Positions 1 through 64,000 of a DNA stretch of 64,000 bases are shown in pieces. A program made the position numbers and the translations under genes. A model generated the notes under the pieces. The model saw nothing but the letters and a program-made list of their open reading frames with translations. It searched no databases and was not told the DNA's origin. The DNA is from Eledone cirrhosa. Lineage: Eukaryota. Where the stretch lies: contig OZ024744.1 in the NCBI GenBank assembly GCA_964016885.1, forward strand, positions 7,006,001 through 7,070,000, in the 5' to 3' direction. How positions within the stretch are numbered: position 1 is the first letter of the stretch; each line of letters begins with the position of its first letter.

Positions 1-341
1 GGTGCAGTAACGGTTATGTCTAATGCAGTATTGCACTGATGTAGGTGTGGTGCAGTAACGGGTATGTCTACCGCAGTATTGCACTATTGTAGGTGTGGTG
101 CAGTAACGGTTATGTCTACTGCAATATTGCACTGATATAGGTGTAGTGCAGTAACGGTTATGTATACTGCAGTATTGAACTGAGGTAGGTGTGGTGCAGT
201 AACGGATATTTCTACTGCAGTATTGCACTATTGTAGGTGTAGTGCACTAACGGTTATGTCTACTGCAGTATTGCACTGATTAGGTGTGGTGCAGTAACGG
301 TTATTTCTACTGCAGTATTGCACTGATGTAGGTGTAGTGCA

Positions 342-3300
342 TTAACGCTTATGTCTACTGCAGTATTGCACTGAGGTAGGTGTGGTGCAGTAACGGTTAT
401 GTCTACTGCAGTATTGCACTGATGTAGGTGTGGTGCAGTAACGGTTATGTCTACCGCAGTAATGCACTATTGTAGGTGTGGTGCAGTAACGGTTATGTCT
501 ACTGCAATATTGCAATGATATAGGTGTGGTGCAGTAACGGTTATGTCTATCGCAGTATTGAACTGAGGTAGGTGTGGTGCAGTAACGGTTATTTCTACTG
601 CAGTATTGCACTATTGTAGGTGTAGTGCAGTAACGGTTATGTCTACTGCAGTATTGCACTGATGTAGGTGTGGTGCAGTAACGGTTATGTCTACTGCAGT
701 ATTGCACTGATGTAGGTGTGGTGCAGTAACGGTTATGTCTACTGCAGTATTGCACTGAGGTAAGTGTGGTGCAATAATGGTTATTTCTACTGCAGTATTG
801 CACTGATGTAGTTGTGGTGCAGTAACGGTTATGTCTACTGCAATATTGCACTGAGGTAGGTGTGGTGCAGTAACGGTTATGTCTACTGCAGTATTGCACT
901 GAGGTAGGAGTGGTGCAGTAACGGTTATGTCTACTGCAGTATTGCACTGATGTACGTGTGGTGCAGTAACGGTTATGTCTACTTGCAGTATTGCACTTAT
1001 GTAGGTGTGGTGCAGTAACAGTTATGTCTACCGCAGTATTGCATTGGTGTAGGTGTGGTGCAGTAACGGTTATGTCTACTGCAGTATTGCACTGATGAAG
1101 GTGTGGTGCAGTAACAGTTATGTCTACAGCAGTATTGCACTGATGTAGGTGTGGTGCAGTAACGGTCATGTCTACAGCAGTATTGCACTGATATAGGTTT
1201 GGTGCAGTAACGGTTATTTCTACTGCAGTATTGCACTGAGGTAGGTGTGGTGCAGTAACGGTTATGTCTACTGCAGTATTGCACTGAGCTAGGTGTGGTG
1301 CAGTAACGGTTATATCTACTGCAGTATTGCACTTATGTAGGTGTGGTGCAGTAACGGTTATGCCTAGTGTAGTATTGCACTGATGTAGGTGTGGTGCAGT
1401 AACGGTTATGTCTACTGCAGTATTGCACTGATGTAGGTGTGGTGTAGTAACGGTTATTTCTACTGCAGTATTGCACTGAGATAGGTGTGGTGCAGTAACG
1501 GTTATGTCTACTGCAGTATTGCACTGAGATAAATGTGGTGCAGTAACGGTTATGTCTACTGCAGTATTGCACTGATGTAGGTGTGGTGCTGTAACGGTTA
1601 TGTCTACTGCAGTATTGCACTGAGGTAGGTGTGGTGCAGTAACGGTTATGCCTATTGCATTATTGCACTGAGGTAGGTGTGGTGCAGTAACGGTTATGTC
1701 TACTGCAGTATTGCACTGCTGTAGGTGTGGTGCAGTAACGGTTATGTCTACTGCAGTATTGCCCTGATGTAGGTGTGGTGCAGTAACGGTTATGTCTACT
1801 GCAGTATTGCCCTGATGTAGGTGTGGTGCAGTAACGGTTATTTCTACTGCGGTATTGCACTGAGGTAGGTGTGGTGCAGTAACGGTTATGTCTACTGCAG
1901 TATTGCACTGAGCTAGGTGTGGTGCAGTAACGGTTATGTCTACTGCAGTATTGCACTGATGAAGGTGTGGTGCAGTAACGGTTATGTCTACTGCAGTAAT
2001 GCACTGATGTAGGTGTGGTGCAGTAACGGTCATGTCTACAGCAGTATTGCACTGATGTAGGTGTAATGCAGTAACGGTTATGTCTACTGCAGTATTGCAC
2101 TGATGTGTGGTGCAGTAACGGTTATGTCTACTGCAGTATTGCACTGATGAAGGTGTGGTGCAGTAACGTTTATGTCTATTGCAGTATTGCACTGAGGTAG
2201 GTGTGGTGCAGTAACGGTTATGTCTACTGCAGTATTGCAATGATGAAGGTGTGGTACAGCAACCGTTATGTCTACTGCAGTGTTGCACTGATGTAGGTGT
2301 GGTGGAGTAACAGTTATGTCTACTGCAGTATTGCACAGAGTTAGGTGTGGTGCAGTAGCGGTATGTCTACTGCAGTATTGCACTGATGTAGGTGTGGTGC
2401 ATTAGCGCTCATGTCTACTGCAGTATTGCACTGATGTAGGCGTGGTGCAGTAACAGTTATGTCTACTGCAGTATTGCACTGATGTAGGCGTGGTGCAGTA
2501 ACGGTTATGTCTACTGCAGTATTGCACTGATGTAGGCGTGGTGCAGTAAGGGTTATGTCTACTGCAGTATTGCACTGATTAAGTGTGGTGCAGTAACGGT
2601 TATTTCTACTGCAGTATTGCACTATTGTAGGTGTAGTGCAGTAACGGTTATGTCTACTGCAGTATTGCACTGATGTAGGTGTGGTGCAGTAACGGTTATG
2701 TCTACTGCAATATTGCACTGATGTAGGTGTGGTGCAGTAACGGTTATGTCTATTGCAGTATTGCACTGATGTAGGTGTGGTGCAGTAACGGTTATGTCTT
2801 CTGAAGTATTGCACTGATGTAGGTGTGGTGCTGTAACGGTTATGTCTACTGCAGTATTGCACTGAGGTAGGTGTGGTGCTGTAACGGGTATGTCTACTGC
2901 AGTATTGCACTGAGGTAATTGTGGTGCAGTACCGGTTATGTCTACTGTAGTATTGCACTGATGTAGGTGTGGTGCAGTAACGGTTATGTCTACTGCAGTA
3001 TTGCACTGAGGTAGGTTTGGTGCAGTAACGGTTATGTCTACTGCAGTATTGTACTGATGTAGGTGTGGTGCAGTAACGATTATGTCTACTGCAGTATTGC
3101 ACTGAGGTAGGCGTGGTGCAGTACCGGTTATGTCTACTGCAGTATTGCACTGATGTAGGTGTGGTGCAGTAACGGTTATTTCTACTGCAGTATTGCACTA
3201 AGTTATGTGTGGTGCAGTAACAGTTATGTCTACAGCAGTATTGCATTGAGGTAGGTGAGGTGCAGTAATGGTTATGTCTACAGCAGTATTGCACTGAGGT

Positions 3301-6300
3301 AGGTGTGGTGCAGTAACGGTTATGTATACTCCAGTATTGCACTGATGTAGGTGTGGTGCAGTAACGGGTATGTCTACTGCAGTATTTCACTGATGTAGGT
3401 GTGGTGCAGTAACAGTTATTTCTACTGCAGTATTGCACTGATGTATGTGTGGTGCAGTAACGGTTATGTCTACTGCAGTATTGCACTGATGTACGTGTGG
3501 TGCAGTAACGGTTATGTCTACTGCAGTATTGCACTAAGGAAGGTGTGGTGCAGTAACGGTTATGTCTACTGCAGTATTGCACTGAGGTAGGTGTCGTGCA
3601 GTAACGGTTATGTCTACTGCAGTATTGCACTGAGATAGGTGTGGTGCAGTAACGGTTATGTCTACTGCAGTATTGCACTGATGTAGGTGTGGTGCAGTAA
3701 CGGTTATGTCTCCTGCACTATTGCACTGAGGTAGGTGTGGTGCAGTAACGGTTATGTCTAATGCAGTATTGCACTGAGGTAGGTGTGGTGCAGTAACGGA
3801 TATGTCTACTGCAGTATTGCACTGACGTACGTGTGGTGCAGTAACGGTTATGTCTACTGCAATATTGCACTGATATAGGTGTAGTGCAGTAACGGTTATT
3901 TCTACTGCATTATTGCACTGAGGTAGGTGTGGTGCAGTAAAGGTTATGCCTACTACAATATTGCACTGATGTAGGTGTGGTGCATTAACGCTTATGTCTA
4001 CTGCAGTATTGAACTGATGAAGGTGTGGTCTAGTAAGGGTTATGTCTACTGCAGTATTGCACTGATGTAGGTGTGGTGCAGTAACGGTCATGTCTACAGC
4101 AGTATTGCACTGATGTAGGTGTGGTGCAGTAACGGTTATTTCTACTGCAGTATTGCACTGAGGTAAGTGTGGTGCAGTAACGGTTATGTCTACTTCAGTA
4201 TTGCACTGAGCTAGGTGTGGTGCAGTAACGGTTATGTCTACTGCAGTATTGCACTGATGAAGGTGTGGTGCAGTAAAGGTTATTTCTACTGCTGTATTGC
4301 AATCAGATAGGTGTGGTGCAGTAACATTTATGTCTACTGCAGTATTGCACTGAGGTAGGTGTGGTGCAGTAACGGTTAAGTCTACTGCAGTATTGCACTG
4401 ATGTAGGCGTGGTGCAGTAACGATTATGTCTACTGCAGTATTGCACTGAGGCAGGTGTGGTGCAGTAACGGTTATGTCTACTGCAGTATTGCACTGAGGT
4501 AGGTGTGGTGCAGCAACGGTTATGTCTACTGCAGTATTGCACTGAGGTAGGTGTGGTGCAGTACCGGTTATGTCTACTGCAGTATTGCACTGATGTAGGT
4601 GTGGTGCAGTAACGGTTATTTCTACTGCAGTATTGCACTGATGTAGGTGTAGTGCAGTAACGGTTATGTCTACTTGAAGTATTGCACTGATGTAGGTGTG
4701 GTGCAGTAACAGTTATGTCTACTGCAGTATTGCACTGATGTAGGTGTGGTGGAATAACGGTTATGTCTACTGCAGTATTGCACTGAGTTAGGTGTGGTGC
4801 AGTAGCGGTATGTCTACTGCAGTATTGCACTGATGTAGGTGTGGTGCATTAACGCTTATGTCTACTGCAGTATTGCATTGATGTAGGCGTGGTGCAGTAA
4901 CGGTTATGTCTACTGCAGTATTGCACTGATTAGGTGTGGTGCAGTAACGGTTATTGCTACTGCAGTATTGCACTGATGTAGGTGTGGTGCATTAACGCTT
5001 ATGTCTACTGCAGTATTGCACTGATGAAGGTGTGGTGCAGTAACGTTTATGTCTATTGCAGTATTGCACTGAGGTAGGTGTGGTGCAGTAACGGTTATGT
5101 CTACTGCAGTATTGCACTGATGAAGGTGTGGTACAGTAACCGTTATGTCTACTGCAGTATTGCACTGATGTAGGTGTGGTGGAGTAACAGTTATGTCTAC
5201 TGCAGTATTGCACTGAGTTAGGTGTGGTGCAGTAGCGGTATGTCTACTGCAGTATTGCACTGATGTAGGTGTGGTGCATTAACGCTCATGTCTACTGCAG
5301 TATTGCACGGATGTAGGCGTGGTGCAGTAACAGTTATGTCTACTGCAGTATTGCACTGATGTAGGCGTGGTGCAGTAACAGTTATGTCTACTGCAGTATT
5401 GCACTGAGGTAGGTGTGGTGCAGTAACGGTTATGTCTACTGCAGTATTGAACTGAGGTAGGTGTGGTGCAGTAACGGTTATTTCTACTGCAGTATTGCAC
5501 TATTGTAGGTGTAGTGCAGTAACGGTTATGTCTACTGCAGTATTGCACTGATGTAGGTGTGGTGCAGTAACGGTTCTGTCTACTGCAATATTGCACTGAT
5601 GTAGGTGTGGTGCAGTAACGGTTATGTCTACTGCAGTATTGCACTGATGTAGGTGTGGTGCAGTAACGGTTATGTCTTCTGAAGTATTGCACTGATGTAG
5701 GTGTGGTGCTGTAACGGTTATGTCTACTGCAGTATTGCACTGAGGTAGGTGTGGTGCTGTAACGGGTATGTCTACTGCAGTATTGCACTGAGGTAATTGT
5801 GGTGCAGTACCGGTTATGTCTACTGTAGTATTGCACTGATGTAGGTGTGGTGCAATAACGGTTATGTTTTCTGCAGTATTGCACTGAGGTAGGTTTGGTG
5901 CAGTAACGGTTATGTCTACTGCAGTATTGTACTGATGTAGGTGTGGTGCAGTAACGATTATGTCTACGGCAGTATTGCACTGAGGTAGGCGTGGTGCAGT
6001 ACCGGTTATGTCTACTGCAGTATTGCACTGATGTAGGTGTGGTGCAGTAACGGTTATTTCTACTGCAGTATTGCACTAAGTTATGTGTGGTGCAGTATCG
6101 GTTATGTCTACAGCAGTATTGCATTGAGGTAGGTGAGGTGCAGTAATGGTTATGTCTACAGCAGTATTGCACTGAGGTAGGTGTGGTGCAGTAACGGTTA
6201 TGTATACTCCAGTATTGCACTGATGTAGGTGTGGTGCAGTAACGGGTATGTCTACTGCAGTATTGCACTGATATAGGTGTGGTGCAGTAACAGTTATTTC

Positions 6301-9300
6301 TACTGCAGTATTGCACTGATGTATGTGTGGTGCAGTAACGGTTATGTCTACTGCAGTATTGCACTGATGTACGTGTGGTGCAGTAACGGTTATGTCTACT
6401 GCAGTATTGCAGTAAGGAAGGTGTGGTGCAGTAACGGTTATGTCTACTGCAGTATTGCACTGAGGTAGGTGTCGTGCAGTAACGGTTATGTCTACTGCAG
6501 TATTGCACTGAGGTAGGTGTGGTGCAGTAACGGTTATGTCTACTGCAGTATTGCACTGATGTAGGTGTGGTGCAGTAACGGTTATGTATCCTGCACTATT
6601 GCACTGAGGTAGGTGTGGTGCAGTAACGGTTATGTCTAATGCACTATAGCACGGACGTACGTGTGGTGCAGTAACGGTTATGTCTACTGCAATATTGCAC
6701 TGATATAGGTGTAGTGCAGTAGCGGTTATTTCTACTGCAGTATTGCACTGAGGTAGGTGTGGTGCAGTAACGGTTATGCCTACTACAATATTGCACTGAT
6801 GTAGGTGTGGTGCAGTAACGGGTATGTCTCTGCAGTATTACACTGATGTAAGTGTGGTGCAGTAACGGTTATGTCTACTGCAGTATTGAACTGATGAAGG
6901 TGTGGTCTAGTAAGGGTTATGTCTACTGCAGTATTGCACTGATGTAGGTGTGGTGCAGTAACGGTCATGTCTACAGCAGTATTGCACTGAGGTAAGTGTG
7001 GTGCAGTAACGGTTATGTCTACTGCAGTATTGCACTGAGCTAGGTGTGGTGCAGTAACGGTTATGTCTACTGCAGTATTGCACTGATGAAGGTGTGGTGC
7101 AGTAAAGGTTATTTCTACTGCTGTATTGCACTGAGATAGGTGTGGTGCAGTAACATTTATGTCTACTGCAGTATTGCACTGAGGTAGGTGTGGTGCAGTA
7201 ACGGTTATGTCTACTGCAGTATTGCACTGATGTAGGCGTGGTGCAGTAACGATTATGTCTACTGCAGTATTGCACTGAGGCAGGTGTGGTGCAGTAACGG
7301 TTATGTCTACTGCAGTATTGCACTGAGGTAGGTGTGGTGCAGCAACGGTTATGTCTACTGCAGTATTGCACTGAGGTAGGTGTGGTGCAGTACCGGTTAT
7401 GTCTTCTGCAGTATTGCACTGATGTAGGTGTGGTGCAGTAACGGTTATTTCTACTGCAGTATTGCACTGATGTAGGTGTGGTGCAGTAACGGTTATGTCT
7501 AATTGAAGTATTGCACTGATGTAGGTGTGGTGCAGTAACAGTTATGTCTACTGCAGTATTGCACTGATGTAGGTGTGGTGGAATAACGGTTATGTCTACT
7601 GCAGTATTGCACTGAGTTAGGTGTGGTGCAGTAGCGGTATGTCTACTGCAGTATTGCACTGATGTAGGTGTGGTGCATTATCGCTTATGTCTACTGCAGT
7701 CTTGCATTGATGTAGGTGTGGTGCAGTAACGGTTATGTCTACTGCACTATAGCACTGACGTACGTGTGGTGCAGTAACGGTTATGTCTACTGCAATATTG
7801 CACTGATATAGGTGTAGTGCAGTAACGGTTATTTCTACTGCAGTATTGCACTGAGGTAGGTGTGGTGCAGTAACGGTTATGCCTACTACAATATTGCACT
7901 GATGTAGGTGTGGTGCAGTAACGGGTATGTCTCTGCAGTATTACACTGATGTAAGTGTGGTGCAGTAACGGTTATGTCTACTGCAGTATTGAACTGATGA
8001 AGGTGTGGTCTAGTAAGGGTTATGTCTACTGCAGTATTGCACTGATGTAGGTGTGGTGCAGTAACGGTCATGTCTACAGCAGTATTGCACTGAGGTAAGT
8101 GTGGTGCAGTAACGGTTATGTCTACTGCAGTATTGCACTGAGCTAGGTGTGGTGCAGTAACGGTTATGTCTACTGCAGTATTGCACTGATGAAGGTGTGG
8201 TGCAGTAAAGGTTATTTCTACTGCTGTATTGCACTGAGATAGGTGTGGTGCAGTAACATTTATGTCTACTGCAGTATTGCACTGAGGTAGGTGTGGTGCA
8301 GTAACGGTTATGTCTACTGCAGTATTGCACTGATGTAGGCGTGGTGCAGTAACGATTATGTCTACTGCAGTATTGCACTGAGGCAGGTGTGGTGCAGTAA
8401 CGGTTATGTCTACTGCAGTATTGCACTGAGGTAGGTGTGGTGCAGCAACGGTTATGTCTACTGCAGTATTGCACTGAGGTAGGTGTGGTGCAGTACCGGT
8501 TATGTCTACTGCAGTATTGCACTGATGTAGGTGTGGTGCAGTAACGGTTATTTCTACTGCAGTATTGCACTGATGTAGGTGTGGTGCAGTAACGGTTATG
8601 TCTAATTGAAGTATTGCACTGATGTAGGTGTGGTGCAGTAACAGTTATGTCTACTGCAGTATTGCACTGATGTAGGTGTGGTGGAATAACGGTTATGTCT
8701 ACTGCAGTATTGCACTGAGTTAGGTGTGGTGCAGTAGCGGTATGTCTACTGCAGTATTGCACTGATGTAGGTGTGGTGCATTATCGCTTATGTCTACTGC
8801 AGTCTTGCATTGATGTAGGTGTGGTGCAGTAACGGTTATGTCTACTGCAGTATTGCACTGATATAGGCGTGGTGCAGTAACGGTTATGTCTACTGCAGTA
8901 TTGCACTGATGTAGGCGTGGTGCAGTAACGGTTATGTCTACTGCAGTATTGCACTGATTAGGTGTGGTGCAGTAACGGTTATTGCTACTGCAGTATTGCA
9001 CTGATGTAGGTGTGGCGCATTAACGCTTATGTCTACTGCAGTATTGCACTGAGTTAGGTGTGGTGCAGTAACCGTTATGTCTACTGCAGTATTGCACTGA
9101 TGTAGGTGTGGTGCAGTAACGGGTATGTCTACCGCAGTATTGCACTATTGTAGGTGTGGTGCAGTAACGTTTATGTCTACTGCAATATTGTACTGATATA
9201 GGTGTGGTGCAGTAACGGTTATGTCTACTGCAGTATTGCACTGAGATAGGTGTGGTGCAGTAACCGTTATGTTTACTGCAGTATTGCACTGATGTGGGTG

Positions 9301-9882
9301 TGGTGCAGTAACAGTTATGTCTACTGCAGTATTGCACTGAGGTAGGTGTGGTGCAGTAACGGTTATGTCTACTGCAGTATTGAACTGAGGTAGGTGTGGT
9401 GCAGTAACGGTTATTTCTACTGCAGTATTGCACTATTGTAGGTGTGGTGCAGTAACGGTTATGTCTACTGCAATATTGCACAGATATAGGTGTAGTGCAG
9501 TAACGGTTATGTCTACTGCAGTATTGCACTGATGTAGGTGTGGTGCAGTAACGGTTATGTCTAATGCAGTATTGCACTGATGTCGGTGTGGTGAAGTAAC
9601 GGGTATGTCTACCGCAGTATTGCACTATTGTAGGTGTGGTGCAGTAACGGTTATGTCTACTGCAATATTGCACTGATATAGGTGTAGTGCAGTAACGGTT
9701 ATGTATACTGCAGTATTGAACTGAGGTAGGTGTGGTGCAGTAACGGATATTTCTACTGCAGTATTGCACTATTGTAGGTGTAGTGCACTAACGGTTATGT
9801 CTACTGCAGTATTGCACTGATTAGGTGTGGTGCAGTAACGGTTATTTCTACTGCAGTATTGCACTGATGTAGGTGTAGTGCA
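342..9882. repeat. Higher-order repeat copy 1 (9541 bp = 8438-bp unit plus an internal 1103-bp duplication)
   Basis: Variant-defined ORFs recur at +9541 (342/9883, 2341/11882, 5279/14820, 6907/16448). The unit phase is arbitrary. Confidence 0.92.
6641..8846. repeat. Tandem duplication of 1103 bp (~23 monomers) inside HOR copy 1
   Basis: The rare variant GCACTATAGCAC occurs at 6641 and 7744. ORFs 6783/7886 and 6907/8010 are offset by 1103. Confidence 0.88.
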
Positions 9883-12800
9883 TTAACGCTTATGTCTACT
9901 GCAGTATTGCACTGAGGTAGGTGTGGTGCAGTAACGGTTATGTCTACTGCAGTATTGCACTGATGTAGGTGTGGTGCAGTAACGGTTATGTCTACCGCAG
10001 TAATGCACTATTGTAGGTGTGGTGCAGTAACGGTTATGTCTACTGCAATATTGCAATGATATAGGTGTGGTGCAGTAACGGTTATGTCTATCGCAGTATT
10101 GAACTGAGGTAGGTGTGGTGCAGTAACGGTTATTTCTACTGCAGTATTGCACTATTGTAGGTGTAGTGCAGTAACGGTTATGTCTACTGCAGTATTGCAC
10201 TGATGTAGGTGTGGTGCAGTAACGGTTATGTCTACTGCAGTATTGCACTGATGTAGGTGTGGTGCAGTAACGGTTATGTCTACTGCAGTATTGCACTGAG
10301 GTAAGTGTGGTGCAATAATGGTTATTTCTACTGCAGTATTGCACTGATGTAGTTGTGGTGCAGTAACGGTTATGTCTACTGCAATATTGCACTGAGGTAG
10401 GTGTGGTGCAGTAACGGTTATGTCTACTGCAGTATTGCACTGAGGTAGGAGTGGTGCAGTAACGGTTATGTCTACTGCAGTATTGCACTGATGTACGTGT
10501 GGTGCAGTAACGGTTATGTCTACTTGCAGTATTGCACTTATGTAGGTGTGGTGCAGTAACAGTTATGTCTACCGCAGTATTGCATTGGTGTAGGTGTGGT
10601 GCAGTAACGGTTATGTCTACTGCAGTATTGCACTGATGAAGGTGTGGTGCAGTAACAGTTATGTCTACAGCAGTATTGCACTGATGTAGGTGTGGTGCAG
10701 TAACGGTCATGTCTACAGCAGTATTGCACTGATATAGGTTTGGTGCAGTAACGGTTATTTCTACTGCAGTATTGCACTGAGGTAGGTGTGGTGCAGTAAC
10801 GGTTATGTCTACTGCAGTATTGCACTGAGCTAGGTGTGGTGCAGTAACGGTTATATCTACTGCAGTATTGCACTTATGTAGGTGTGGTGCAGTAACGGTT
10901 ATGCCTAGTGTAGTATTGCACTGATGTAGGTGTGGTGCAGTAACGGTTATGTCTACTGCAGTATTGCACTGATGTAGGTGTGGTGTAGTAACGGTTATTT
11001 CTACTGCAGTATTGCACTGAGATAGGTGTGGTGCAGTAACGGTTATGTCTACTGCAGTATTGCACTGAGATAAATGTGGTGCAGTAACGGTTATGTCTAC
11101 TGCAGTATTGCACTGATGTAGGTGTGGTGCTGTAACGGTTATGTCTACTGCAGTATTGCACTGAGGTAGGTGTGGTGCAGTAACGGTTATGCCTATTGCA
11201 TTATTGCACTGAGGTAGGTGTGGTGCAGTAACGGTTATGTCTACTGCAGTATTGCACTGCTGTAGGTGTGGTGCAGTAACGGTTATGTCTACTGCAGTAT
11301 TGCCCTGATGTAGGTGTGGTGCAGTAACGGTTATGTCTACTGCAGTATTGCCCTGATGTAGGTGTGGTGCAGTAACGGTTATTTCTACTGCGGTATTGCA
11401 CTGAGGTAGGTGTGGTGCAGTAACGGTTATGTCTACTGCAGTATTGCACTGAGCTAGGTGTGGTGCAGTAACGGTTATGTCTACTGCAGTATTGCACTGA
11501 TGAAGGTGTGGTGCAGTAACGGTTATGTCTACTGCAGTAATGCACTGATGTAGGTGTGGTGCAGTAACGGTCATGTCTACAGCAGTATTGCACTGATGTA
11601 GGTGTAATGCAGTAACGGTTATGTCTACTGCAGTATTGCACTGATGTGTGGTGCAGTAACGGTTATGTCTACTGCAGTATTGCACTGATGAAGGTGTGGT
11701 GCAGTAACGTTTATGTCTATTGCAGTATTGCACTGAGGTAGGTGTGGTGCAGTAACGGTTATGTCTACTGCAGTATTGCAATGATGAAGGTGTGGTACAG
11801 CAACCGTTATGTCTACTGCAGTGTTGCACTGATGTAGGTGTGGTGGAGTAACAGTTATGTCTACTGCAGTATTGCACAGAGTTAGGTGTGGTGCAGTAGC
11901 GGTATGTCTACTGCAGTATTGCACTGATGTAGGTGTGGTGCATTAGCGCTCATGTCTACTGCAGTATTGCACTGATGTAGGCGTGGTGCAGTAACAGTTA
12001 TGTCTACTGCAGTATTGCACTGATGTAGGCGTGGTGCAGTAACGGTTATGTCTACTGCAGTATTGCACTGATGTAGGCGTGGTGCAGTAAGGGTTATGTC
12101 TACTGCAGTATTGCACTGATTAAGTGTGGTGCAGTAACGGTTATTTCTACTGCAGTATTGCACTATTGTAGGTGTAGTGCAGTAACGGTTATGTCTACTG
12201 CAGTATTGCACTGATGTAGGTGTGGTGCAGTAACGGTTATGTCTACTGCAATATTGCACTGATGTAGGTGTGGTGCAGTAACGGTTATGTCTATTGCAGT
12301 ATTGCACTGATGTAGGTGTGGTGCAGTAACGGTTATGTCTTCTGAAGTATTGCACTGATGTAGGTGTGGTGCTGTAACGGTTATGTCTACTGCAGTATTG
12401 CACTGAGGTAGGTGTGGTGCTGTAACGGGTATGTCTACTGCAGTATTGCACTGAGGTAATTGTGGTGCAGTACCGGTTATGTCTACTGTAGTATTGCACT
12501 GATGTAGGTGTGGTGCAGTAACGGTTATGTCTACTGCAGTATTGCACTGAGGTAGGTTTGGTGCAGTAACGGTTATGTCTACTGCAGTATTGTACTGATG
12601 TAGGTGTGGTGCAGTAACGATTATGTCTACTGCAGTATTGCACTGAGGTAGGCGTGGTGCAGTACCGGTTATGTCTACTGCAGTATTGCACTGATGTAGG
12701 TGTGGTGCAGTAACGGTTATTTCTACTGCAGTATTGCACTAAGTTATGTGTGGTGCAGTAACAGTTATGTCTACAGCAGTATTGCATTGAGGTAGGTGAG

Positions 12801-15800
12801 GTGCAGTAATGGTTATGTCTACAGCAGTATTGCACTGAGGTAGGTGTGGTGCAGTAACGGTTATGTATACTCCAGTATTGCACTGATGTAGGTGTGGTGC
12901 AGTAACGGGTATGTCTACTGCAGTATTTCACTGATGTAGGTGTGGTGCAGTAACAGTTATTTCTACTGCAGTATTGCACTGATGTATGTGTGGTGCAGTA
13001 ACGGTTATGTCTACTGCAGTATTGCACTGATGTACGTGTGGTGCAGTAACGGTTATGTCTACTGCAGTATTGCACTAAGGAAGGTGTGGTGCAGTAACGG
13101 TTATGTCTACTGCAGTATTGCACTGAGGTAGGTGTCGTGCAGTAACGGTTATGTCTACTGCAGTATTGCACTGAGATAGGTGTGGTGCAGTAACGGTTAT
13201 GTCTACTGCAGTATTGCACTGATGTAGGTGTGGTGCAGTAACGGTTATGTCTCCTGCACTATTGCACTGAGGTAGGTGTGGTGCAGTAACGGTTATGTCT
13301 AATGCAGTATTGCACTGAGGTAGGTGTGGTGCAGTAACGGATATGTCTACTGCAGTATTGCACTGACGTACGTGTGGTGCAGTAACGGTTATGTCTACTG
13401 CAATATTGCACTGATATAGGTGTAGTGCAGTAACGGTTATTTCTACTGCATTATTGCACTGAGGTAGGTGTGGTGCAGTAAAGGTTATGCCTACTACAAT
13501 ATTGCACTGATGTAGGTGTGGTGCATTAACGCTTATGTCTACTGCAGTATTGAACTGATGAAGGTGTGGTCTAGTAAGGGTTATGTCTACTGCAGTATTG
13601 CACTGATGTAGGTGTGGTGCAGTAACGGTCATGTCTACAGCAGTATTGCACTGATGTAGGTGTGGTGCAGTAACGGTTATTTCTACTGCAGTATTGCACT
13701 GAGGTAAGTGTGGTGCAGTAACGGTTATGTCTACTTCAGTATTGCACTGAGCTAGGTGTGGTGCAGTAACGGTTATGTCTACTGCAGTATTGCACTGATG
13801 AAGGTGTGGTGCAGTAAAGGTTATTTCTACTGCTGTATTGCAATCAGATAGGTGTGGTGCAGTAACATTTATGTCTACTGCAGTATTGCACTGAGGTAGG
13901 TGTGGTGCAGTAACGGTTATGTCTACTGCAGTATTGCACTGATGTAGGCGTGGTGCAGTAACGATTATGTCTACTGCAGTATTGCACTGAGGCAGGTGTG
14001 GTGCAGTAACGGTTATGTCTACTGCAGTATTGCACTGAGGTAGGTGTGGTGCAGCAACGGTTATGTCTACTGCAGTATTGCACTGAGGTAGGTGTGGTGC
14101 AGTACCGGTTATGTCTACTGCAGTATTGCACTGATGTAGGTGTGGTGCAGTAACGGTTATTTCTACTGCAGTATTGCACTGATGTAGGTGTAGTGCAGTA
14201 ACGGTTATGTCTACTTGAAGTATTGCACTGATGTAGGTGTGGTGCAGTAACAGTTATGTCTACTGCAGTATTGCACTGATGTAGGTGTGGTGGAATAACG
14301 GTTATGTCTACTGCAGTATTGCACTGAGTTAGGTGTGGTGCAGTAGCGGTATGTCTACTGCAGTATTGCACTGATGTAGGTGTGGTGCATTAACGCTTAT
14401 GTCTACTGCAGTATTGCATTGATGTAGGCGTGGTGCAGTAACGGTTATGTCTACTGCAGTATTGCACTGATTAGGTGTGGTGCAGTAACGGTTATTGCTA
14501 CTGCAGTATTGCACTGATGTAGGTGTGGTGCATTAACGCTTATGTCTACTGCAGTATTGCACTGATGAAGGTGTGGTGCAGTAACGTTTATGTCTATTGC
14601 AGTATTGCACTGAGGTAGGTGTGGTGCAGTAACGGTTATGTCTACTGCAGTATTGCACTGATGAAGGTGTGGTACAGTAACCGTTATGTCTACTGCAGTA
14701 TTGCACTGATGTAGGTGTGGTGGAGTAACAGTTATGTCTACTGCAGTATTGCACTGAGTTAGGTGTGGTGCAGTAGCGGTATGTCTACTGCAGTATTGCA
14801 CTGATGTAGGTGTGGTGCATTAACGCTCATGTCTACTGCAGTATTGCACGGATGTAGGCGTGGTGCAGTAACAGTTATGTCTACTGCAGTATTGCACTGA
14901 TGTAGGCGTGGTGCAGTAACAGTTATGTCTACTGCAGTATTGCACTGAGGTAGGTGTGGTGCAGTAACGGTTATGTCTACTGCAGTATTGAACTGAGGTA
15001 GGTGTGGTGCAGTAACGGTTATTTCTACTGCAGTATTGCACTATTGTAGGTGTAGTGCAGTAACGGTTATGTCTACTGCAGTATTGCACTGATGTAGGTG
15101 TGGTGCAGTAACGGTTCTGTCTACTGCAATATTGCACTGATGTAGGTGTGGTGCAGTAACGGTTATGTCTACTGCAGTATTGCACTGATGTAGGTGTGGT
15201 GCAGTAACGGTTATGTCTTCTGAAGTATTGCACTGATGTAGGTGTGGTGCTGTAACGGTTATGTCTACTGCAGTATTGCACTGAGGTAGGTGTGGTGCTG
15301 TAACGGGTATGTCTACTGCAATATTGCACTGAGGTAATTGTGGTGCAGTACCGGTTATGTCTACTGTAGTATTGCACTGATGTAGGTGTGGTGCAATAAC
15401 GGTTATGTTTTCTGCAGTATTGCACTGAGGTAGGTTTGGTGCAGTAACGGTTATGTCTACTGCAGTATTGTACTGATGTAGGTGTGGTGCAGTAACGATT
15501 ATGTCTACGGCAGTATTGCACTGAGGTAGGCGTGGTGCAGTACCGGTTATGTCTACTGCAGTATTGCACTGATGTAGGTGTGGTGCAGTAACGGTTATTT
15601 CTACTGCAGTATTGCACTAAGTTATGTGTGGTGCAGTATCGGTTATGTCTACAGCAGTATTGCATTGAGGTAGGTGAGGTGCAGTAATGGTTATGTCTAC
15701 AGCAGTATTGCACTGAGGTAGGTGTGGTGCAGTAACGGTTATGTATACTCCAGTATTGCACTGATGTAGGTGTGGTGCAGTAACGGGTATGTCTACTGCA

Positions 15801-18320
15801 GTATTGCACTGATATAGGTGTGGTGCAGTAACAGTTATTTCTACTGCAGTATTGCACTGATGTATGTGTGGTGCAGTAACGGTTATGTCTACTGCAGTAT
15901 TGCACTGATGTACGTGTGGTGCAGTAACGGTTATGTCTACTGCAGTATTGCAGTAAGGAAGGTGTGGTGCAGTAACGGTTATGTCTACTGCAGTATTGCA
16001 CTGAGGTAGGTGTCGTGCAGTAACGGTTATGTCTACTGCAGTATTGCACTGAGGTAGGTGTGGTGCAGTAACGGTTATGTCTACTGCAGTATTGCACTGA
16101 TGTAGGTGTGGTGCAGTAACGGTTATGTATCCTGCACTATTGCACTGAGGTAGGTGTGGTGCAGTAACGGTTATGTCTAATGCACTATAGCACGGACGTA
16201 CGTGTGGTGCAGTAACGGTTATGTCTACTGCAATATTGCACTGATATAGGTGTAGTGCAGTAGCGGTTATTTCTACTGCAGTATTGCACTGAGGTAGGTG
16301 TGGTGCAGTAACGGTTATGCCTACTACAATATTGCACTGATGTAGGTGTGGTGCAGTAACGGGTATGTCTCTGCAGTATTACACTGATGTAAGTGTGGTG
16401 CAGTAACGGTTATGTCTACTGCAGTATTGAACTGATGAAGGTGTGGTCTAGTAAGGGTTATGTCTACTGCAGTATTGCACTGATGTAGGTGTGGTGCAGT
16501 AACGGTCATGTCTACAGCAGTATTGCACTGAGGTAAGTGTGGTGCAGTAACGGTTATGTCTACTGCAGTATTGCACTGAGCTAGGTGTGGTGCAGTAACG
16601 GTTATGTCTACTGCAGTATTGCACTGATGAAGGTGTGGTGCAGTAAAGGTTATTTCTACTGCTGTATTGCACTGAGATAGGTGTGGTGCAGTAACATTTA
16701 TGTCTACTGCAGTATTGCACTGAGGTAGGTGTGGTGCAGTAACGGTTATGTCTACTGCAGTATTGCACTGATGTAGGCGTGGTGCAGTAACGATTATGTC
16801 TACTGCAGTATTGCACTGAGGCAGGTGTGGTGCAGTAACGGTTATGTCTACTGCAGTATTGCACTGAGGTAGGTGTGGTGCAGCAACGGTTATGTCTACT
16901 GCAGTATTGCACTGAGGTAGGTGTGGTGCAGTACCGGTTATGTCTTCTGCAGTATTGCACTGATGTAGGTGTGGTGCAGTAACGGTTATTTCTACTGCAG
17001 TATTGCACTGATGTAGGTGTGGTGCAGTAACGGTTATGTCTAATTGAAGTATTGCACTGATGTAGGTGTGGTGCAGTAACAGTTATGTCTACTGCAGTAT
17101 TGCACTGATGTAGGTGTGGTGGAATAACGGTTATGTCTACTGCAGTATTGCACTGAGTTAGGTGTGGTGCAGTAGCGGTATGTCTACTGCAGTATTGCAC
17201 TGATGTAGGTGTGGTGCATTATCGCTTATGTCTACTGCAGTCTTGCATTGATGTAGGTGTGGTGCAGTAACGGTTATGTCTACTGCAGTATTGCACTGAT
17301 ATAGGCGTGGTGCAGTAACGGTTATGTCTACTGCAGTATTGCACTGATGTAGGCGTGGTGCAGTAACGGTTATGTCTACTGCAGTATTGCACTGATTAGG
17401 TGTGGTGCAGTAACGGTTATTGCTACTGCAGTATTGCACTGATGTAGGTGTGGCGCATTAACGCTTATGTCTACTGCAGTATTGCACTGAGGTAGGTGTG
17501 GTGCAGTAACCGTTATGTCTACTGCAGTATTGCACTGATGTAGGTGTGGTGCAGTAACGGGTATGTCTACCGCAGTATTGCACTATTGTAGGTGTGGTGC
17601 AGTAACGTTTATGTCTACTGCAATATTGTACTGATATAGGTGTGGTGCAGTAACGGTTATGTCTACTGCAGTATTGCACTGAGATAGGTGTGGTGCAGTA
17701 ACCGTTATGTTTACTGCAGTATTGCACTGATGTGGGTGTGGTGCAGTAACAGTTATGTCTACTGCAGTATTGCACTGAGGTAGGTGTGGTGCAGTAACGG
17801 TTATGTCTACTGCAGTATTGAACTGAGGTAGGTGTGGTGCAGTAACGGTTATTTCTACTGCAGTATTGCACTATTGTAGGTGTGGTGCAGTAACGGTTAT
17901 GTCTACTGCAATATTGCACAGATATAGGTGTAGTGCAGTAACGGTTATGTCTACTGCAGTATTGCACTGATGTAGGTGTGGTGCAGTAACGGTTATGTCT
18001 AATGCAGTATTGCACTGATGTAGGTGTGGTGCAGTAACGGGTATGTCTACCGCAGTATTGCACTATTGTAGGTGTGGTGCAGTAACGGTTATGTCTACTG
18101 CAATATTGCACTGATATAGGTGTAGTGCAGTAACGGTTATGTATACTGCAGTATTGAACTGAGGTATGTGTGGTGCAGTAACGGATATTTCTACTGCAGT
18201 ATTGCACTATTGTAGGTGTAGTGCACTAACGGTTATGTCTACTGCAGTATTGCACTGATTAGGTGTGGTGCAGTAACGGTTATTTCTACTGCAGTATTGC
18301 ACTGATGTAGGTGTAGTGCA
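9883..18320. repeat. Higher-order repeat copy 2 (8438 bp, ~176 monomers), followed by a partial copy 3 from 18321 to ~19900
   Basis: Offsets of 8438 for 8720/17158, 9020/17458, 9883/18321 and 10538/18976. Confidence 0.9.
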
Positions 18321-19879
18321 TTAACGCTTATGTCTACTGCAGTATTGCACTGAGGTAGGTGTGGTGCAGTAACGGTTATGTCTACTGCAGTATTGCACTG
18401 ATGTAGGTGTGGTGCAGTAACGGTTATGACTACCGCAGTAATGCACTATTGTAGGTGTGGTGCAGTAACGGTTATGTCTACTGCAATATTGCAATGATAT
18501 AGGTGTGGTGCAGTAACGGTTATGTCTACCGCAGTATTGAACTGAGGTAGGTGTGGTGCAGTAACGGTTATTTCTACTGCAGTATTGCACTATTGTAGGT
18601 GTAGTGCAGTAACGGTTATGTCTACTGCAGTATTGCACTGATGTAGGTGTGGTGCAGTAACGGTTATGTCTACTGCAGTATTGCACTGATGTAGGTGTGG
18701 TGCAGTAACGGTTATGTCTACTGCAGTATTGCACTGAGGTAAGTGTGGTGCAATAACGGTTATTTCTACTGCAGTATTGCACAGATGTAGTTGTGGTGCA
18801 GTAACGGTTATGTCTACTGCAATATTGCACTGAGGTAGGTGTGGTGCAGTAACGGTTATGTCTACTGCAGTATTGCACTGAGGTAGGAGTGGTGCAGTAA
18901 CGGTTATGTCTACTGCAGTATTGCACTGATGTACGTGTGGTGCAGTAACGGTTATGTCTACTTGCAGTATTGCACTTATGTAGGTGTGGTGCAGTAACAG
19001 TTATGTCTACCGCAGTATTGCATTGGTGTAGGTGTGGTGCAGTAACGGTTATGTCTACTGCAGTATTGCACTGATGAAGGTGTGGTGCAGTAACAGTTAT
19101 GTCTACAGCAGTATTGCACTGATGTAGGTGTGGTGCAGTAACGGTCATGTCTACAGCAGTATTGCACTGATGTAGGTGTGGTGCAGTAACGGTTATTTCT
19201 ACTGCAGTATTGCACTGAGGTAGGTGTGGTGCAGTAACGGTTATGTCTACTGCAGTATTGCACTGAGCTAGGTGTGGTGCAGTAACGGTTATATCTACTG
19301 CAGTATTGCACTTATGTAGGTGTGGTGCAGTAACGGTTATGTCTAGTGTAGTATTGCACTGATGTAGGTGTGGTGCAGTAACGGTTATGTCTACTGCAGT
19401 ATTGCACTGATGTAGGTGTGGTGTAGTAACGGTTATTTCTACTGCAGTATTGCACTGAGATAGGTGTGGTGCAGTAACGGTTATGTCTACTGCAGTATTG
19501 CACTGAGATAAATGTGGTGCAGTAACGGTTATGTCTACTGCAGTATTGCACTGATGTAGGTGTGGTGCTGTAACGGTTATGTCTACTGCAGTATTGCACT
19601 GAGGTAGGTGTGGTGCAGTAACGGTTATGCCTATTGCATTATTGCACTGAGGTAGGTGTGGTGCAGTAACGGTTATGTCTACTGCAGTATTGCACTGCTG
19701 TAGGTGTGGTGCAGTAACGGTTATGTCTACTGCAGTATTGCCCTGATGTAGGTGTGGTGCAGTAACGGTTATGTCTACTGCAGTATTGCCCTGATGTAGG
19801 TGTGGTGCAGTAACGGTTATTTCTACTGCGGTATTGCACTGAGGTAGGTGTGGTGCAGTAACGGTTATGTCTACTGCAG

Positions 19880-22657
19880 TATTGCACTGAGCTAGGTGTG
19901 GTGCAGTAACGGTTATGTCTACTGCAGTATTGCACCGAGGTAGGTGTGGTGCAGTAAAGGTTATTTCTACTGCAGTATTGCACTGATGTAGGTGTGGTGC
20001 AGTAACGGTTATGTCTACTGCAGTATTGCACTGATTAGGTGTGGTGCAGTAACTGTTATGTCTACTGCAGTATTGCACTGATTTAGGTGTGGTGCAGTAG
20101 CAGTATGTCTACTGCAGTATTGCACTGAGGTAGGTGTGGTGCAGTAACGGTTATGTCTTCTGCAGTAATGCACTGATGTAGGTGTGGTGCAGTAACGGTT
20201 ATGTCTACTGCAGTATTGCACTGAGGTAGGTGTGGTGCAGTAACGGTTATGTCTACTGCAGTATTGCACTGAGGTAGGTGTGGTGCAGTAACGGTTATGT
20301 CTACTGCAGTATTGCACTAGGTAGGTGTGGTGCAGTAACGATTATGTCTACGGCAGTATTTCACTGATGTAGGTCTGGTGCAGTAACGGTTAATTCTACT
20401 GCAGTATTGCACTGATGTAGGTGTGATGCAGTAACGATTATGTCTACTGCAGTATTGCACTGAGATAGGTGTGGTGCAGTACCGGTTATGTCTACTGCAG
20501 CATTGCACTGATATAGGTGTGATGCAGTAACGATTATGTCTACTGCAGTATTGCACTGACTTAGGTGTGGTGCAGTAATGGTTATGTCTACTGCAGTATT
20601 GCACTGATGTAGTTGTGGTGCAGTAACGGTTATGTCTACTGCAATATTGCACTGAGGTAGGTGTGGTGCATTAACGCTTATGTCTACTGCAGTATTGCAC
20701 TGAGGTAGGTTTGGTGCAGTAACGGTTATGTCTACTGCAGTATTGTACTGATGTAGGTGTGGTGCAGTAACGATTATGTCTACTGCAGTATTCCACTGAG
20801 GTAGGCGTGGTGCAGTACCGGTTATGTCTACTGCAGTATTGCACTGATGTAGGTGTGGTGCAGTAACGGTTATTTCTACTGCAGTATTGCACTGAGGTAG
20901 GTGAGGTGCAGTAATGGCTATGTCTACAGCAGTATTGCACTGAGGTAGGTGTGGTGCAGTAACGGTTATGTATACTCCAGTATTGCACTGATGTAGGTGT
21001 GGTGCAGTAACGGGTATGTCTACTGCAGTATTGCACTGATGTAGGTGTGGTGCAGTAACAGTTATTTCTACTGCAGTATTGCACTGATGTATGTGTGGTG
21101 CAGTAACGGTTATGTCTACTGCAGTATTGCACTGATGTACGTGTGGTGCAGTAACGGTTATGTCCACTGCAGTATTGCACTGAGGAAGGTGTGGTGCAGT
21201 AACGGTTATGTCTACTGCAGTATTGCACTGAGGTAGGTGTCGTGCAGTAACGGTTATGTCTACTGCAGTATTGCACTGAGCTAGGTGTGGTGCAGTAACG
21301 GTTATGTCTACTGCAGTATTGCACCGAGGTAGGTGTGGTGCAGTAAAGGTTATTTCTACTGCAGTATTGCACTGATGTAGGTGTGGTGCAGTAACGGTTA
21401 TGTCTACTGCAGTATTGCACTGATTAGGTGTGGTGCAGTAACTGTTATGTCTACTGCAGTATTGCACTGATTTAGGTGTGGTGCAGTAGCAGTATGTCTA
21501 CTCCAGTATTGCACTGAGGTAGGTGTGGTGCAGTAACGGTTATGTCTTCTGCAGTAATGCACTGATGTAGGTGTGGTGCAGTAACGGTTATGTCTACTGC
21601 AGTATTGCACTGAGGTAGGTGTGGTGCAGTAACGGTTATGTCTACTGCAGTATTGCACTGAGGTAGGTGTGGTGCAGTAACGGTTATGTCTACTGCAGTA
21701 TTGCACTAGGTAGGTGTGGTGCAGTAACGATTATGTCTACGGCAGTATTTCACTGATGTAGGTCTGGTGCAGTAACGGTTAATTCTACTGCAGTATTGCA
21801 CTGATGTAGGTGTGATGCAGTAACGATTATGTCTACTGCAGTATTGCACTGAGATAGGTGTGGTGCAGTACCGGTTATGTCTACTGCAGTATTGCACTGA
21901 TATAGGTGTGATGCAGTAACGATTATGTCTACTGCAGTATTGCACTGACTTAGGTGTGGTGCAGTAATGGTTATGTCTACTGCAGTATTGCACTGATGTA
22001 GTTGTGGTGCAGTAACGGTTATGTCTACTGCAATATTGCACTGAGGTAGGTGTGGTGCATTAACGCTTATGTCTACTGCAGTATTGCACTGAGGTAGGTT
22101 TGGTGCAGTAACGGTTATGTCTACTGCAGTATTGTACTGATGTAGGTGTGGTGCAGTAACGATTATGTCTACTGCAGTATTCCACTGAGGTAGGCGTGGT
22201 GCAGTACCGGTTATGTCTACTGCAGTATTGCACTGATGTAGGTGTGGTGCAGTAACGGTTATTTCTACTGCAGTATTGCACTGAGGTAGGTGAGGTGCAG
22301 TAATGGCTATGTCTACAGCAGTATTGCACTGAGGTAGGTGTGGTGCAGTAACGGTTATGTATACTCCAGTATTGCACTGATGTAGGTGTGGTGCAGTAAC
22401 GGGTATGTCTACTGCAGTATTGCACTGATGTAGGTGTGGTGCAGTAACAGTTATTTCTACTGCAGTATTGCACTGATGTATGTGTGGTGCAGTAACGGTT
22501 ATGTCTACTGCAGTATTGCACTGATGTACGTGTGGTGCAGTAACGGTTATGTCCACTGCAGTATTGCACTGAGGAAGGTGTGGTGCAGTAACGGTTATGT
22601 CTACTGCAGTATTGCACTGAGGTAGGTGTCGTGCAGTAACGGTTATGTCTACTGCAG
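19880..22657. repeat. Tandem duplication of 1389 bp (~29 monomers)
   Basis: ORFs 20015/21404, 20317/21706 and 21045/22434 are offset by 1389. Shared rare variants include GAGCTAGG, CACCGAGG and CACTAGG. Confidence 0.88.
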
Positions 22658-25600
22658 TATTGCACTGAGATAGGTGTGGTGCAGTAACGGTTATGTCTAC
22701 TGCAGTATTGCACTGATGTAGGTGTGGTGCAGTAACGGTTATGTCTCTTGCACTATTGCACTGAGGTAGGTGTGGTGCAGTAACGGGTATGTCTAATGCA
22801 GTATTGCACTGATGTATGTGTGGTGCAGTAACGGTTATTTCTACTGCAATATTGCACTGATGTAGGTGTGGTGTAGTAACGGTTATGTCTACTGCAGTAT
22901 TGCATTGAGGCAGCTGTGGTGCAGTAACGGTTATGTCTACTGCAGTATTGCACTGAGGTAGATGTGGTGCAGTAACGGTTATGTCTACTGCAGTATTGCA
23001 CTGATGTAGGTGTGATGCAGTAACAGTTATGTCTACTGCAGTATTGCACTGAGGTAGGTGTGGTGCAGTAACGGTTATGTCTACTGCAGTATTGCACTGA
23101 TGTAGGTGTGGTGCAGTAACGGTTATTTCTACTGCAGTATTGCACTAAGTTATGTGTGGTGCAGTATCGGTTATCGTCTACTGCAGTATTGCACTGAGGT
23201 AGGTGTGGTGCAGTAACGATTATGTCTACTGCAGTATTGCACTGAGGTAGGTGAGGTGCAGTAATGGTTATGTCTACAGCAGTATTGCACTGATGTAGGT
23301 GTGGTGCAGTAACGGTTATGTCTACTGAAGTATTGCACTGAGGTAGGTGTGGTGCAGTAACGGTTACGTCTACTCCAGTATTGCACTGATGTAGGTGTGG
23401 TGCAGTAACGGGTATGTCTACTGCAGTATTGCACTGATGTAGGTGTGGTGCAGTAACAGTTATCTCTACTGCAGTATTGCACTGATGTAGGTATGGTGCA
23501 GTAACGGTTATGTCTACTGCAGTATTGCACTGAGGTAGGTGTCGTGCAGTAACGGTTATGTCTACTGCAGTATTGCACTGTGGTAGGTGTGGTGCAGTAA
23601 CGGTTTTGTCCACTGCAGTATTGCACTGATGTAGGTGTGGTGCAGTAACGGTTATGTCTCCTGCACTATTGCACTGAGGTAGGTGTGTTGCAGTAACGGT
23701 TATGTCTAATGCAGTATTGCACTGAGGTAGGTGTGGTGCAGTAACGGGTATGTCTACTGCAGTATTGCACTAACGTATGTGTGGTGCAGAAACGGTTATT
23801 TCTACTGCAGTATTGCACTGATGTAGGTGTGGTGCAGTAACGGTTATGTCTATTGCATTATTACACTGATGTAGGTGTCGTGCAGTAACGGTTATGTCTA
23901 CTGCAGTATTGCACTGAGTTAGGTGTGGTGCAGTAACGGTTATGTCTACTGCAGTATTACACTGAGGTAGGTGTGGTGCAGTAACAGTTATTTCTACTGC
24001 AGTATTGCACTGAGGTAGGTGTGGTGCAGTAACGGTTATTTCTACTGCAGTATTGAACTGATGTAGGTGTGGTGCAGTAACGGTTATGTCTACTGCAGTA
24101 TTGCACTGATGTATGTGTGGTGTAGTAACGGTTATTTCTACTGCAGTATTGCACTGATGTAGGTGTGGTGCAGTAACGGTTATGTCTACTGCAGTATTGC
24201 ATTGAGGTAGGTGTGGTGCACTAACGGTTATTTCTACTGCAGTATTACACTGAGGTAGGTGTGATGCAGTAACGGGTATGTCTACTGCAGTATTGCACTG
24301 ATGTATGTGTGGTGCAGTAACGGTTATTTCTACTGCAGTATTGCACTGATGTAGGTGTGGTGCAGTAACGGTTATGTCTACTGCAGTATTGCATTGAGGT
24401 AGGTGTGGTGCAGTAACGGTTATTGCTACTGCAGTATTGCACTGAGGTAGGTGTGGTGCAGTAACGGTTATGTCTACTGCAGTATTGCACTGATTTATTC
24501 AACATGATAGGGTTATTGGTATTTCTTATTAGGTGAGGCTAATCGTGCAGAGGCCCCTTGTTTGCCGTGTTTGTCTACATCCAGGAGTCATATCATTTAC
24601 ACTAGACGGGTTCATTGAAGTAAATACTAGTTAAATACTTGCCTGCGTTCATGGACCTATATCTCCCGTGGGTGTCGTAGTGGAGCCGTGTCATCATACA
24701 GCGTTTCTTGGACATTGTTTAATATCTGACAGAGCCCATTCCCTCTCCAGGTCTGAATACAGCAGAGTGAGAGAACAGAAGTGAGAAAGATATAGTTTAA
24801 GTATCCACCACAGTAGTAAACTAGTACATTTCCTTTTACGAATAAGACAAAGTCGGCATGTTACATACTAAGGGCAATATAATCTATTTTACCACCGTTT
24901 GGCAGCCATTTTATAGCATTGTTAATGGGGGGGGGGGAGGTTTTACAATATGCTGTAATTTTGCCGGCATTTTGTGTCAAGGTGTACATTACCTTTCATC
25001 CCCTCAGTGTCGTAACAGAATCATCTCTCAAATATTGGGGTCGATTCATTACCTCCTTTTTCTTTTTACCTCGCTCCATCCACCTCACCTCTCACTCTTC
25101 TCTCCCCCTCTCTCAATCTATCTATCTATCTATCTATCTATATATGTATATATGCGCGTTCAGAAATAGCTGTCGCAACGGTCGGAGCTCAGCCGTCGAG
25201 GTCCTGACTCGTTTCTTATATAAATATATATATATATTTTTTCATATATTTATATATTTTCCTCCCCTGTGACCCGTCTGTTTCTTTCTTACTGCTTCCC
25301 CTTTTCTTTGTATCTCTCACTTCCTTTTACCCCCTCTACCAGTCACTCTCTCTGTTAGCCTCTTCCTCACACTTTCACTCACTCACTCTCTGCTACTCCC
25401 TCTCCTACTTCCTCCCGTTTGACATGTGCGAGATTCTTTCCTCACTCACATTTCGACCAGGTTGGATGGTCTTTATTCTCTCTCGTCTACGATTTCACAG
25501 AACTTATGTTCATCGATTTCAGGGATTTGACTCCTTCTTCCTCACTTTTCGTTGCATTACCATCTTTGTTTGTTTACTGTCTCGCTCCTTCCCCCTATTT

Positions 25601-25744
25601 ACGTGTCCCAACGACTTTCTTTAGCCGTTGCTCGCACCAACCAGAGGTATATGATATTTAAAGCGATGAAATACCAATGAAGGCTGGAAGATCACTGATG
25701 AAGGACTAATTTTATTCATATATATATATATATTTATATATACA

Positions 25745-25921
25745 TTAGTAGAGGCACCCGGCTTTGCCGGGGTGAACGGCTGATAAGAGAAAACAGGTAG
25801 TTCTGGGTCTTCGTCAGGATCGGGCAATTCGGCGCCTATGATTTTATCAATTAGATCTGAAACTTTCAAAGACTGGTGTTAAACAACTTTATTAAGGCTA
25901 ACACAATATTCTTAAAAACGA
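25745..25921 (-). mobile_element. Short non-autonomous Helitron relic
   Basis: The - strand encodes LIDKIIGAELPDPDEDPEL, resembling the Helitron Rep IDxIISAEIPD..DP.L motif. It is followed by the hairpin CCCGGC-AAA-GCCGGG, 8 nt, and a CTAA (CTRR) terminus before T. A possible A|TC 5' end at 25921 is weak. Confidence 0.65.
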
Positions 25922-26119
25922 TATCTATCTATCTATATATCTGTTTGTATCTCCTTGTCTCGCGCTCCCTCCCTCTCACTCTGTCTACCTGTTACTATCG
26001 CCATGAGAAGTGCTTGACATACCGTTACCGTTTACTATGTACCTTACCCAAGATATATAGATGTCACAGAGAGGAAAATGGTCAAGGGAAGACAATAAAA
26101 AAAGTCATTGAGGCTTTCT

Positions 26120-27223
26120 ACCACTCATGATAACAATTAAAAAAAACAACAAAAAAGAAAACCACGTGACCAAGAAATACCGGGATGGCGGCCGGCAGGG
26201 AATAGCCGTGTCTCTACGGGAGGACGACCCCTCTAGTCTTGGTTGACACTCGTCCAAGAAGTGGTAACACGAAATGATTACCAATTGGCGGTTAACGATA
26301 AAACGCGACAAAATAAAGTAAATATCAAATGATAAAATCTCATACCGGATCGGCCGTCACCCGGGTCAAAAAGGGTCGCGTCCCTCAGGGAGGAACCAGA
26401 CTGGGGTCGAAAAATCAGCTAATGGTTCAAACCTTCCCATCACTTCGGAGCTGGAGACCTCCCATAACCGGAATACTCCTACTGTTGGCCCTCCATGCTC
26501 ACCACCAAGAAATCCAAAGAAAAAGAGAGAAAAATGGTCAAGGGAAGATAATAAAGAAGTCCTTGAGGCTTTCTACACTGCCATGTACTACCCATCAAAT
26601 ACATCGAATACAGAACAAACATATATCAACTGGAAAAAGAAACATCCCGAAAACAGAGACTATATTGACAGTTACAAACTAGCCAATATACGAAGAAATA
26701 TTGTAAAAAATAAGTTACTAATTGATATAGAAATTGATCAGATCAAGCTATTAGCACAAAGTCAGCGAAGGGAAAATGAAACATGTGTCAGTGAAAACGA
26801 GGCAAATTGTAACACTTCGAATCCCAGGGTTGGGGCGGAATCACTGGCAACAGAACAAATTAAAGAAAGGATCGAAAAAGTGGAGGGAGTGCATGCTCAA
26901 GATGAAACTCCAAATGAAAATAATGAGATCGTAAATCATAAAGAAATGAATGAGAATGAACTTGCCAACTTGAAGGATGAAATTATGATCGAATGGATGA
27001 AAATGAAAGAATCTGACATGGAGCAACGAGACACCCTCCCTAAGATCCAGAACTCCAAACAGAACCAAAAGATAATACACAAGACTAACATAATTCTCAA
27101 AAACATTATCATCACAAACAAACTAAACATTACTGATTTAAATCATCTCTATTATGCATCGGCTAAAGTCACCACTCACTTATGTGGAGTGAAGATAAAA
27201 AAACAAAGGAATGCCCACAAAAA
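26120..27223 (+). mobile_element. R4/Dong-like family B, 5' fragment (5'UTR plus N-terminal ORF part), 3'-truncated
   Basis: Nearly identical to 60072-61175. ORF 26583..27236 matches the N-terminal part of ORF 60276..61712. The ATG equivalent to 60276 is absent here. Confidence 0.9.
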
Positions 27224-27585
27224 CCACGGCTGTTGACGGTGGTAGTGTAGCCCTCTCCGGCGATTTTGTGGCCAGTGTAGTTACTGCGACTGTTAGTGTT
27301 GTCGCCGCTGCTGCCGCTGTTTTAGTTGTCCGTGCCCTTGGTATGGGTGCCATGGCTATTGCCCCCCTACTCACCGCGGAATGATCTGTTTCCTGTCCTA
27401 CTCATGGTAGCAGCGAACCGGGCATCGGAAGTAGGTTTCCTTCTCCTTTGCTGTTTTATGCGGGCAAAAGGCACAGAAATTACCCTTCGACCCACAGAGA
27501 TAACACTTTGCGCGCCTTCCTTCGACGCCTTCTTCGAGGTCTACGAGGTCCGGGATAGCCTCGATACACTCCTGGTCTTTTGAGA
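27224..27585 (-). pseudogene. Tx1-like ORF1 fragment (degenerate zinc knuckle), a further divergent variant
   Basis: DQECIEAIPD..VEGRRAKCYLCGSKGNFCAFC and APIPRARTTKTAAA align to ORF1 57434..58663 (NQECIEAIPD..VEGKRPKCFRCGSKTHLRAFC..APIPTPRKSKTAAA). Confidence 0.8.
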
Positions 27586-27793
27586 CGTGGTTCACTTCGC
27601 TCCTGTAAGTTTGTTCTATTTTCACTGTTATTCAAAATTTTCTATTGACATTTTGAAATCGTTTTGAAGCTAAGTAAGAACTGGCATACATGATTTCAAA
27701 ACGACATCAAATGTCAATGGAAGATGTTGACTAACAGTGAAGATAGAACAAACTTACAGGAGCGAAGTGAACCACGTCTCGAAAGGCTGAACC

Positions 27794-27856
<63 letters not shown>
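27794..27856. repeat. (AAT)n microsatellite
   Basis: Read directly; forms the 5' junction of a family A fragment. Confidence 0.99.
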
Positions 27857-27858
<2 letters not shown>

Positions 27859-28428
27859 GGCTGGAGACATGATGTGATGGGCAGGGTGATCCACTGGTAC
27901 CTATGCAAAGTAAACAATTTACCACATTCTGAGAAATGGTATGAGCATAAACCAGAGTCGGTGATAGAAAACGATCAGGTGAAGGTGCTGTGGGATTTTA
28001 GGATACAGACGGACAAGAAACTGGAACACAATAGACCTGACCTGGTGGTTTTGGACAAGGAAAAATGTTCGTGCCTGATTGTGGATGTGGCCTGCCCATT
28101 CGACACGAGAGTGCAAGAGAAGGAGAGGGAGAAAATTAACCGATACCAGGACTTAAAGTGGGAGGCAAAAAGGATTTGGAACTGCCATGAAGTCAAAGTG
28201 GTCCCGATTGTCATAGGCGCACTAGGGACTATCTCCAAAAGTTTCCAAGGATGCATAAAGAAAATTGGCACCGCCCCGCTTTTTGGAACACTTCAAAAGG
28301 CATGCTTGCTGGGAACAGCAAGAACCCTCCGATACGTCCTGAATATCTGAAGCTGCATGTAGTGGCTTGATATTCATTTCAACAAACTTTCCAGTTAAAT
28401 AATATCAATGACTCACACTCAAAGAACC
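27857..28428 (+). mobile_element. R4/Dong-like family A (subfamily A'), 5'-truncated: RLE endonuclease domain plus 3'UTR
   Basis: KGWRHD..WDFRIQTD..RPD..IVDVACPFD..EKINRYQDL..LRYVLNI matches the C-terminus of 33087..36479. Flanked by (AAT)n on both sides. Confidence 0.95.
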
Positions 28429-28450
28429 ATAATAATAATAATAATAATAA

Positions 28451-31400
28451 TGTTTTCTTTATTAACCACAAGGGTTTACATAAAGTAGACATTAAGGACA
28501 GTACAGGACAATACAGGATGGTACTAATGGGCATTTCTGCGTGTAAAAAACAAAAACAGAGGATGTAGCAGAAAAAATAACAATGAAAAATTCCCCAATA
28601 CGGTGGAGACTTCCGAGGGACATTCGTGGAGAAACCTCATTAAAAAGCCACAGTGACCCTGACCACCAGGGCAAGTGCCCTCTCCCAGTTTTCCACCTTT
28701 AATTTACAGACATATACTCAGAGTAGGCCCATTCACTCGGGCCATTCTTGCCTCTCACCCATCTTTCAACAAAATGCTGGGAAGAGAGCACTTCCCTCTC
28801 TACCCTGATTTTCCTTTTCAAATGAAATTTGAAAAAGTTAATCAGGGCATCACCGAAGAGGTAAGTGCTCGTCTTCAACCCTTTCAAACGTGTCCACCAT
28901 ACTATCTATTTCGCCATGGCCACCAGACAGATAAAAACTGCCTGCCCTTCCCGGCTAAAGGAAGGGGGCGGGGCAATCCTCACGATGGACTCAGCTGATA
29001 GCTGGATCCGTCCTACACGCGACAGCAGGTGTTCGACATAAACCCACAAGTCATCAATGCTCGGACACTGTACGAGTGCGTGCAGGACGGTTTCGTCGCC
29101 CTGCGCGCATCTCGGACATGCCCGGCTGACGGCACCTCCATGCCTGTAGAGTTTATCCCGAACTGGCAAAGCTCCTCGGTAGCACTGCCAGGCCAGGGAT
29201 TTCTGCAAGTTGTCCATAGGCCCCGACCCGAAAGTTCTCCCGAAGAGATTAGCTAGTTGATTTTCGTCGACGCCTAGAGTTACCCCAAGTACGTCGTCGC
29301 TCTTCCCCTCCACTAATCCTCTATGGAACGCCAAGGTGGAGTTTTCACCGATCACATTGCCCGATTGGTCGAGGTCTGTGAGCGCCTGAAGATATTCCAG
29401 TCTCCAAGCGCTCCCTCTCGGTCTTCGCTTGACCCAGGACTGCAGCTCCTTCAAGGTGACGAGCTGGAGAAATACGCATCTAGCAAACGGCGACCACACC
29501 TGATTACCGTCGAAGAAAAGGTGCAGATGTCGTAGCCTGAGCGCGTGTCTACGCATCATCAGCCACGGCATGCCCAGCCCTCCACGTAGCGGGTGTTGAC
29601 AGCAGATGGACCGCCTGGCCATCGGAGCGCGTCCCTTCCACAAAAAGCGAAAGAGCAAACGCTCCAGCGCAGTCAGGCGGGGCTTAGGACAAGGTACGAC
29701 GGTCAGGCGGTAGTAGATGACGGACGCGATATACGCGTTAGCCACCTCCGCTCGACCTTTCAGGGATAGCTTCCTCTCCGCCCATTTCTGGGTGAGAGAA
29801 GCCACCCTATTCGTCACCTCGTCCCAGTTTTCGTCCGTCTGGAGATCCGGACCGAACCAGACCCCGAGCAATTTAACTGATCCGTCCGTCCAGCGCCCGA
29901 CGACGCTGTGGACGGCATGGACCTGCCTCTCCAGGTGCCGAGCTGCAGGCCCACTGACTTTTCCTGGTTGATCATTGCTCCTGTCACCGCTTCGTATTCT
30001 TTTAGTGTAGTGCCGATCGCCTCGATGTGTTTGGCGTTCGACACCACTACGGTGACATCGTCCGCATATGTTGACACGGATCTTCCGCACCCTAGTTCGC
30101 GCGGGACCCCCCTCAACGTCTCCAGTTTGTGCAGTAATGGCTCGAGAGTCAATACGTACAAGAGGGACGAGAGGGGACATCCTTGGCAGACCGAGCGCAT
30201 GATGTTGAACGGTTCTGAAAGGTGACCGTTCACTCTCACCACAGAGCAGATGTCGCTGTGCATGGCAGCGATCCAGCCTCTGAAGACGGGCCCAAAGCCA
30301 GCCGCTCTCAGGACTGCCGCTAGGTAACGATGGTCAACCCTATCGAAAGCTTTCGACTGATCTAAATTGATCAAGGACCCACCCGTGCCAGGGTCCCTAG
30401 CTACCCTCTCTACGATGTATCGCATGAGGTGGAGCTTGTCGTGGATGGATCTGTCGGGAATGGCGCATGTCTGCGCCTCTCCCACCAGACCACCAACGAC
30501 AACCTCTTTGCTACCACCTTGGCCAAAATCTTGAACTCTGTGTTTAGCAGAGTTATGGGCCTGAAATTATCTATGTTATCCCCATTGTTCGGATCCTTTC
30601 TCAGCAGTGCCACCGCTCCTCGGCTCATAGAGCTGGGAATTCTCCCATTCTGTTGCCAGTTGCAGTAGACGTCCGCCAAGAGGCCTCCGAACAAGTCTGG
30701 CATCTGTACGTAAAGTTCATAGGGCAGACCATCCAAACCAGGCGATTTACCCCTTGTGCAGCCAGTCATTGCTTCCCGCACTTCAGTTGCTTCTGTTGTT
30801 GCTGCTACACTTGTTGCTGCCATTTCTGATGCTGGTGGTGTTGATGGTTGAGTCACTGGGGTGGGTAAGAGAGGTGGCCTCAACCTTTTAGCCTCAGGGC
30901 AGAAAGCCGTTAGGTGGGTTCCTTCACCACAAACGACACACCTAGTCCTTCTGCCCTCGACGATTGCGGTGAGGTGGCTGGCGTCAGTGAGGTCTATTAC
31001 CTCTGGGATCTCCTCAATGCTTTTTTGGTCCGCTTGGATCAGGAGCTCCATCCCAGATCCGGACCAGTTCTCCTGCTTTTCTTTCGCTATTTCGATTATC
31101 TTGGTGTTGGCCTCGATGCCGCCGAGGACAGCAGCCATTAGCCCGGGAATTTCGATGGCCGGTGGAACGTGGTTCACCCTGATCTTCACGAGTCTCTGGC
31201 CACAATAGCTTGGGACGAGTGTGAAGTCGTCACTACTTAATGGGGTCATGGAGTGTTCTCTGGCCTCCTGTGGTGTTCCAAAGAACACGTCCACGGTTCC
31301 ATATTTCTGCGCTCGTCTGATGTGGGTTTTTTCCCCACACATGTCCCAAAGCTTTTTGGATTTGTGACTCGGATGCCCCTTCCACTCGGCGCGATTTTAT

Positions 31401-32162
31401 GTTAATCGTCCGATAAGACACAGTGCATAGGCGCCGATGCTCCATTTTATTTGGTGGCGGGGGGTGAGGCTGACCCTGTACCCATCTTTCTTTACCATTC
31501 TCTTGGCTTCACTAATTCCTCTTGAGTTACCTGGATTGCTTCGCACTTTTTTGCTGCTCTGGCAAAAGACAGGGTGGTTTTCTTATTCTCATTGTTGTTG
31601 TTGCTGTTGTTGTTATCGTTATTTTTGTTATTGTTATTTTTAGTTTCAGTGGTAGTGGTGGCGTCAGTGGTGTTCGGTGTGGAAGAGTCCATTCTGAGTG
31701 AATCCATTTCGATGTCACGAGATAATTTATTTTTTCTTTTGTTTCTTTTGTCGCTGTGGTGGTGGTGGGGGTGGCGGCTTCAACACCTGCAGTCATTGGT
31801 AATGGCGGGAAATGAATGTCTGCATGAGACAAATTTAAATTATTGCTACTGCTTATATTTTTAGTGTTGGCAAACGTAGTAATATTTACAATGGTGGTGT
31901 TGGTGTGAGGTGTTAGTTTGTGAGGAAGGTGTGACTGTGAGTCGTCCATGATTTTTTAAAAGAAATTTTTGTTTGATAATTATAAAAGTTTAAATTTTGG
32001 GCTCAAGGCCCCAATCTTTTTGAGTGTCCTTATCAGAAAACAATGTATGTGCATTTATATACAGTTAACAATAACAATTTTCCATAAATGGCAATTTTAA
32101 ACAACTGAAAATAACAAACCTTTGCAGAGCTCACGATGATACGATTTACTACGTAGGTCGCC
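28451..32162 (-). mobile_element. Tx1-clade non-LTR element, chimeric/deleted: divergent ORF1 joined to RT, endonuclease missing, frameshifted
   Basis: RT motifs SPGLDG, NFRPITLLN, LDQSKAFD, QGCPLS and YADD; C-terminal CPRC..H..C; ORF1 knuckle CVVCGEGTHLTAFC. The 3' end reads AATAAAGAAAACA-(TTA)n. (AAT)n at both ends. Confidence 0.92.
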
Positions 32163-32221
<59 letters not shown>

Positions 32222-32250
32222 GAAGAAGAAGAAGAAGAAGAAGGAGAAGA
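32163..32250. repeat. (AAT)n changing to (AAG)n microsatellite
   Basis: Read directly. Confidence 0.98.
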
Positions 32251-32959
32251 ACCCCCCCCCTCCTCTCCTCTGGCTACACTATATAGGACAGCTAAACTCA
32301 CCAACACCAGAAACTAGATACACCAACCACCCCATCATCTGTGTACACTAAACACAACAGCCAGATAACGTCATTTTCACCTTCACCGCCACCGCTCACT
32401 ACGGCCATCATTACCACCACTATCCCATCACCGCCGCCACCACCCCTTGACTCCTTCACTACTGCCACCGCTACAGCACCATCACTACAGTAATACGGTC
32501 ACATCACCGCCACCACTGCCTCGGTATCGACATCACCACCACCACTGTCTCAGTATGGCTACCGCCGCCAGTCTTCCACTTCTCCCTGCTGGCTGCTACT
32601 TCCACATTATAGAATTCCTACTACTAACAAAGAGGAAGGCATCAAAATATATAGATAGACTCAAAAGAAAAAAGAAAAAACAAACAACAAAACCAAAGCA
32701 GCACAGCAACAACAGCAAAAACGAGAAAAACAAACAGAGAAAAACAAAAACAAAAAAAGAAACCCCAAAAACGTAAAGAAAATAAGAATGAAGAGAGAAG
32801 CAGGCGGACGGACAGAGAAGAGGGGGGAAAAAGTAAAACTTAAAAAACAAAAACTAAGTCAGACATTCGAACACTACATTACAATGAAACTTATGCTTAT
32901 TCATTTTTGGGGCCCTTTCTGCCTGTGTGTTTGTTTGTTTATGTGTGTTCGTATACAGC

Positions 32960-35900
32960 GTGGTGATAATGCCACACAAGGGCCAAGTGGGATGGCGGAT
33001 CCACAGATGGCTATGTAACTATACATTCGCCAATCCTCGATAAGAGTGTTTAAATATCGAACATAAACAGTTCGAATAACGGTGAAATGGAGACTAGAAC
33101 GTCATGTGACAGACTCTCACCCAACAGGTGCCCCCTGGCTCAGCAGCAGGAACCTGACTGTCAACCAAATACTGCTGATGTTGGAGGAAGAAGAAGAAGG
33201 AAAGGGGCCAGAACCAACTGGACGAAAGAATTGAATAGAACTGTTATGCAATGCTACCTGAAAAGTAACCCCAAGGAGAGGGGCTACAGGAGACGGATGC
33301 ATAACATCTGGAACGAGATTGGTTTATTTAAATTAGATGAACAAAAATTGGCCGGGCAGGCTCGGGTAATAAGAACTAATGGGTGGTTAAGCGAGCTGGA
33401 ACTGGAGGAACTGAGCAGAGAGAATGGCTTGGAGATGGCGGGTGTGGTATGCCAGACAAGCGAGCCGGTGGGAAATGAAGGTGAGGAGGTCCTGAGAACG
33501 GAGGAACCACCCGAAGCAGACAATGATCTGAATACTGAGATAAATAATACATGGAACAGAGATACGGCCACTGAGGAGATGAATGCTGACGGGCTAGGAC
33601 AAGATTCGGTTGACATCCTAAATTTAGTGGTAGATGAATTAAACAATGATAGTGGGAGACCTATGAACCTAAGATTTGTAGACAGGAAAAAGTTAAAAGA
33701 AACAACAGCTAAGGTAAACAAAGTCATCCCATACCTTGAGGCGAGGAGCCTTCACCAGTGCAACAATATCCTCAAAGCAACAGCAAATACGGTGAGGAAA
33801 CTACTTGGTATAAAAGCGAGAGGAAACAACAGACAAGAAAGAGCAGAGCCGTGGTGGAAGAAGCGACTGAGTGGGCAAATCGGGGAAATGAGAAATGACA
33901 TAGGAAAGCTTGAGTCACTACTGAATGGGACACTAAAAAACATAGGCACTAAAAATAGACTGGAAATAAAATACAAAACTAGGAGTAAAAAGTTAAATAT
34001 TATCATAGAGGAATTGAAGCAACGCATTGTAGCAAAGAGTGCAAAAATCAGGCGATACGAGAACAGAGTCAGTCAGTATAAACAGAACCGCATGTTCGAC
34101 AACAACCAGAAGATGCTGTTTGGACAGCTTGAGGGGAAAGAAAGAGGCAACGACTTGATCCCTGGGGCGGAACAAACTAAAACATTCTGGAGAGGAATAT
34201 GGGAGCAGGATGTTAGACACAATGCCCAGGCAGGGTGGATTGAGACAGTACAGAGGGAGATCGGTGAGCAGGCACAACAACAGACTGATTTGAGTATCAC
34301 AGTTGAAACTCTTAAGGGGCAAGCCAAAAAACTAACCAACTGGAAATCACCAGGCCCAGATGGTGTGCAGGGGTATTGGATTAAACATTTAACATCCCTC
34401 CACCCGAAGCTGACGGCCATGTTCAATGACTGCTTGGTGTCGGGTGAGGTGCCAGAGTGGTTGACAAAAGGTACCACAGTTCTGATAATGAAAGACCGAA
34501 TCAAGGGTAATGATGTTACCAACTATAGACCTATCACATGTCTGCCCGTAATGTGGAAACTGTTGACGAGCATTGTGTCTGAGGAAATCTACCATGACCT
34601 CCACACAAACAACTTGTTACCGGACGAACAGAAAGGATGCCGAAAGAAGTCACGTGGTACAAAGGACCAGTTGCTTATTGATAAGATGGTAATGGGGAAT
34701 TGCAGGAGGAGACACACTGATCTTGCCATGGGATGGATAGACTACAGAAAGGCATTTGACATGGTGCCTCATTCCTGGATCACCAAAAGCCTGGAGATCT
34801 TCAGGGTGGCAGATAACATCAGACAGTTGCTGGGCAGGAGTATGGGGTCCTGGGAGACAGAGTTGACATCAACTGGAGTATCCTTGGGAAGCGTGAAGAT
34901 CAAGAGAGGTATCTTCCAGGGAGATAGCCTGTCCCCTCTGTTGTTTGTCCTTGCCCTGATGCCCTTGACCATTATGCTGCGAAAAGTGAGAGCAGGATAC
35001 AAGTTGGGAAGGGGAGAGCTTACCATCAATCACCTCCTCTTCATGGACGATCTTAAGCTCTTCGGGAAAAGTGAGAAGGAGTTGGATGTGCTTGTTGACA
35101 CTGTCCGTATTTTCAGCAGTGATATATGTATGCAGTTTGGTATTGGTAAATGTGGAGTCATTGTGATGAAGAGGGGTAGGTTGAGCAGAAGTAACGGGAT
35201 CCAGATACCAACAGGTGAGATGATAAAGGAAATTGACTCTGAGGAAGGATACAAGTATTTGGGCGTTCTGGAGGCTGATGGCATAAAGAACAAAAAAATG
35301 AAGGAATTGTTAAGAACTGAATACATTCGGAGAGTAAGGAGCGTATTGAAGTCACATCTAAACAGCAGAAATGCCATAAGCGCAGTAAATTCCCGAGCTG
35401 TGTCTATTATTAGGTACAGTGCGGGAATTCTGAGATGGAATGTTGCTGAACAAAAAGAAATGGATAGGAAGACTAGGAAGCTATTGACTATCTACAACAT
35501 GTTCCACAAGAGGAGTGATGTCGATAGACTCTACCTAAGGAGATCTGAGGGTGGAAGAGGTCTTATCAGCATAGAGGACTGTGTTCAGATGGAGAAAAAC
35601 AACCTATACAAATACGTGACCTATAGTAAGGAGCCAATGCTCAGAACTGTACTGAAGGAGGGGACAGTAGGCCAGGGGATGTCCAAGGAGGAAATAACAT
35701 CAAGGAAGAAGAGCAGCCTTAAGGGAAAATCCCTTCATAGTACCTTCTTTGAGAAAACTGAATTTAGAGATCCACAGACATGGAACTGGTTGAGAAGAGG
35801 AGACCTCAAAAAGGCTACAGAAGGAATGCTAATGGCTGCGCAGGAGCAGGCCCTCAAAACGAAGTGGTTGAAGCACCATATCTACAAGGAGGAGGCTAGC

Positions 35901-36553
35901 CCACTGTGCAGGATCTGTGGAGAGAGAGAGGAGACTGTGGCTCACATTGTGTCCGAGTGTAAACACCTAGCCCAGACCCACTATAAGGGCTGGAGACACG
36001 ATGTGATGGGCAGGGTGATCCACTGGCACCTGTGCAAAGTAAACAATCTACCACATTCTGAGAAATGGTATGAGCATAGGCCAGAGGCGGTGATGGAGAA
36101 CAATCAGGTGAAGGTGCTGTGGGATTTTAGGATACAGACGGACAAAAAACTTGAACACAATAGACCTGACCAGGTGGTTGTGGACAAAGAAAAAAGATCG
36201 TGCCTGATTGTGGATGTGGCCTGCCCGTTCGACACGAGAGTGCAAGAGAAGGAGAGGGAGAAAATTAACCGATACCAGGACCTAAAGTGGGAGGTGAAAA
36301 GGATTTGGAACTGCCATGAAGTCAAAGTGATCCCGATTGTCATAGGCGCACTGGGGACTATCTCCAAAAGTTTCCAGGGATGGTTAAAGAAAATCGGCCC
36401 CTTCACGCTTTTTGGAACGCTTCAAAAGGTATGCTTGCTTGGAACAGCAAGAACCCTCCGATACGTCCTGAATATCTGAGGCTGCAGGTAGTGGCTTGAT
36501 ATTCAATCCAACGGACTTTCCAGTTAACCAACATCAATGACTGAGATTCAAGG
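32960..36553 (+). mobile_element. Family A R4/Dong-like element with complete ORF (5' boundary uncertain, somewhere in 32251-33086)
   Basis: Intact ORF and a ~74-nt 3'UTR ending ...GAGATTCAAGG followed by (AAT)n. There is no second 5' copy to define the start. Confidence 0.85.
33087..36479 (+). CDS. Intact 1130-aa R4/Dong-clade retrotransposon protein (Myb-like N-terminus, RT, CCHC, restriction-like endonuclease), family A
   Basis: N-terminal WTKELN..CY..W..LAGQAR. RT motifs SPGPDG, NYRPITCL, WIDYRKAFD, GIFQGDSLSP, FMDD and YKYLG. CRIC-x8-H-x4-C knuckle, RHD, and PD..D..K of the RLE. Confidence 0.96.
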   Translation: METRTSCDRLSPNRCPLAQQQEPDCQPNTADVGGRRRRKGARTNWTKELNRTVMQCYLKSNPKERGYRRRMHNIWNEIGLFKLDEQKLAGQARVIRTNGWLSELELEELSRENGLEMAGVVCQTSEPVGNEGEEVLRTEEPPEADNDLNTEINNTWNRDTATEEMNADGLGQDSVDILNLVVDELNNDSGRPMNLRFVDRKKLKETTAKVNKVIPYLEARSLHQCNNILKATANTVRKLLGIKARGNNRQERAEPWWKKRLSGQIGEMRNDIGKLESLLNGTLKNIGTKNRLEIKYKTRSKKLNIIIEELKQRIVAKSAKIRRYENRVSQYKQNRMFDNNQKMLFGQLEGKERGNDLIPGAEQTKTFWRGIWEQDVRHNAQAGWIETVQREIGEQAQQQTDLSITVETLKGQAKKLTNWKSPGPDGVQGYWIKHLTSLHPKLTAMFNDCLVSGEVPEWLTKGTTVLIMKDRIKGNDVTNYRPITCLPVMWKLLTSIVSEEIYHDLHTNNLLPDEQKGCRKKSRGTKDQLLIDKMVMGNCRRRHTDLAMGWIDYRKAFDMVPHSWITKSLEIFRVADNIRQLLGRSMGSWETELTSTGVSLGSVKIKRGIFQGDSLSPLLFVLALMPLTIMLRKVRAGYKLGRGELTINHLLFMDDLKLFGKSEKELDVLVDTVRIFSSDICMQFGIGKCGVIVMKRGRLSRSNGIQIPTGEMIKEIDSEEGYKYLGVLEADGIKNKKMKELLRTEYIRRVRSVLKSHLNSRNAISAVNSRAVSIIRYSAGILRWNVAEQKEMDRKTRKLLTIYNMFHKRSDVDRLYLRRSEGGRGLISIEDCVQMEKNNLYKYVTYSKEPMLRTVLKEGTVGQGMSKEEITSRKKSSLKGKSLHSTFFEKTEFRDPQTWNWLRRGDLKKATEGMLMAAQEQALKTKWLKHHIYKEEASPLCRICGEREETVAHIVSECKHLAQTHYKGWRHDVMGRVIHWHLCKVNNLPHSEKWYEHRPEAVMENNQVKVLWDFRIQTDKKLEHNRPDQVVVDKEKRSCLIVDVACPFDTRVQEKEREKINRYQDLKWEVKRIWNCHEVKVIPIVIGALGTISKSFQGWLKKIGPFTLFGTLQKVCLLGTARTLRYVLNI

Positions 36554-36579
36554 AATAATAATAATAATAATAATAATAA
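36554..36579. repeat. (AAT)n junction between A and B copies
   Basis: Read directly. Confidence 0.98.
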
Positions 36580-37095
36580 CATCTCAATCTTGTGGAACTT
36601 TAGCATCCAAACAGACCGAAAAATAGATGCAAATAGACCTGATATAATACTGAAGGACTTTAAAAAGAGGGTATGCCTGCTAATTGATATGTCCGTTCCA
36701 ATAGACAAGAATGTATCTATAAAAATATTTGAAAAATTGAGCAAGTATAAAGATCCGGAGACAGAAATTGGAAAAAAATGTGGAAATTGAGAACTAAAAC
36801 AATACCAGTGGTTGTAGGCGCTCTAGGAATGATACCTAAGGGGTCTAATGATTACTTATCGCAAATCCCAGGAAACCCGTGTATAGGAGAAATACAAAAG
36901 ATAGTACTAATGGAAACTGCCCATATACTAAGGAAGATTCTGTCAATATAAGTACATCACAATTCTAAACACCTAAAGATGCATGTGTGTGTATGTATGT
37001 TCTTTCTTGAACATAGCGGACCTTGTTGTCTCTTGAGGTCACTGGTTGTGACTTGGTGATAACTCGTATGAACATAAAGCAAGATAAATGAAACT
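36580..37095 (+). mobile_element. Family B 3' fragment (end of RLE plus 3'UTR), frameshifted
   Basis: ISILWNFSIQTDRKIDANRPD; matches 39418-39933. (AAT)n on both sides. Confidence 0.95.
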
Positions 37096-37098
37096 ATA

Positions 37099-37148
<50 letters not shown>

Positions 37149-37151
37149 TTA
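37096..37151. repeat. (AAT)n junction
   Basis: Read directly. Confidence 0.97.
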
Positions 37152-39935
37152 ATGAAAAGAAAATACAGTATAAAATCAACAAGTGACATAGACATGCTGA
37201 TAGAAATAATCAAGCAAAAAGTGTCGGCCAAAGCTGCTCGTATAAGGCGCTTTGAAAAACGATCTAGATTCTATAAGGACAATAATATGTTCAAAAACAA
37301 CCAAAGAAACTTCTACAGAAAAATTGGTAATTCAACAATAACTGCTAAATCAATACCACCCAAGGAGGAAGTGCAAGAATTCTGTGAAAAATTCTGTGCC
37401 GAAGAAAAAGTTCATAATTTACATGCCCCATGGATAGAAAGACAAATGAAAGATACAGCTCACCTTAAGGAACAAATATGGGAAAATATAACAGTTGAAC
37501 AGTTGCGTTTGGCTCTAAGAAAAACCAGCAAATGGAAATCCCCAGGAAAAGACAAAATACCAAATTTTTGGATGAATGCCTTCACAGAGTCTCTTGAGCT
37601 GTTAGCCCAACTTTACAATGAAATAGTTAAGGAGCCAGAAAAGATACCATCATGGCTAGTTAACGGCATTACATTCCTGCTTCCGAAGAATGATGAGACA
37701 AACAATCCCAAAAATTACAGACCGATAACTTGCTTGATCACAATGTATAACATTTTAACATCAGTCCTAACTGAATATACATATGACCACCTAATAACAA
37801 ATGACCTATTTCCCATTGAGCAGAAAGGGTGTAAACGAGGCTCATATGGCTGTAAGGATCAGCTTCTGGTTAACAAAATGATACTGGAAGATTGTCATAA
37901 TAGACACAAAAATCTATCAATTGCTTGGATAGATTATAAAAAAGCATTCGATAGTTTGCCACACAGTTGGATTGAAAAATGTTTAGAGATTTTCAAAATA
38001 TCTCCCGTTGTCAGGAGGTTTTTATCATTCAGTATGAAGACATGGAAAACGACACTCCTTTTGAATAGTGAAACAAAATCACTGGAAGCTGGAGAAGTTA
38101 ATATTAATTGTGGAATTTTTCAGGGTCACTCTTTATCACCGCCTTTATTCTACATCGCACTTATACCATTAAGTAAAATGCTCAATGAAACAAAACATGG
38201 ATATAAAGTCTATGACAAAACCATTAATCACTTGTTCTACATGGATAACCTGAAACTATTTGCAAAAAATGAGGAACAATTGCAAGGGCTATTATCCACT
38301 GTGGAGCAGTTAAGTGATGACATTAAAATGGAGTTTGGACGAGATAAATGCGCCAAAGCAACGTTCACCAGAGGAAAGCTGCTGAAAAGTTCAGACATTA
38401 ATCTTGATCGGGGGAATGTGATAAGAGAACTTGATCAAGAGGAAACTTACAAATATCTAGGTGTTTGTGAAGGAGACGGAATCAAGCACTCGATAATGAG
38501 GGAAAGGATAAGGAAGGAATGTTACCGCAGAGTAAGAGCAATCTTAAGAACGGAATTGAATGCAAGGAATAGGATCGATGCCATAAACACGCTTGCCATA
38601 CCAGTAGTAACCTACAGTTACAATGTCGTCAACTGGTCAAGCACAGAGATCCGTAGGCTCGATACAAAAATTCGAAAATTCTTAACCATGCACAGAATGC
38701 ATCACCCTAAGGCAGATATAGATAGAATATATCTCCCTAGGAAAGAAGGAGGACGTGGGTTAATCCAGTTAGATATTGAGTTGAAAACTGCAACAATTGG
38801 ATTATCTACATATCTAAGGGAATCACATGATTGGATGATCATACTCGTTTTGAAACACAAAAGCATCAAAAGATCATACTCCATTACAAAAGATGCACAA
38901 ATATACAGTAATGGACTACAAATTTCAGAAGTCCCATTTACTGCTGAAATGGAAAACACAGAAAAAGCAAAGCAGGTAAAAGTAACTGCAAGGAAAGAAC
39001 TGCTACACAAACTGGCTAAGAAATGGCAAGAAAAGCCTCTGTATGGAAAATACCCAGAGCGAGCTAACAATCCTGATGTTGACAAAACCTTAACCCATCA
39101 GTGGTTGGCATCCTCTGGACTGAAATCGGAGACTGAAGGACTGATTATATCAGCACAAGATCAGTGTCTGCCAACAAAAAGTTACCAAGCCAACATAATA
39201 AAAAATGGATGCAGCCCATTATGCCGTGTATGCAAAAAACAACCAGAGACCATTGACCATATAATTTCAATGCGCAGTCCTATAGCTCCAACCGAATACC
39301 TAAACAGGCATGACAGAGCTGCACAATACATACATTGGATAATGTGTAAGCATTTTGACCTGCCCCATCAAAAGAATTGGTGGGAGCATCAACCAGCTCC
39401 CATACTTGAAAAAGATCACATCTCAATCTTGTGGAACTTTAGCATCCAAACAGACCGAAAAATAGATGCAAATAGACCTGATATAATATTGAAGGACTTT
39501 AAAAAGAGGGTATGCCTGCTAATTGATATGTCCGTTCCAATAGACAAGAATGTATCTATAAAAACATTTGAAAAATTGAGCAAGTATAAGGACCTGGAGA
39601 TAGAAATTGGAAAAATGTGGAAATTGAGAACTAAAACAATACCAGTGGTTGTAGGCGCTCTAGGAATGATACCTAAGGGGTCTAATGATTACTTATCGCA
39701 AATCCCAGGAAACCCGCGTATAGGGGAAATACAAAAGATAGTACTAATGGGAACTGCCCATATACTAAGGAAGATTCTGTCAATATAAGTACATCACAAG
39801 TCTAAACACCTAAAGATGCATGTGTGTGTATGTATGTTCTTTCTTGAACATAGCGGACCTTGTTGTCTCTTGAGGTCACTGGTTGTGACTTGGTGATAAC
39901 TCGTATGAACATAAAGCAAGATAAATGCAACTGTA
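37152..39935 (+). pseudogene. Family B 5'-truncated copy; open 878-aa frame (37152..39788) but probably inactive
   Basis: RT and RLE motifs are present, but with FYMDN (DD>DN), QGHSLSP (D>H) and the last knuckle Cys changed to Arg. The ATG is created by the AAT junction; the native codon is TTG (cf. 61290). Confidence 0.9.
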
Positions 39936-40584
39936 ACATCACAAGTCTAAACACCTAAAGATGCATATGTGTGTATGTGTGTTCTCAATTTTACAAATAT
40001 CTGAGCATTAATCTCATCACTCCAGCTTAGATGCGGATCAAATAATATTATATAATCGCATTTATAAAAAAGAATCTGTGTTTTTTAATACAAAAAACAT
40101 CACAGAAAACGTTTTCTTTCAAATCAGATTCCCGTTAGTCACATAACTGCGGAGGTAAGATTTCTTACAACTGTGGCTTATCAATTAACTAAAATTTATT
40201 GTCTTATCTATTTAGAATCCATCATTTATCTCCTCAGATGATAGACATGATAATACTCAGTCACTATCATCAGATGACTGTTAACACCGAGATATTACCG
40301 AACTTCCACCAATGAATACATTTTCTCTCACCACATTGATCTAACGATTGAGAACTAAAATATATTTCCAGCTGTTGTTCATCAATTTAAGTGAAACATA
40401 GACTCTAGATAACACAAGAAAGTATGCCAGCATCTTCTCTACTGAGATATGGAAAAATATTAGATATAAAAGTAAACCTGCAACAAATAATTTCAATCTA
40501 CAACGAATGCTCGTTGTAATTATATATATAAACATATCTACTTGACCACGAATTGGGAAAGTTGTCATGATGTTGAATAGAAAA

Positions 40585-40680
40585 CTTTGCGTTCAAATCT
40601 CGCTGAAGTCAACTTCGCCTTTCATCTATTGAGGGTTAAAATAAAGTACGAATTCTGTACTCGTGTACTGGCCTCGATCT
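40585..40680 (+). mobile_element. Degenerate SINE fragment (tRNA-derived, MetaSINE-like core of the kind abundant in Octopus)
   Basis: B-box-like GTTCAAAT followed by GTCAACTTCGCCTTTCATC..AAATAAAGTAC..GTACTGG..TCGATCT. Recognised from memory, not searched. Confidence 0.5.
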
Positions 40681-40703
40681 TTCCTTTGCTCTCTGTCTGT
40701 ATC

Positions 40704-40800
40704 TACACACACTCACGCACACACACTCACACTCACACTCACACACACAGACATACACTCACACTCACTCATACACTCACACTCACACTCACACACACAC
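40704..40800. repeat. (CA)n/(CACACT)n simple repeat
   Basis: Read directly. Confidence 0.9.
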
Positions 40801-41399
40801 ATGTCTCTCTCTGTCTCCCCCGTTCTCTCTATCTATCTCTATCACCCTTTCGCGCGGCCATGTAGGCAGTCGGTTGTAGTGAAACTTGAGCGTGACAAGT
40901 TCCACTCGGCCGAAATGCTCCAGTAAGGCCGTATGATTGGACGACGGCTGTACGATTGTCATGAGTTAATGGTTCAACTAAGAGTGCCTTACAACGAACT
41001 CGTTTCCTTTATAAAGCCGGAAAATAGTTCAGCTCTTCATAAAAGTCTCTGGACCCCTTTCTGTATGGAATGTAATTTCTATGTCAGAAATATTCGGTAT
41101 TTACATTTTTTTAGCACTACGTGATTAACTGACTCTTCCTGTGCACCCCACTCACCAACTTTTACTACACCTCACCCACCAACCCTCAGTCCACCCTACT
41201 CGTCAACTCTCGGTCCACCCCACTCACCATTTCATATACCTAAGCGATGAGACAACCATTTTCACGGAATGCAGTTATTTCCTTTGTCTCTTGATAAACA
41301 AACAACACATATTTATTGCCACCTTCAACAACAATTCTACCCGAATTTCATACATTTAACCTCTAACTCATTAAAACACAAACATTTCAACACACACGC

Positions 41400-41403
<4 letters not shown>

Positions 41404-41489
<86 letters not shown>

Positions 41490-41500
41490 GCACACACACA
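41404..41500. repeat. (AG)n then (CA)n microsatellite
   Basis: Read directly. Confidence 0.98.
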
Positions 41501-41552
41501 CAGTCATCCATCCATCCAGTCTTACATACACACATTCATACATACATACACA

Positions 41553-41700
41553 CATGGTGGTGGCTGCCAACTCGTCTTCGAGTACGGCCATTACTGTATA
41601 TCCATGTAGGAGAACCCCTACCGATGCGCTGAACGAGTGTGACTTTTTAGTCCAGCCAGCGACTTGAAACTCTGGTACAAACACTACACCTGTGACAATT
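41553..41700 (-). mobile_element. 3' end of an RTE-like element (last C2H2 finger plus 3' stem-loop and tail)
   Basis: The - strand reads CSVCTR/FKSLAGLKSHTRSAHR* (1-nt frameshift), homologous to CRLCARHFRSLAGLKS at 42589-42660. It ends GGCCGTACTCG-AAGA-CGAG..GGCAGCCA followed by a GT/ATGT tail. Confidence 0.7.
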
Positions 41701-42112
41701 ATTGACACATAGTGCTGGGCCCATGGTACCTTGTAACGACAAGTGCAGAGAGGTCTCCAGATATAAAGCAATGCATGTGCCGTGAAGCTTTTATAGTGAG
41801 CAAAGGCACTGCACAAAGCCAGTCCCACTCTCTTAACCAAGATGATATTTACCAAAAAGAAGAACAAGTCAACATCATTGGATACCATCAGGGTTGCAGG
41901 TGTTATATCAGAGTTTTCCTTCTCCTACAATTCTGCGTTGACAAAGGCTAAGGGGTCATCTCTCCCGGTGATTTTGGATGGCCATTGACTCTTAAGAGCT
42001 CCTTTGCCCTTGGACAGGTTTTGTTTTTAGTCCTGCAGGATGTCCCAAGTCACCCTCCTCACCAAGAAACCTTGGTGGGGTTGCCAGTTTAGTCGCCAAC
42101 GACACGACCATG

Positions 42113-42284
42113 ATATACATACATACATATACATACATACATACATACATACATACATACATACATACATACATACATACATACATACATGATGGCTGCC
42201 CCCTCGTTATCGAGTATGGCCATTGCACAAGAAAAAAATAAATAAATAATAATAATAATAATAAATAAATAAAAAAAAAAAAAG

Positions 42285-42349
<65 letters not shown>

Positions 42350-42417
42350 CATACATATATACATACACACATACATACACATACACTCACACATATATAC
42401 ACACATACATTAATAAC

Positions 42418-42469
<52 letters not shown>

Positions 42470-42548
42470 GCAATAATAATAATAACGACAACAACAATAA
42501 TAATATACATATTCATATATATATACACACACACGCACGCACATAAGC

Positions 42549-42580
<32 letters not shown>
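42113..42580. repeat. Compound microsatellite block: (TACA)n 42113-42190, (AT)n 42287-42344, (AAT)n ~42411-42500, (CA)n to 42580; contains an RTE 3' tip at 42187-42228 (-)
   Basis: Read directly. 42187-42223 resembles 41553-41594. Confidence 0.9.
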
Positions 42581-45480
42581 GATAGCAACTAACAGTGCTG
42601 CGATCGAATGGGGCTTTTTAGCCCAGCCAATGATCTAAAATGTCTTGCACAGAGTCGGCAACCAAAACATTCACTGGGAATAGTCGGCTGTGGTTGGAGT
42701 TCGTGTAATTTTGCATGTCGCTTGAGCCCTCCTGCTGATTTACATTCTCTACCACATGTTTGGCAAGCATGATGAGTAGCATCTCCAACAGCAGCCTGCT
42801 AGTCAACCACTGGTCTTACTTTATGACTGCGAAGATGACTTTCGAGTCCAGCTTTGCTTAGGCAGAGTCTCGCACAGACGCTGCATGTCAGAACCATAGG
42901 AGGACCCTCGCCGTCTGGAAGTGCAACAGCAATGCCCTTCCTCACGTCCCGCTTTACTTTCTCGTGTGCGATTCGAGATGCCTCAAAGGAAACTTTTCCC
43001 TGTAGACAAACTGATCAACCACTCCAAGTCGTTTGCCATACACATAGATGTTTGGTTCAGTGTACTGCTTACTAGGGGCAGGTTGGTACATGACGACGGT
43101 TTTCTTGAGACTGACAGTCAGACCTAGGGCAGTGCAAGCATCAGAAAATGCATTCAAAATGTGATGCATATCACTCTATCACTCTCTGTGTGCGCTACAA
43201 GATCGCAATCATCTGCATACAAGAGGTCTCTTATGATTGATTTAAATACTTTTGTCTTTGCAGCAAAGCGCCTGATGTTAAATATGCTGCCTGAGATTCG
43301 ATATCGGATGTAAACACCATGCTCGCAATTCCTGAATGCAATATAGAAAACCATTGCAAGGTATTTGGCAAACAGGGTCGGTGCTGGAATATCCCCCTGT
43401 TTCACTCCATATTTTTCTGAGATAGGCTCCGACATATTACCTCCGACATTAACCTAAGCCTTCATGTCGTCATGGAAAGACCTAACTAAAGCAAGGAACT
43501 TATCAGGGCAACCAAGTTTCTGGAGAACCATCCATAATGCATTTCTGTTAACAGTATCGAAAGCCTTTGTCAGATCGACAAAAACCTGATACAGATCCAA
43601 ACCTTGTTCCATGCACTTCTCCTGGAGCTGTCTAGCTGAGAAGATCATATCAGTAGTACCACGTCCAGCACGAAAACCAGATTGACTTTCAGGAAGGACA
43701 CAATCTGCAATGTGTGTCAGCAGACGGTCCAGAAGCACCCTACATAAAAACTTTCCCTACGACAGAAAGCAATGATATACCTCTGTAGTGCCCACAATCA
43801 TTCCTGTTACGCTTTCCCTTGTGCAAGACCACCATTACTGCATCTCTCCAGTCCTCATGTAGGGATTCATTAGCCCATATCCTGCCAAACAAAGAGTGAA
43901 GATGTTGCAGAAGTCTCTCACCACCATATTGTAGGTGCTCTGCATGTATACCATCCATACCTGGAGACCTTCCACTGTTCAGCTTCGAGATAGCTACTGC
44001 AACCTCCACAAGCGTCGGAGGTTCTGTGAGAGCTACTTTCACAGGACTTTCTGGAATGAGATTGAGGAAATCTTCATTGACGACAGGCGGCTGATTCAAA
44101 AGATCATCAAAGTGCTCTCGCCACCTTCGTAGAATTCCTTGCGAGTCACTAAGAAGTTCTTTGCCATCCTTGCAGCGAAGCGGTGTCACCAGAGAAGAAG
44201 ACGGTCCATAAACTTCACGCAAGAGACTGTGCAACAGCTTTGTGTTATTGGAATCTGACGCAGTTTGTATCTCACCAGTCTTCTCACTCCACCACTGATC
44301 CTTCATCTGAGAAAGACTCCGCCTAACACGTGATTTTACATCCCTGAGTTCCTCATGCAACGTATTCCTCTCCTGTGGTTTTGCCGTCAAGTAGCGTGAC
44401 AGAGCACGCCTCTTATCAGCCAACAAGTCTTCTATATGTTCATCATTCTCGTTAAACCAGTACTGATGTTTTCTCTGCGCCAATCCCAGAACACGCCTGC
44501 CTACATCATAAACCGACTTTTTAAGGGTCGGTCAATCCTCACCAAGATCTGCAGCCTGCATCTCTTCTTCCAATGTCCTCTTCACATTTTTATCCTTGAG
44601 ACGAGCAGCATTCAATCTTCTGGGCAGGGTCACACCAGGAACCCGGATTTTACGTTAAGTGATTAGTTTCACTTTTGCGCGTACCAGGCGGTGGTCCACC
44701 AAACACTCAGTTCCACGAAGAGCACGAACACACTGCACATCCTGTCTGTCACGCATCCTGACTAGGACGTAGTCCAAAATATGCCATTCCTTAGATGCAG
44801 GATGCATCCATGTGGTCTTACATTTATTCTTTTGTTGGAACATGGTGTTGGTAACACACAGATCCAGTTCCCTCACACATCTGCAGCAGGAGCATACCAT
44901 TGCTGTTACACTTTCCCACCCCATGCCTTCCGATTACATTCCATGTGTTAAAATCCCTACCCACTCTAGCATTAAAGTCACCAGGCACGATGACTTTGTC
45001 TGCCTGAGGGATATTTCTTAAAACACCTTTCAAGGCATGGTAAAGGGACACTTTTTCTTCATCGACAGAATGCATAGTTGGAGCATACACACTCACCAGG
45101 GTAGCATATCTTCCTTTGTCCAGCGGAACTCTCATGGACATAAGACGCTCAGTAATCCCTACTGGGAATTCTTCTAATTTATTCACAAGAACAGTCTTGA
45201 CAGCAAATGCTACCCCAGCCTCTCTTCTGGTTCCTTCATCTTTTCCTTTCCAGAAGAATGTATATTCTCCACAAAATTCCGTAATATGACCATCTCCAGC
45301 TAGCCTCGTCTCAGATAAAGCCACGATGTCAAGATCGTAACGTCGAAGCTCCTTTGCAACAAGAGCGGTCCTTCGTTCAGGACGCCCCAAGGAATCCCTG
45401 TCAAGCAGCGTCCGTACGTTCCAGCAGCCAAGACTAAATGCCTTGTTTGGCTATATTACAGTGGCACGATGACGTATTTA
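42581..45480 (-). mobile_element. RTE-clade (BovB/AviRTE-like) LINE, degenerate, with an internal deletion
   Basis: APE motifs GCWNVRTL..PERRTALVAKEL..ALSETRL, GDFNARVG and TTWMHP..WHILDYVL. RT motifs PESQSGFR..TTDMIF..QLQEKC, FVDLTKAFD, GVKQG and LLYADD. Frameshifts and stops; sequence is missing after DQFVY (~43003); C-terminal C2H2 fingers. Confidence 0.92.
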
Positions 45481-45574
45481 TGAGTGTTGGTGTGTGCCCT
45501 TATTGCCAATTATCTCTTTTGGGAAAAGAAAAGAAAGTAATAATAATAGTAACAATATTAATAATTATAATAAT

Positions 45575-46684
45575 AACAAAAATAAATGGATAGGAAGACT
45601 AGGAAGCTATTGACTATCTACAACATGTTCCACAAGAGGAGTGATGTCGATAGACTCTACTTAAGGAGATCTGAAGGTGGAAGAGGTCTTATCAGCATAG
45701 AGGACTATGTTCAGATGGAGAAAAAAAACCTACACAAATACGTGACTGATAGTAAGGAGCTAATTCTCAGAATTGTACGGAAGGAGAGGACAATAGACCA
45801 GGGGATGTCCAAGGAGGAAATAACAACAAGGAGAAAGAGCAGCCTTAATGAAAAATCCCTTCATAGTACCTTCTTTGAGAAAACTGAATTCATAGATCCA
45901 TAGACATGGAACTGGTTGAAAAGAGGAGACCTTAAAAAGGCTACAGAAGGAATGCTAATGGCTGCGCAAGAGCAGGCCCTCAAAACGAAGTGGTTCAAAC
46001 ACCCTATTTACAAGGAGGAGGCTAGCCCACTGTGCAGGATCTGTGGAGAGAGAGAGGGGAGACTGTGGCTCACATTGTTTCCGAGTGTAAACACCTATCC
46101 CAGACTCACTATAAGAGCTGGAGACATGATGTGATGGGCAGGGTGATCCACTGGCACTTATGAAAAGTAAACAATTTACCACATTCTGAGAAGTGGTATG
46201 AGCATAAGCCAGAGTCGGTGAAAGAAAACGATCAGGTGAAGGTGCTGTGGGATTTTAGGATACAGACGGACAAGAAACTGGAACACAATAGACCTGACCT
46301 GGTGGTTTTGCACAAGGAAAAAAGTTCGTGCCTGATTGTGGATGTGGCCTGCCCATTCGACACGAGAGTGCAAGAGAAGGAGAGGGAGAAAATTAACCGA
46401 TACCAGGACTTAAAGTGGGAGGCAAAAAGGATTTGGAACTGCCATGAAGTCAAAGTGGTCCTGATTGTCATAGGCGCACTAGGTACTATCTCAAAGATTT
46501 TCCAGGGATGGTTAAAGAAAATTGGCCCCGCCACGCTTTTTGGAACGCTTCAAAAGGCATGCTTGCTGGGAACAGCAAGAACCCTCCGATACGTCCTGAA
46601 TATCTGAGGCTGCAGGTAGTGGCTCGATATTCATTTCAACACACTTTCCAGTTAACTAACATCAATGACTGAGACTCAAAGAAC
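45575..46684 (+). mobile_element. Family A' 5'-truncated copy, with stops and a frameshift
   Basis: MDRKTRKLL..RSEGGRGL through RYVLNI and the 3'UTR. Degenerate AAT tract at 45538-45575 and (AAT)n at 46685-46708. Confidence 0.93.
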
Positions 46685-46708
46685 AATAATAATAATAATA
46701 ATAATAAT

Positions 46709-47119
46709 GATTTCTTTATTGGCCACAAGGGTTGACATCAAGAAAAACATTACAGACGGTACAGGACGGTATGATGATGATGTGGCTTTTGTGCGTGTAA
46801 ATATTTTTATTATTTATATAAGAAAAGAAAAAAGACATAAAACATATATATATATAAACAATAAAATGAAAATTGAAACCATGAAAAATTTCCCAATAGG
46901 GGGAAACCTACGAGGGTTACTCATGGCGAAAACCACACAAAAGACCACGGCCACCCTGACTATCAGGGCAAGCGCCCTGTCTCAATTTGTCCATCTCTTA
47001 AACTACAGACGTATATTCAGAGTGGTTCACTCGGACCATTCTCGCTACATTCACCCACCTTTCAAGAAACTTGCTAGAAAGCAGCACTTGCCTCTCCACC
47101 TGATTTTCCTCTTCACTTC
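46709..47119 (-). mobile_element. Divergent Tx1 family 3' fragment
   Basis: The 3' end CCTTGTGGCCAATAAAGAAATCA-(TTA)n and the ORF2 tail KIRVERQVLSSKFLERWV are homologous to, but distinct from, the other Tx1 copies. (AAT)n on both sides. Confidence 0.85.
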
Positions 47120-47192
<73 letters not shown>

Positions 47193-47193
<1 letters not shown>

Positions 47194-47953
47194 GGAGACC
47201 TCAAAAAGGCTACAGAAGGAATGCTAATGGCTGCGCAGGAGCAGGCCCTCAAAACGAAGTGGTTGAAGCACCATATCTACAAGGAGGAGGCTAGCCCACT
47301 GTGCAGGATCTGTGGAGAGAGAGAGGGGAGACTGTGGCTCACATTGTATCCGAGTGTAAACACCTATCCCAGACTCACTATAAGAGCTGGAGACATGATG
47401 TGATGGGCAGGGTGATCCACTGGCACTTATGAAAAGTAAACAATTTACCACATTCTGAGAAGTGGTATGAGCATAAGCCAGAGTCGGTGAAAGAAAACGA
47501 TCAGGTGAAGGTGCTGTGGGATTTTAGGATACAGACGGACAAGAAACTGGAACACAATAGACCTGACCTGGTGGTTTTGCACAAGGAAAAAAGTTCGTGC
47601 CTGATTGTGGATGTGGCCTGCCCATTCGACACGAGAGTGCAAGAGAAGGAGAGGGAGAAAATTAACCGATACCAGGACTTAAAGTGGGAGGCAAAAAGGA
47701 TTTGGAACTGCCATGAAGTCAAAGTGGTCCTGATTGTCATAGGCGCACTAGGTACTATCTCAAAGATTTTCCAGGGATGGTTAAAGAAAATTGGCCCCGC
47801 CACGCTTTTTGGAACGCTTCAAAAGGCATGCTTGCTGGGAACAGCAAGAACCCTCCGATACGTCCTGAATATCTGAGGCTGCAGGTAGTGGCTCGATATT
47901 CATTTCAACACACTTTCCAGTTAACTAACATCAATGACTGAGACTCAAAGAAC
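47193..47953 (+). mobile_element. Family A/A' hybrid 3' fragment
   Basis: The 5' part matches the 48456 copy and the 3' part matches the 45575 copy (ORF 47487..47876 is identical to 46218..46607). Confidence 0.9.
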
Positions 47954-47974
47954 AATAATAATAATAATAATAAT

Positions 47975-48385
47975 GATTTCTTTATTGGCCACAAGGGTTG
48001 ACATCAAGAAAAACATTACAGACGGTACAGGACGGTATGATGATGATGTGGCTTTTGTGCGTGTAAATATTTTTATTATTTATATAAGAAAAGAAAAAAG
48101 ACATAAAACATATATATATATAAACAATAAAATGAAAATTGAAACCATGAAAAATTTCCCAATAGGGGGAAACCTACGAGGGTTACTCATGGCGAAAACT
48201 ACACAAAAGACCACGGCCACCCTGACTATCAGGGCAAGCGCCCTGTCTCAATTTGTCCATCTCTTAAACTACAGACGTATATTCAGAGTGGTTCACTCGG
48301 ACCATTCTCGCTACATTCACCCACCTTTCAAGAAACTTGCTAGAAAGCAGCACTTGCCTCTCCACCTGATTTTCCTCTTCACTTC
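47975..48385 (-). mobile_element. Duplicate of the divergent Tx1 3' fragment
   Basis: Nearly identical to 46709-47119, with the same breakpoints. Confidence 0.88.
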
Positions 48386-48455
<70 letters not shown>

Positions 48456-48456
<1 letters not shown>

Positions 48457-49211
48457 GGAGACCTCAAAAAGGCTACAGAAGGAATGCTAATGGCTGCGCA
48501 GGAGCAGGCCCTCAAAACGAAGTGGTTGAAGCACCATATCTACAAGGAGGAAGCTAGCCCACTGTGCAGGATCTGTGGAGAGAGAGAGGAGACTGTGGCT
48601 CACATTGTGTCCGAGTGTAAACACCTAGCCCAGACCCACTATAAGGGCTGGAGACACGATGTGATGGGCAGGGTGATCCACTGGCACCTGTGCAAAGTAA
48701 ACAATCTACCACATTCTGAGAAATGGTATGAGCATAGGCCAGAGGCGGTGATGGAGAACAATCAGGTGAAGGTGCTGTGGGATTTTAGGATACAGACGGA
48801 CAAAAAACTGGAACACAATAGACCTGACCTGGTGGTTGTGGACAAAGAAAAAAGATCGTGCCTGATTGTGGATGTGGCCTGCCCGTTCGACACGAGAGTG
48901 CAAGAGAAGGAGAGGGAGAAAATTAACCGATACCAGGACCTAAAGTGGCAGGTGAAAAGAATTTGGAACTGCCATGAAGTCAAAGTGATTCCGATTGTCA
49001 TAGGCGCACTGGGGACTATCTCCAAAAGTTTCCAGGGATGGTTAAAGAAAATCGGCCCCTTCACGCTTTTTGGAACGCTTCAAAAGGCATGCTTGCTTGG
49101 AACAGCAAGAACCCTCCGATACGTCCTGAATATCTGAGGCTGCAGGTAGTGGCTTGATATTCAATCCAACGGACTTTCCAGTTAACCAACATCAATGACT
49201 GAGATTCAAGG
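48456..49211 (+). mobile_element. Family A 3' fragment (CCHC, RLE and 3'UTR)
   Basis: ORF 48484..49137 is nearly identical to the C-terminus of 33087..36479. Confidence 0.95.
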
Positions 49212-49240
49212 AATAACAATAACAATAATAATAATAATAA

Positions 49241-50924
49241 TGTTTTCTTTATTAACCACAAGGGTTTACATAAAGTAGACATTAAGGACAGTACAGGACA
49301 ATACAGGACGGTACAAATGGGCATTTCTGCGTGTAAAAAAAACAGAGGATGAAATAAAATAACAAAGAAAAATTCCCCAATAGGGGGGAGACTTCCGAGG
49401 GACATTTGTGGAGAAAGCCCATTAAAAGACCACAGTGGCCCTGACCACCAGGGCAAGTGCCCTCTCCCAGTTTTCCACCTTTAATTTACAGACACATACT
49501 CAGAGAAGGCCCATTCATTCGGGCCATACTTGCTTCTCTCACCCATCTTTCAACAAAATGCTGGGAAGAGAGCACTTCCCTCTCTACCCTGATTTTCCTT
49601 TTCAAATGAAATTTGAAAAAGTTAATCAGGGCATCACCGAAGAGGTAAGTGCTCGTCTTCAGCCCTTTCAAACGTGTCCACCATACTATCTCTTTCGCCA
49701 TGGCCACCAGACAGATAAAAGCTGCCTGCCCTTCCCGGCTAAAGGAAGGGGGCGGGGCAATCCTCACGATGGACTCAGATGATAGCCGGATCCGTCCTAA
49801 ACGCGACAGCAGGTGTTCGACATAAACCCACAAGTCAGCAATTTTCGGACACTGGACGAGTGCGTGCAGGACGGTTTCGTCGCCCTGCGCGCATCTCCGA
49901 CATGCCCGGCTGACGGCACCTCCATGCCTGTAGAGTTTATCCCGAACTGGCAAAGCTCCTCGGTAGCACTGCCAGGCCAGGGATTTCTGGAAGTTGTCCA
50001 TAGGCCCCGGCCCGAAAGTTCTTCCGAAGAGATTGGCTAGTTGATTTTCGTCGACGCCTAGAGTTTCTCCAAGTACGTCGTCGCTCTTCCCCTCCACTAA
50101 TCCCCTATAGAACGCCAAGGTGGAGTTTCCACCGATCACATTGCCCGATTGGTCGAGGGCTGTGAGCGCCTGAAGACATTCCAGTCTCCAAGCGCTCCCT
50201 CTCGGTCTTCGCTTGACCCAGGACTGCAGCTCCGTCAAGGAGACGAGCTGGGGAAAAACGTGTCTAGCAAACGGCGACCACACCTGATCACCGTCGAGGA
50301 AGAGGTGGAGATGTCTAAGCCTGAGCGCGTGTCTGCGCATCATCAGCCACCGCATGCCCAGCCCTCCACGTAGCGGGTGTTGACAGCAGATGGACCGCCT
50401 GACCATCGGAGCGCGTCCCTTCCACAAGAAGCGAAAGAGTAAACGCTCCAGCGCAGTCAGGCGAGGCTTGTACGACGGTCAGGCGGTAGTAGATGACGGA
50501 TGCGATGTACGCATTCGCCACCTCCGCTCGACCTTTCAGGGATAGCTTCCTCTCCGCCCATTTCTGGGTGAGAGAAGCCACCCTGCTCGTCACCTCGTCC
50601 CAGTTTTTGTCCGTCTGGAGGTCTGGACCGAACCAGACCCCTAGCAATTTAACCGGTCCATCCGTCCAGCGCCCGACGACGCTGTTGGACGGCATGGACC
50701 TGCCTCTCCAGGTGCCGAGCTGCAGGCCCACTGACTTTTCCTGGTTGATCATTGCTCCTGTCACCGCTTCGTATTCTCTTAGTGTAGTGCCGATCGCCTC
50801 GATGTGTTTGGCATTCGACACCACTACGGTGACATCGTCGGCATATGCTGACACGGATCTTCCGCATCCTAGTTCGCGCGGGACCCCCCTCAACGTCTCC
50901 AGTTTGTGCAGTAATGGCTCGAGA

Positions 50925-50926
<2 letters not shown>
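49241..50926 (-). mobile_element. Tx1 5'-truncated copy (RT C-terminal half plus 3'UTR)
   Basis: TLEPLL..YADD..GGLG..CRRC..H..C. (AAT)n on both sides. Confidence 0.94.
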
Positions 50927-50964
<38 letters not shown>

Positions 50965-52656
50965 TGTTTTCTTTATTAACCACAAGGGTTCACATAAAGT
51001 AGACATTAAGGACAGTACAAGACATTACAGGACGGTACAAATGGGCATTTATGCGTGTAAAAAAACAGAGGTTGAAATAAAATAACAAAGAAAAATTCCC
51101 CAATAGGGGGGAGACTTCCAAGGGACATTTGTGGAGAAAGCCCATTAAAAGACCACAGTGGCCCTGACCACCAGGGCAAGTGCCCTCTCCCAGTTTTCCA
51201 CCTTTAATTTACAGACACATACTCAGAGTAGGCACATTCATTCGGGCCATACTTGCTTCTCTCACCCATCTTTCAACAAAATGCTGGGAAGGGAGCACTT
51301 CTCTCTCTACCCTGATTTTCCTTTTCAAATGGAATTTGAAAAAGTTAATCAGGGTAATCACCGAAGGGGTAAGTGCTCGTCTTCAGCCCTTTCAAACGTG
51401 TCCACCATACTATCTCTTTCGCCATGGCCACCAGACAGATAAAAACTGCCTGCCCTTCCAGGCTAAAGGAAGGGGGCGGGGCAATCCTCACGATGGACTC
51501 AGCTGATAGCTGGATCCGTCCTACACGTGACAGCAGGTGTTCGACATAAACCCACAAGTCAGCAATGCTCGGACACTGGACGAATGCGTGCAGGACGGTT
51601 TCGTCGCCCTGCGCGCATCTCGGACATGCCCGGCTGACGGCACCTTCATGCCTGTAGAGATTTTCCCGAACTGGCAAAGCTCCTCGGTAGCACTGCCAGG
51701 CCAGGGATTTCTGGAAGTTGTCCATAGGCCCCGGCCCGAAAGTTCTTCCGAAGAGATTGGCTAGTTGATTTTCGTCGACGCCTAGAGTTTCTCCAAGTAC
51801 GTCGTCGCTCTTCCCCTCCACTAATCCCCTATAGAACGCCAAGGTGGAGTTTCCACCGATCACATTGCCCGATTGGTCGAGGGCTGTGAGCGCCTGAAGA
51901 CATTCCAGTCTCCAAGCGCTCCCTCTCGGTCTTCGCTTGACCCAGGACTGCAGCTCCGTCAAGGAGACGAGCTGGGGAAAAACGTGTCTAGCAAACGGCG
52001 ACCACACCTGATCACCGTCGAGGAAGAGCTGGAGATGTCGTAGCCTGAGCGCGTGTCTGCGCATCATCAGCCATGGCATGCCCAGCCCTCCACGTAGCGG
52101 GTGTTGACAGCAGATGGACCGCCTGACCATCGGAGCGCGTCCCTTCCACAAGAAGCGAAAGAATAAACGCTCCAGCGCAGTCAGGCGAGGCTTAGGACAA
52201 GATACGACGGTCAGGCGGTAGTAGATGACGGATGCGATGTACGCATTCGCCACCTTCGCTCGACCTTTCAGGGATAGCTTCCTCTCGGCCCATTTCTGGG
52301 TGAGAGAAGCGACCCTGCTCGTCACCTCGTCCCAGTTTTTGTCCGTCTGGAGGTCTGGACCGAACCAGACCCCTAGCAATTTAACCGGTCCGTCCGTCCA
52401 GCGCCCGACGACGCTGTTGGACGGCATGGACCTGCCTCTCCAGGTGCCGAGCTGCAGGCCCACTGACTTTTCCTGGTTGATCATTGCTCCTGTCACCGCT
52501 TCGTATTCTCTTAGTGTAGTGCCGATCGCCTCGATGTGTTTGGCTTTCGACACCACTACGGTGACATCGTCGGCATATGCTGACACGGATCTTCCGCATC
52601 CTAGTTTGCGCGGGACCCCCCTCAACGTCTCCAGTTTGTGCAGTAATGGCTCGAGA

Positions 52657-52658
<2 letters not shown>
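50965..52658 (-). mobile_element. Tx1 5'-truncated copy with the same truncation point as 49241-50926
   Basis: GGCTCGAGAGT|AATAAT junction at both 50926 and 52658. Confidence 0.94.

Positions 52659-52727
<69 letters not shown>
52659..52727. repeat. (AAT)n junction
   Basis: Read directly. Confidence 0.99.
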
Positions 52728-52729
<2 letters not shown>

Positions 52730-53744
52730 GGAGATCTGAGGGTGGAAGAGGTCTTATCAGCATAGAGGACTGTGTTCAGATGGAGAAAAACAACCTATAC
52801 AAATACGTGACCTATAGTAAGGAGCCAATGCTCAGAGCTGTACTGAAGGAGGGGACAGTAGGCCAGGGGATGTCCAGGGAGGAAATAACATCAAGGAGGA
52901 AGAGCAGCCTTAAGGGAAAACCCCTTCATAGTACCTTCTTTGAGAAAACTGAATTTAGAGATCCACAGACATGGAACTGGTTGAGAAGAGGAGACCTCAA
53001 AAAGGCTACAGAAGGAATGCTAATGGCTGCGCAGGAGCAGGCCCTCAAAACGAAGTGGTTGAAGCAAAATATCTACAAGGAGGACGCCAGCCCACTGTGC
53101 AGGATCTGTGGAGAGAGAGAGGAGACTGTGGCTCACATTGTGTCCGAGTGTAAACACCTAGCCCAGACCCACTATAAGGGCTGGAGACACGATGTGATGG
53201 GCAGGGTGATCCACTGGCACCTGTGCAAAGTAAACAATCTACCACATTCTGAGAAATGGTATGAGCATAGGCCAGAGGCGGTGATGGAGAACAATCAGGT
53301 GAAGGTGCTGTGGGATTTTAGGATACAGACGGACAAAAAACTGGAACACAATAGACCTGACCTGGTGGTTGTGGACAAAGAAAAAAGATCGTGCCTGATT
53401 GTGGATGTGGCCTGCCCGTTCGACACGAGAGTGCAAGAGAAGGAGAGGGAGAAAATTAACCGATACCAGGACCTAAAGTGGGAGGTGAAAAGGATTTGGA
53501 ACTGCCATGAAGTCAAAGTGATCCCGATTGTCATAGGCGCACTGGGGACTATCTCCAAAAGTTTCCAGGGATGGTTAAAGAAAATCGGCCCCTTCACGCT
53601 TTTTGGAACGCTTCAAAAGGCATGCTTGCTTGGAACAGCAAGAACCCTCCGATACGTCCTGAATATCTGAGGCTGCAGGTAGTGGCTTGATATTCAATCC
53701 AACGGACTTTCCAGTTAACCAACATCAATGACTGAGATTCAAGG
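52727..53744 (+). mobile_element. Family A 3' fragment, open frame to the stop at 53670
   Basis: RRSEGGRGL..CRIC..RHD..RPDL..RYVLNI plus 3'UTR. TAA microhomology at the 5' junction. Confidence 0.95.
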
Positions 53745-54020
53745 AATAACAATAACAATAATAATAATAATAATAATGTTTTCTTTATTAACCACAAGGG
53801 TTCACATAAAGTAGACATTAAGGACAGTACAGGACAATACAGGACGGTACAAATGGGCATTTCTGCGTGTAAAAAACAAAAATAGGATGTAACAAAAAAT
53901 AACAATGAAAAATTCCCCAATAGGGGAGAGACTTCGGAGGGACATTTGTGGAGAAAGCCCAGTAAAAGGCCACAATGACCCTGACCACCAGGGCAAGTGC
54001 CCTCTCCCAGTTTTCCACCT

Positions 54021-57000
54021 TTAATTTACAGATATATACTCAGAGTAGGCCCATTCACTCGGGCCATTCTTGCCTCTCACCCATCTTTCAACAAAATGCT
54101 GGGAAGAGAACACTTCCCTCTCTACTCTGATTTTCCTTTTCAAATGAAATTTGAAATAGTCAATCAGAGCATCACCGAAGAGGTAAGTGCTCGTCTTCAG
54201 CCCTTTCAAACGTGTCCACCATACTATCTCTTTCGACATGGCCACCAGACAGATAAAAACTGCCTGCCCTTCCCGGCTAAAGGAGGAGGGAGGGGCAATC
54301 CTCACGAAGGACTCAGATGATAGCCGGATCCGTCCTAAACGCGACAGCAGGTGTTCGACATAAACCCACAAGTCAGCAATTTTCGGACACTGGACGAGTG
54401 CGTGCAGGACGGTTTCGTCACCCTGCGTGCATCTCGGACATGCCCGGCTGACGGCACCTCCATGCCTGTAGAGTTTATGCCGAACCGGCAAGGCTCCTCG
54501 GTAGCACTGCCAGGCCAGAGATTTCTGGAAGTTGTCCATAGGCCCTGGCCCGAAAGTTCTTCCGAAGAGATTGGCTAGTTGATTTTCGTCGACGCCTAGA
54601 GTTTCCCCAAGTACGTCGTCGCTCTTCCCCTCCACTAATCCTCTATAGAACGCCGAGGCGGAGTTTCCACCGATCACATTGCCCGATTGGTCGAGGGCTG
54701 TGAGCGCCTGAAGACATTCCAGTCTCCAGACGCTCCCTCTCGGTCTTCGCTTGACCCAGGACTGCAGCTCCGTGAAGGAAACGAGCTGGGGAAATACGTG
54801 TCTAGCAAACGACGACGACACCTGATCACCGTCGAGGAAGAGGTGGAGATGTCGTAGCCTGAGCGCGTGTCTGCGCATCATCAGCCACGGCATTCCCAGC
54901 CCTTCACGTAGCGGGTGTTGACAACAGATTGACCGCCTGACCATCGGAGCGCGTCCCTTCCACAAAAAGCGAAAGAGCAAACGCTCCAGCGCAGTCAGGC
55001 GAGGCTTAGGACAAGGTACGACGGTCAGGCGGTAGCAGATGACAGACGCGATGTACACGTTAGCCCCCTCCGCTCGACCTTTCAGGGATAGCTTCCTCTC
55101 CGCCCATTTCTGGGTGAGAGAAGCCACCCTGCTCGTCACCTCGTCCCAGTTTTTGTGCGTCTGGAGGTCCGGACCGAACCAGAACCCTAGCAATTTAACC
55201 GGTCCGTCCGTCCAGCGTCCGACGACGCTGTTGGACGGCATGGACCTGCCTCTCCAGGTGCCGAGCTGCAGGCCCACTGACTTTTCCTGGTTGATCATTG
55301 CTCCTGTCACCGCTTCGTATTCTCTTAGTGTAGTGCCGATCGCCTCGATGTGTTTGGCGTTCGACACCACTACGGTGACATCGTCGGCATATGCTGACAC
55401 GGATCTTCCGCATCCTAGTTCGCGCGGGATGCTCCTCAACGTCTCCAGTTTGTGCAGTAATGGCTCGAGAGTCCATACGTACAAGAGGGACGAGAGGGGA
55501 CACCCTTGGCGGACCGAGCCCATGATGTTGAACGGTTCCGACAGGTGACCGTTCACTCCCACCACAGAGCAGATGTCGCTGTGCATGCCAGTGATCCAGC
55601 CTCTGAAGACGGGCCCAAAGCCAGCCGGCCTCAGGACTGCCGCTAGGTAACGATGGTCGATCCTATCGAAAGCTTTCGACTGATCTAAATTGATCAAGGA
55701 CCCACCCGTGCCAGGTTCCCTAGCTACCCTCTCTACGACGTATCGCATGAGGTGGAGGTTGTCGTGGATGGATCTGTCGGGAATGGCGCATGTCTGCGCC
55801 TCTCCCACCAGACCACCAACGACAAGCGCCAACCTCTTTGCCAGCACCTTGGCCAAAATCTTGAACTCCGTGTTTAGCAGAGTTATGGGCCTGAAATTAT
55901 CTATGTTATCCCCCTTGTTCGGATCCTTTCTCAGCAGTGCCACCGCTCTTCGGCTCACAGAACTGGGAATTCTACCGTTCTGTTGCCAGTTGCAGTAGAC
56001 GCCCGCCAAGAGGCCTCCTAACAAGTCTGGCATCTGTACGTAAAGTTCATAGGGCAGACCATCCAAACCAGGCGATTTACCCCTTGTGCAACTAGTCATT
56101 GCATCCCGTACTTCAGCGGTTGTTATCGGCTTTTCGCAACACTCCGCCTCAGTGGCCGAAAGCCGCGGCAGTCCGTCGAGGTAGACACTAAAGTCCATCC
56201 CTCGATCCGGCCCGCCACTGCCCCCGAACAGTTGAGCGAAGTGTCGCTGAAAAGCTTCACACATTTGCCCGGGATCGAGTAGCATGCGCTCGTCGTGGTC
56301 CACCAAAGACCGGATCGTGGCTTTGTTGCCACGACGCGCCTCCGCCACTCGAGCCCATTGAACGGCTTTCGTCCCCTCGTGTCTGAGAGCACGCACCCTT
56401 GCTCTGACAACGCAGCCTTCGTGCTTTGCATTGAAGAATTTGTCAAGGGCCAATTTCTCCGCAAGCACGTCGGTCGCAATGCCTTTGCTAAGCGCCTCGT
56501 CTAATTTTCAAACTAGTTCTCCCTCTGCTCTATTTTTCTCTATTGCTAAAGCCTTACTAAACCTAATCGATTCTATTCTAATCGCTCTTTACAGAGCAAA
56601 CCACCACCTGTTGTTGACGATGGCCCCCGTCAACGCCCACTTAACTAGTTCGCTAATCCGGTCTCTGTAGGCCTTGCGCGCTGGTAAGGACGCGTTTAGC
56701 TTCCAGTAGCCGGGTCCTCGTCTATGAAGCCTATCTAAGTCAAGCACACAGATCACGAATTTGTGGTCCGTGTAGCTGACTATCTTGAATTGTGGACAGC
56801 CTATGCTAGACCTATCTATTTCCCTACAAAATACTCTATCTAGATATGATCTGGATGACCCTATGCGATTTGTCCAACTCCATATTGGCACATTCGGGAA
56901 ATACAATCGGTACCTGTCAGACAGTTCAAAACGCCTGACCAGGTTGGTGAGGCTCTTGCACCCTCCACCCATATCCGCTAATCCCACACAGTCCCAGCGT

Positions 57001-57431
57001 GCATCTAAGATCCCGTTCCAGTCGCCCACTAACACTAAAGAGCGGGACGTTCCAAGAAAGGTCTCCAGACGCCGGAAGAAATCAGGCCGCCCTGCTCCTG
57101 TCGGGGCATAGACGGTCACTAGCCTGAAAGCTTGCCTGTCTCAGCTGGTCACGTCCAGCACCACCAACTTACCCTCTGGATCCAGGAAGATGGCCCGTAT
57201 GGCGAGATCCAAACCTCTCCGAAAAAGCACAGCAACTCCTCCCCCCGATCCAGGACGGCTGGGAGATGCGTACACATCGTAGCCGCCGAAGATCCGTGCT
57301 TCGGAGATTCTGGTCTCGCTGATGGCCACTACATCTATGTTTAGTGACCTGAGGTCGTTGAGCAGGTGACCCTGCTTCCATGACGACCCCAAGCCACGCG
57401 CATTTATGCTGCCTATTCTGAGTGAGGTCAT
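54021..57431 (-). pseudogene. Tx1 ORF2: APE endonuclease, RT and CCHC, with three in-frame stops (57141, 56589, 56508)
   Basis: APE: MTSLRIGSINARGL..AISET..VYAP..GDWNG..SYLDRVF..TDH. RT: SPGLDG, NFRPITLLN, LDQSKAFD, VRQGCPLS, YADD. Knuckle CPRC-x8-H-x4-C. All pieces share one frame. Confidence 0.93.
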
Positions 57432-57433
57432 GT

Positions 57434-59579
57434 TTAAAATAGAGTGGAAAAGATGGGAAAGACCACTTTCCGTACTTTTTGTAGAGGAGGGATGGTTTTT
57501 ACATCCCTTTTCACTTGATCGTCTGGTGAAGGGACCGTTGAATCGTCCCATCGGCTGGTCATCGGCTCTTCTATGAGTATGTCCGAATATACTCTTCGGT
57601 TGATAGTTCCTCCTAGGTCTCTGAAATCACCAACTGCGTTGGGGAATTTCGTTTTAATGTTTGTGTATTGTTTCTGTGCTATTTTTAGCAGTTTTATGTT
57701 AGTTGGCGTTTTGATTGGTGCTGGTATTATGTAGTCGTGTTGTGAAATGTCTGTGCGTTCAATTATGTAAGTCATTAGTTTCTTATTGTGTGTATTTATT
57801 GCCGTGCATTTGTTTTTCTGGGGGTGGGGTGTGGTTCTGCTATTTTCTTGTCGTTTTTGCTGGGTGTGTGTGTTTTGTTGTTGTGTTTGCGATGTTGGTG
57901 CTTGTGGTGTTGAAGGTGTTGTTGTTGTTGGCGCTGGGGTTGTCGCCGGTGGTGATGGTGGTGCTAGTGTGGGTGGTGATGGTGTTGGTGGTGTTGCTGC
58001 TGTGAGTCTCTTTGCAGTAGACTTTACCCTTTTTTCATTTCTTTCCTCCCTTTTCAAAGGCGACGATGCGCTGCTTCTGCGTTTGTGCCTTCTTACGACA
58101 TTTTGCCATCCCTCTCCCACCTCACACTCCATGTCTGATTCTGTGAGGTCGGGGAGGGGTACCAGCTCCACTCTTTCACTTGTTGTTGTTGGTGATGTTT
58201 GCACTGGAGTCTCTGTTGCAGCTGCATTTGGTATTGCTGTTGTTGTTGTTAATACTTCCACTGCTGCTGCTGTTTTTGATTTCCGTGGCGTGGGTATGGG
58301 TGCCACGGACCTATCGTTCCTGGTTGCCGCTTGTCCTGTTGCTGGTAGCCGTCGAGCCGGTTTCGGAAGGAGGGGGGTTTTCTCCTTTCTCAAGGTCTTC
58401 TCGTTGCAGAAGGCCCTGAGGTGAGTCTTCGATCCACAGCGAAAGCATTTCGGGCGTTTTCCCTCAACATTTATGGGCAGTTGAGTGCCGTTATCGAAGT
58501 CTATCACATCCGGGATAGCTTCGATGCACTCCTGGTTGGTTTGGATTAACATCTCAATGGAGGTGACGACCCAATCTTCTCTTACTTTTTTCTGTACTTG
58601 CAGTACAGTTGTTTTGTCCTCGATTCCGACGAGGACAGACGCGGCCAGCCAAGAAGGGGCCATCCCGGGGTGGCACGTGGGTCAGTTTGACCCTCACAAT
58701 TTTTTGCCCGCAGTAGGAGGGCACCAACACCATTTCCTCGCTCCTTAGGGTCACTACGGATTGAACCTTTGCCTCCTGGGGTGTGGCAAAAAGTACGTCT
58801 ACGGTGGCATATTTCTTGCCTCGGGTGATGTGTGTTTTCCGCTTCCACACAGACCCCAAGGCTTTTTGTATTTGAGCCTCTGTGGCTCTTTCCACCCTAC
58901 GGGATTTTGTACTTACTGTACGGTACGTGACCGTACAGTGCTGTTGGGTTTCAAAAAATGTTTCCGCTGCCTTGCAGATTGCTCGGTGTCCTGTTTTTGT
59001 CACCATCTTCTTCGCTTCCTCTAATTCCTCATTTGTTATGAGGATTGTTTCCAGGTTCTTCGCGATACCTGCAAACGAGATTGGTTTTTCTTTGCTGCTG
59101 TTGTTGTTGTTGTTGTCGTCAGAGCTGCTGTTATTTTTGTTGTTGCTGCAGGTACTACGACTACTGCCGCCGCCGCTGTTGCTGTGGTTGTTGTTGTTGT
59201 TGCTGCTGCTAATGCTGCTGTTGTTTATGCTGCTGCTGATGCTGTTGCGGCTGCTTCTGTTGTTTTCATTGTCACTGTTGCTGTTGTTATTACGGCTGCT
59301 ACTGCTATTATTCCTGACGTCAGACGAATGAAATGGGTTTTCGTATTTCCCGCACACCTGTTTCGTCGTCGTTGTCGTCGTCGTCGTCGTGGAGAAATCT
59401 TGCACGCTTTGCACGAGACTTTTCTTTTCTGTCGTCGCTTGCGAAAGAGAAGGGAGGGAGAGAGACACATTTAAAGAAGGGAGGGAGAGAGACAATCTTC
59501 TCTCTGCTGTAGTGACGATTGAGGAAGAAGAAGACGGAATGAGTGGGAGTGACTTATGCAAATTCTTTTTCGTAGCCAT
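57434..59579 (-). pseudogene. Tx1 ORF1 (gag-like: low-complexity N-terminus, RRM-like region, CCHC knuckle), one frameshift near 58668
   Basis: MATKK at 59579. ORF pieces 58554..59654 and 57434..58663 overlap at VPP/GMAP. Knuckle CFRCGSKTHLRAFC. Confidence 0.88.
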
Positions 59580-59797
59580 GTTGTTTTTTTTTTGTTTAAA
59601 ATAAATATTGGGCACAAAACCCCAATAAGCTGTTATTTCACCCCGAAGGGCCAAATAACGGGCAGAAAGACCCCTCTCACGAGGAGGAGGGTGTTTTTGT
59701 CTATAAGTTGGTTAAAGTTTTAAACAATTTACAAATGTTATAGCGGTCAAAATTTACAATACCTTACAGAGCCGAGCCTCCGTCAACCATAGCATTC

Positions 59798-59840
59798 AAT
59801 AATAATAATAATAATAATTATTATTATTATTATTATTATT
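59798..59840. repeat. Inverted microsatellite (AAT)n-(ATT)n, perfect 40-bp palindrome at 59798-59837
   Basis: Read directly; centre AA|TT at 59817/59818. Confidence 0.97.
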
Positions 59841-62800
59841 GACCACCGGCCAAACGTCAACAACTATGGCACTTCTGGCTCCCCCTTTCCTCACCAACAA
59901 TATAAAAAGCCCCAGCACCACCTCCGACATAGCCAACAACAATAACAGGCAACTTCAGCAAAAAGTATATTATATTATTGTAATGCACTGGGTAATTGCT
60001 GGCCTTGGGCCTGGAGTGGAGACAATTATTAATAATTTCATTCGTAAGCCACGCAATGCTCACATTAAGGAACCACTCATGATAATAACAATTTAAAAAA
60101 ACAACATAAAAGAAAACCCCGTGACCAAGAAATACCTGGATGGCCGCCGAGGGGAATAGCCGTGTCTCTAGGGGAGAACGACCCCTCTAGTCTTGCTTGA
60201 CACTCGTTCTAGAAGTGGTAACACGAAATGATTACTCCTTGGCGGATAAGGATAAAACGCGACAAAATAAAGTAAATGACTAATGATAAAATCTCATACC
60301 GGATCGGCCGTCACCCGGGTCAAAAAGGGCCGCGTCCCTCAGAGAGGAACCAGACTGGGGTCGAAAAATCAGCTAATGGTTCAAACCTTCCCATCACTTC
60401 GGAGCTGGAGACCTCCCATAACCGGAATACTCCTACTGTTGGCCCTCCATGCTCACCACCAAGAAATCCAAAGAAAAAGAGAGAAAAATGCTCAAGGGAA
60501 GATAATAAAGAAGTCCTTGAGGCTTTCTACACTGCCATGTACTACCCATCAAATACATCGAATACAGAACAGACATATATCAACTGGAAAAAGAAACATC
60601 CCGAAAACAGAGGCTATATTGACAGTAACAAACTAGCCAATATACGAAGAAATATTGTAAAAAAAAAGTTACTAACTGATATAGAAATTGATCAGATCAA
60701 GCTATTAGCACAAAGTCAGCGAAGGGAAAATGAAACATGTTTCAGTGAAAACGAGGTAAATTGTAACACTTCGAATCCCAGGGTTGGGGCGGAATCACTG
60801 GCAACAGAACAAATTAAAGAAAGGATCGAAAAAGTGGAGGGAGTGCATGCTCAAGATGAAACTCCAAATGAAAATAATGAGATCGTAAATCATAAAGAAA
60901 TGAATGAGAATGAACTTGCCAACTTGAAGGATGAAATTATGATCGAATGGATGAAAATGAAAGAATCTGACATGGAGCAACGAGACACCCTCCCTAAGAT
61001 CCAGAACTCCAAACAGAACCAAAAGATAATACACAAGACTAACATAATTCTCAAAAACATTATCATCACAAAGAAACTAAACATTACAGATTTAAATCAT
61101 CTCTATTATGCATCGGCTAAAGTCACCACTGACTTATGTGGAGTGAAGATGAAAAAACAAAGGAATTCCCACAAGAAATCTACTTGGAAAGAGAACATCA
61201 ATCGCCAAATAAACCTTCTCCGATCTGACATAGAAATTTTAACAAACCATAAAGTAGGTGAACATGTTAAACAAACTAAACTTAGAAAATTGAAAAGAAA
61301 GTACAGTATAAAATCAACAAGTGATATAGACATGCTGATAGAAATAATCAAGCAAAAAGTGTCGGCCAAAGCTGCTCGTATAAGGCGCTTTGAAAAACGA
61401 TCTAGATTCTATAAGGACAATAATATGTTCAAAAACAATCAAAGAAACTTCTACAGAAAAATTGGTAAGTCAACAATAACTGCTAAATCGATACCACCCA
61501 AGGAGGAAGTGCAAGAATTCTGGGAAAAGATCTGGGCCGAAGAAAAAGTCCATAACATACATGCCCCATGGACAGACAATCAAATGAAAGATACAGCTCA
61601 CCTTGAAGAACAAATATGGGAAAATATAAGAGTTGAACAGTTGCGCTTGGCTCTAAGAAAAACTAGCAAATGGAAATCACCAGGAAAAGACAAATACAAA
61701 ATGTTTGGATAAATGCCTTCACAGAGTCTCATGAGCTGTTAGCCCAACTTTACAATGAAATAGTTAAGGAGCCAGAAAAGATACCACCATGGCTAGTTAA
61801 CAGCATTACATTCCTGCTTCCGAACATCAGTCCTAACTGAATATACATATGACCACCTAATAACAAATGACCTATTTCCCATTGAGCAGAAAGGGTGTAA
61901 ACGAGGCTCATATGGCTGTAAGGATCAGCTTCTGGTTAACAAAATGATACTGGAAGATTGTCATAATAGACACAAAAATCTATCAATTGCTTGGATAGAT
62001 TATAAAAAAGCATTCGATAGTTTGCCACACAGTTGGATTGAAAAATGTTTAGAGATTTTCAAAATATCCTCCGTTGTCAGGAGGTTTTTATCATTCAGTA
62101 TGAAGACATGGAAAACGACACTCCTTTTGAATAGTGAAACAAAATCACTGGAAGCTGGAGAAGTTAATATTAATTGTGGAATTTTTCAGGGTGACTCTTT
62201 ATCACCGCTTTTATTCTGCATCGCAATTATACCATTAAGTAAAATGCTCAATGAAACAAAACATGGATATAAAGTCTATGACAAAACCATGAATCACTTG
62301 TTCTACATGGATGACCTGAAACTTTTGCAAAAAATGATGAACAATTGCAAGGGCTATTATCCACTGTGGAACAGTTCAGTGATGACATTAAAATGGAGTT
62401 TGGACTAGATAAATGCGCCAAAGCAACGTTCACCAGAGGAAAGCTGCTGAAGAGTTCAGACATTAATCTTGATCGGGGGAACGTGATAAGAGAACTTGAT
62501 CAAGAAAAAACTTACAAATATCTAGGTGTTTGTGAAGGAGACGGAATCAAGCACTCGACAATGAGGGAAAGGATAAGGAAGGAATGTTACCGCAGAGTCA
62601 GAGCAATCTTAAGAACGGAATTGAATGCAAGGAATAGGATCGATGCCATAAACACGCTTGCCATACCAGTAGTAACCTACAGTTACAATGTCATCAACTG
62701 GTCAAGCACAGAGATCCGTAAACTCGATACAAAAATTCGAAAATTCTTAACCATGCACAGAATGCATCACCCTAAGGCAGATACAGATAGAATATATCTC

Positions 62801-63970
62801 CCTAGGAAAGAAGGAGGACGTGGGTTAATCCAGTTAGACATTGCGTTGAAAACTGCAACAATTGGATTATCTACATATCTAAGGGAATCACATGATTGGA
62901 TGATCATACTCGTTTTGAAACACGAAAGCATCAAAAGATCATATTCCATTACAAAAGATGCACAAAAATACAGTAATGGACTACAAATTTCAGAAGTCCC
63001 ATTTACTGCTGAAATGGAAAACACAGAAAAAGCAAAGCAGGTAAAAGTAACTGCAAAGAAAGAACTGCTACACAAACTGGGTAAGAAATGGCAAGAAAAG
63101 CCTCTGTATGGAAAATACCCAGAACGAGCTAACAATCCTGATGTTGACAAAACTTTAACCCATCAGTGGTTGGCATCCTCTGGACTGAAATCGGAGACTG
63201 AAGGACTGATTATATCAGCACAAGATCAGTGTCTGCCAACAAAAAGTTACCAAGCCAACATAATAAAAAATGGATGCAGCCAGAGACCATTGACCATATA
63301 ATTTCAATGTGCAGTCCTATAGCTCCAACCGAATACCTAAACAGGCATGACAGAGCTGCACAATACATACATTGGATAATGTGTAAGCATTTTGACCTGC
63401 CCCATCAAAAGAATTGGTGGGAGCATCAACCAGCTCCCATACTTGAAAAAGATCACATCTCAATCTTGTGGAACTTTAGCATCCAAACAGACCGAAAAAT
63501 AGATGCAAATAGACCTGATATAATATTGAAGGACTTTAAAAAGAGGGTATGCCTGCTAATTGATATGTCCGTTCCAATAGACAAGAATGTATCTATAAAA
63601 ACATTTGAAAAATTGAGCAAGTATAAGGACCTGGAGATAGAAATTGGAAAAATGTGGAAATTGAGAACTAAAACAATACCAGTGGTTGTAGGCGCTCTGG
63701 GAATGATACCTAAGGGGTCTAATGATTACTTATCGCAAATCCCAGGAAATCCGCGTATAGGGGCAATACAAAAGATAGTACTAATGGGAACTGCCCATAT
63801 ACTAAGGAAGATTCTGTCAATATAAGTACATCACAAGTCTAAACACTAAAGATGCATGTGTGAGTATGTATGTTCTTTCTTCAACAAGGCGGACCTTGTT
63901 GTCTCTTGAGGTCACTGGTTGTGACTTGGTGATAACTCGTATGAACATAAAGCAAGATAAATGCAACCGT
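59841..63970 (+). mobile_element. Near full-length family B R4/Dong-like element; ORF 60276..63825 broken by frameshifts and two short deletions
   Basis: Myb-like N-terminus, QGDSLSP, FYMDD, YKYLG, RHD and RPD..D. Relative to the 37152 copy, a deletion at ~61823 removes NYRPITCL and one at ~63280 removes CRVC. The 3'UTR is followed by (AAT)n at 63971-63994. The 5' boundary is inferred from the microsatellite. Confidence 0.92.
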
Positions 63971-64000
63971 AATAATAATAATAATAATAATAATTAAAAA

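Follow-up and report, generated by a model that had tools for sequence, protein, structure and literature searches.

Why retrotransposons with unrelated endonucleases lie interleaved, in opposite orientations and separated by (AAT)n runs, is the question raised by a 64,000-nt stretch of the Eledone cirrhosa genome (contig OZ024744.1, positions 7,006,001 to 7,070,000, forward strand; hereafter the window). In this study, we found that the opposed occupancy of AAT by RLE and Tx1 families is genome-wide and not a local oddity. Very probably, Dong-like RLE families and a Tx1 APE clade occupy (AAT)n in fixed opposite orientations throughout the genome, and they likely insert by TPRT from nicks on opposite strands.

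Two clusters of interleaved elements

Members of families A and B (both RLE) and of Tx1-type families form two clusters, at 26.1-39.9 kb and from 45.5 kb, with 5.6 kb of other sequence between them. The first lies 1.6 kb from a satellite, and the second reaches ~79.6 kb in window coordinates, beyond the window end.

1..24498, no strand: 48-bp satellite (TRF; context only), extending at least 100 kb further upstream
26120..27223, +: family B, 5' part, 96.4% to the B at 60072; 3' part gone; joined to a Tx1-like piece
27224..27795, -: further Tx1-like family, 5' end and beginning of ORF1 (weak tblastx match to C1 ORF1 region, E 6e-8)
27796..27855, +: (AAT)20
27856..28430, +: family A 3' fragment
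28431..28451, +: (AAT)7, joining the A tail to a Tx1 tail
28452..32162, -: Tx1 copy of C1b type; 5' end and ORF1 of its own, with a deletion inside the copy near 30786
32163..32251, +: (AAT)19, then ~(AAG)10
32240..36553, +: family A, ~245 nt of 5' UTR missing
33054-36479, +: open ORF of this A copy, 1141 aa stop to stop; RT, CCHC knuckle, PD-(D/E)xK RLE
36554..36579, +: (AAT)8
36580..37102, +: family B 3' fragment
37103..37147, +: (AAT)15
37153..39936, +: family B, 5'-truncated; a short duplicate of its own UTR, and no AAT, comes after the 3' end
45575..46684, +: family A fragment of older type, degenerate AAT upstream
46685..47192, -: (AAT)8, Tx1 C2 3' fragment (46709-47119), (AAT)24
47193..48455, no strand: duplicated unit of hybrid A fragment (+), (AAT)7, C2 47975-48385 (-) and (AAT)23
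48456..49241, +: family A fragment of young type with AAC/AAT tail
49242..50926, -: Tx1 C1, 5'-truncated
50927..50965, +: (AAT)11 AAC AAT
50966..52658, -: Tx1 C1 with the truncation point of the 49242 copy; older tandem duplicate, 97.1%
52659..52727, +: (AAT)23
52727..53777, +: family A fragment of young type with AAC/AAT tail
53778..59797, -: full-length Tx1 C1, 6020 nt; ORF1, and ORF2 with APE, RT and zf-RVT; both ORFs broken here
59798..59840, no strand: (AAT)7(ATT)8 inverted junction
59841..63970, +: family B, 5' UTR truncated, ORF broken
63971..63994, +: (AAT)8, followed by A, Tx1, A and A to ~79.6 kb

The AAT runs reported in an earlier note on this DNA are present, all A and B pieces in the window (10/10) are on the + strand, and the six Tx1 copies that keep a 3' end are all on the - strand with AAT runs at both ends. 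Its statement that AAT lies on both sides of copies stands for these six, but fails for the B piece at 26120-27223, where AAT is absent from both ends, and for the 3' end of the B copy at 37153-39936. The piece at 27224-27795, which retains the 5' part only, is a seventh Tx1-like element and has the repeat at its 5' junction. The upstream run adjoining the B copy at 59841 is the ATT half of (AAT)7(ATT)8.

Genome-wide polarity and identity of the families

Families A and B read (AAT)n in their own sense, and several Tx1-type families read (ATT)n. By exact pattern across the genome, 2416 of 2505 full-length Tx1 5' ends follow ATTx3 (96%), and 7395 of 9671 Tx1 3' ends precede ATTx3 (76%), with 13 preceding AATx3; about 24% of the 3' ends are without a perfect ATTx3. 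Both values exceed the published threshold for a target preference of Tx1, one repeat in >20% of flanks (PMC4494074). Among family A 3' ends, counted as forward matches across the genome (the reverse-strand 11,592, inflated by repeated matches, were left out), 4620 of 5084 precede AATx3 and 8 precede ATTx3, and the B copies other than those of the window all end in AAT (28/28). Exact 3' ends number ~10,000 each for A and C1. At junctions, the polarity is broken by inverted (AAT)n(ATT)m runs and by family F10 (L197), with AAT at its start.

The AAT runs beside the elements of the window exceed chance, as only 0.145% of 600 kb sampled at even spacing consists of perfect AAT tracts. In an evenly spaced sample, 15 of 31 AAT tracts border a member. 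Of 126 3' ends, tallied with the SINE piece inside the B reference masked, 67 have a neighbouring member, in the polarised orientation in every case (67/67); A-Tx1 tail-to-tail junctions are known from sampled loci. A genome-wide tabulation of flanks and orientation gave no predominance of unique flanks or random orientation, with the repeat at 5' junctions too. What the earlier note had described for the window, namely a shared target, strict opposite polarity, unrelated endonucleases (RLE and APE) and mixed arrays, therefore holds for the genome.

Families A and B each have a single ORF in which motifs of RT (RVT_1), a CCHC knuckle and a C-terminal PD-(D/E)xK RLE were found, and a relative of B has an intact ORF of 1216 aa (L200:1994-5641). 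The two share only 35% protein identity; the best structure matches of their RT are R2, and the RLE match is weak. An N-terminal C2H2 zinc finger was seen neither in A or B nor in any of 74 long relatives, and a Trp-spaced N-terminal segment is present, conserved in 75 of 120 relatives. Pfam gave no match to Myb/SANT in A or B; the diverged N-terminal SANT/Myb-like domain published for the R4/Dong clade was recognised with HHpred. With their single ORF, RT, knuckle and RLE, no N-terminal zinc finger, and (TAA)n in their own sense, A and B are like the Dong/R4 clade, although none of the 120 relatives listed for them is named Dong, R4 or Rex6. The (TAA)n target of Dong/R4 is reported in most insects, molluscs and cnidarians (PMC7998251), a primer places TAA upstream in the sense of Dong (PMC3774820), and a listing of recently active elements in Octopus vulgaris includes Dong-R4 (PMC13282606). 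In contrast to Dong, A and B are two families on one target, interleaved with APE elements. A 5' HDV-like ribozyme occurs in Dong, whereas crude tests of the A and B 5' ends gave no Rfam match and no hit to a simple descriptor run without a positive control.

The C1 family comprises ORF1 and an ORF2 with APE, RT and zf-RVT. Both ORFs are intact in L046 and L067, so that intact APE copies exist and the repaired domain envisaged in the earlier note is unnecessary. The catalytic motifs of the APE align with those of L1 ORF2p. The RT is 42% identical to the "transposon TX1 149 kDa protein" (E 7e-61), while the match to L1 ORF2p (E 7e-51) covers a longer stretch and comes from another database; the comparison leans towards Tx1 over L1 proper. 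Known targets of Tx1 elements are (TC)n for Kibi, (TTC)n for Koshi and (TTCC)n or (TTTC)n for crocodilian families (PMC4494074). C1, C1b and C2 resemble these elements in their two ORFs, APE-RT-zf ORF2 and microsatellite target, a likeness in mode of action; their targets are (ATT)n and, in a sister clade, (ATCT)n, as opposed to (TC)n of Kibi and (TTC)n of Koshi. One Tx1 3' end (L158) runs into (TC)n, 1 of the 22 sampled motif matches.

Proposed opposite-strand nicking and its alternatives

Given the polarity of TPRT, nicks would be expected on the (ATT)n strand for the RLE and on the (AAT)n strand for the APE, with the T-A step as the probable site. An insertion would leave two tracts of like polarity where there had been one, so that later copies of either kind would land beside earlier ones. 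The RNA tail of family A, with a few repeat units, would help annealing and add repeat. Each lineage likely inherited its polarity and did not acquire it in answer to the partner, as Dong reads TAA in sense and the known microsatellite targets of Tx1 are listed as pyrimidine-rich. We infer that target regeneration drives array growth, which fits a rough model, a toy with guessed parameters.

Targeting could also be genuine and yet depend chiefly on repeat units at the RNA 3' end, which would anneal at nicks made by a loosely specific endonuclease or by host repair at fragile tracts, and not on sequence-specific cleavage. Annealing has been proposed for SART1 (PMC7265360), L1-EN senses structure more than sequence (PMC1950540), A tails encode repeat units, and nearly all Tx1 ends have a terminal ATT. 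However, the encoded tail of Tx1 is only ~3-4 nt, and endonuclease swaps between TRAS1 and SART1 carry the specificity across (PMC7265360). In addition, the flank repeat tracks the Tx1 tree with support of 100/100, (ATCT)n being the repeat of a sister clade. The ATT and ATCT clades have near-identical 3' ends, yet each has a repeat of its own, and their APE hairpin loops are not the same. We therefore consider annealing an unlikely main determinant.

Another explanation holds that the repeats are self-encoded tails and leaders, with low insertion preference and a polarity that mirrors each element's own tail. A tails open with variant units (AAC, AGT) that recur in independent copies, and thus are partly encoded, and the repeat at full-length Tx1 5' ends could have a co-transcribed RNA leader as its source. 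Truncated 5' junctions cannot carry a leader repeat, so AAT or ATT there counts for targeting. Against a classifier background of 0.22% of random positions per orientation, AAT was found at 31 of 42 truncated A junctions and 17 of 21 truncated B junctions. Of 30 truncated Tx1 junctions, 11 are ATT by a strict test, 1 is AAT and 18 are other, which would suit self-encoded repeats; when sorted by eye and not blind, several of the non-ATT junctions come down to chaining errors, deletions within a copy or joins to the interior of A or B. The truncated copy L061 has one interrupted 18-nt run duplicated on its two sides, which also speaks against self-encoded repeats, and an interrupted 19-nt run is duplicated around the ATCT-family copy L241. 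The repeat is interrupted no more than 20 nt from a junction in 12 full-length Tx1 copies; none of them has the interruption duplicated and 8 show a 5'/3' overlap of only 3-15 nt, so a fixed 18-nt duplication is not established for full-length Tx1. Four Tx1 copies (L040, L220, L234 and L237) end in a single ATT before other sequence, which argues against a long encoded tail. Self-encoded repeats would also leave unexplained why over half of the 126 3' ends abut a member, always polarised. This explanation is accordingly very improbable.

Duplication has contributed to the array in the window. The C2 copies at 46709 and 47975 are 99.8% identical, reflecting duplication of a 1.27-kb unit by unequal crossover, and in the hybrid A fragment of 47193..48455 the first 150 nt are 98.7% identical to young A and the rest 99.8% to older A. 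The Tx1 copies at 49242 and 50966 share one truncation point. With these two duplicate pairs, the six Tx1 copies represent at most four independent insertions. In contrast, identity is 99.5% between the A copies at 48456 and 52727, which are adjacent, and 94.9% between their Tx1 neighbours, a discordance that indicates separate insertions and rules out a single duplicated A-Tx1 cassette. The interleaved array of the earlier note is borne out, but growth was not purely insertional, as unequal crossover and deletions also shaped the array. The special role it gave to the satellite block is not upheld: arrays occur on many chromosomes, where their surroundings were examined over 1.5-8 kb of flank, and the 100 kb of upstream satellite contains no member. 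Local segmental duplication with tolerated accumulation in satellite-flanking heterochromatin, for which the 1.27-kb unit, the tandem Tx1 duplicate and the nearby satellite could be cited, is largely refuted as the main cause and hardly credible, given the same junctions on many chromosomes, the discordant neighbours and the evenly sampled AAT tracts that border a member.

Relation to known systems and to the (ATCT)n clade

Opposed occupancy, with the opposite-strand nicks proposed for it, can be compared with two known cases of target sharing. Utopia (RLE) and Keno (Tx1) share one U2 snRNA gene site (PMC4640811), and as RLE and APE lineages on one target they resemble A/B and Tx1 here; the RLE/APE convergence proposed in the earlier note thus has a precedent. 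Their 3' flanks are identical and hence their orientation is the same, unlike the opposed A/B and Tx1. They target a low-copy gene, which has no renewal of the kind open to a free microsatellite, whereas A, B and Tx1 target a microsatellite.

TRAS and SART are both APE elements of the R1 clade. In Bombyx, they enter one telomeric simple repeat in opposite directions (PMC7265360). While they are mostly telomeric and both APE, the endonucleases here are unrelated and the targets occur throughout the genome.

Dong in (TAA)n, microsatellite-targeting Tx1, RLE/APE convergence and opposite entry into one repeat are already published. In the published literature searched, we found neither Tx1 in (ATT)n or (ATCT)n nor the opposed sharing of a target by RLE and Tx1. 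The present results add two microsatellite targets for Tx1-type elements, and they place RLE and APE lineages on one dispersed and probably self-renewing target, with opposite polarity, at genome scale.

None of 30 ATCT-family ends abuts A or B. We tentatively picture, as somewhat short of probable, a microsatellite-partitioning community. In it, minor changes in the APE hairpin loop would have let the Tx1 radiation divide the repeats among its sister clades, with (ATT)n, (ATCT)n and perhaps (TC)n as the shares. The Dong-like families and the ATT clade would replenish targets for one another, together bordering about half of the AAT tracts and being a chief source of them. With intact ORFs and near-identical young copies, the two sister clades offer a natural pair for the question of what determines APE specificity, which is open for both engineering and evolution.

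An abundant SINE was considered as a third AAT-targeting member and rejected, as most of ~80 SINE-like 3' ends, out of 85 sampled motif matches, were judged by eye to stop after AATTAT and pass into other sequence. As to a mobilisation of the SINE by these Tx1 families, the likeness to them is loose and confined to ~25 nt at the 3' end. In the Eledone cirrhosa genome, an AAT microsatellite is often the junction of a transposon, a point to consider in designing markers and in annotating repeats.

Opposed elements in AAT repeats

The window, drawn from a 3.0-Gb assembly, contains 10 pieces of two RLE (R4/Dong) families, A and B, all on the + strand, and 7 Tx1-type APE pieces, all on the - strand, with AAT runs joining them, as judged by comparing the window with itself and with natural full-length copies. 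This array extends to about 79.6 kb, and no further A, B or Tx1 matches were found from there out to 164 kb. Two other features accompany it:

1-24498, no strand: 48-bp satellite, which also fills all 100 kb fetched upstream of the window
39.9-45.5 kb: unrelated APE element and simple repeats, filling a gap within the array range

Within the satellite there is a higher-order periodicity of about 9.5 kb, the ORF pattern at 342 recurring identically at 9883. A decayed APE-RT element at 42590-45480 (-), probably RTE-like by its motifs, adjoins an (AC)n run and lies outside the AAT pattern.

The earlier note had described A/B and Tx1 copies as opposed within AAT, an observation confirmed in the window and extended genome-wide by flank counts. 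As exceptions to flanking AAT in the window, the B copy at 26120 has it at neither end, the B copy ending at 39936 lacks it at its 3' end, and the B copy at 59841 is preceded by (AAT)7(ATT)8. Genome-wide counts of flanks and orientation, of the kind that the same note proposed, showed that repeat flanks and opposite polarity hold across the genome. In exact-pattern counts, which include only copies with an unmutated motif, 7395 of the 9671 3' ends of the Tx1 family C1 have ATTx3 within 1-3 nt downstream and 13 precede AATx3, while 2416 of 2505 full-length C1 5' ends directly follow ATTx3. Family A has 10,133 3' ends, 5084 of them forward; its tally was restricted to forward matches because reverse ones were counted several times over, and 4620 of these precede AATx3 and 8 precede ATTx3. 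Among the best 39 other C1 copies, each read across 9.5 kb, 36 have three or more ATT following the 3' end, and all 32 that reach the 5' end have ATT there; the 5' flanks of the remaining 7 are ATT-type in 3, not so in 3, and ambiguous in 1. At least three AAT end 26/29 other A copies and 28/28 other B copies.

Target and tail

Truncated copies are informative for distinguishing target from tail because they cannot carry a 5' leader. Using a strict 15-nt classifier (background 441 and 442 of 200,000), with the window and neighbouring loci excluded and identical junction strings collapsed, truncated 5' junctions were AAT in 31 of 42 A copies (ATT 1, other 10) and in 17 of 21 B copies (other 4). 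Truncated Tx1 junctions were ATT in 11 of 30 (AAT 1, other 18); this figure is our weakest result, and several of the 'other' junctions, judged by eye, are fusions to A/B interiors or internal deletions. Some Tx1 3' ends have a single ATT followed by CTT, ACT or unique sequence, which makes it less likely that these elements encode a long tail. A tails open with AAC or AGT variants that recur in independent copies, and family A therefore carries some repeat itself. Some junctions (window 32220-32251 and sampled loci L040, L054, L093 and L045) show (AAG)n/(CTT)n, or AAT and AAG units within a single run, for which looser targeting or later repeat turnover may be suggested.

An interrupted 18-nt run lies on both sides of the copy at L061, and 19 nt on both sides of a copy at L241 from an ATCT-flanked Tx1 family. 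Twelve full-length copies have an interruption no more than 20 nt from a junction; an 18-nt duplication was possible in 4 and only 3-15 nt in the other 8, and the interruption was duplicated in none of the 12, which counts against a fixed-length duplication. This pattern could be due to slippage after insertion or to an RNA leader.

In the established TPRT mechanism, the nick falls on the strand opposite to the element's sense, and that strand serves as primer; the primer would thus be the (ATT)n strand for A and B and the (AAT)n strand for Tx1. At Tx1 junctions the ATT phase does not vary, which is suggestive of a nick at T-A, though microhomology blurs its position. The polarity is likely inherited: Dong has TAA upstream in its own sense (PMC3774820), and the published Tx1 targets are given as pyrimidine-rich (PMC4494074).

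Growth and reworking of arrays

Each insertion would be flanked by repeat on both sides, to be used by later insertions, and recombination and deletion would then rework the arrays. Another member (A, B or Tx1) starts within 170 nt of 67 of 126 sampled 3' ends (A 18/29; B 19/28; Tx1 14/30 ordered by position and 16/39 among best hits, the latter including two short duplicates of their own end), and all 67 neighbours are polarised, like kinds head to tail and unlike kinds opposed. In an evenly spaced sample of six contigs (60 stretches of 10 kb each), tracts of at least 5 AAT units cover 0.145%; 15 of 31 border a member, and 21 of 23 borders have the expected orientation. In a toy growth model with guessed parameters, every insertion chooses one tract and turns it into two; the share of ends next to another element comes out at 0.36-0.48 in the model and at 0.41-0.68 in the observed samples, values with which target regeneration fits, short of proof.

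The A piece at 47193 is a hybrid, its first 150 nt being 98.7% identical to young A and the rest 99.8% to an older A at 45575, and the two window copies of the Tx1 family C2 are 99.8% identical; a unit of 1.27 kb was thus duplicated when two A copies underwent unequal crossover. The Tx1 copies at 49242 and 50966 share one truncation point (97.1% identity). Thus the six Tx1 copies with a 3' end that the earlier note listed, some of them as local duplicates, represent at most four insertions. The A copies at 48456 and 52727 are 99.5% identical whereas the Tx1 copies adjoining them are only 94.9% identical, so the A-Tx1 junctions are separate events, and young A likely entered tracts beside older Tx1.

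In places a Tx1 interior is fused straight to the interior of an A or B copy, without intervening repeat (window 27223; L050, L068, L123, L207), which suggests that arrays have undergone internal deletions. At element junctions there are also inverted (AAT)n(ATT)m runs (window 59798-59840; L052:8166, L094:223, L122:1911, L207:3006), in 3 cases directly upstream of a truncated A or B 5' end, and possibly arise from snap-back synthesis during 5' joining.

Tx1 families, precedents and coding capacity

A common Tx1 3' motif matched 22 times in the sample, with one match spurious. Inspected by eye, about 9 of these ends lead into ATT-type repeats and 11 into (ATCT)n, while a single copy (L158:2616) leads into (TC)n, which is the target of Kibi. 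The ATCT clade comprises at least six families (L161, L166, L168, L181, L189, L193, L240-L269). One family with at least 40 near-identical copies looks very recent; 20 of 30 copies end in at least two TCTA, none of the 30 has AAT or ATT at the 3' end, and many of the truncated copies have ATCT upstream. None of 30 ATCT-family ends abuts A or B. A midpoint-rooted tree of 12 families, clustered from 157 ends and represented by two rows per family, separates six ATT-type from six ATCT families (support 100/100); as this is the only split, kinship alone explains the flank label. In the F10 family, AAT at the start gives way to ATT. At the APE hairpin loop, which affects nicking in L1-EN (PMC1950540), three ATT-clade copies have NRIGSS and the sole APE-bearing ATCT copy has NRSGQS; on that one copy, a tie to target is only a lead.

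Every ingredient of the system has precedent. Dong occupies (TAA)n in most insects, molluscs and cnidarians (PMC7998251), Utopia and Keno share one U2 site (PMC4640811), TRAS and SART insert in opposite orientations (PMC7265360), and Octopus vulgaris has active Dong-R4 and L1-Tx1, targets not being given in the accessible text (PMC13282606); the comparison also took in PMC9115989, PMC4824008 and PMC5678591. The accessible part of PMC12988792 mentions neither Dong, Tx1 nor microsatellite. Our search, outside subscription journals and Repbase notes, found no paper describing (ATT)n or (ATCT)n as a Tx1 target, or microsatellite arrays in which R4 and Tx1 elements are mixed. The Tx1 (ATT)n/(ATCT)n targets, the opposed RLE/APE use of one dispersed microsatellite and the ATT/ATCT sister split within Tx1 appear new; the target list in Fig. 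3 of PMC4494074 may bear on the first.

In family A, a frame of 1141 aa (33054-36479) is open and encodes RT, a CCHC knuckle and a PD-(D/E)xK motif; family B, broken in the window, is intact at L200 (1216 aa), and the two proteins are 35% identical. The full-length Tx1 copy at 53778-59797 is broken; in those at L046 and L067, ORF1 is intact and so is ORF2, which has APE, RT and zf-RVT. Among named proteins, one from Argonauta hians is closest to the Tx1 RT (73%), which makes an octopod the likely host. C1 and C1b (53778-59797 vs 28452-32162) are 93-94% alike in ORF2 and 3' end but differ in 5' end and have diverged ORF1s, which suggests an ORF1 swap.

Despite their protein divergence, A and B are 72% alike over about 300 nt of 5' end (L130:8148-8500 vs L200:900-1230), a stretch that may reflect conserved RNA structure; a ribozyme was looked for there and none was detected. 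The family B 5' UTR holds a fragment of the 3' end of an abundant SINE (window 59980-60040; L200:1696-1750). This SINE, presumably with a tRNA-like head and Meta-domain-like core, ends in AATTAT and has about 80 copies in 600 kb (L155-L209). Over the final 25 nt it bears a loose likeness to the 3' end of Tx1, and some copies have expanded ATT tracts with Tx1 or A insertions inside them.

Follow-up and report, generated by a model that had tools for sequence, protein, structure and literature searches.

A Tx1-type LINE of the octopod Eledone cirrhosa probably inserts into (AAT)n/(ATT)n repeats with constant orientation and register, likely by means of a T-A nick made by its APE endonuclease and priming of its transcript at the very end of the element. 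The window analysed is a stretch of 64,000 nucleotides (assembly GCA_964016885.1, contig OZ024744.1, positions 7,006,001 to 7,070,000), within which the flank evidence comes from one 38-kb cluster chosen for its appearance. The best reading of this one cluster is that a lineage of octopod Tx1 elements targets T-A steps of the repeat, a habit independent of that of the fish elements Kibi and Koshi. The specificity for (TTA)n put forward in the original prediction holds for all five independent insertions in the cluster, and is demonstrated solely inside it.

The best preserved member, copy A, is a near-intact full-length element of 6,020 bp on the minus strand (53778..59797), its last base being 53778 and not 53777 as first given. 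It begins with a 5'UTR of 218 bp (59580..59797, minus) whose homology to that of copy B is seen in an alignment score of 115.5, shuffled sequences giving 67.4 +/- 8.6 and reaching that score in 0/300 cases. ORF1 (57434..59579, minus) comprises 714 codons when a one-base frameshift near 58671 is discounted, and contigs without the extra base are present in 4/4 of the sequencing runs examined. A Pfam search with this ORF1 gave no match, and a CX2CX4HX4C knuckle was recognised in it by eye, a gag-like CCHC knuckle in ORF1 being a feature of the Tx1 clade. ORF2 (54021..57431, minus; 1136 codons) starts 2 nt past the ORF1 stop and encodes an APE endonuclease, a reverse transcriptase (RT) and a zf-RVT domain (PF03372 E 4e-12, PF00078 E 5e-26 and PF13966 E 2e-7 for the read-through translation), with the catalytic motifs of both endonuclease and RT found in the element. 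Its anatomy is that of the L1 group, namely two ORFs, the second with an N-terminal APE, an RT and a C-terminal zinc-binding region. The damage originally counted, three stops and one frameshift, was correctly identified (the stops lie at ORF2 codons 97, 281 and 308, positions 57141, 56589 and 56508), but a 2-bp indel near 54073 that alters the last ~20 residues of ORF2 must be added, and this is probably inherited, since it is common to copy A and the copy at 28452.

The 3'UTR of copy A (53778..54020, minus) lacks an A-tail and carries AATAAA at 53784-53789, six bases from the end. It is followed by an (AAT)n tract with AAC variants (53745..53777, plus) that separates it from the 3' end of a Dong element, and on the other side copy A is flanked by (AAT)7 and then an inverted (ATT)n tract (59798..59841, plus). 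No stable conserved hairpin was found in the terminal 103 nt of the element (z +1.1 and -0.6); the region directly past the ORF2 stop gave fold z values of -1.3 and -2.6. An RNA-gene target is not indicated, because neither an Rfam search of window positions 24400-64000 nor a tRNA search of the window returned a match.

Six further copies, all on the minus strand, accompany copy A. Copy B (28452..32162) belongs to the same 3' family, has a divergent ORF1 and 5'UTR, and lies between (AAT)n flanks at 28429-28451 and 32163-32221. Taken at first as a second full-length copy, it in fact lacks a large internal segment at about 30787. Copy C4 (49242..50926) is 5'-truncated with (AAT)n on both sides, and C5 (50966..52658) is its duplicate, having a common truncation point and 97.7% likeness, with no synonymous excess between the two (pN/pS 0.75, p 0.29). 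Copy D1 (46709..47119), likewise 5'-truncated between (AAT)n tracts, represents a second 3' family (72-73% nt to A), and D2 (47975..48385) is a tandem duplicate of it (99.8%). Copy E (27223..27793) is an ORF1 fragment of a third type that carries a MITE and has lost its 3' end; its 5' side adjoins (AAT)21 at 27794-27858. The copies were originally treated as separate events, and once the two duplicate pairs are collapsed, the independent insertions number five and the independent 3' junctions four. Local duplication does not account for all of them: the 4.5-6% divergence among A, B and C4 shows an excess of synonymous changes (pN/pS 0.29-0.50, p 0.003 to 5e-6), which indicates different source elements and leads us to reject the proposal that all copies are duplicates. 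The predicted divergence of ORF1 and the two 3' families are both confirmed, the ORF1s being only 33-53% alike in aa over the aligned parts and the two 3' families 72-73% alike in nt; three ORF1 types and both 3' families occupy one kind of site.

The junctions are uniform. Read on the element strand, the 3' end is AATAAA-GAAAAC/ATT in four copies and AATAAA-GAAATC/ATT in two (the slash marking the join), so that the reported endings with constant repeat phase and no A-run are found in 6/6 copies with a 3' end; the 3' tract of copy 50966 contains a single ATT>GTT change. The 5' ends, also said to abut the repeat, do so in 7/7 copies, truncated ones included, and adjoin (ATT)n of 21-73 bp in one polarity. 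The join is ATT/G in the copies that keep a 5'UTR (59797, 32162), and the truncated copies fit this register if 1-3 nt of microhomology are allowed (observed at 50926/52658 and 47119/48385, presumed at 27793); nick positions within the repeat are ambiguous by 1-2 nt. Since an element-made 3' tail cannot supply a repeat on the 5' side, where it is present in truncated copies at three truncation points and in the two 5'UTR copies, the 5' flanks support insertion into a pre-existing repeat and contradict an element-made tail combined with random insertion, which we reject.

Plus-strand (AAT)>=5 tracts make up 660/39,506 non-satellite bases (1.7%) and are touched by 13/13 element ends, a contrast that describes a selected cluster and is not a genome-wide statistic. 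Other AT-rich repeats in the window (AT, ATAC, ATCT) bear no copy. A working criterion for sequence-specific Tx1 elements is that >20% of flanks be of one type, according to the available text of PMC4494074; within the window, 5/5 independent insertions have flanks that exceed this value. Material from outside the window showed no insertion of this lineage together with its flank. Viral and metagenome contigs contained no match to the 3'-end pattern, and among the loose contig ends of the lineage that were inspected (21 of 4,571, in contigs from four of the 24 sequencing runs listed) none was informative on the target. Contig X6 (record 25) extends 42 letters beyond the last aligned place at the 3' end. 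Of 147 homologous protein fragments none opens with a translated ATT run, a test blind to such runs as those ORFs begin at methionine.

A point absent from the original prediction is that the Tx1 copies lie among LINEs of opposite orientation, two families (A and B) that we assign by name to the Dong/R4 clade. Family A is represented by an element with an open 1141-aa ORF containing an RT (33054..36553, plus), which ends in (AAT)n and has at its C-terminus a CCHC motif and a PD-(D/E)xK-like region, both recognised by eye. Four 5'-truncated family A copies or variants, all on the plus strand, lie tail-to-tail with Tx1 copies: 52730..53744 with copy A (99.4% to the intact Dong across the last 494 bp), 48457..49211 with C4, a variant at 45575..46684 with D1 (its duplicated part at 47194-47953) and a variant at 27859..28428 with copy B. 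Family B, 39% aa to family A, is found at 37092..39939 (plus), with further pieces at 26120-27223, 36580-37095 and 60072-63969. The Dong/R4 anatomy, a single ORF with a C-terminal restriction-like endonuclease, fits these neighbours and not the Tx1-type element. The TAA microsatellite is the published target of Dong in the available text of PMC3812793.

The absence of poly(A), which had been taken as a mark of the family, is real but is not peculiar to it. A sister Tx1 clade, represented by 19 loci (L001-L019) in animal contigs (G001) and joined to the element with SH-aLRT 100, has an ORF2 40-42% identical to that of the element and terminates in AATAAA with 0-1 extra A followed by non-repeat sequence in 21/21 junction types, with (ATT)n after the 3' end in 0/21. 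Its members form head-to-tail arrays with short non-repeat spacers and locus-specific flanks; ORF1 and 5'UTR differ between subfamilies, and ORF1 matches PF00098 (E 1e-5). An Rfam search of 11 of the 19 loci gave no match, and an Atlas search with the sister protein P0008 returned generic names only. The idea that a missing poly(A) defines the ATT-inserted family is therefore rejected, the tail-less end being common to this clade.

The affinity to Tx1 originally proposed is upheld by P0004, a relative (76% identical), which scores 289-296 bits against six fish-type proteins, one of them named YTX2, and 174 bits against human L1 ORF2p at the same Z. Two of the fish proteins, YTX2 and a Tetraodon pol-like protein, score 289-290 bits, although these reference names are automatic annotations and a third TX1-named protein gives a partial match of 109 bits. 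The Tetraodon protein (P0275, Q76IM5) may, we assume, belong to the Kibi/Koshi series. Among solved structures P0004 matches L1 ORF2p best (E 3e-50), with R2 at E 4e-24. In quick trees, whose references included neither curated Tx1 elements nor mammalian L1, the element groups with invertebrate sequences (SH-aLRT 96), outside the group of fish Tx1-named proteins (98), so that on this comparison its microsatellite targeting likely arose separately from that of fish Tx1. Contigs of the lineage are very numerous (43,798 and 48,073 in two sequencing runs) and it has many degraded old relatives, in agreement with the old radiation that had been suggested. In protein alignment, genome contigs yielded only the sister clade, metagenome contigs nothing related, and viral contigs a single weak locus that is unrelated.

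As to mechanism, the first nick would fall at AAT^AAT on the plus strand of the window and the second at ATT^ATT on the other strand, both being T-A steps like the L1 nick, and any target duplication would be concealed by the repeat. Dong/R4 elements may enter the tract from its opposite strand, and each insertion would leave repeat on both sides, giving an alternating chain later enlarged by local duplications. For the missing tail there are two sub-models. According to the one that we slightly favour, transcription would continue into the target and the RNA would be cut 10-30 nt past AAUAAA, i.e. within AUU repeats, which would pair with the nicked AAT primer so that poly(A) is skipped. In the other, suggested by the sister clade, RT would begin without pairing where a poly(A) tail starts; that clade, tail-less before non-repeat sequence, shows that repeat pairing is not needed for tail loss, which counts against the read-through sub-model. 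In human L1, priming by RT is best with the final four bases of the primer paired to the RNA (PMC3649969). With poly(A) an AAT primer could pair through a single T, with AUU repeats along its whole length. A more elaborate scheme, in which a hitherto undescribed Tx1 lineage of octopods has convergently adopted the Dong target, shares it from the opposite strand, builds self-renewing chains, takes its register from read-through AUU pairing and receives a U-rich RNA-cleavage signal from the target, is possible but rather doubtful.

Three other explanations compete with insertion guided by the endonuclease. The endonuclease could be loosely T-A specific and the AUU tail of the RNA could itself pair with nicked AAT, making the preference RNA-guided rather than protein-encoded, and precise initiation by the Drosophila I factor reportedly needs UAA repeats. 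This would cover orientation, register and missing A-tail in one step, yet the predicted endonuclease hairpin loop, whose position we have presumed in each protein, is alike in the element and an Argonauta relative and unlike that of the sister clade, which is suggestive only. Primer-template pairing does matter for L1 (PMC3649969), but for other site-specific LINEs the available text of PMC4494074 names the endonuclease as the chief determinant, and we give RNA guidance little probability. Less probable again is a local pile-up, in which a weak AT-rich preference meets a tolerated hotspot whose main AT-rich sites are AAT, with mixed flanks genome-wide. In its favour, there is a single cluster with at least two internal duplications, a lineage so abundant and rich in old degraded relatives could form clusters without strict specificity, and flanks in the sister clade are locus-specific; against it stand the vacant AT, ATAC and ATCT repeats, the contact of every element end with AAT in one polarity, and the agreement of two 3' families to the base.

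The true target might instead be the 3' tail of Dong A, the repeat being merely part of the site, as in a transposon-targeting Tx1 such as Tx1L or Tx1-Mar. Transposon targeting is common among Tx1, and in 4/4 cases the distance between an independent 3' end and that of a Dong A copy is 23-33 bp, always in tail-to-tail arrangement. However, the Dongs next to A and C4 match each other at 99.4% and the intact Dong at 98.8-99.4%, while 49 differences over about 1,690 bp are private to copy A, which also has three stops, so the Dongs look younger than the adjoining Tx1 copies. This young look could also result from gene conversion or a crossover within the last 100 bp, and the order of insertion is indeterminable for B and D; even so, we regard a Dong-tail target as very improbable and retain endonuclease-led insertion into the repeat.

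Microsatellite targeting by Tx1 elements is published for TC, TTC, TTCC and TTTC in the available text of PMC4494074, where Kibi (TC), Koshi (TTC) and the crocodilian (TTCC)n/(TTTC)n elements are, like the present one, Tx1-type APE-RT LINEs in microsatellites; Kibi and Koshi differ from it in their TC/TTC targets, its own flanks being AAT/ATT. The repeat is instead that given for Dong of Bombyx mori, DongAg and DongBg of the R4 clade, whose published target is TAA (available text of PMC3812793). Dong has one ORF with a restriction-like endonuclease, an RT 24-25% identical to that of the element and the opposite orientation, and would prime on the other strand. For Octopus vulgaris, the available main text of PMC13282606, in which the word 'target' does not occur, catalogues 80 L1-Tx1 consensus families, 13 of which were recently active and account for 421 insertions, together with 51 Dong-R4 families, and the element's lineage is probably already among octopus repeat libraries such as this one. 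We found no TAA/ATT-targeting Tx1 in the papers searched, although fuller lists of Tx1 targets may name one. Because Tx1 elements are known to change their choice of target frequently, a new one is to be expected and is no surprise. If the present reading is true, an APE-type element uses the TAA repeat for which the literature found names Dong alone, and two unrelated nucleases on one target would form a natural comparison case. The sister clade, tail-less too and with other flanks, would complete a clean pair for asking whether endonuclease or RNA-DNA pairing sets the site, and the finding would bear on the accumulation of LINEs in microsatellite clusters of octopus genomes.

The Tx1 element lying in an AAT/ATT repeat is a real feature of the window. 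Copy A (53778-59797, minus strand) is a near-intact, full-length Tx1-type LINE comprising a 5'UTR of 218 bp, an ORF1 of 714 codons (not counting a single extra base near 58671), an ORF2 of 1136 codons and a 3'UTR of 243 bp. APE, RT and zf-RVT domains are recognised in the ORF2, which is interrupted by stops at codons 97, 281 and 308; with the extra ORF1 base these make up the three stops and one frameshift of the original prediction. Contigs without the extra base are present in all four sequencing runs examined, so it is not a general lesion. The ORF1 stop and ORF2 start (57429-57436) are separated by 2 nt, a spacing which suggests that their translation may be coupled. Also on the minus strand are copies B (28452-32162), C4 (49242-50926) with its duplicate C5 (50966-52658), D1 (46709-47119), D2 (47975-48385) and E (27223-27793). 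A 2-bp indel near 54073, which changes the ORF2 C-terminus of copy A in comparison with five homologues, is common to A and B and absent from C and D.

From about 26100 to the window end, LINE pieces form a chain with (AAT)n tracts between them, and plus-strand AAT tracts of at least five units occupy 1.7% of the window outside the 48-bp satellite (1-24494, about 511 copies). This satellite has an apparent higher-order period of about 9.5 kb, an ORF pattern recurring at 342, 9883 and 18321. Within the ORF1 fragment of copy E lies a MITE-like palindrome (27575-27786), about 210 bp long and 84% self-complementary, whose terminal inverted repeats measure about 36 bp. A third APE-RT LINE, degraded and possibly RTE-like, occupies 43316-45450 (minus strand); imperfect TAA repeats lie 5' of it (45538-45585), and AC and TAA repeats lie past its 3' side. 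The 5' flank of copy A (59798-59841) is an inverted AAT/ATT junction, and the 230 bp beyond it (59841-60071), which occur once in the window and have minus-strand AAT repeats at their end, are perhaps a short retrocopy.

On the element strand, AATAAA-GAAA(A/T)C passes directly into the ATT repeat with no A-run in all six copies that retain their 3' end, as had been proposed in the form of GAAAACA or GAAATCA ends in constant phase with (TTA)n. The 5' ends adjoin (ATT)n in seven of seven cases (tracts of 21-73 bp), so that what had been claimed for full-length ends extends to truncated ones. The junction is ATT followed by G in the two copies with a 5'UTR, and the truncated copies are compatible with the same register if 1-3 nt of microhomology are allowed. 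Truncated copies with three different breakpoints still have the repeat at their 5' side, where an element-made tail could not have put it; the tract is therefore target DNA and not a product of the element. Copies A, B and C4 have an excess of synonymous differences (pN/pS 0.29-0.50 across about 1,380 coding bases), the pattern that separate active sources would leave. C4 and C5 share a truncation point and lack this excess (pN/pS 0.75, p 0.29), and D1 and D2 are 99.8% alike, which reduces the independent insertions to five (A, B, C, D and E), with four independent 3' junctions and five 5' junctions.

All Tx1 copies are antisense to plus-strand neighbours whose single long ORF encodes RT and, at the C-terminus, a CCHC and PD-(D/E)xK-like region (motifs identified by eye); we take these neighbours to be Dong/R4 elements, which form two families, 39% alike. 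The Dong A copy at 33054-36553 has a fully open 1141-aa ORF and, with neighbours 99% alike, is a candidate recently active element. Three truncated Dong A copies start with GGAGA directly after the repeat, two of them sharing one truncation point, and 45924-48456 is a tandem duplication whose second unit opens as one Dong A variant and goes on as another, as unequal crossing-over of Dong copies would produce. A Dong A tail is found 23-33 bp from each of the four independent Tx1 3' ends, and Tx1 might be thought to target Dong elements rather than the microsatellite itself. However, the Dongs beside A and C4, the only places where order can be inferred, are 99.4% alike mutually and about 99% identical to the intact copy, against 49 private differences within about 1,690 bp of copy A. 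They thus likely inserted after the Tx1 copies, an order more consistent with two elements sharing a microsatellite target than with targeting of Dong, although conversion could imitate their apparent youth and an AAC-interrupted tract common to both points to a common origin. According to one review, Dong targets TAA microsatellites in silkworm, mosquito and snail, while Kibi targets TC and Koshi TTC (PMC3812793).

Among named homologues, the closest to the copy A ORF2 comes from Argonauta hians (66% identity), and a quick RT tree groups the element with two Argonauta proteins and four others (SH-aLRT 99), which points to an octopod as the probable host. Compared with six fish-type proteins, among them one annotated YTX2, a relative 76% identical to the element reaches 289-296 bits; its score against human L1 ORF2p is 174. 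This supports a Tx1 rather than an L1 affiliation, the reference names being annotations and not a curated set. Between 23 and 63% of the element's sampled words are present in thirteen sequencing runs from ten organisms. Matching contigs number 43,798 and 48,073 in two of the four runs examined, where summed contig depth, which is not a copy number, is greater for ORF2 than for ORF1; degraded relatives (45-75% identity) are many. Excerpts of published work describe expansion of both L1-Tx1 and Dong-R4 in coleoids (PMC8967140) and 80 L1-Tx1 consensus families, 13 recently active, in O. vulgaris (PMC13282606). Tx1 targets are given in part of another paper as Tx1D, U2, TC, TTC, TTCC, TTTC, Mariner, Harbinger and LTR elements, its legend adding satellites, U5 and 5S (PMC4494074), and the accessible portions of PMC4640811, PMC3747384, PMC9115989 and PMC2881922 name no others. 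Literature searches, which did not take in Repbase, Dfam and the 2004 survey, found no TAA-targeting Tx1.

A scan of genome contigs returned 19 loci, all in animal-like contigs that are contamination of one bacterial MAG (G001). The bin as a whole has 77 ORF2 matches, mostly intact, in head-to-tail arrays of 6.4-6.8-kb units; the ORF2 is 40-42% identical to that of the element, and quick trees place this clade as sister to the octopod group (SH-aLRT 100). Its ORF1 and 5'UTR vary between subfamilies. Short spacers separate the units; in at least one array the spacer (18 bp) also lies on either side of the array as a whole, resembling a target duplication, and a similar 11-bp spacer recurs on three contigs. 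A motif search over loci L001-L033 gave 21 distinct 3' junction types, many array-internal and not independent, none of which had an A-tail (0-1 extra A) or was followed by (ATT)n. The proposed lack of poly(A) thus stands for the 3' ends in the window and is not specific to this family.

Judging from the junctions, the first nick would fall at AAT^AAT and the second at ATT^ATT, both T-A steps, with an ambiguity of 1-2 nt. The AATAAA lies six bases from the element end and RNA cleavage usually occurs 10-30 nt past this signal, so that a read-through RNA would be cut inside the repeat and end in AUU units plus poly(A). An AAT primer could form four terminal pairs with AUU repeats, not with poly(A), and human L1 RT is described as priming best when four terminal bases are paired (PMC3649969). 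Such read-through priming is slightly favoured as the cause of the missing tail, although the sister clade loses the tail without any repeat. The predicted endonuclease hairpin loop of the element resembles that of Argonauta and differs in the sisters, a comparison that is no more than suggestive. Searches beyond the window showed no insertion of this lineage together with its flank, so that genome-wide specificity for the repeat is inferred from one cluster. Since the sister clade is tail-less and without (ATT)n, the lack of a tail characterises the lineage at large, and the AAT target does not.
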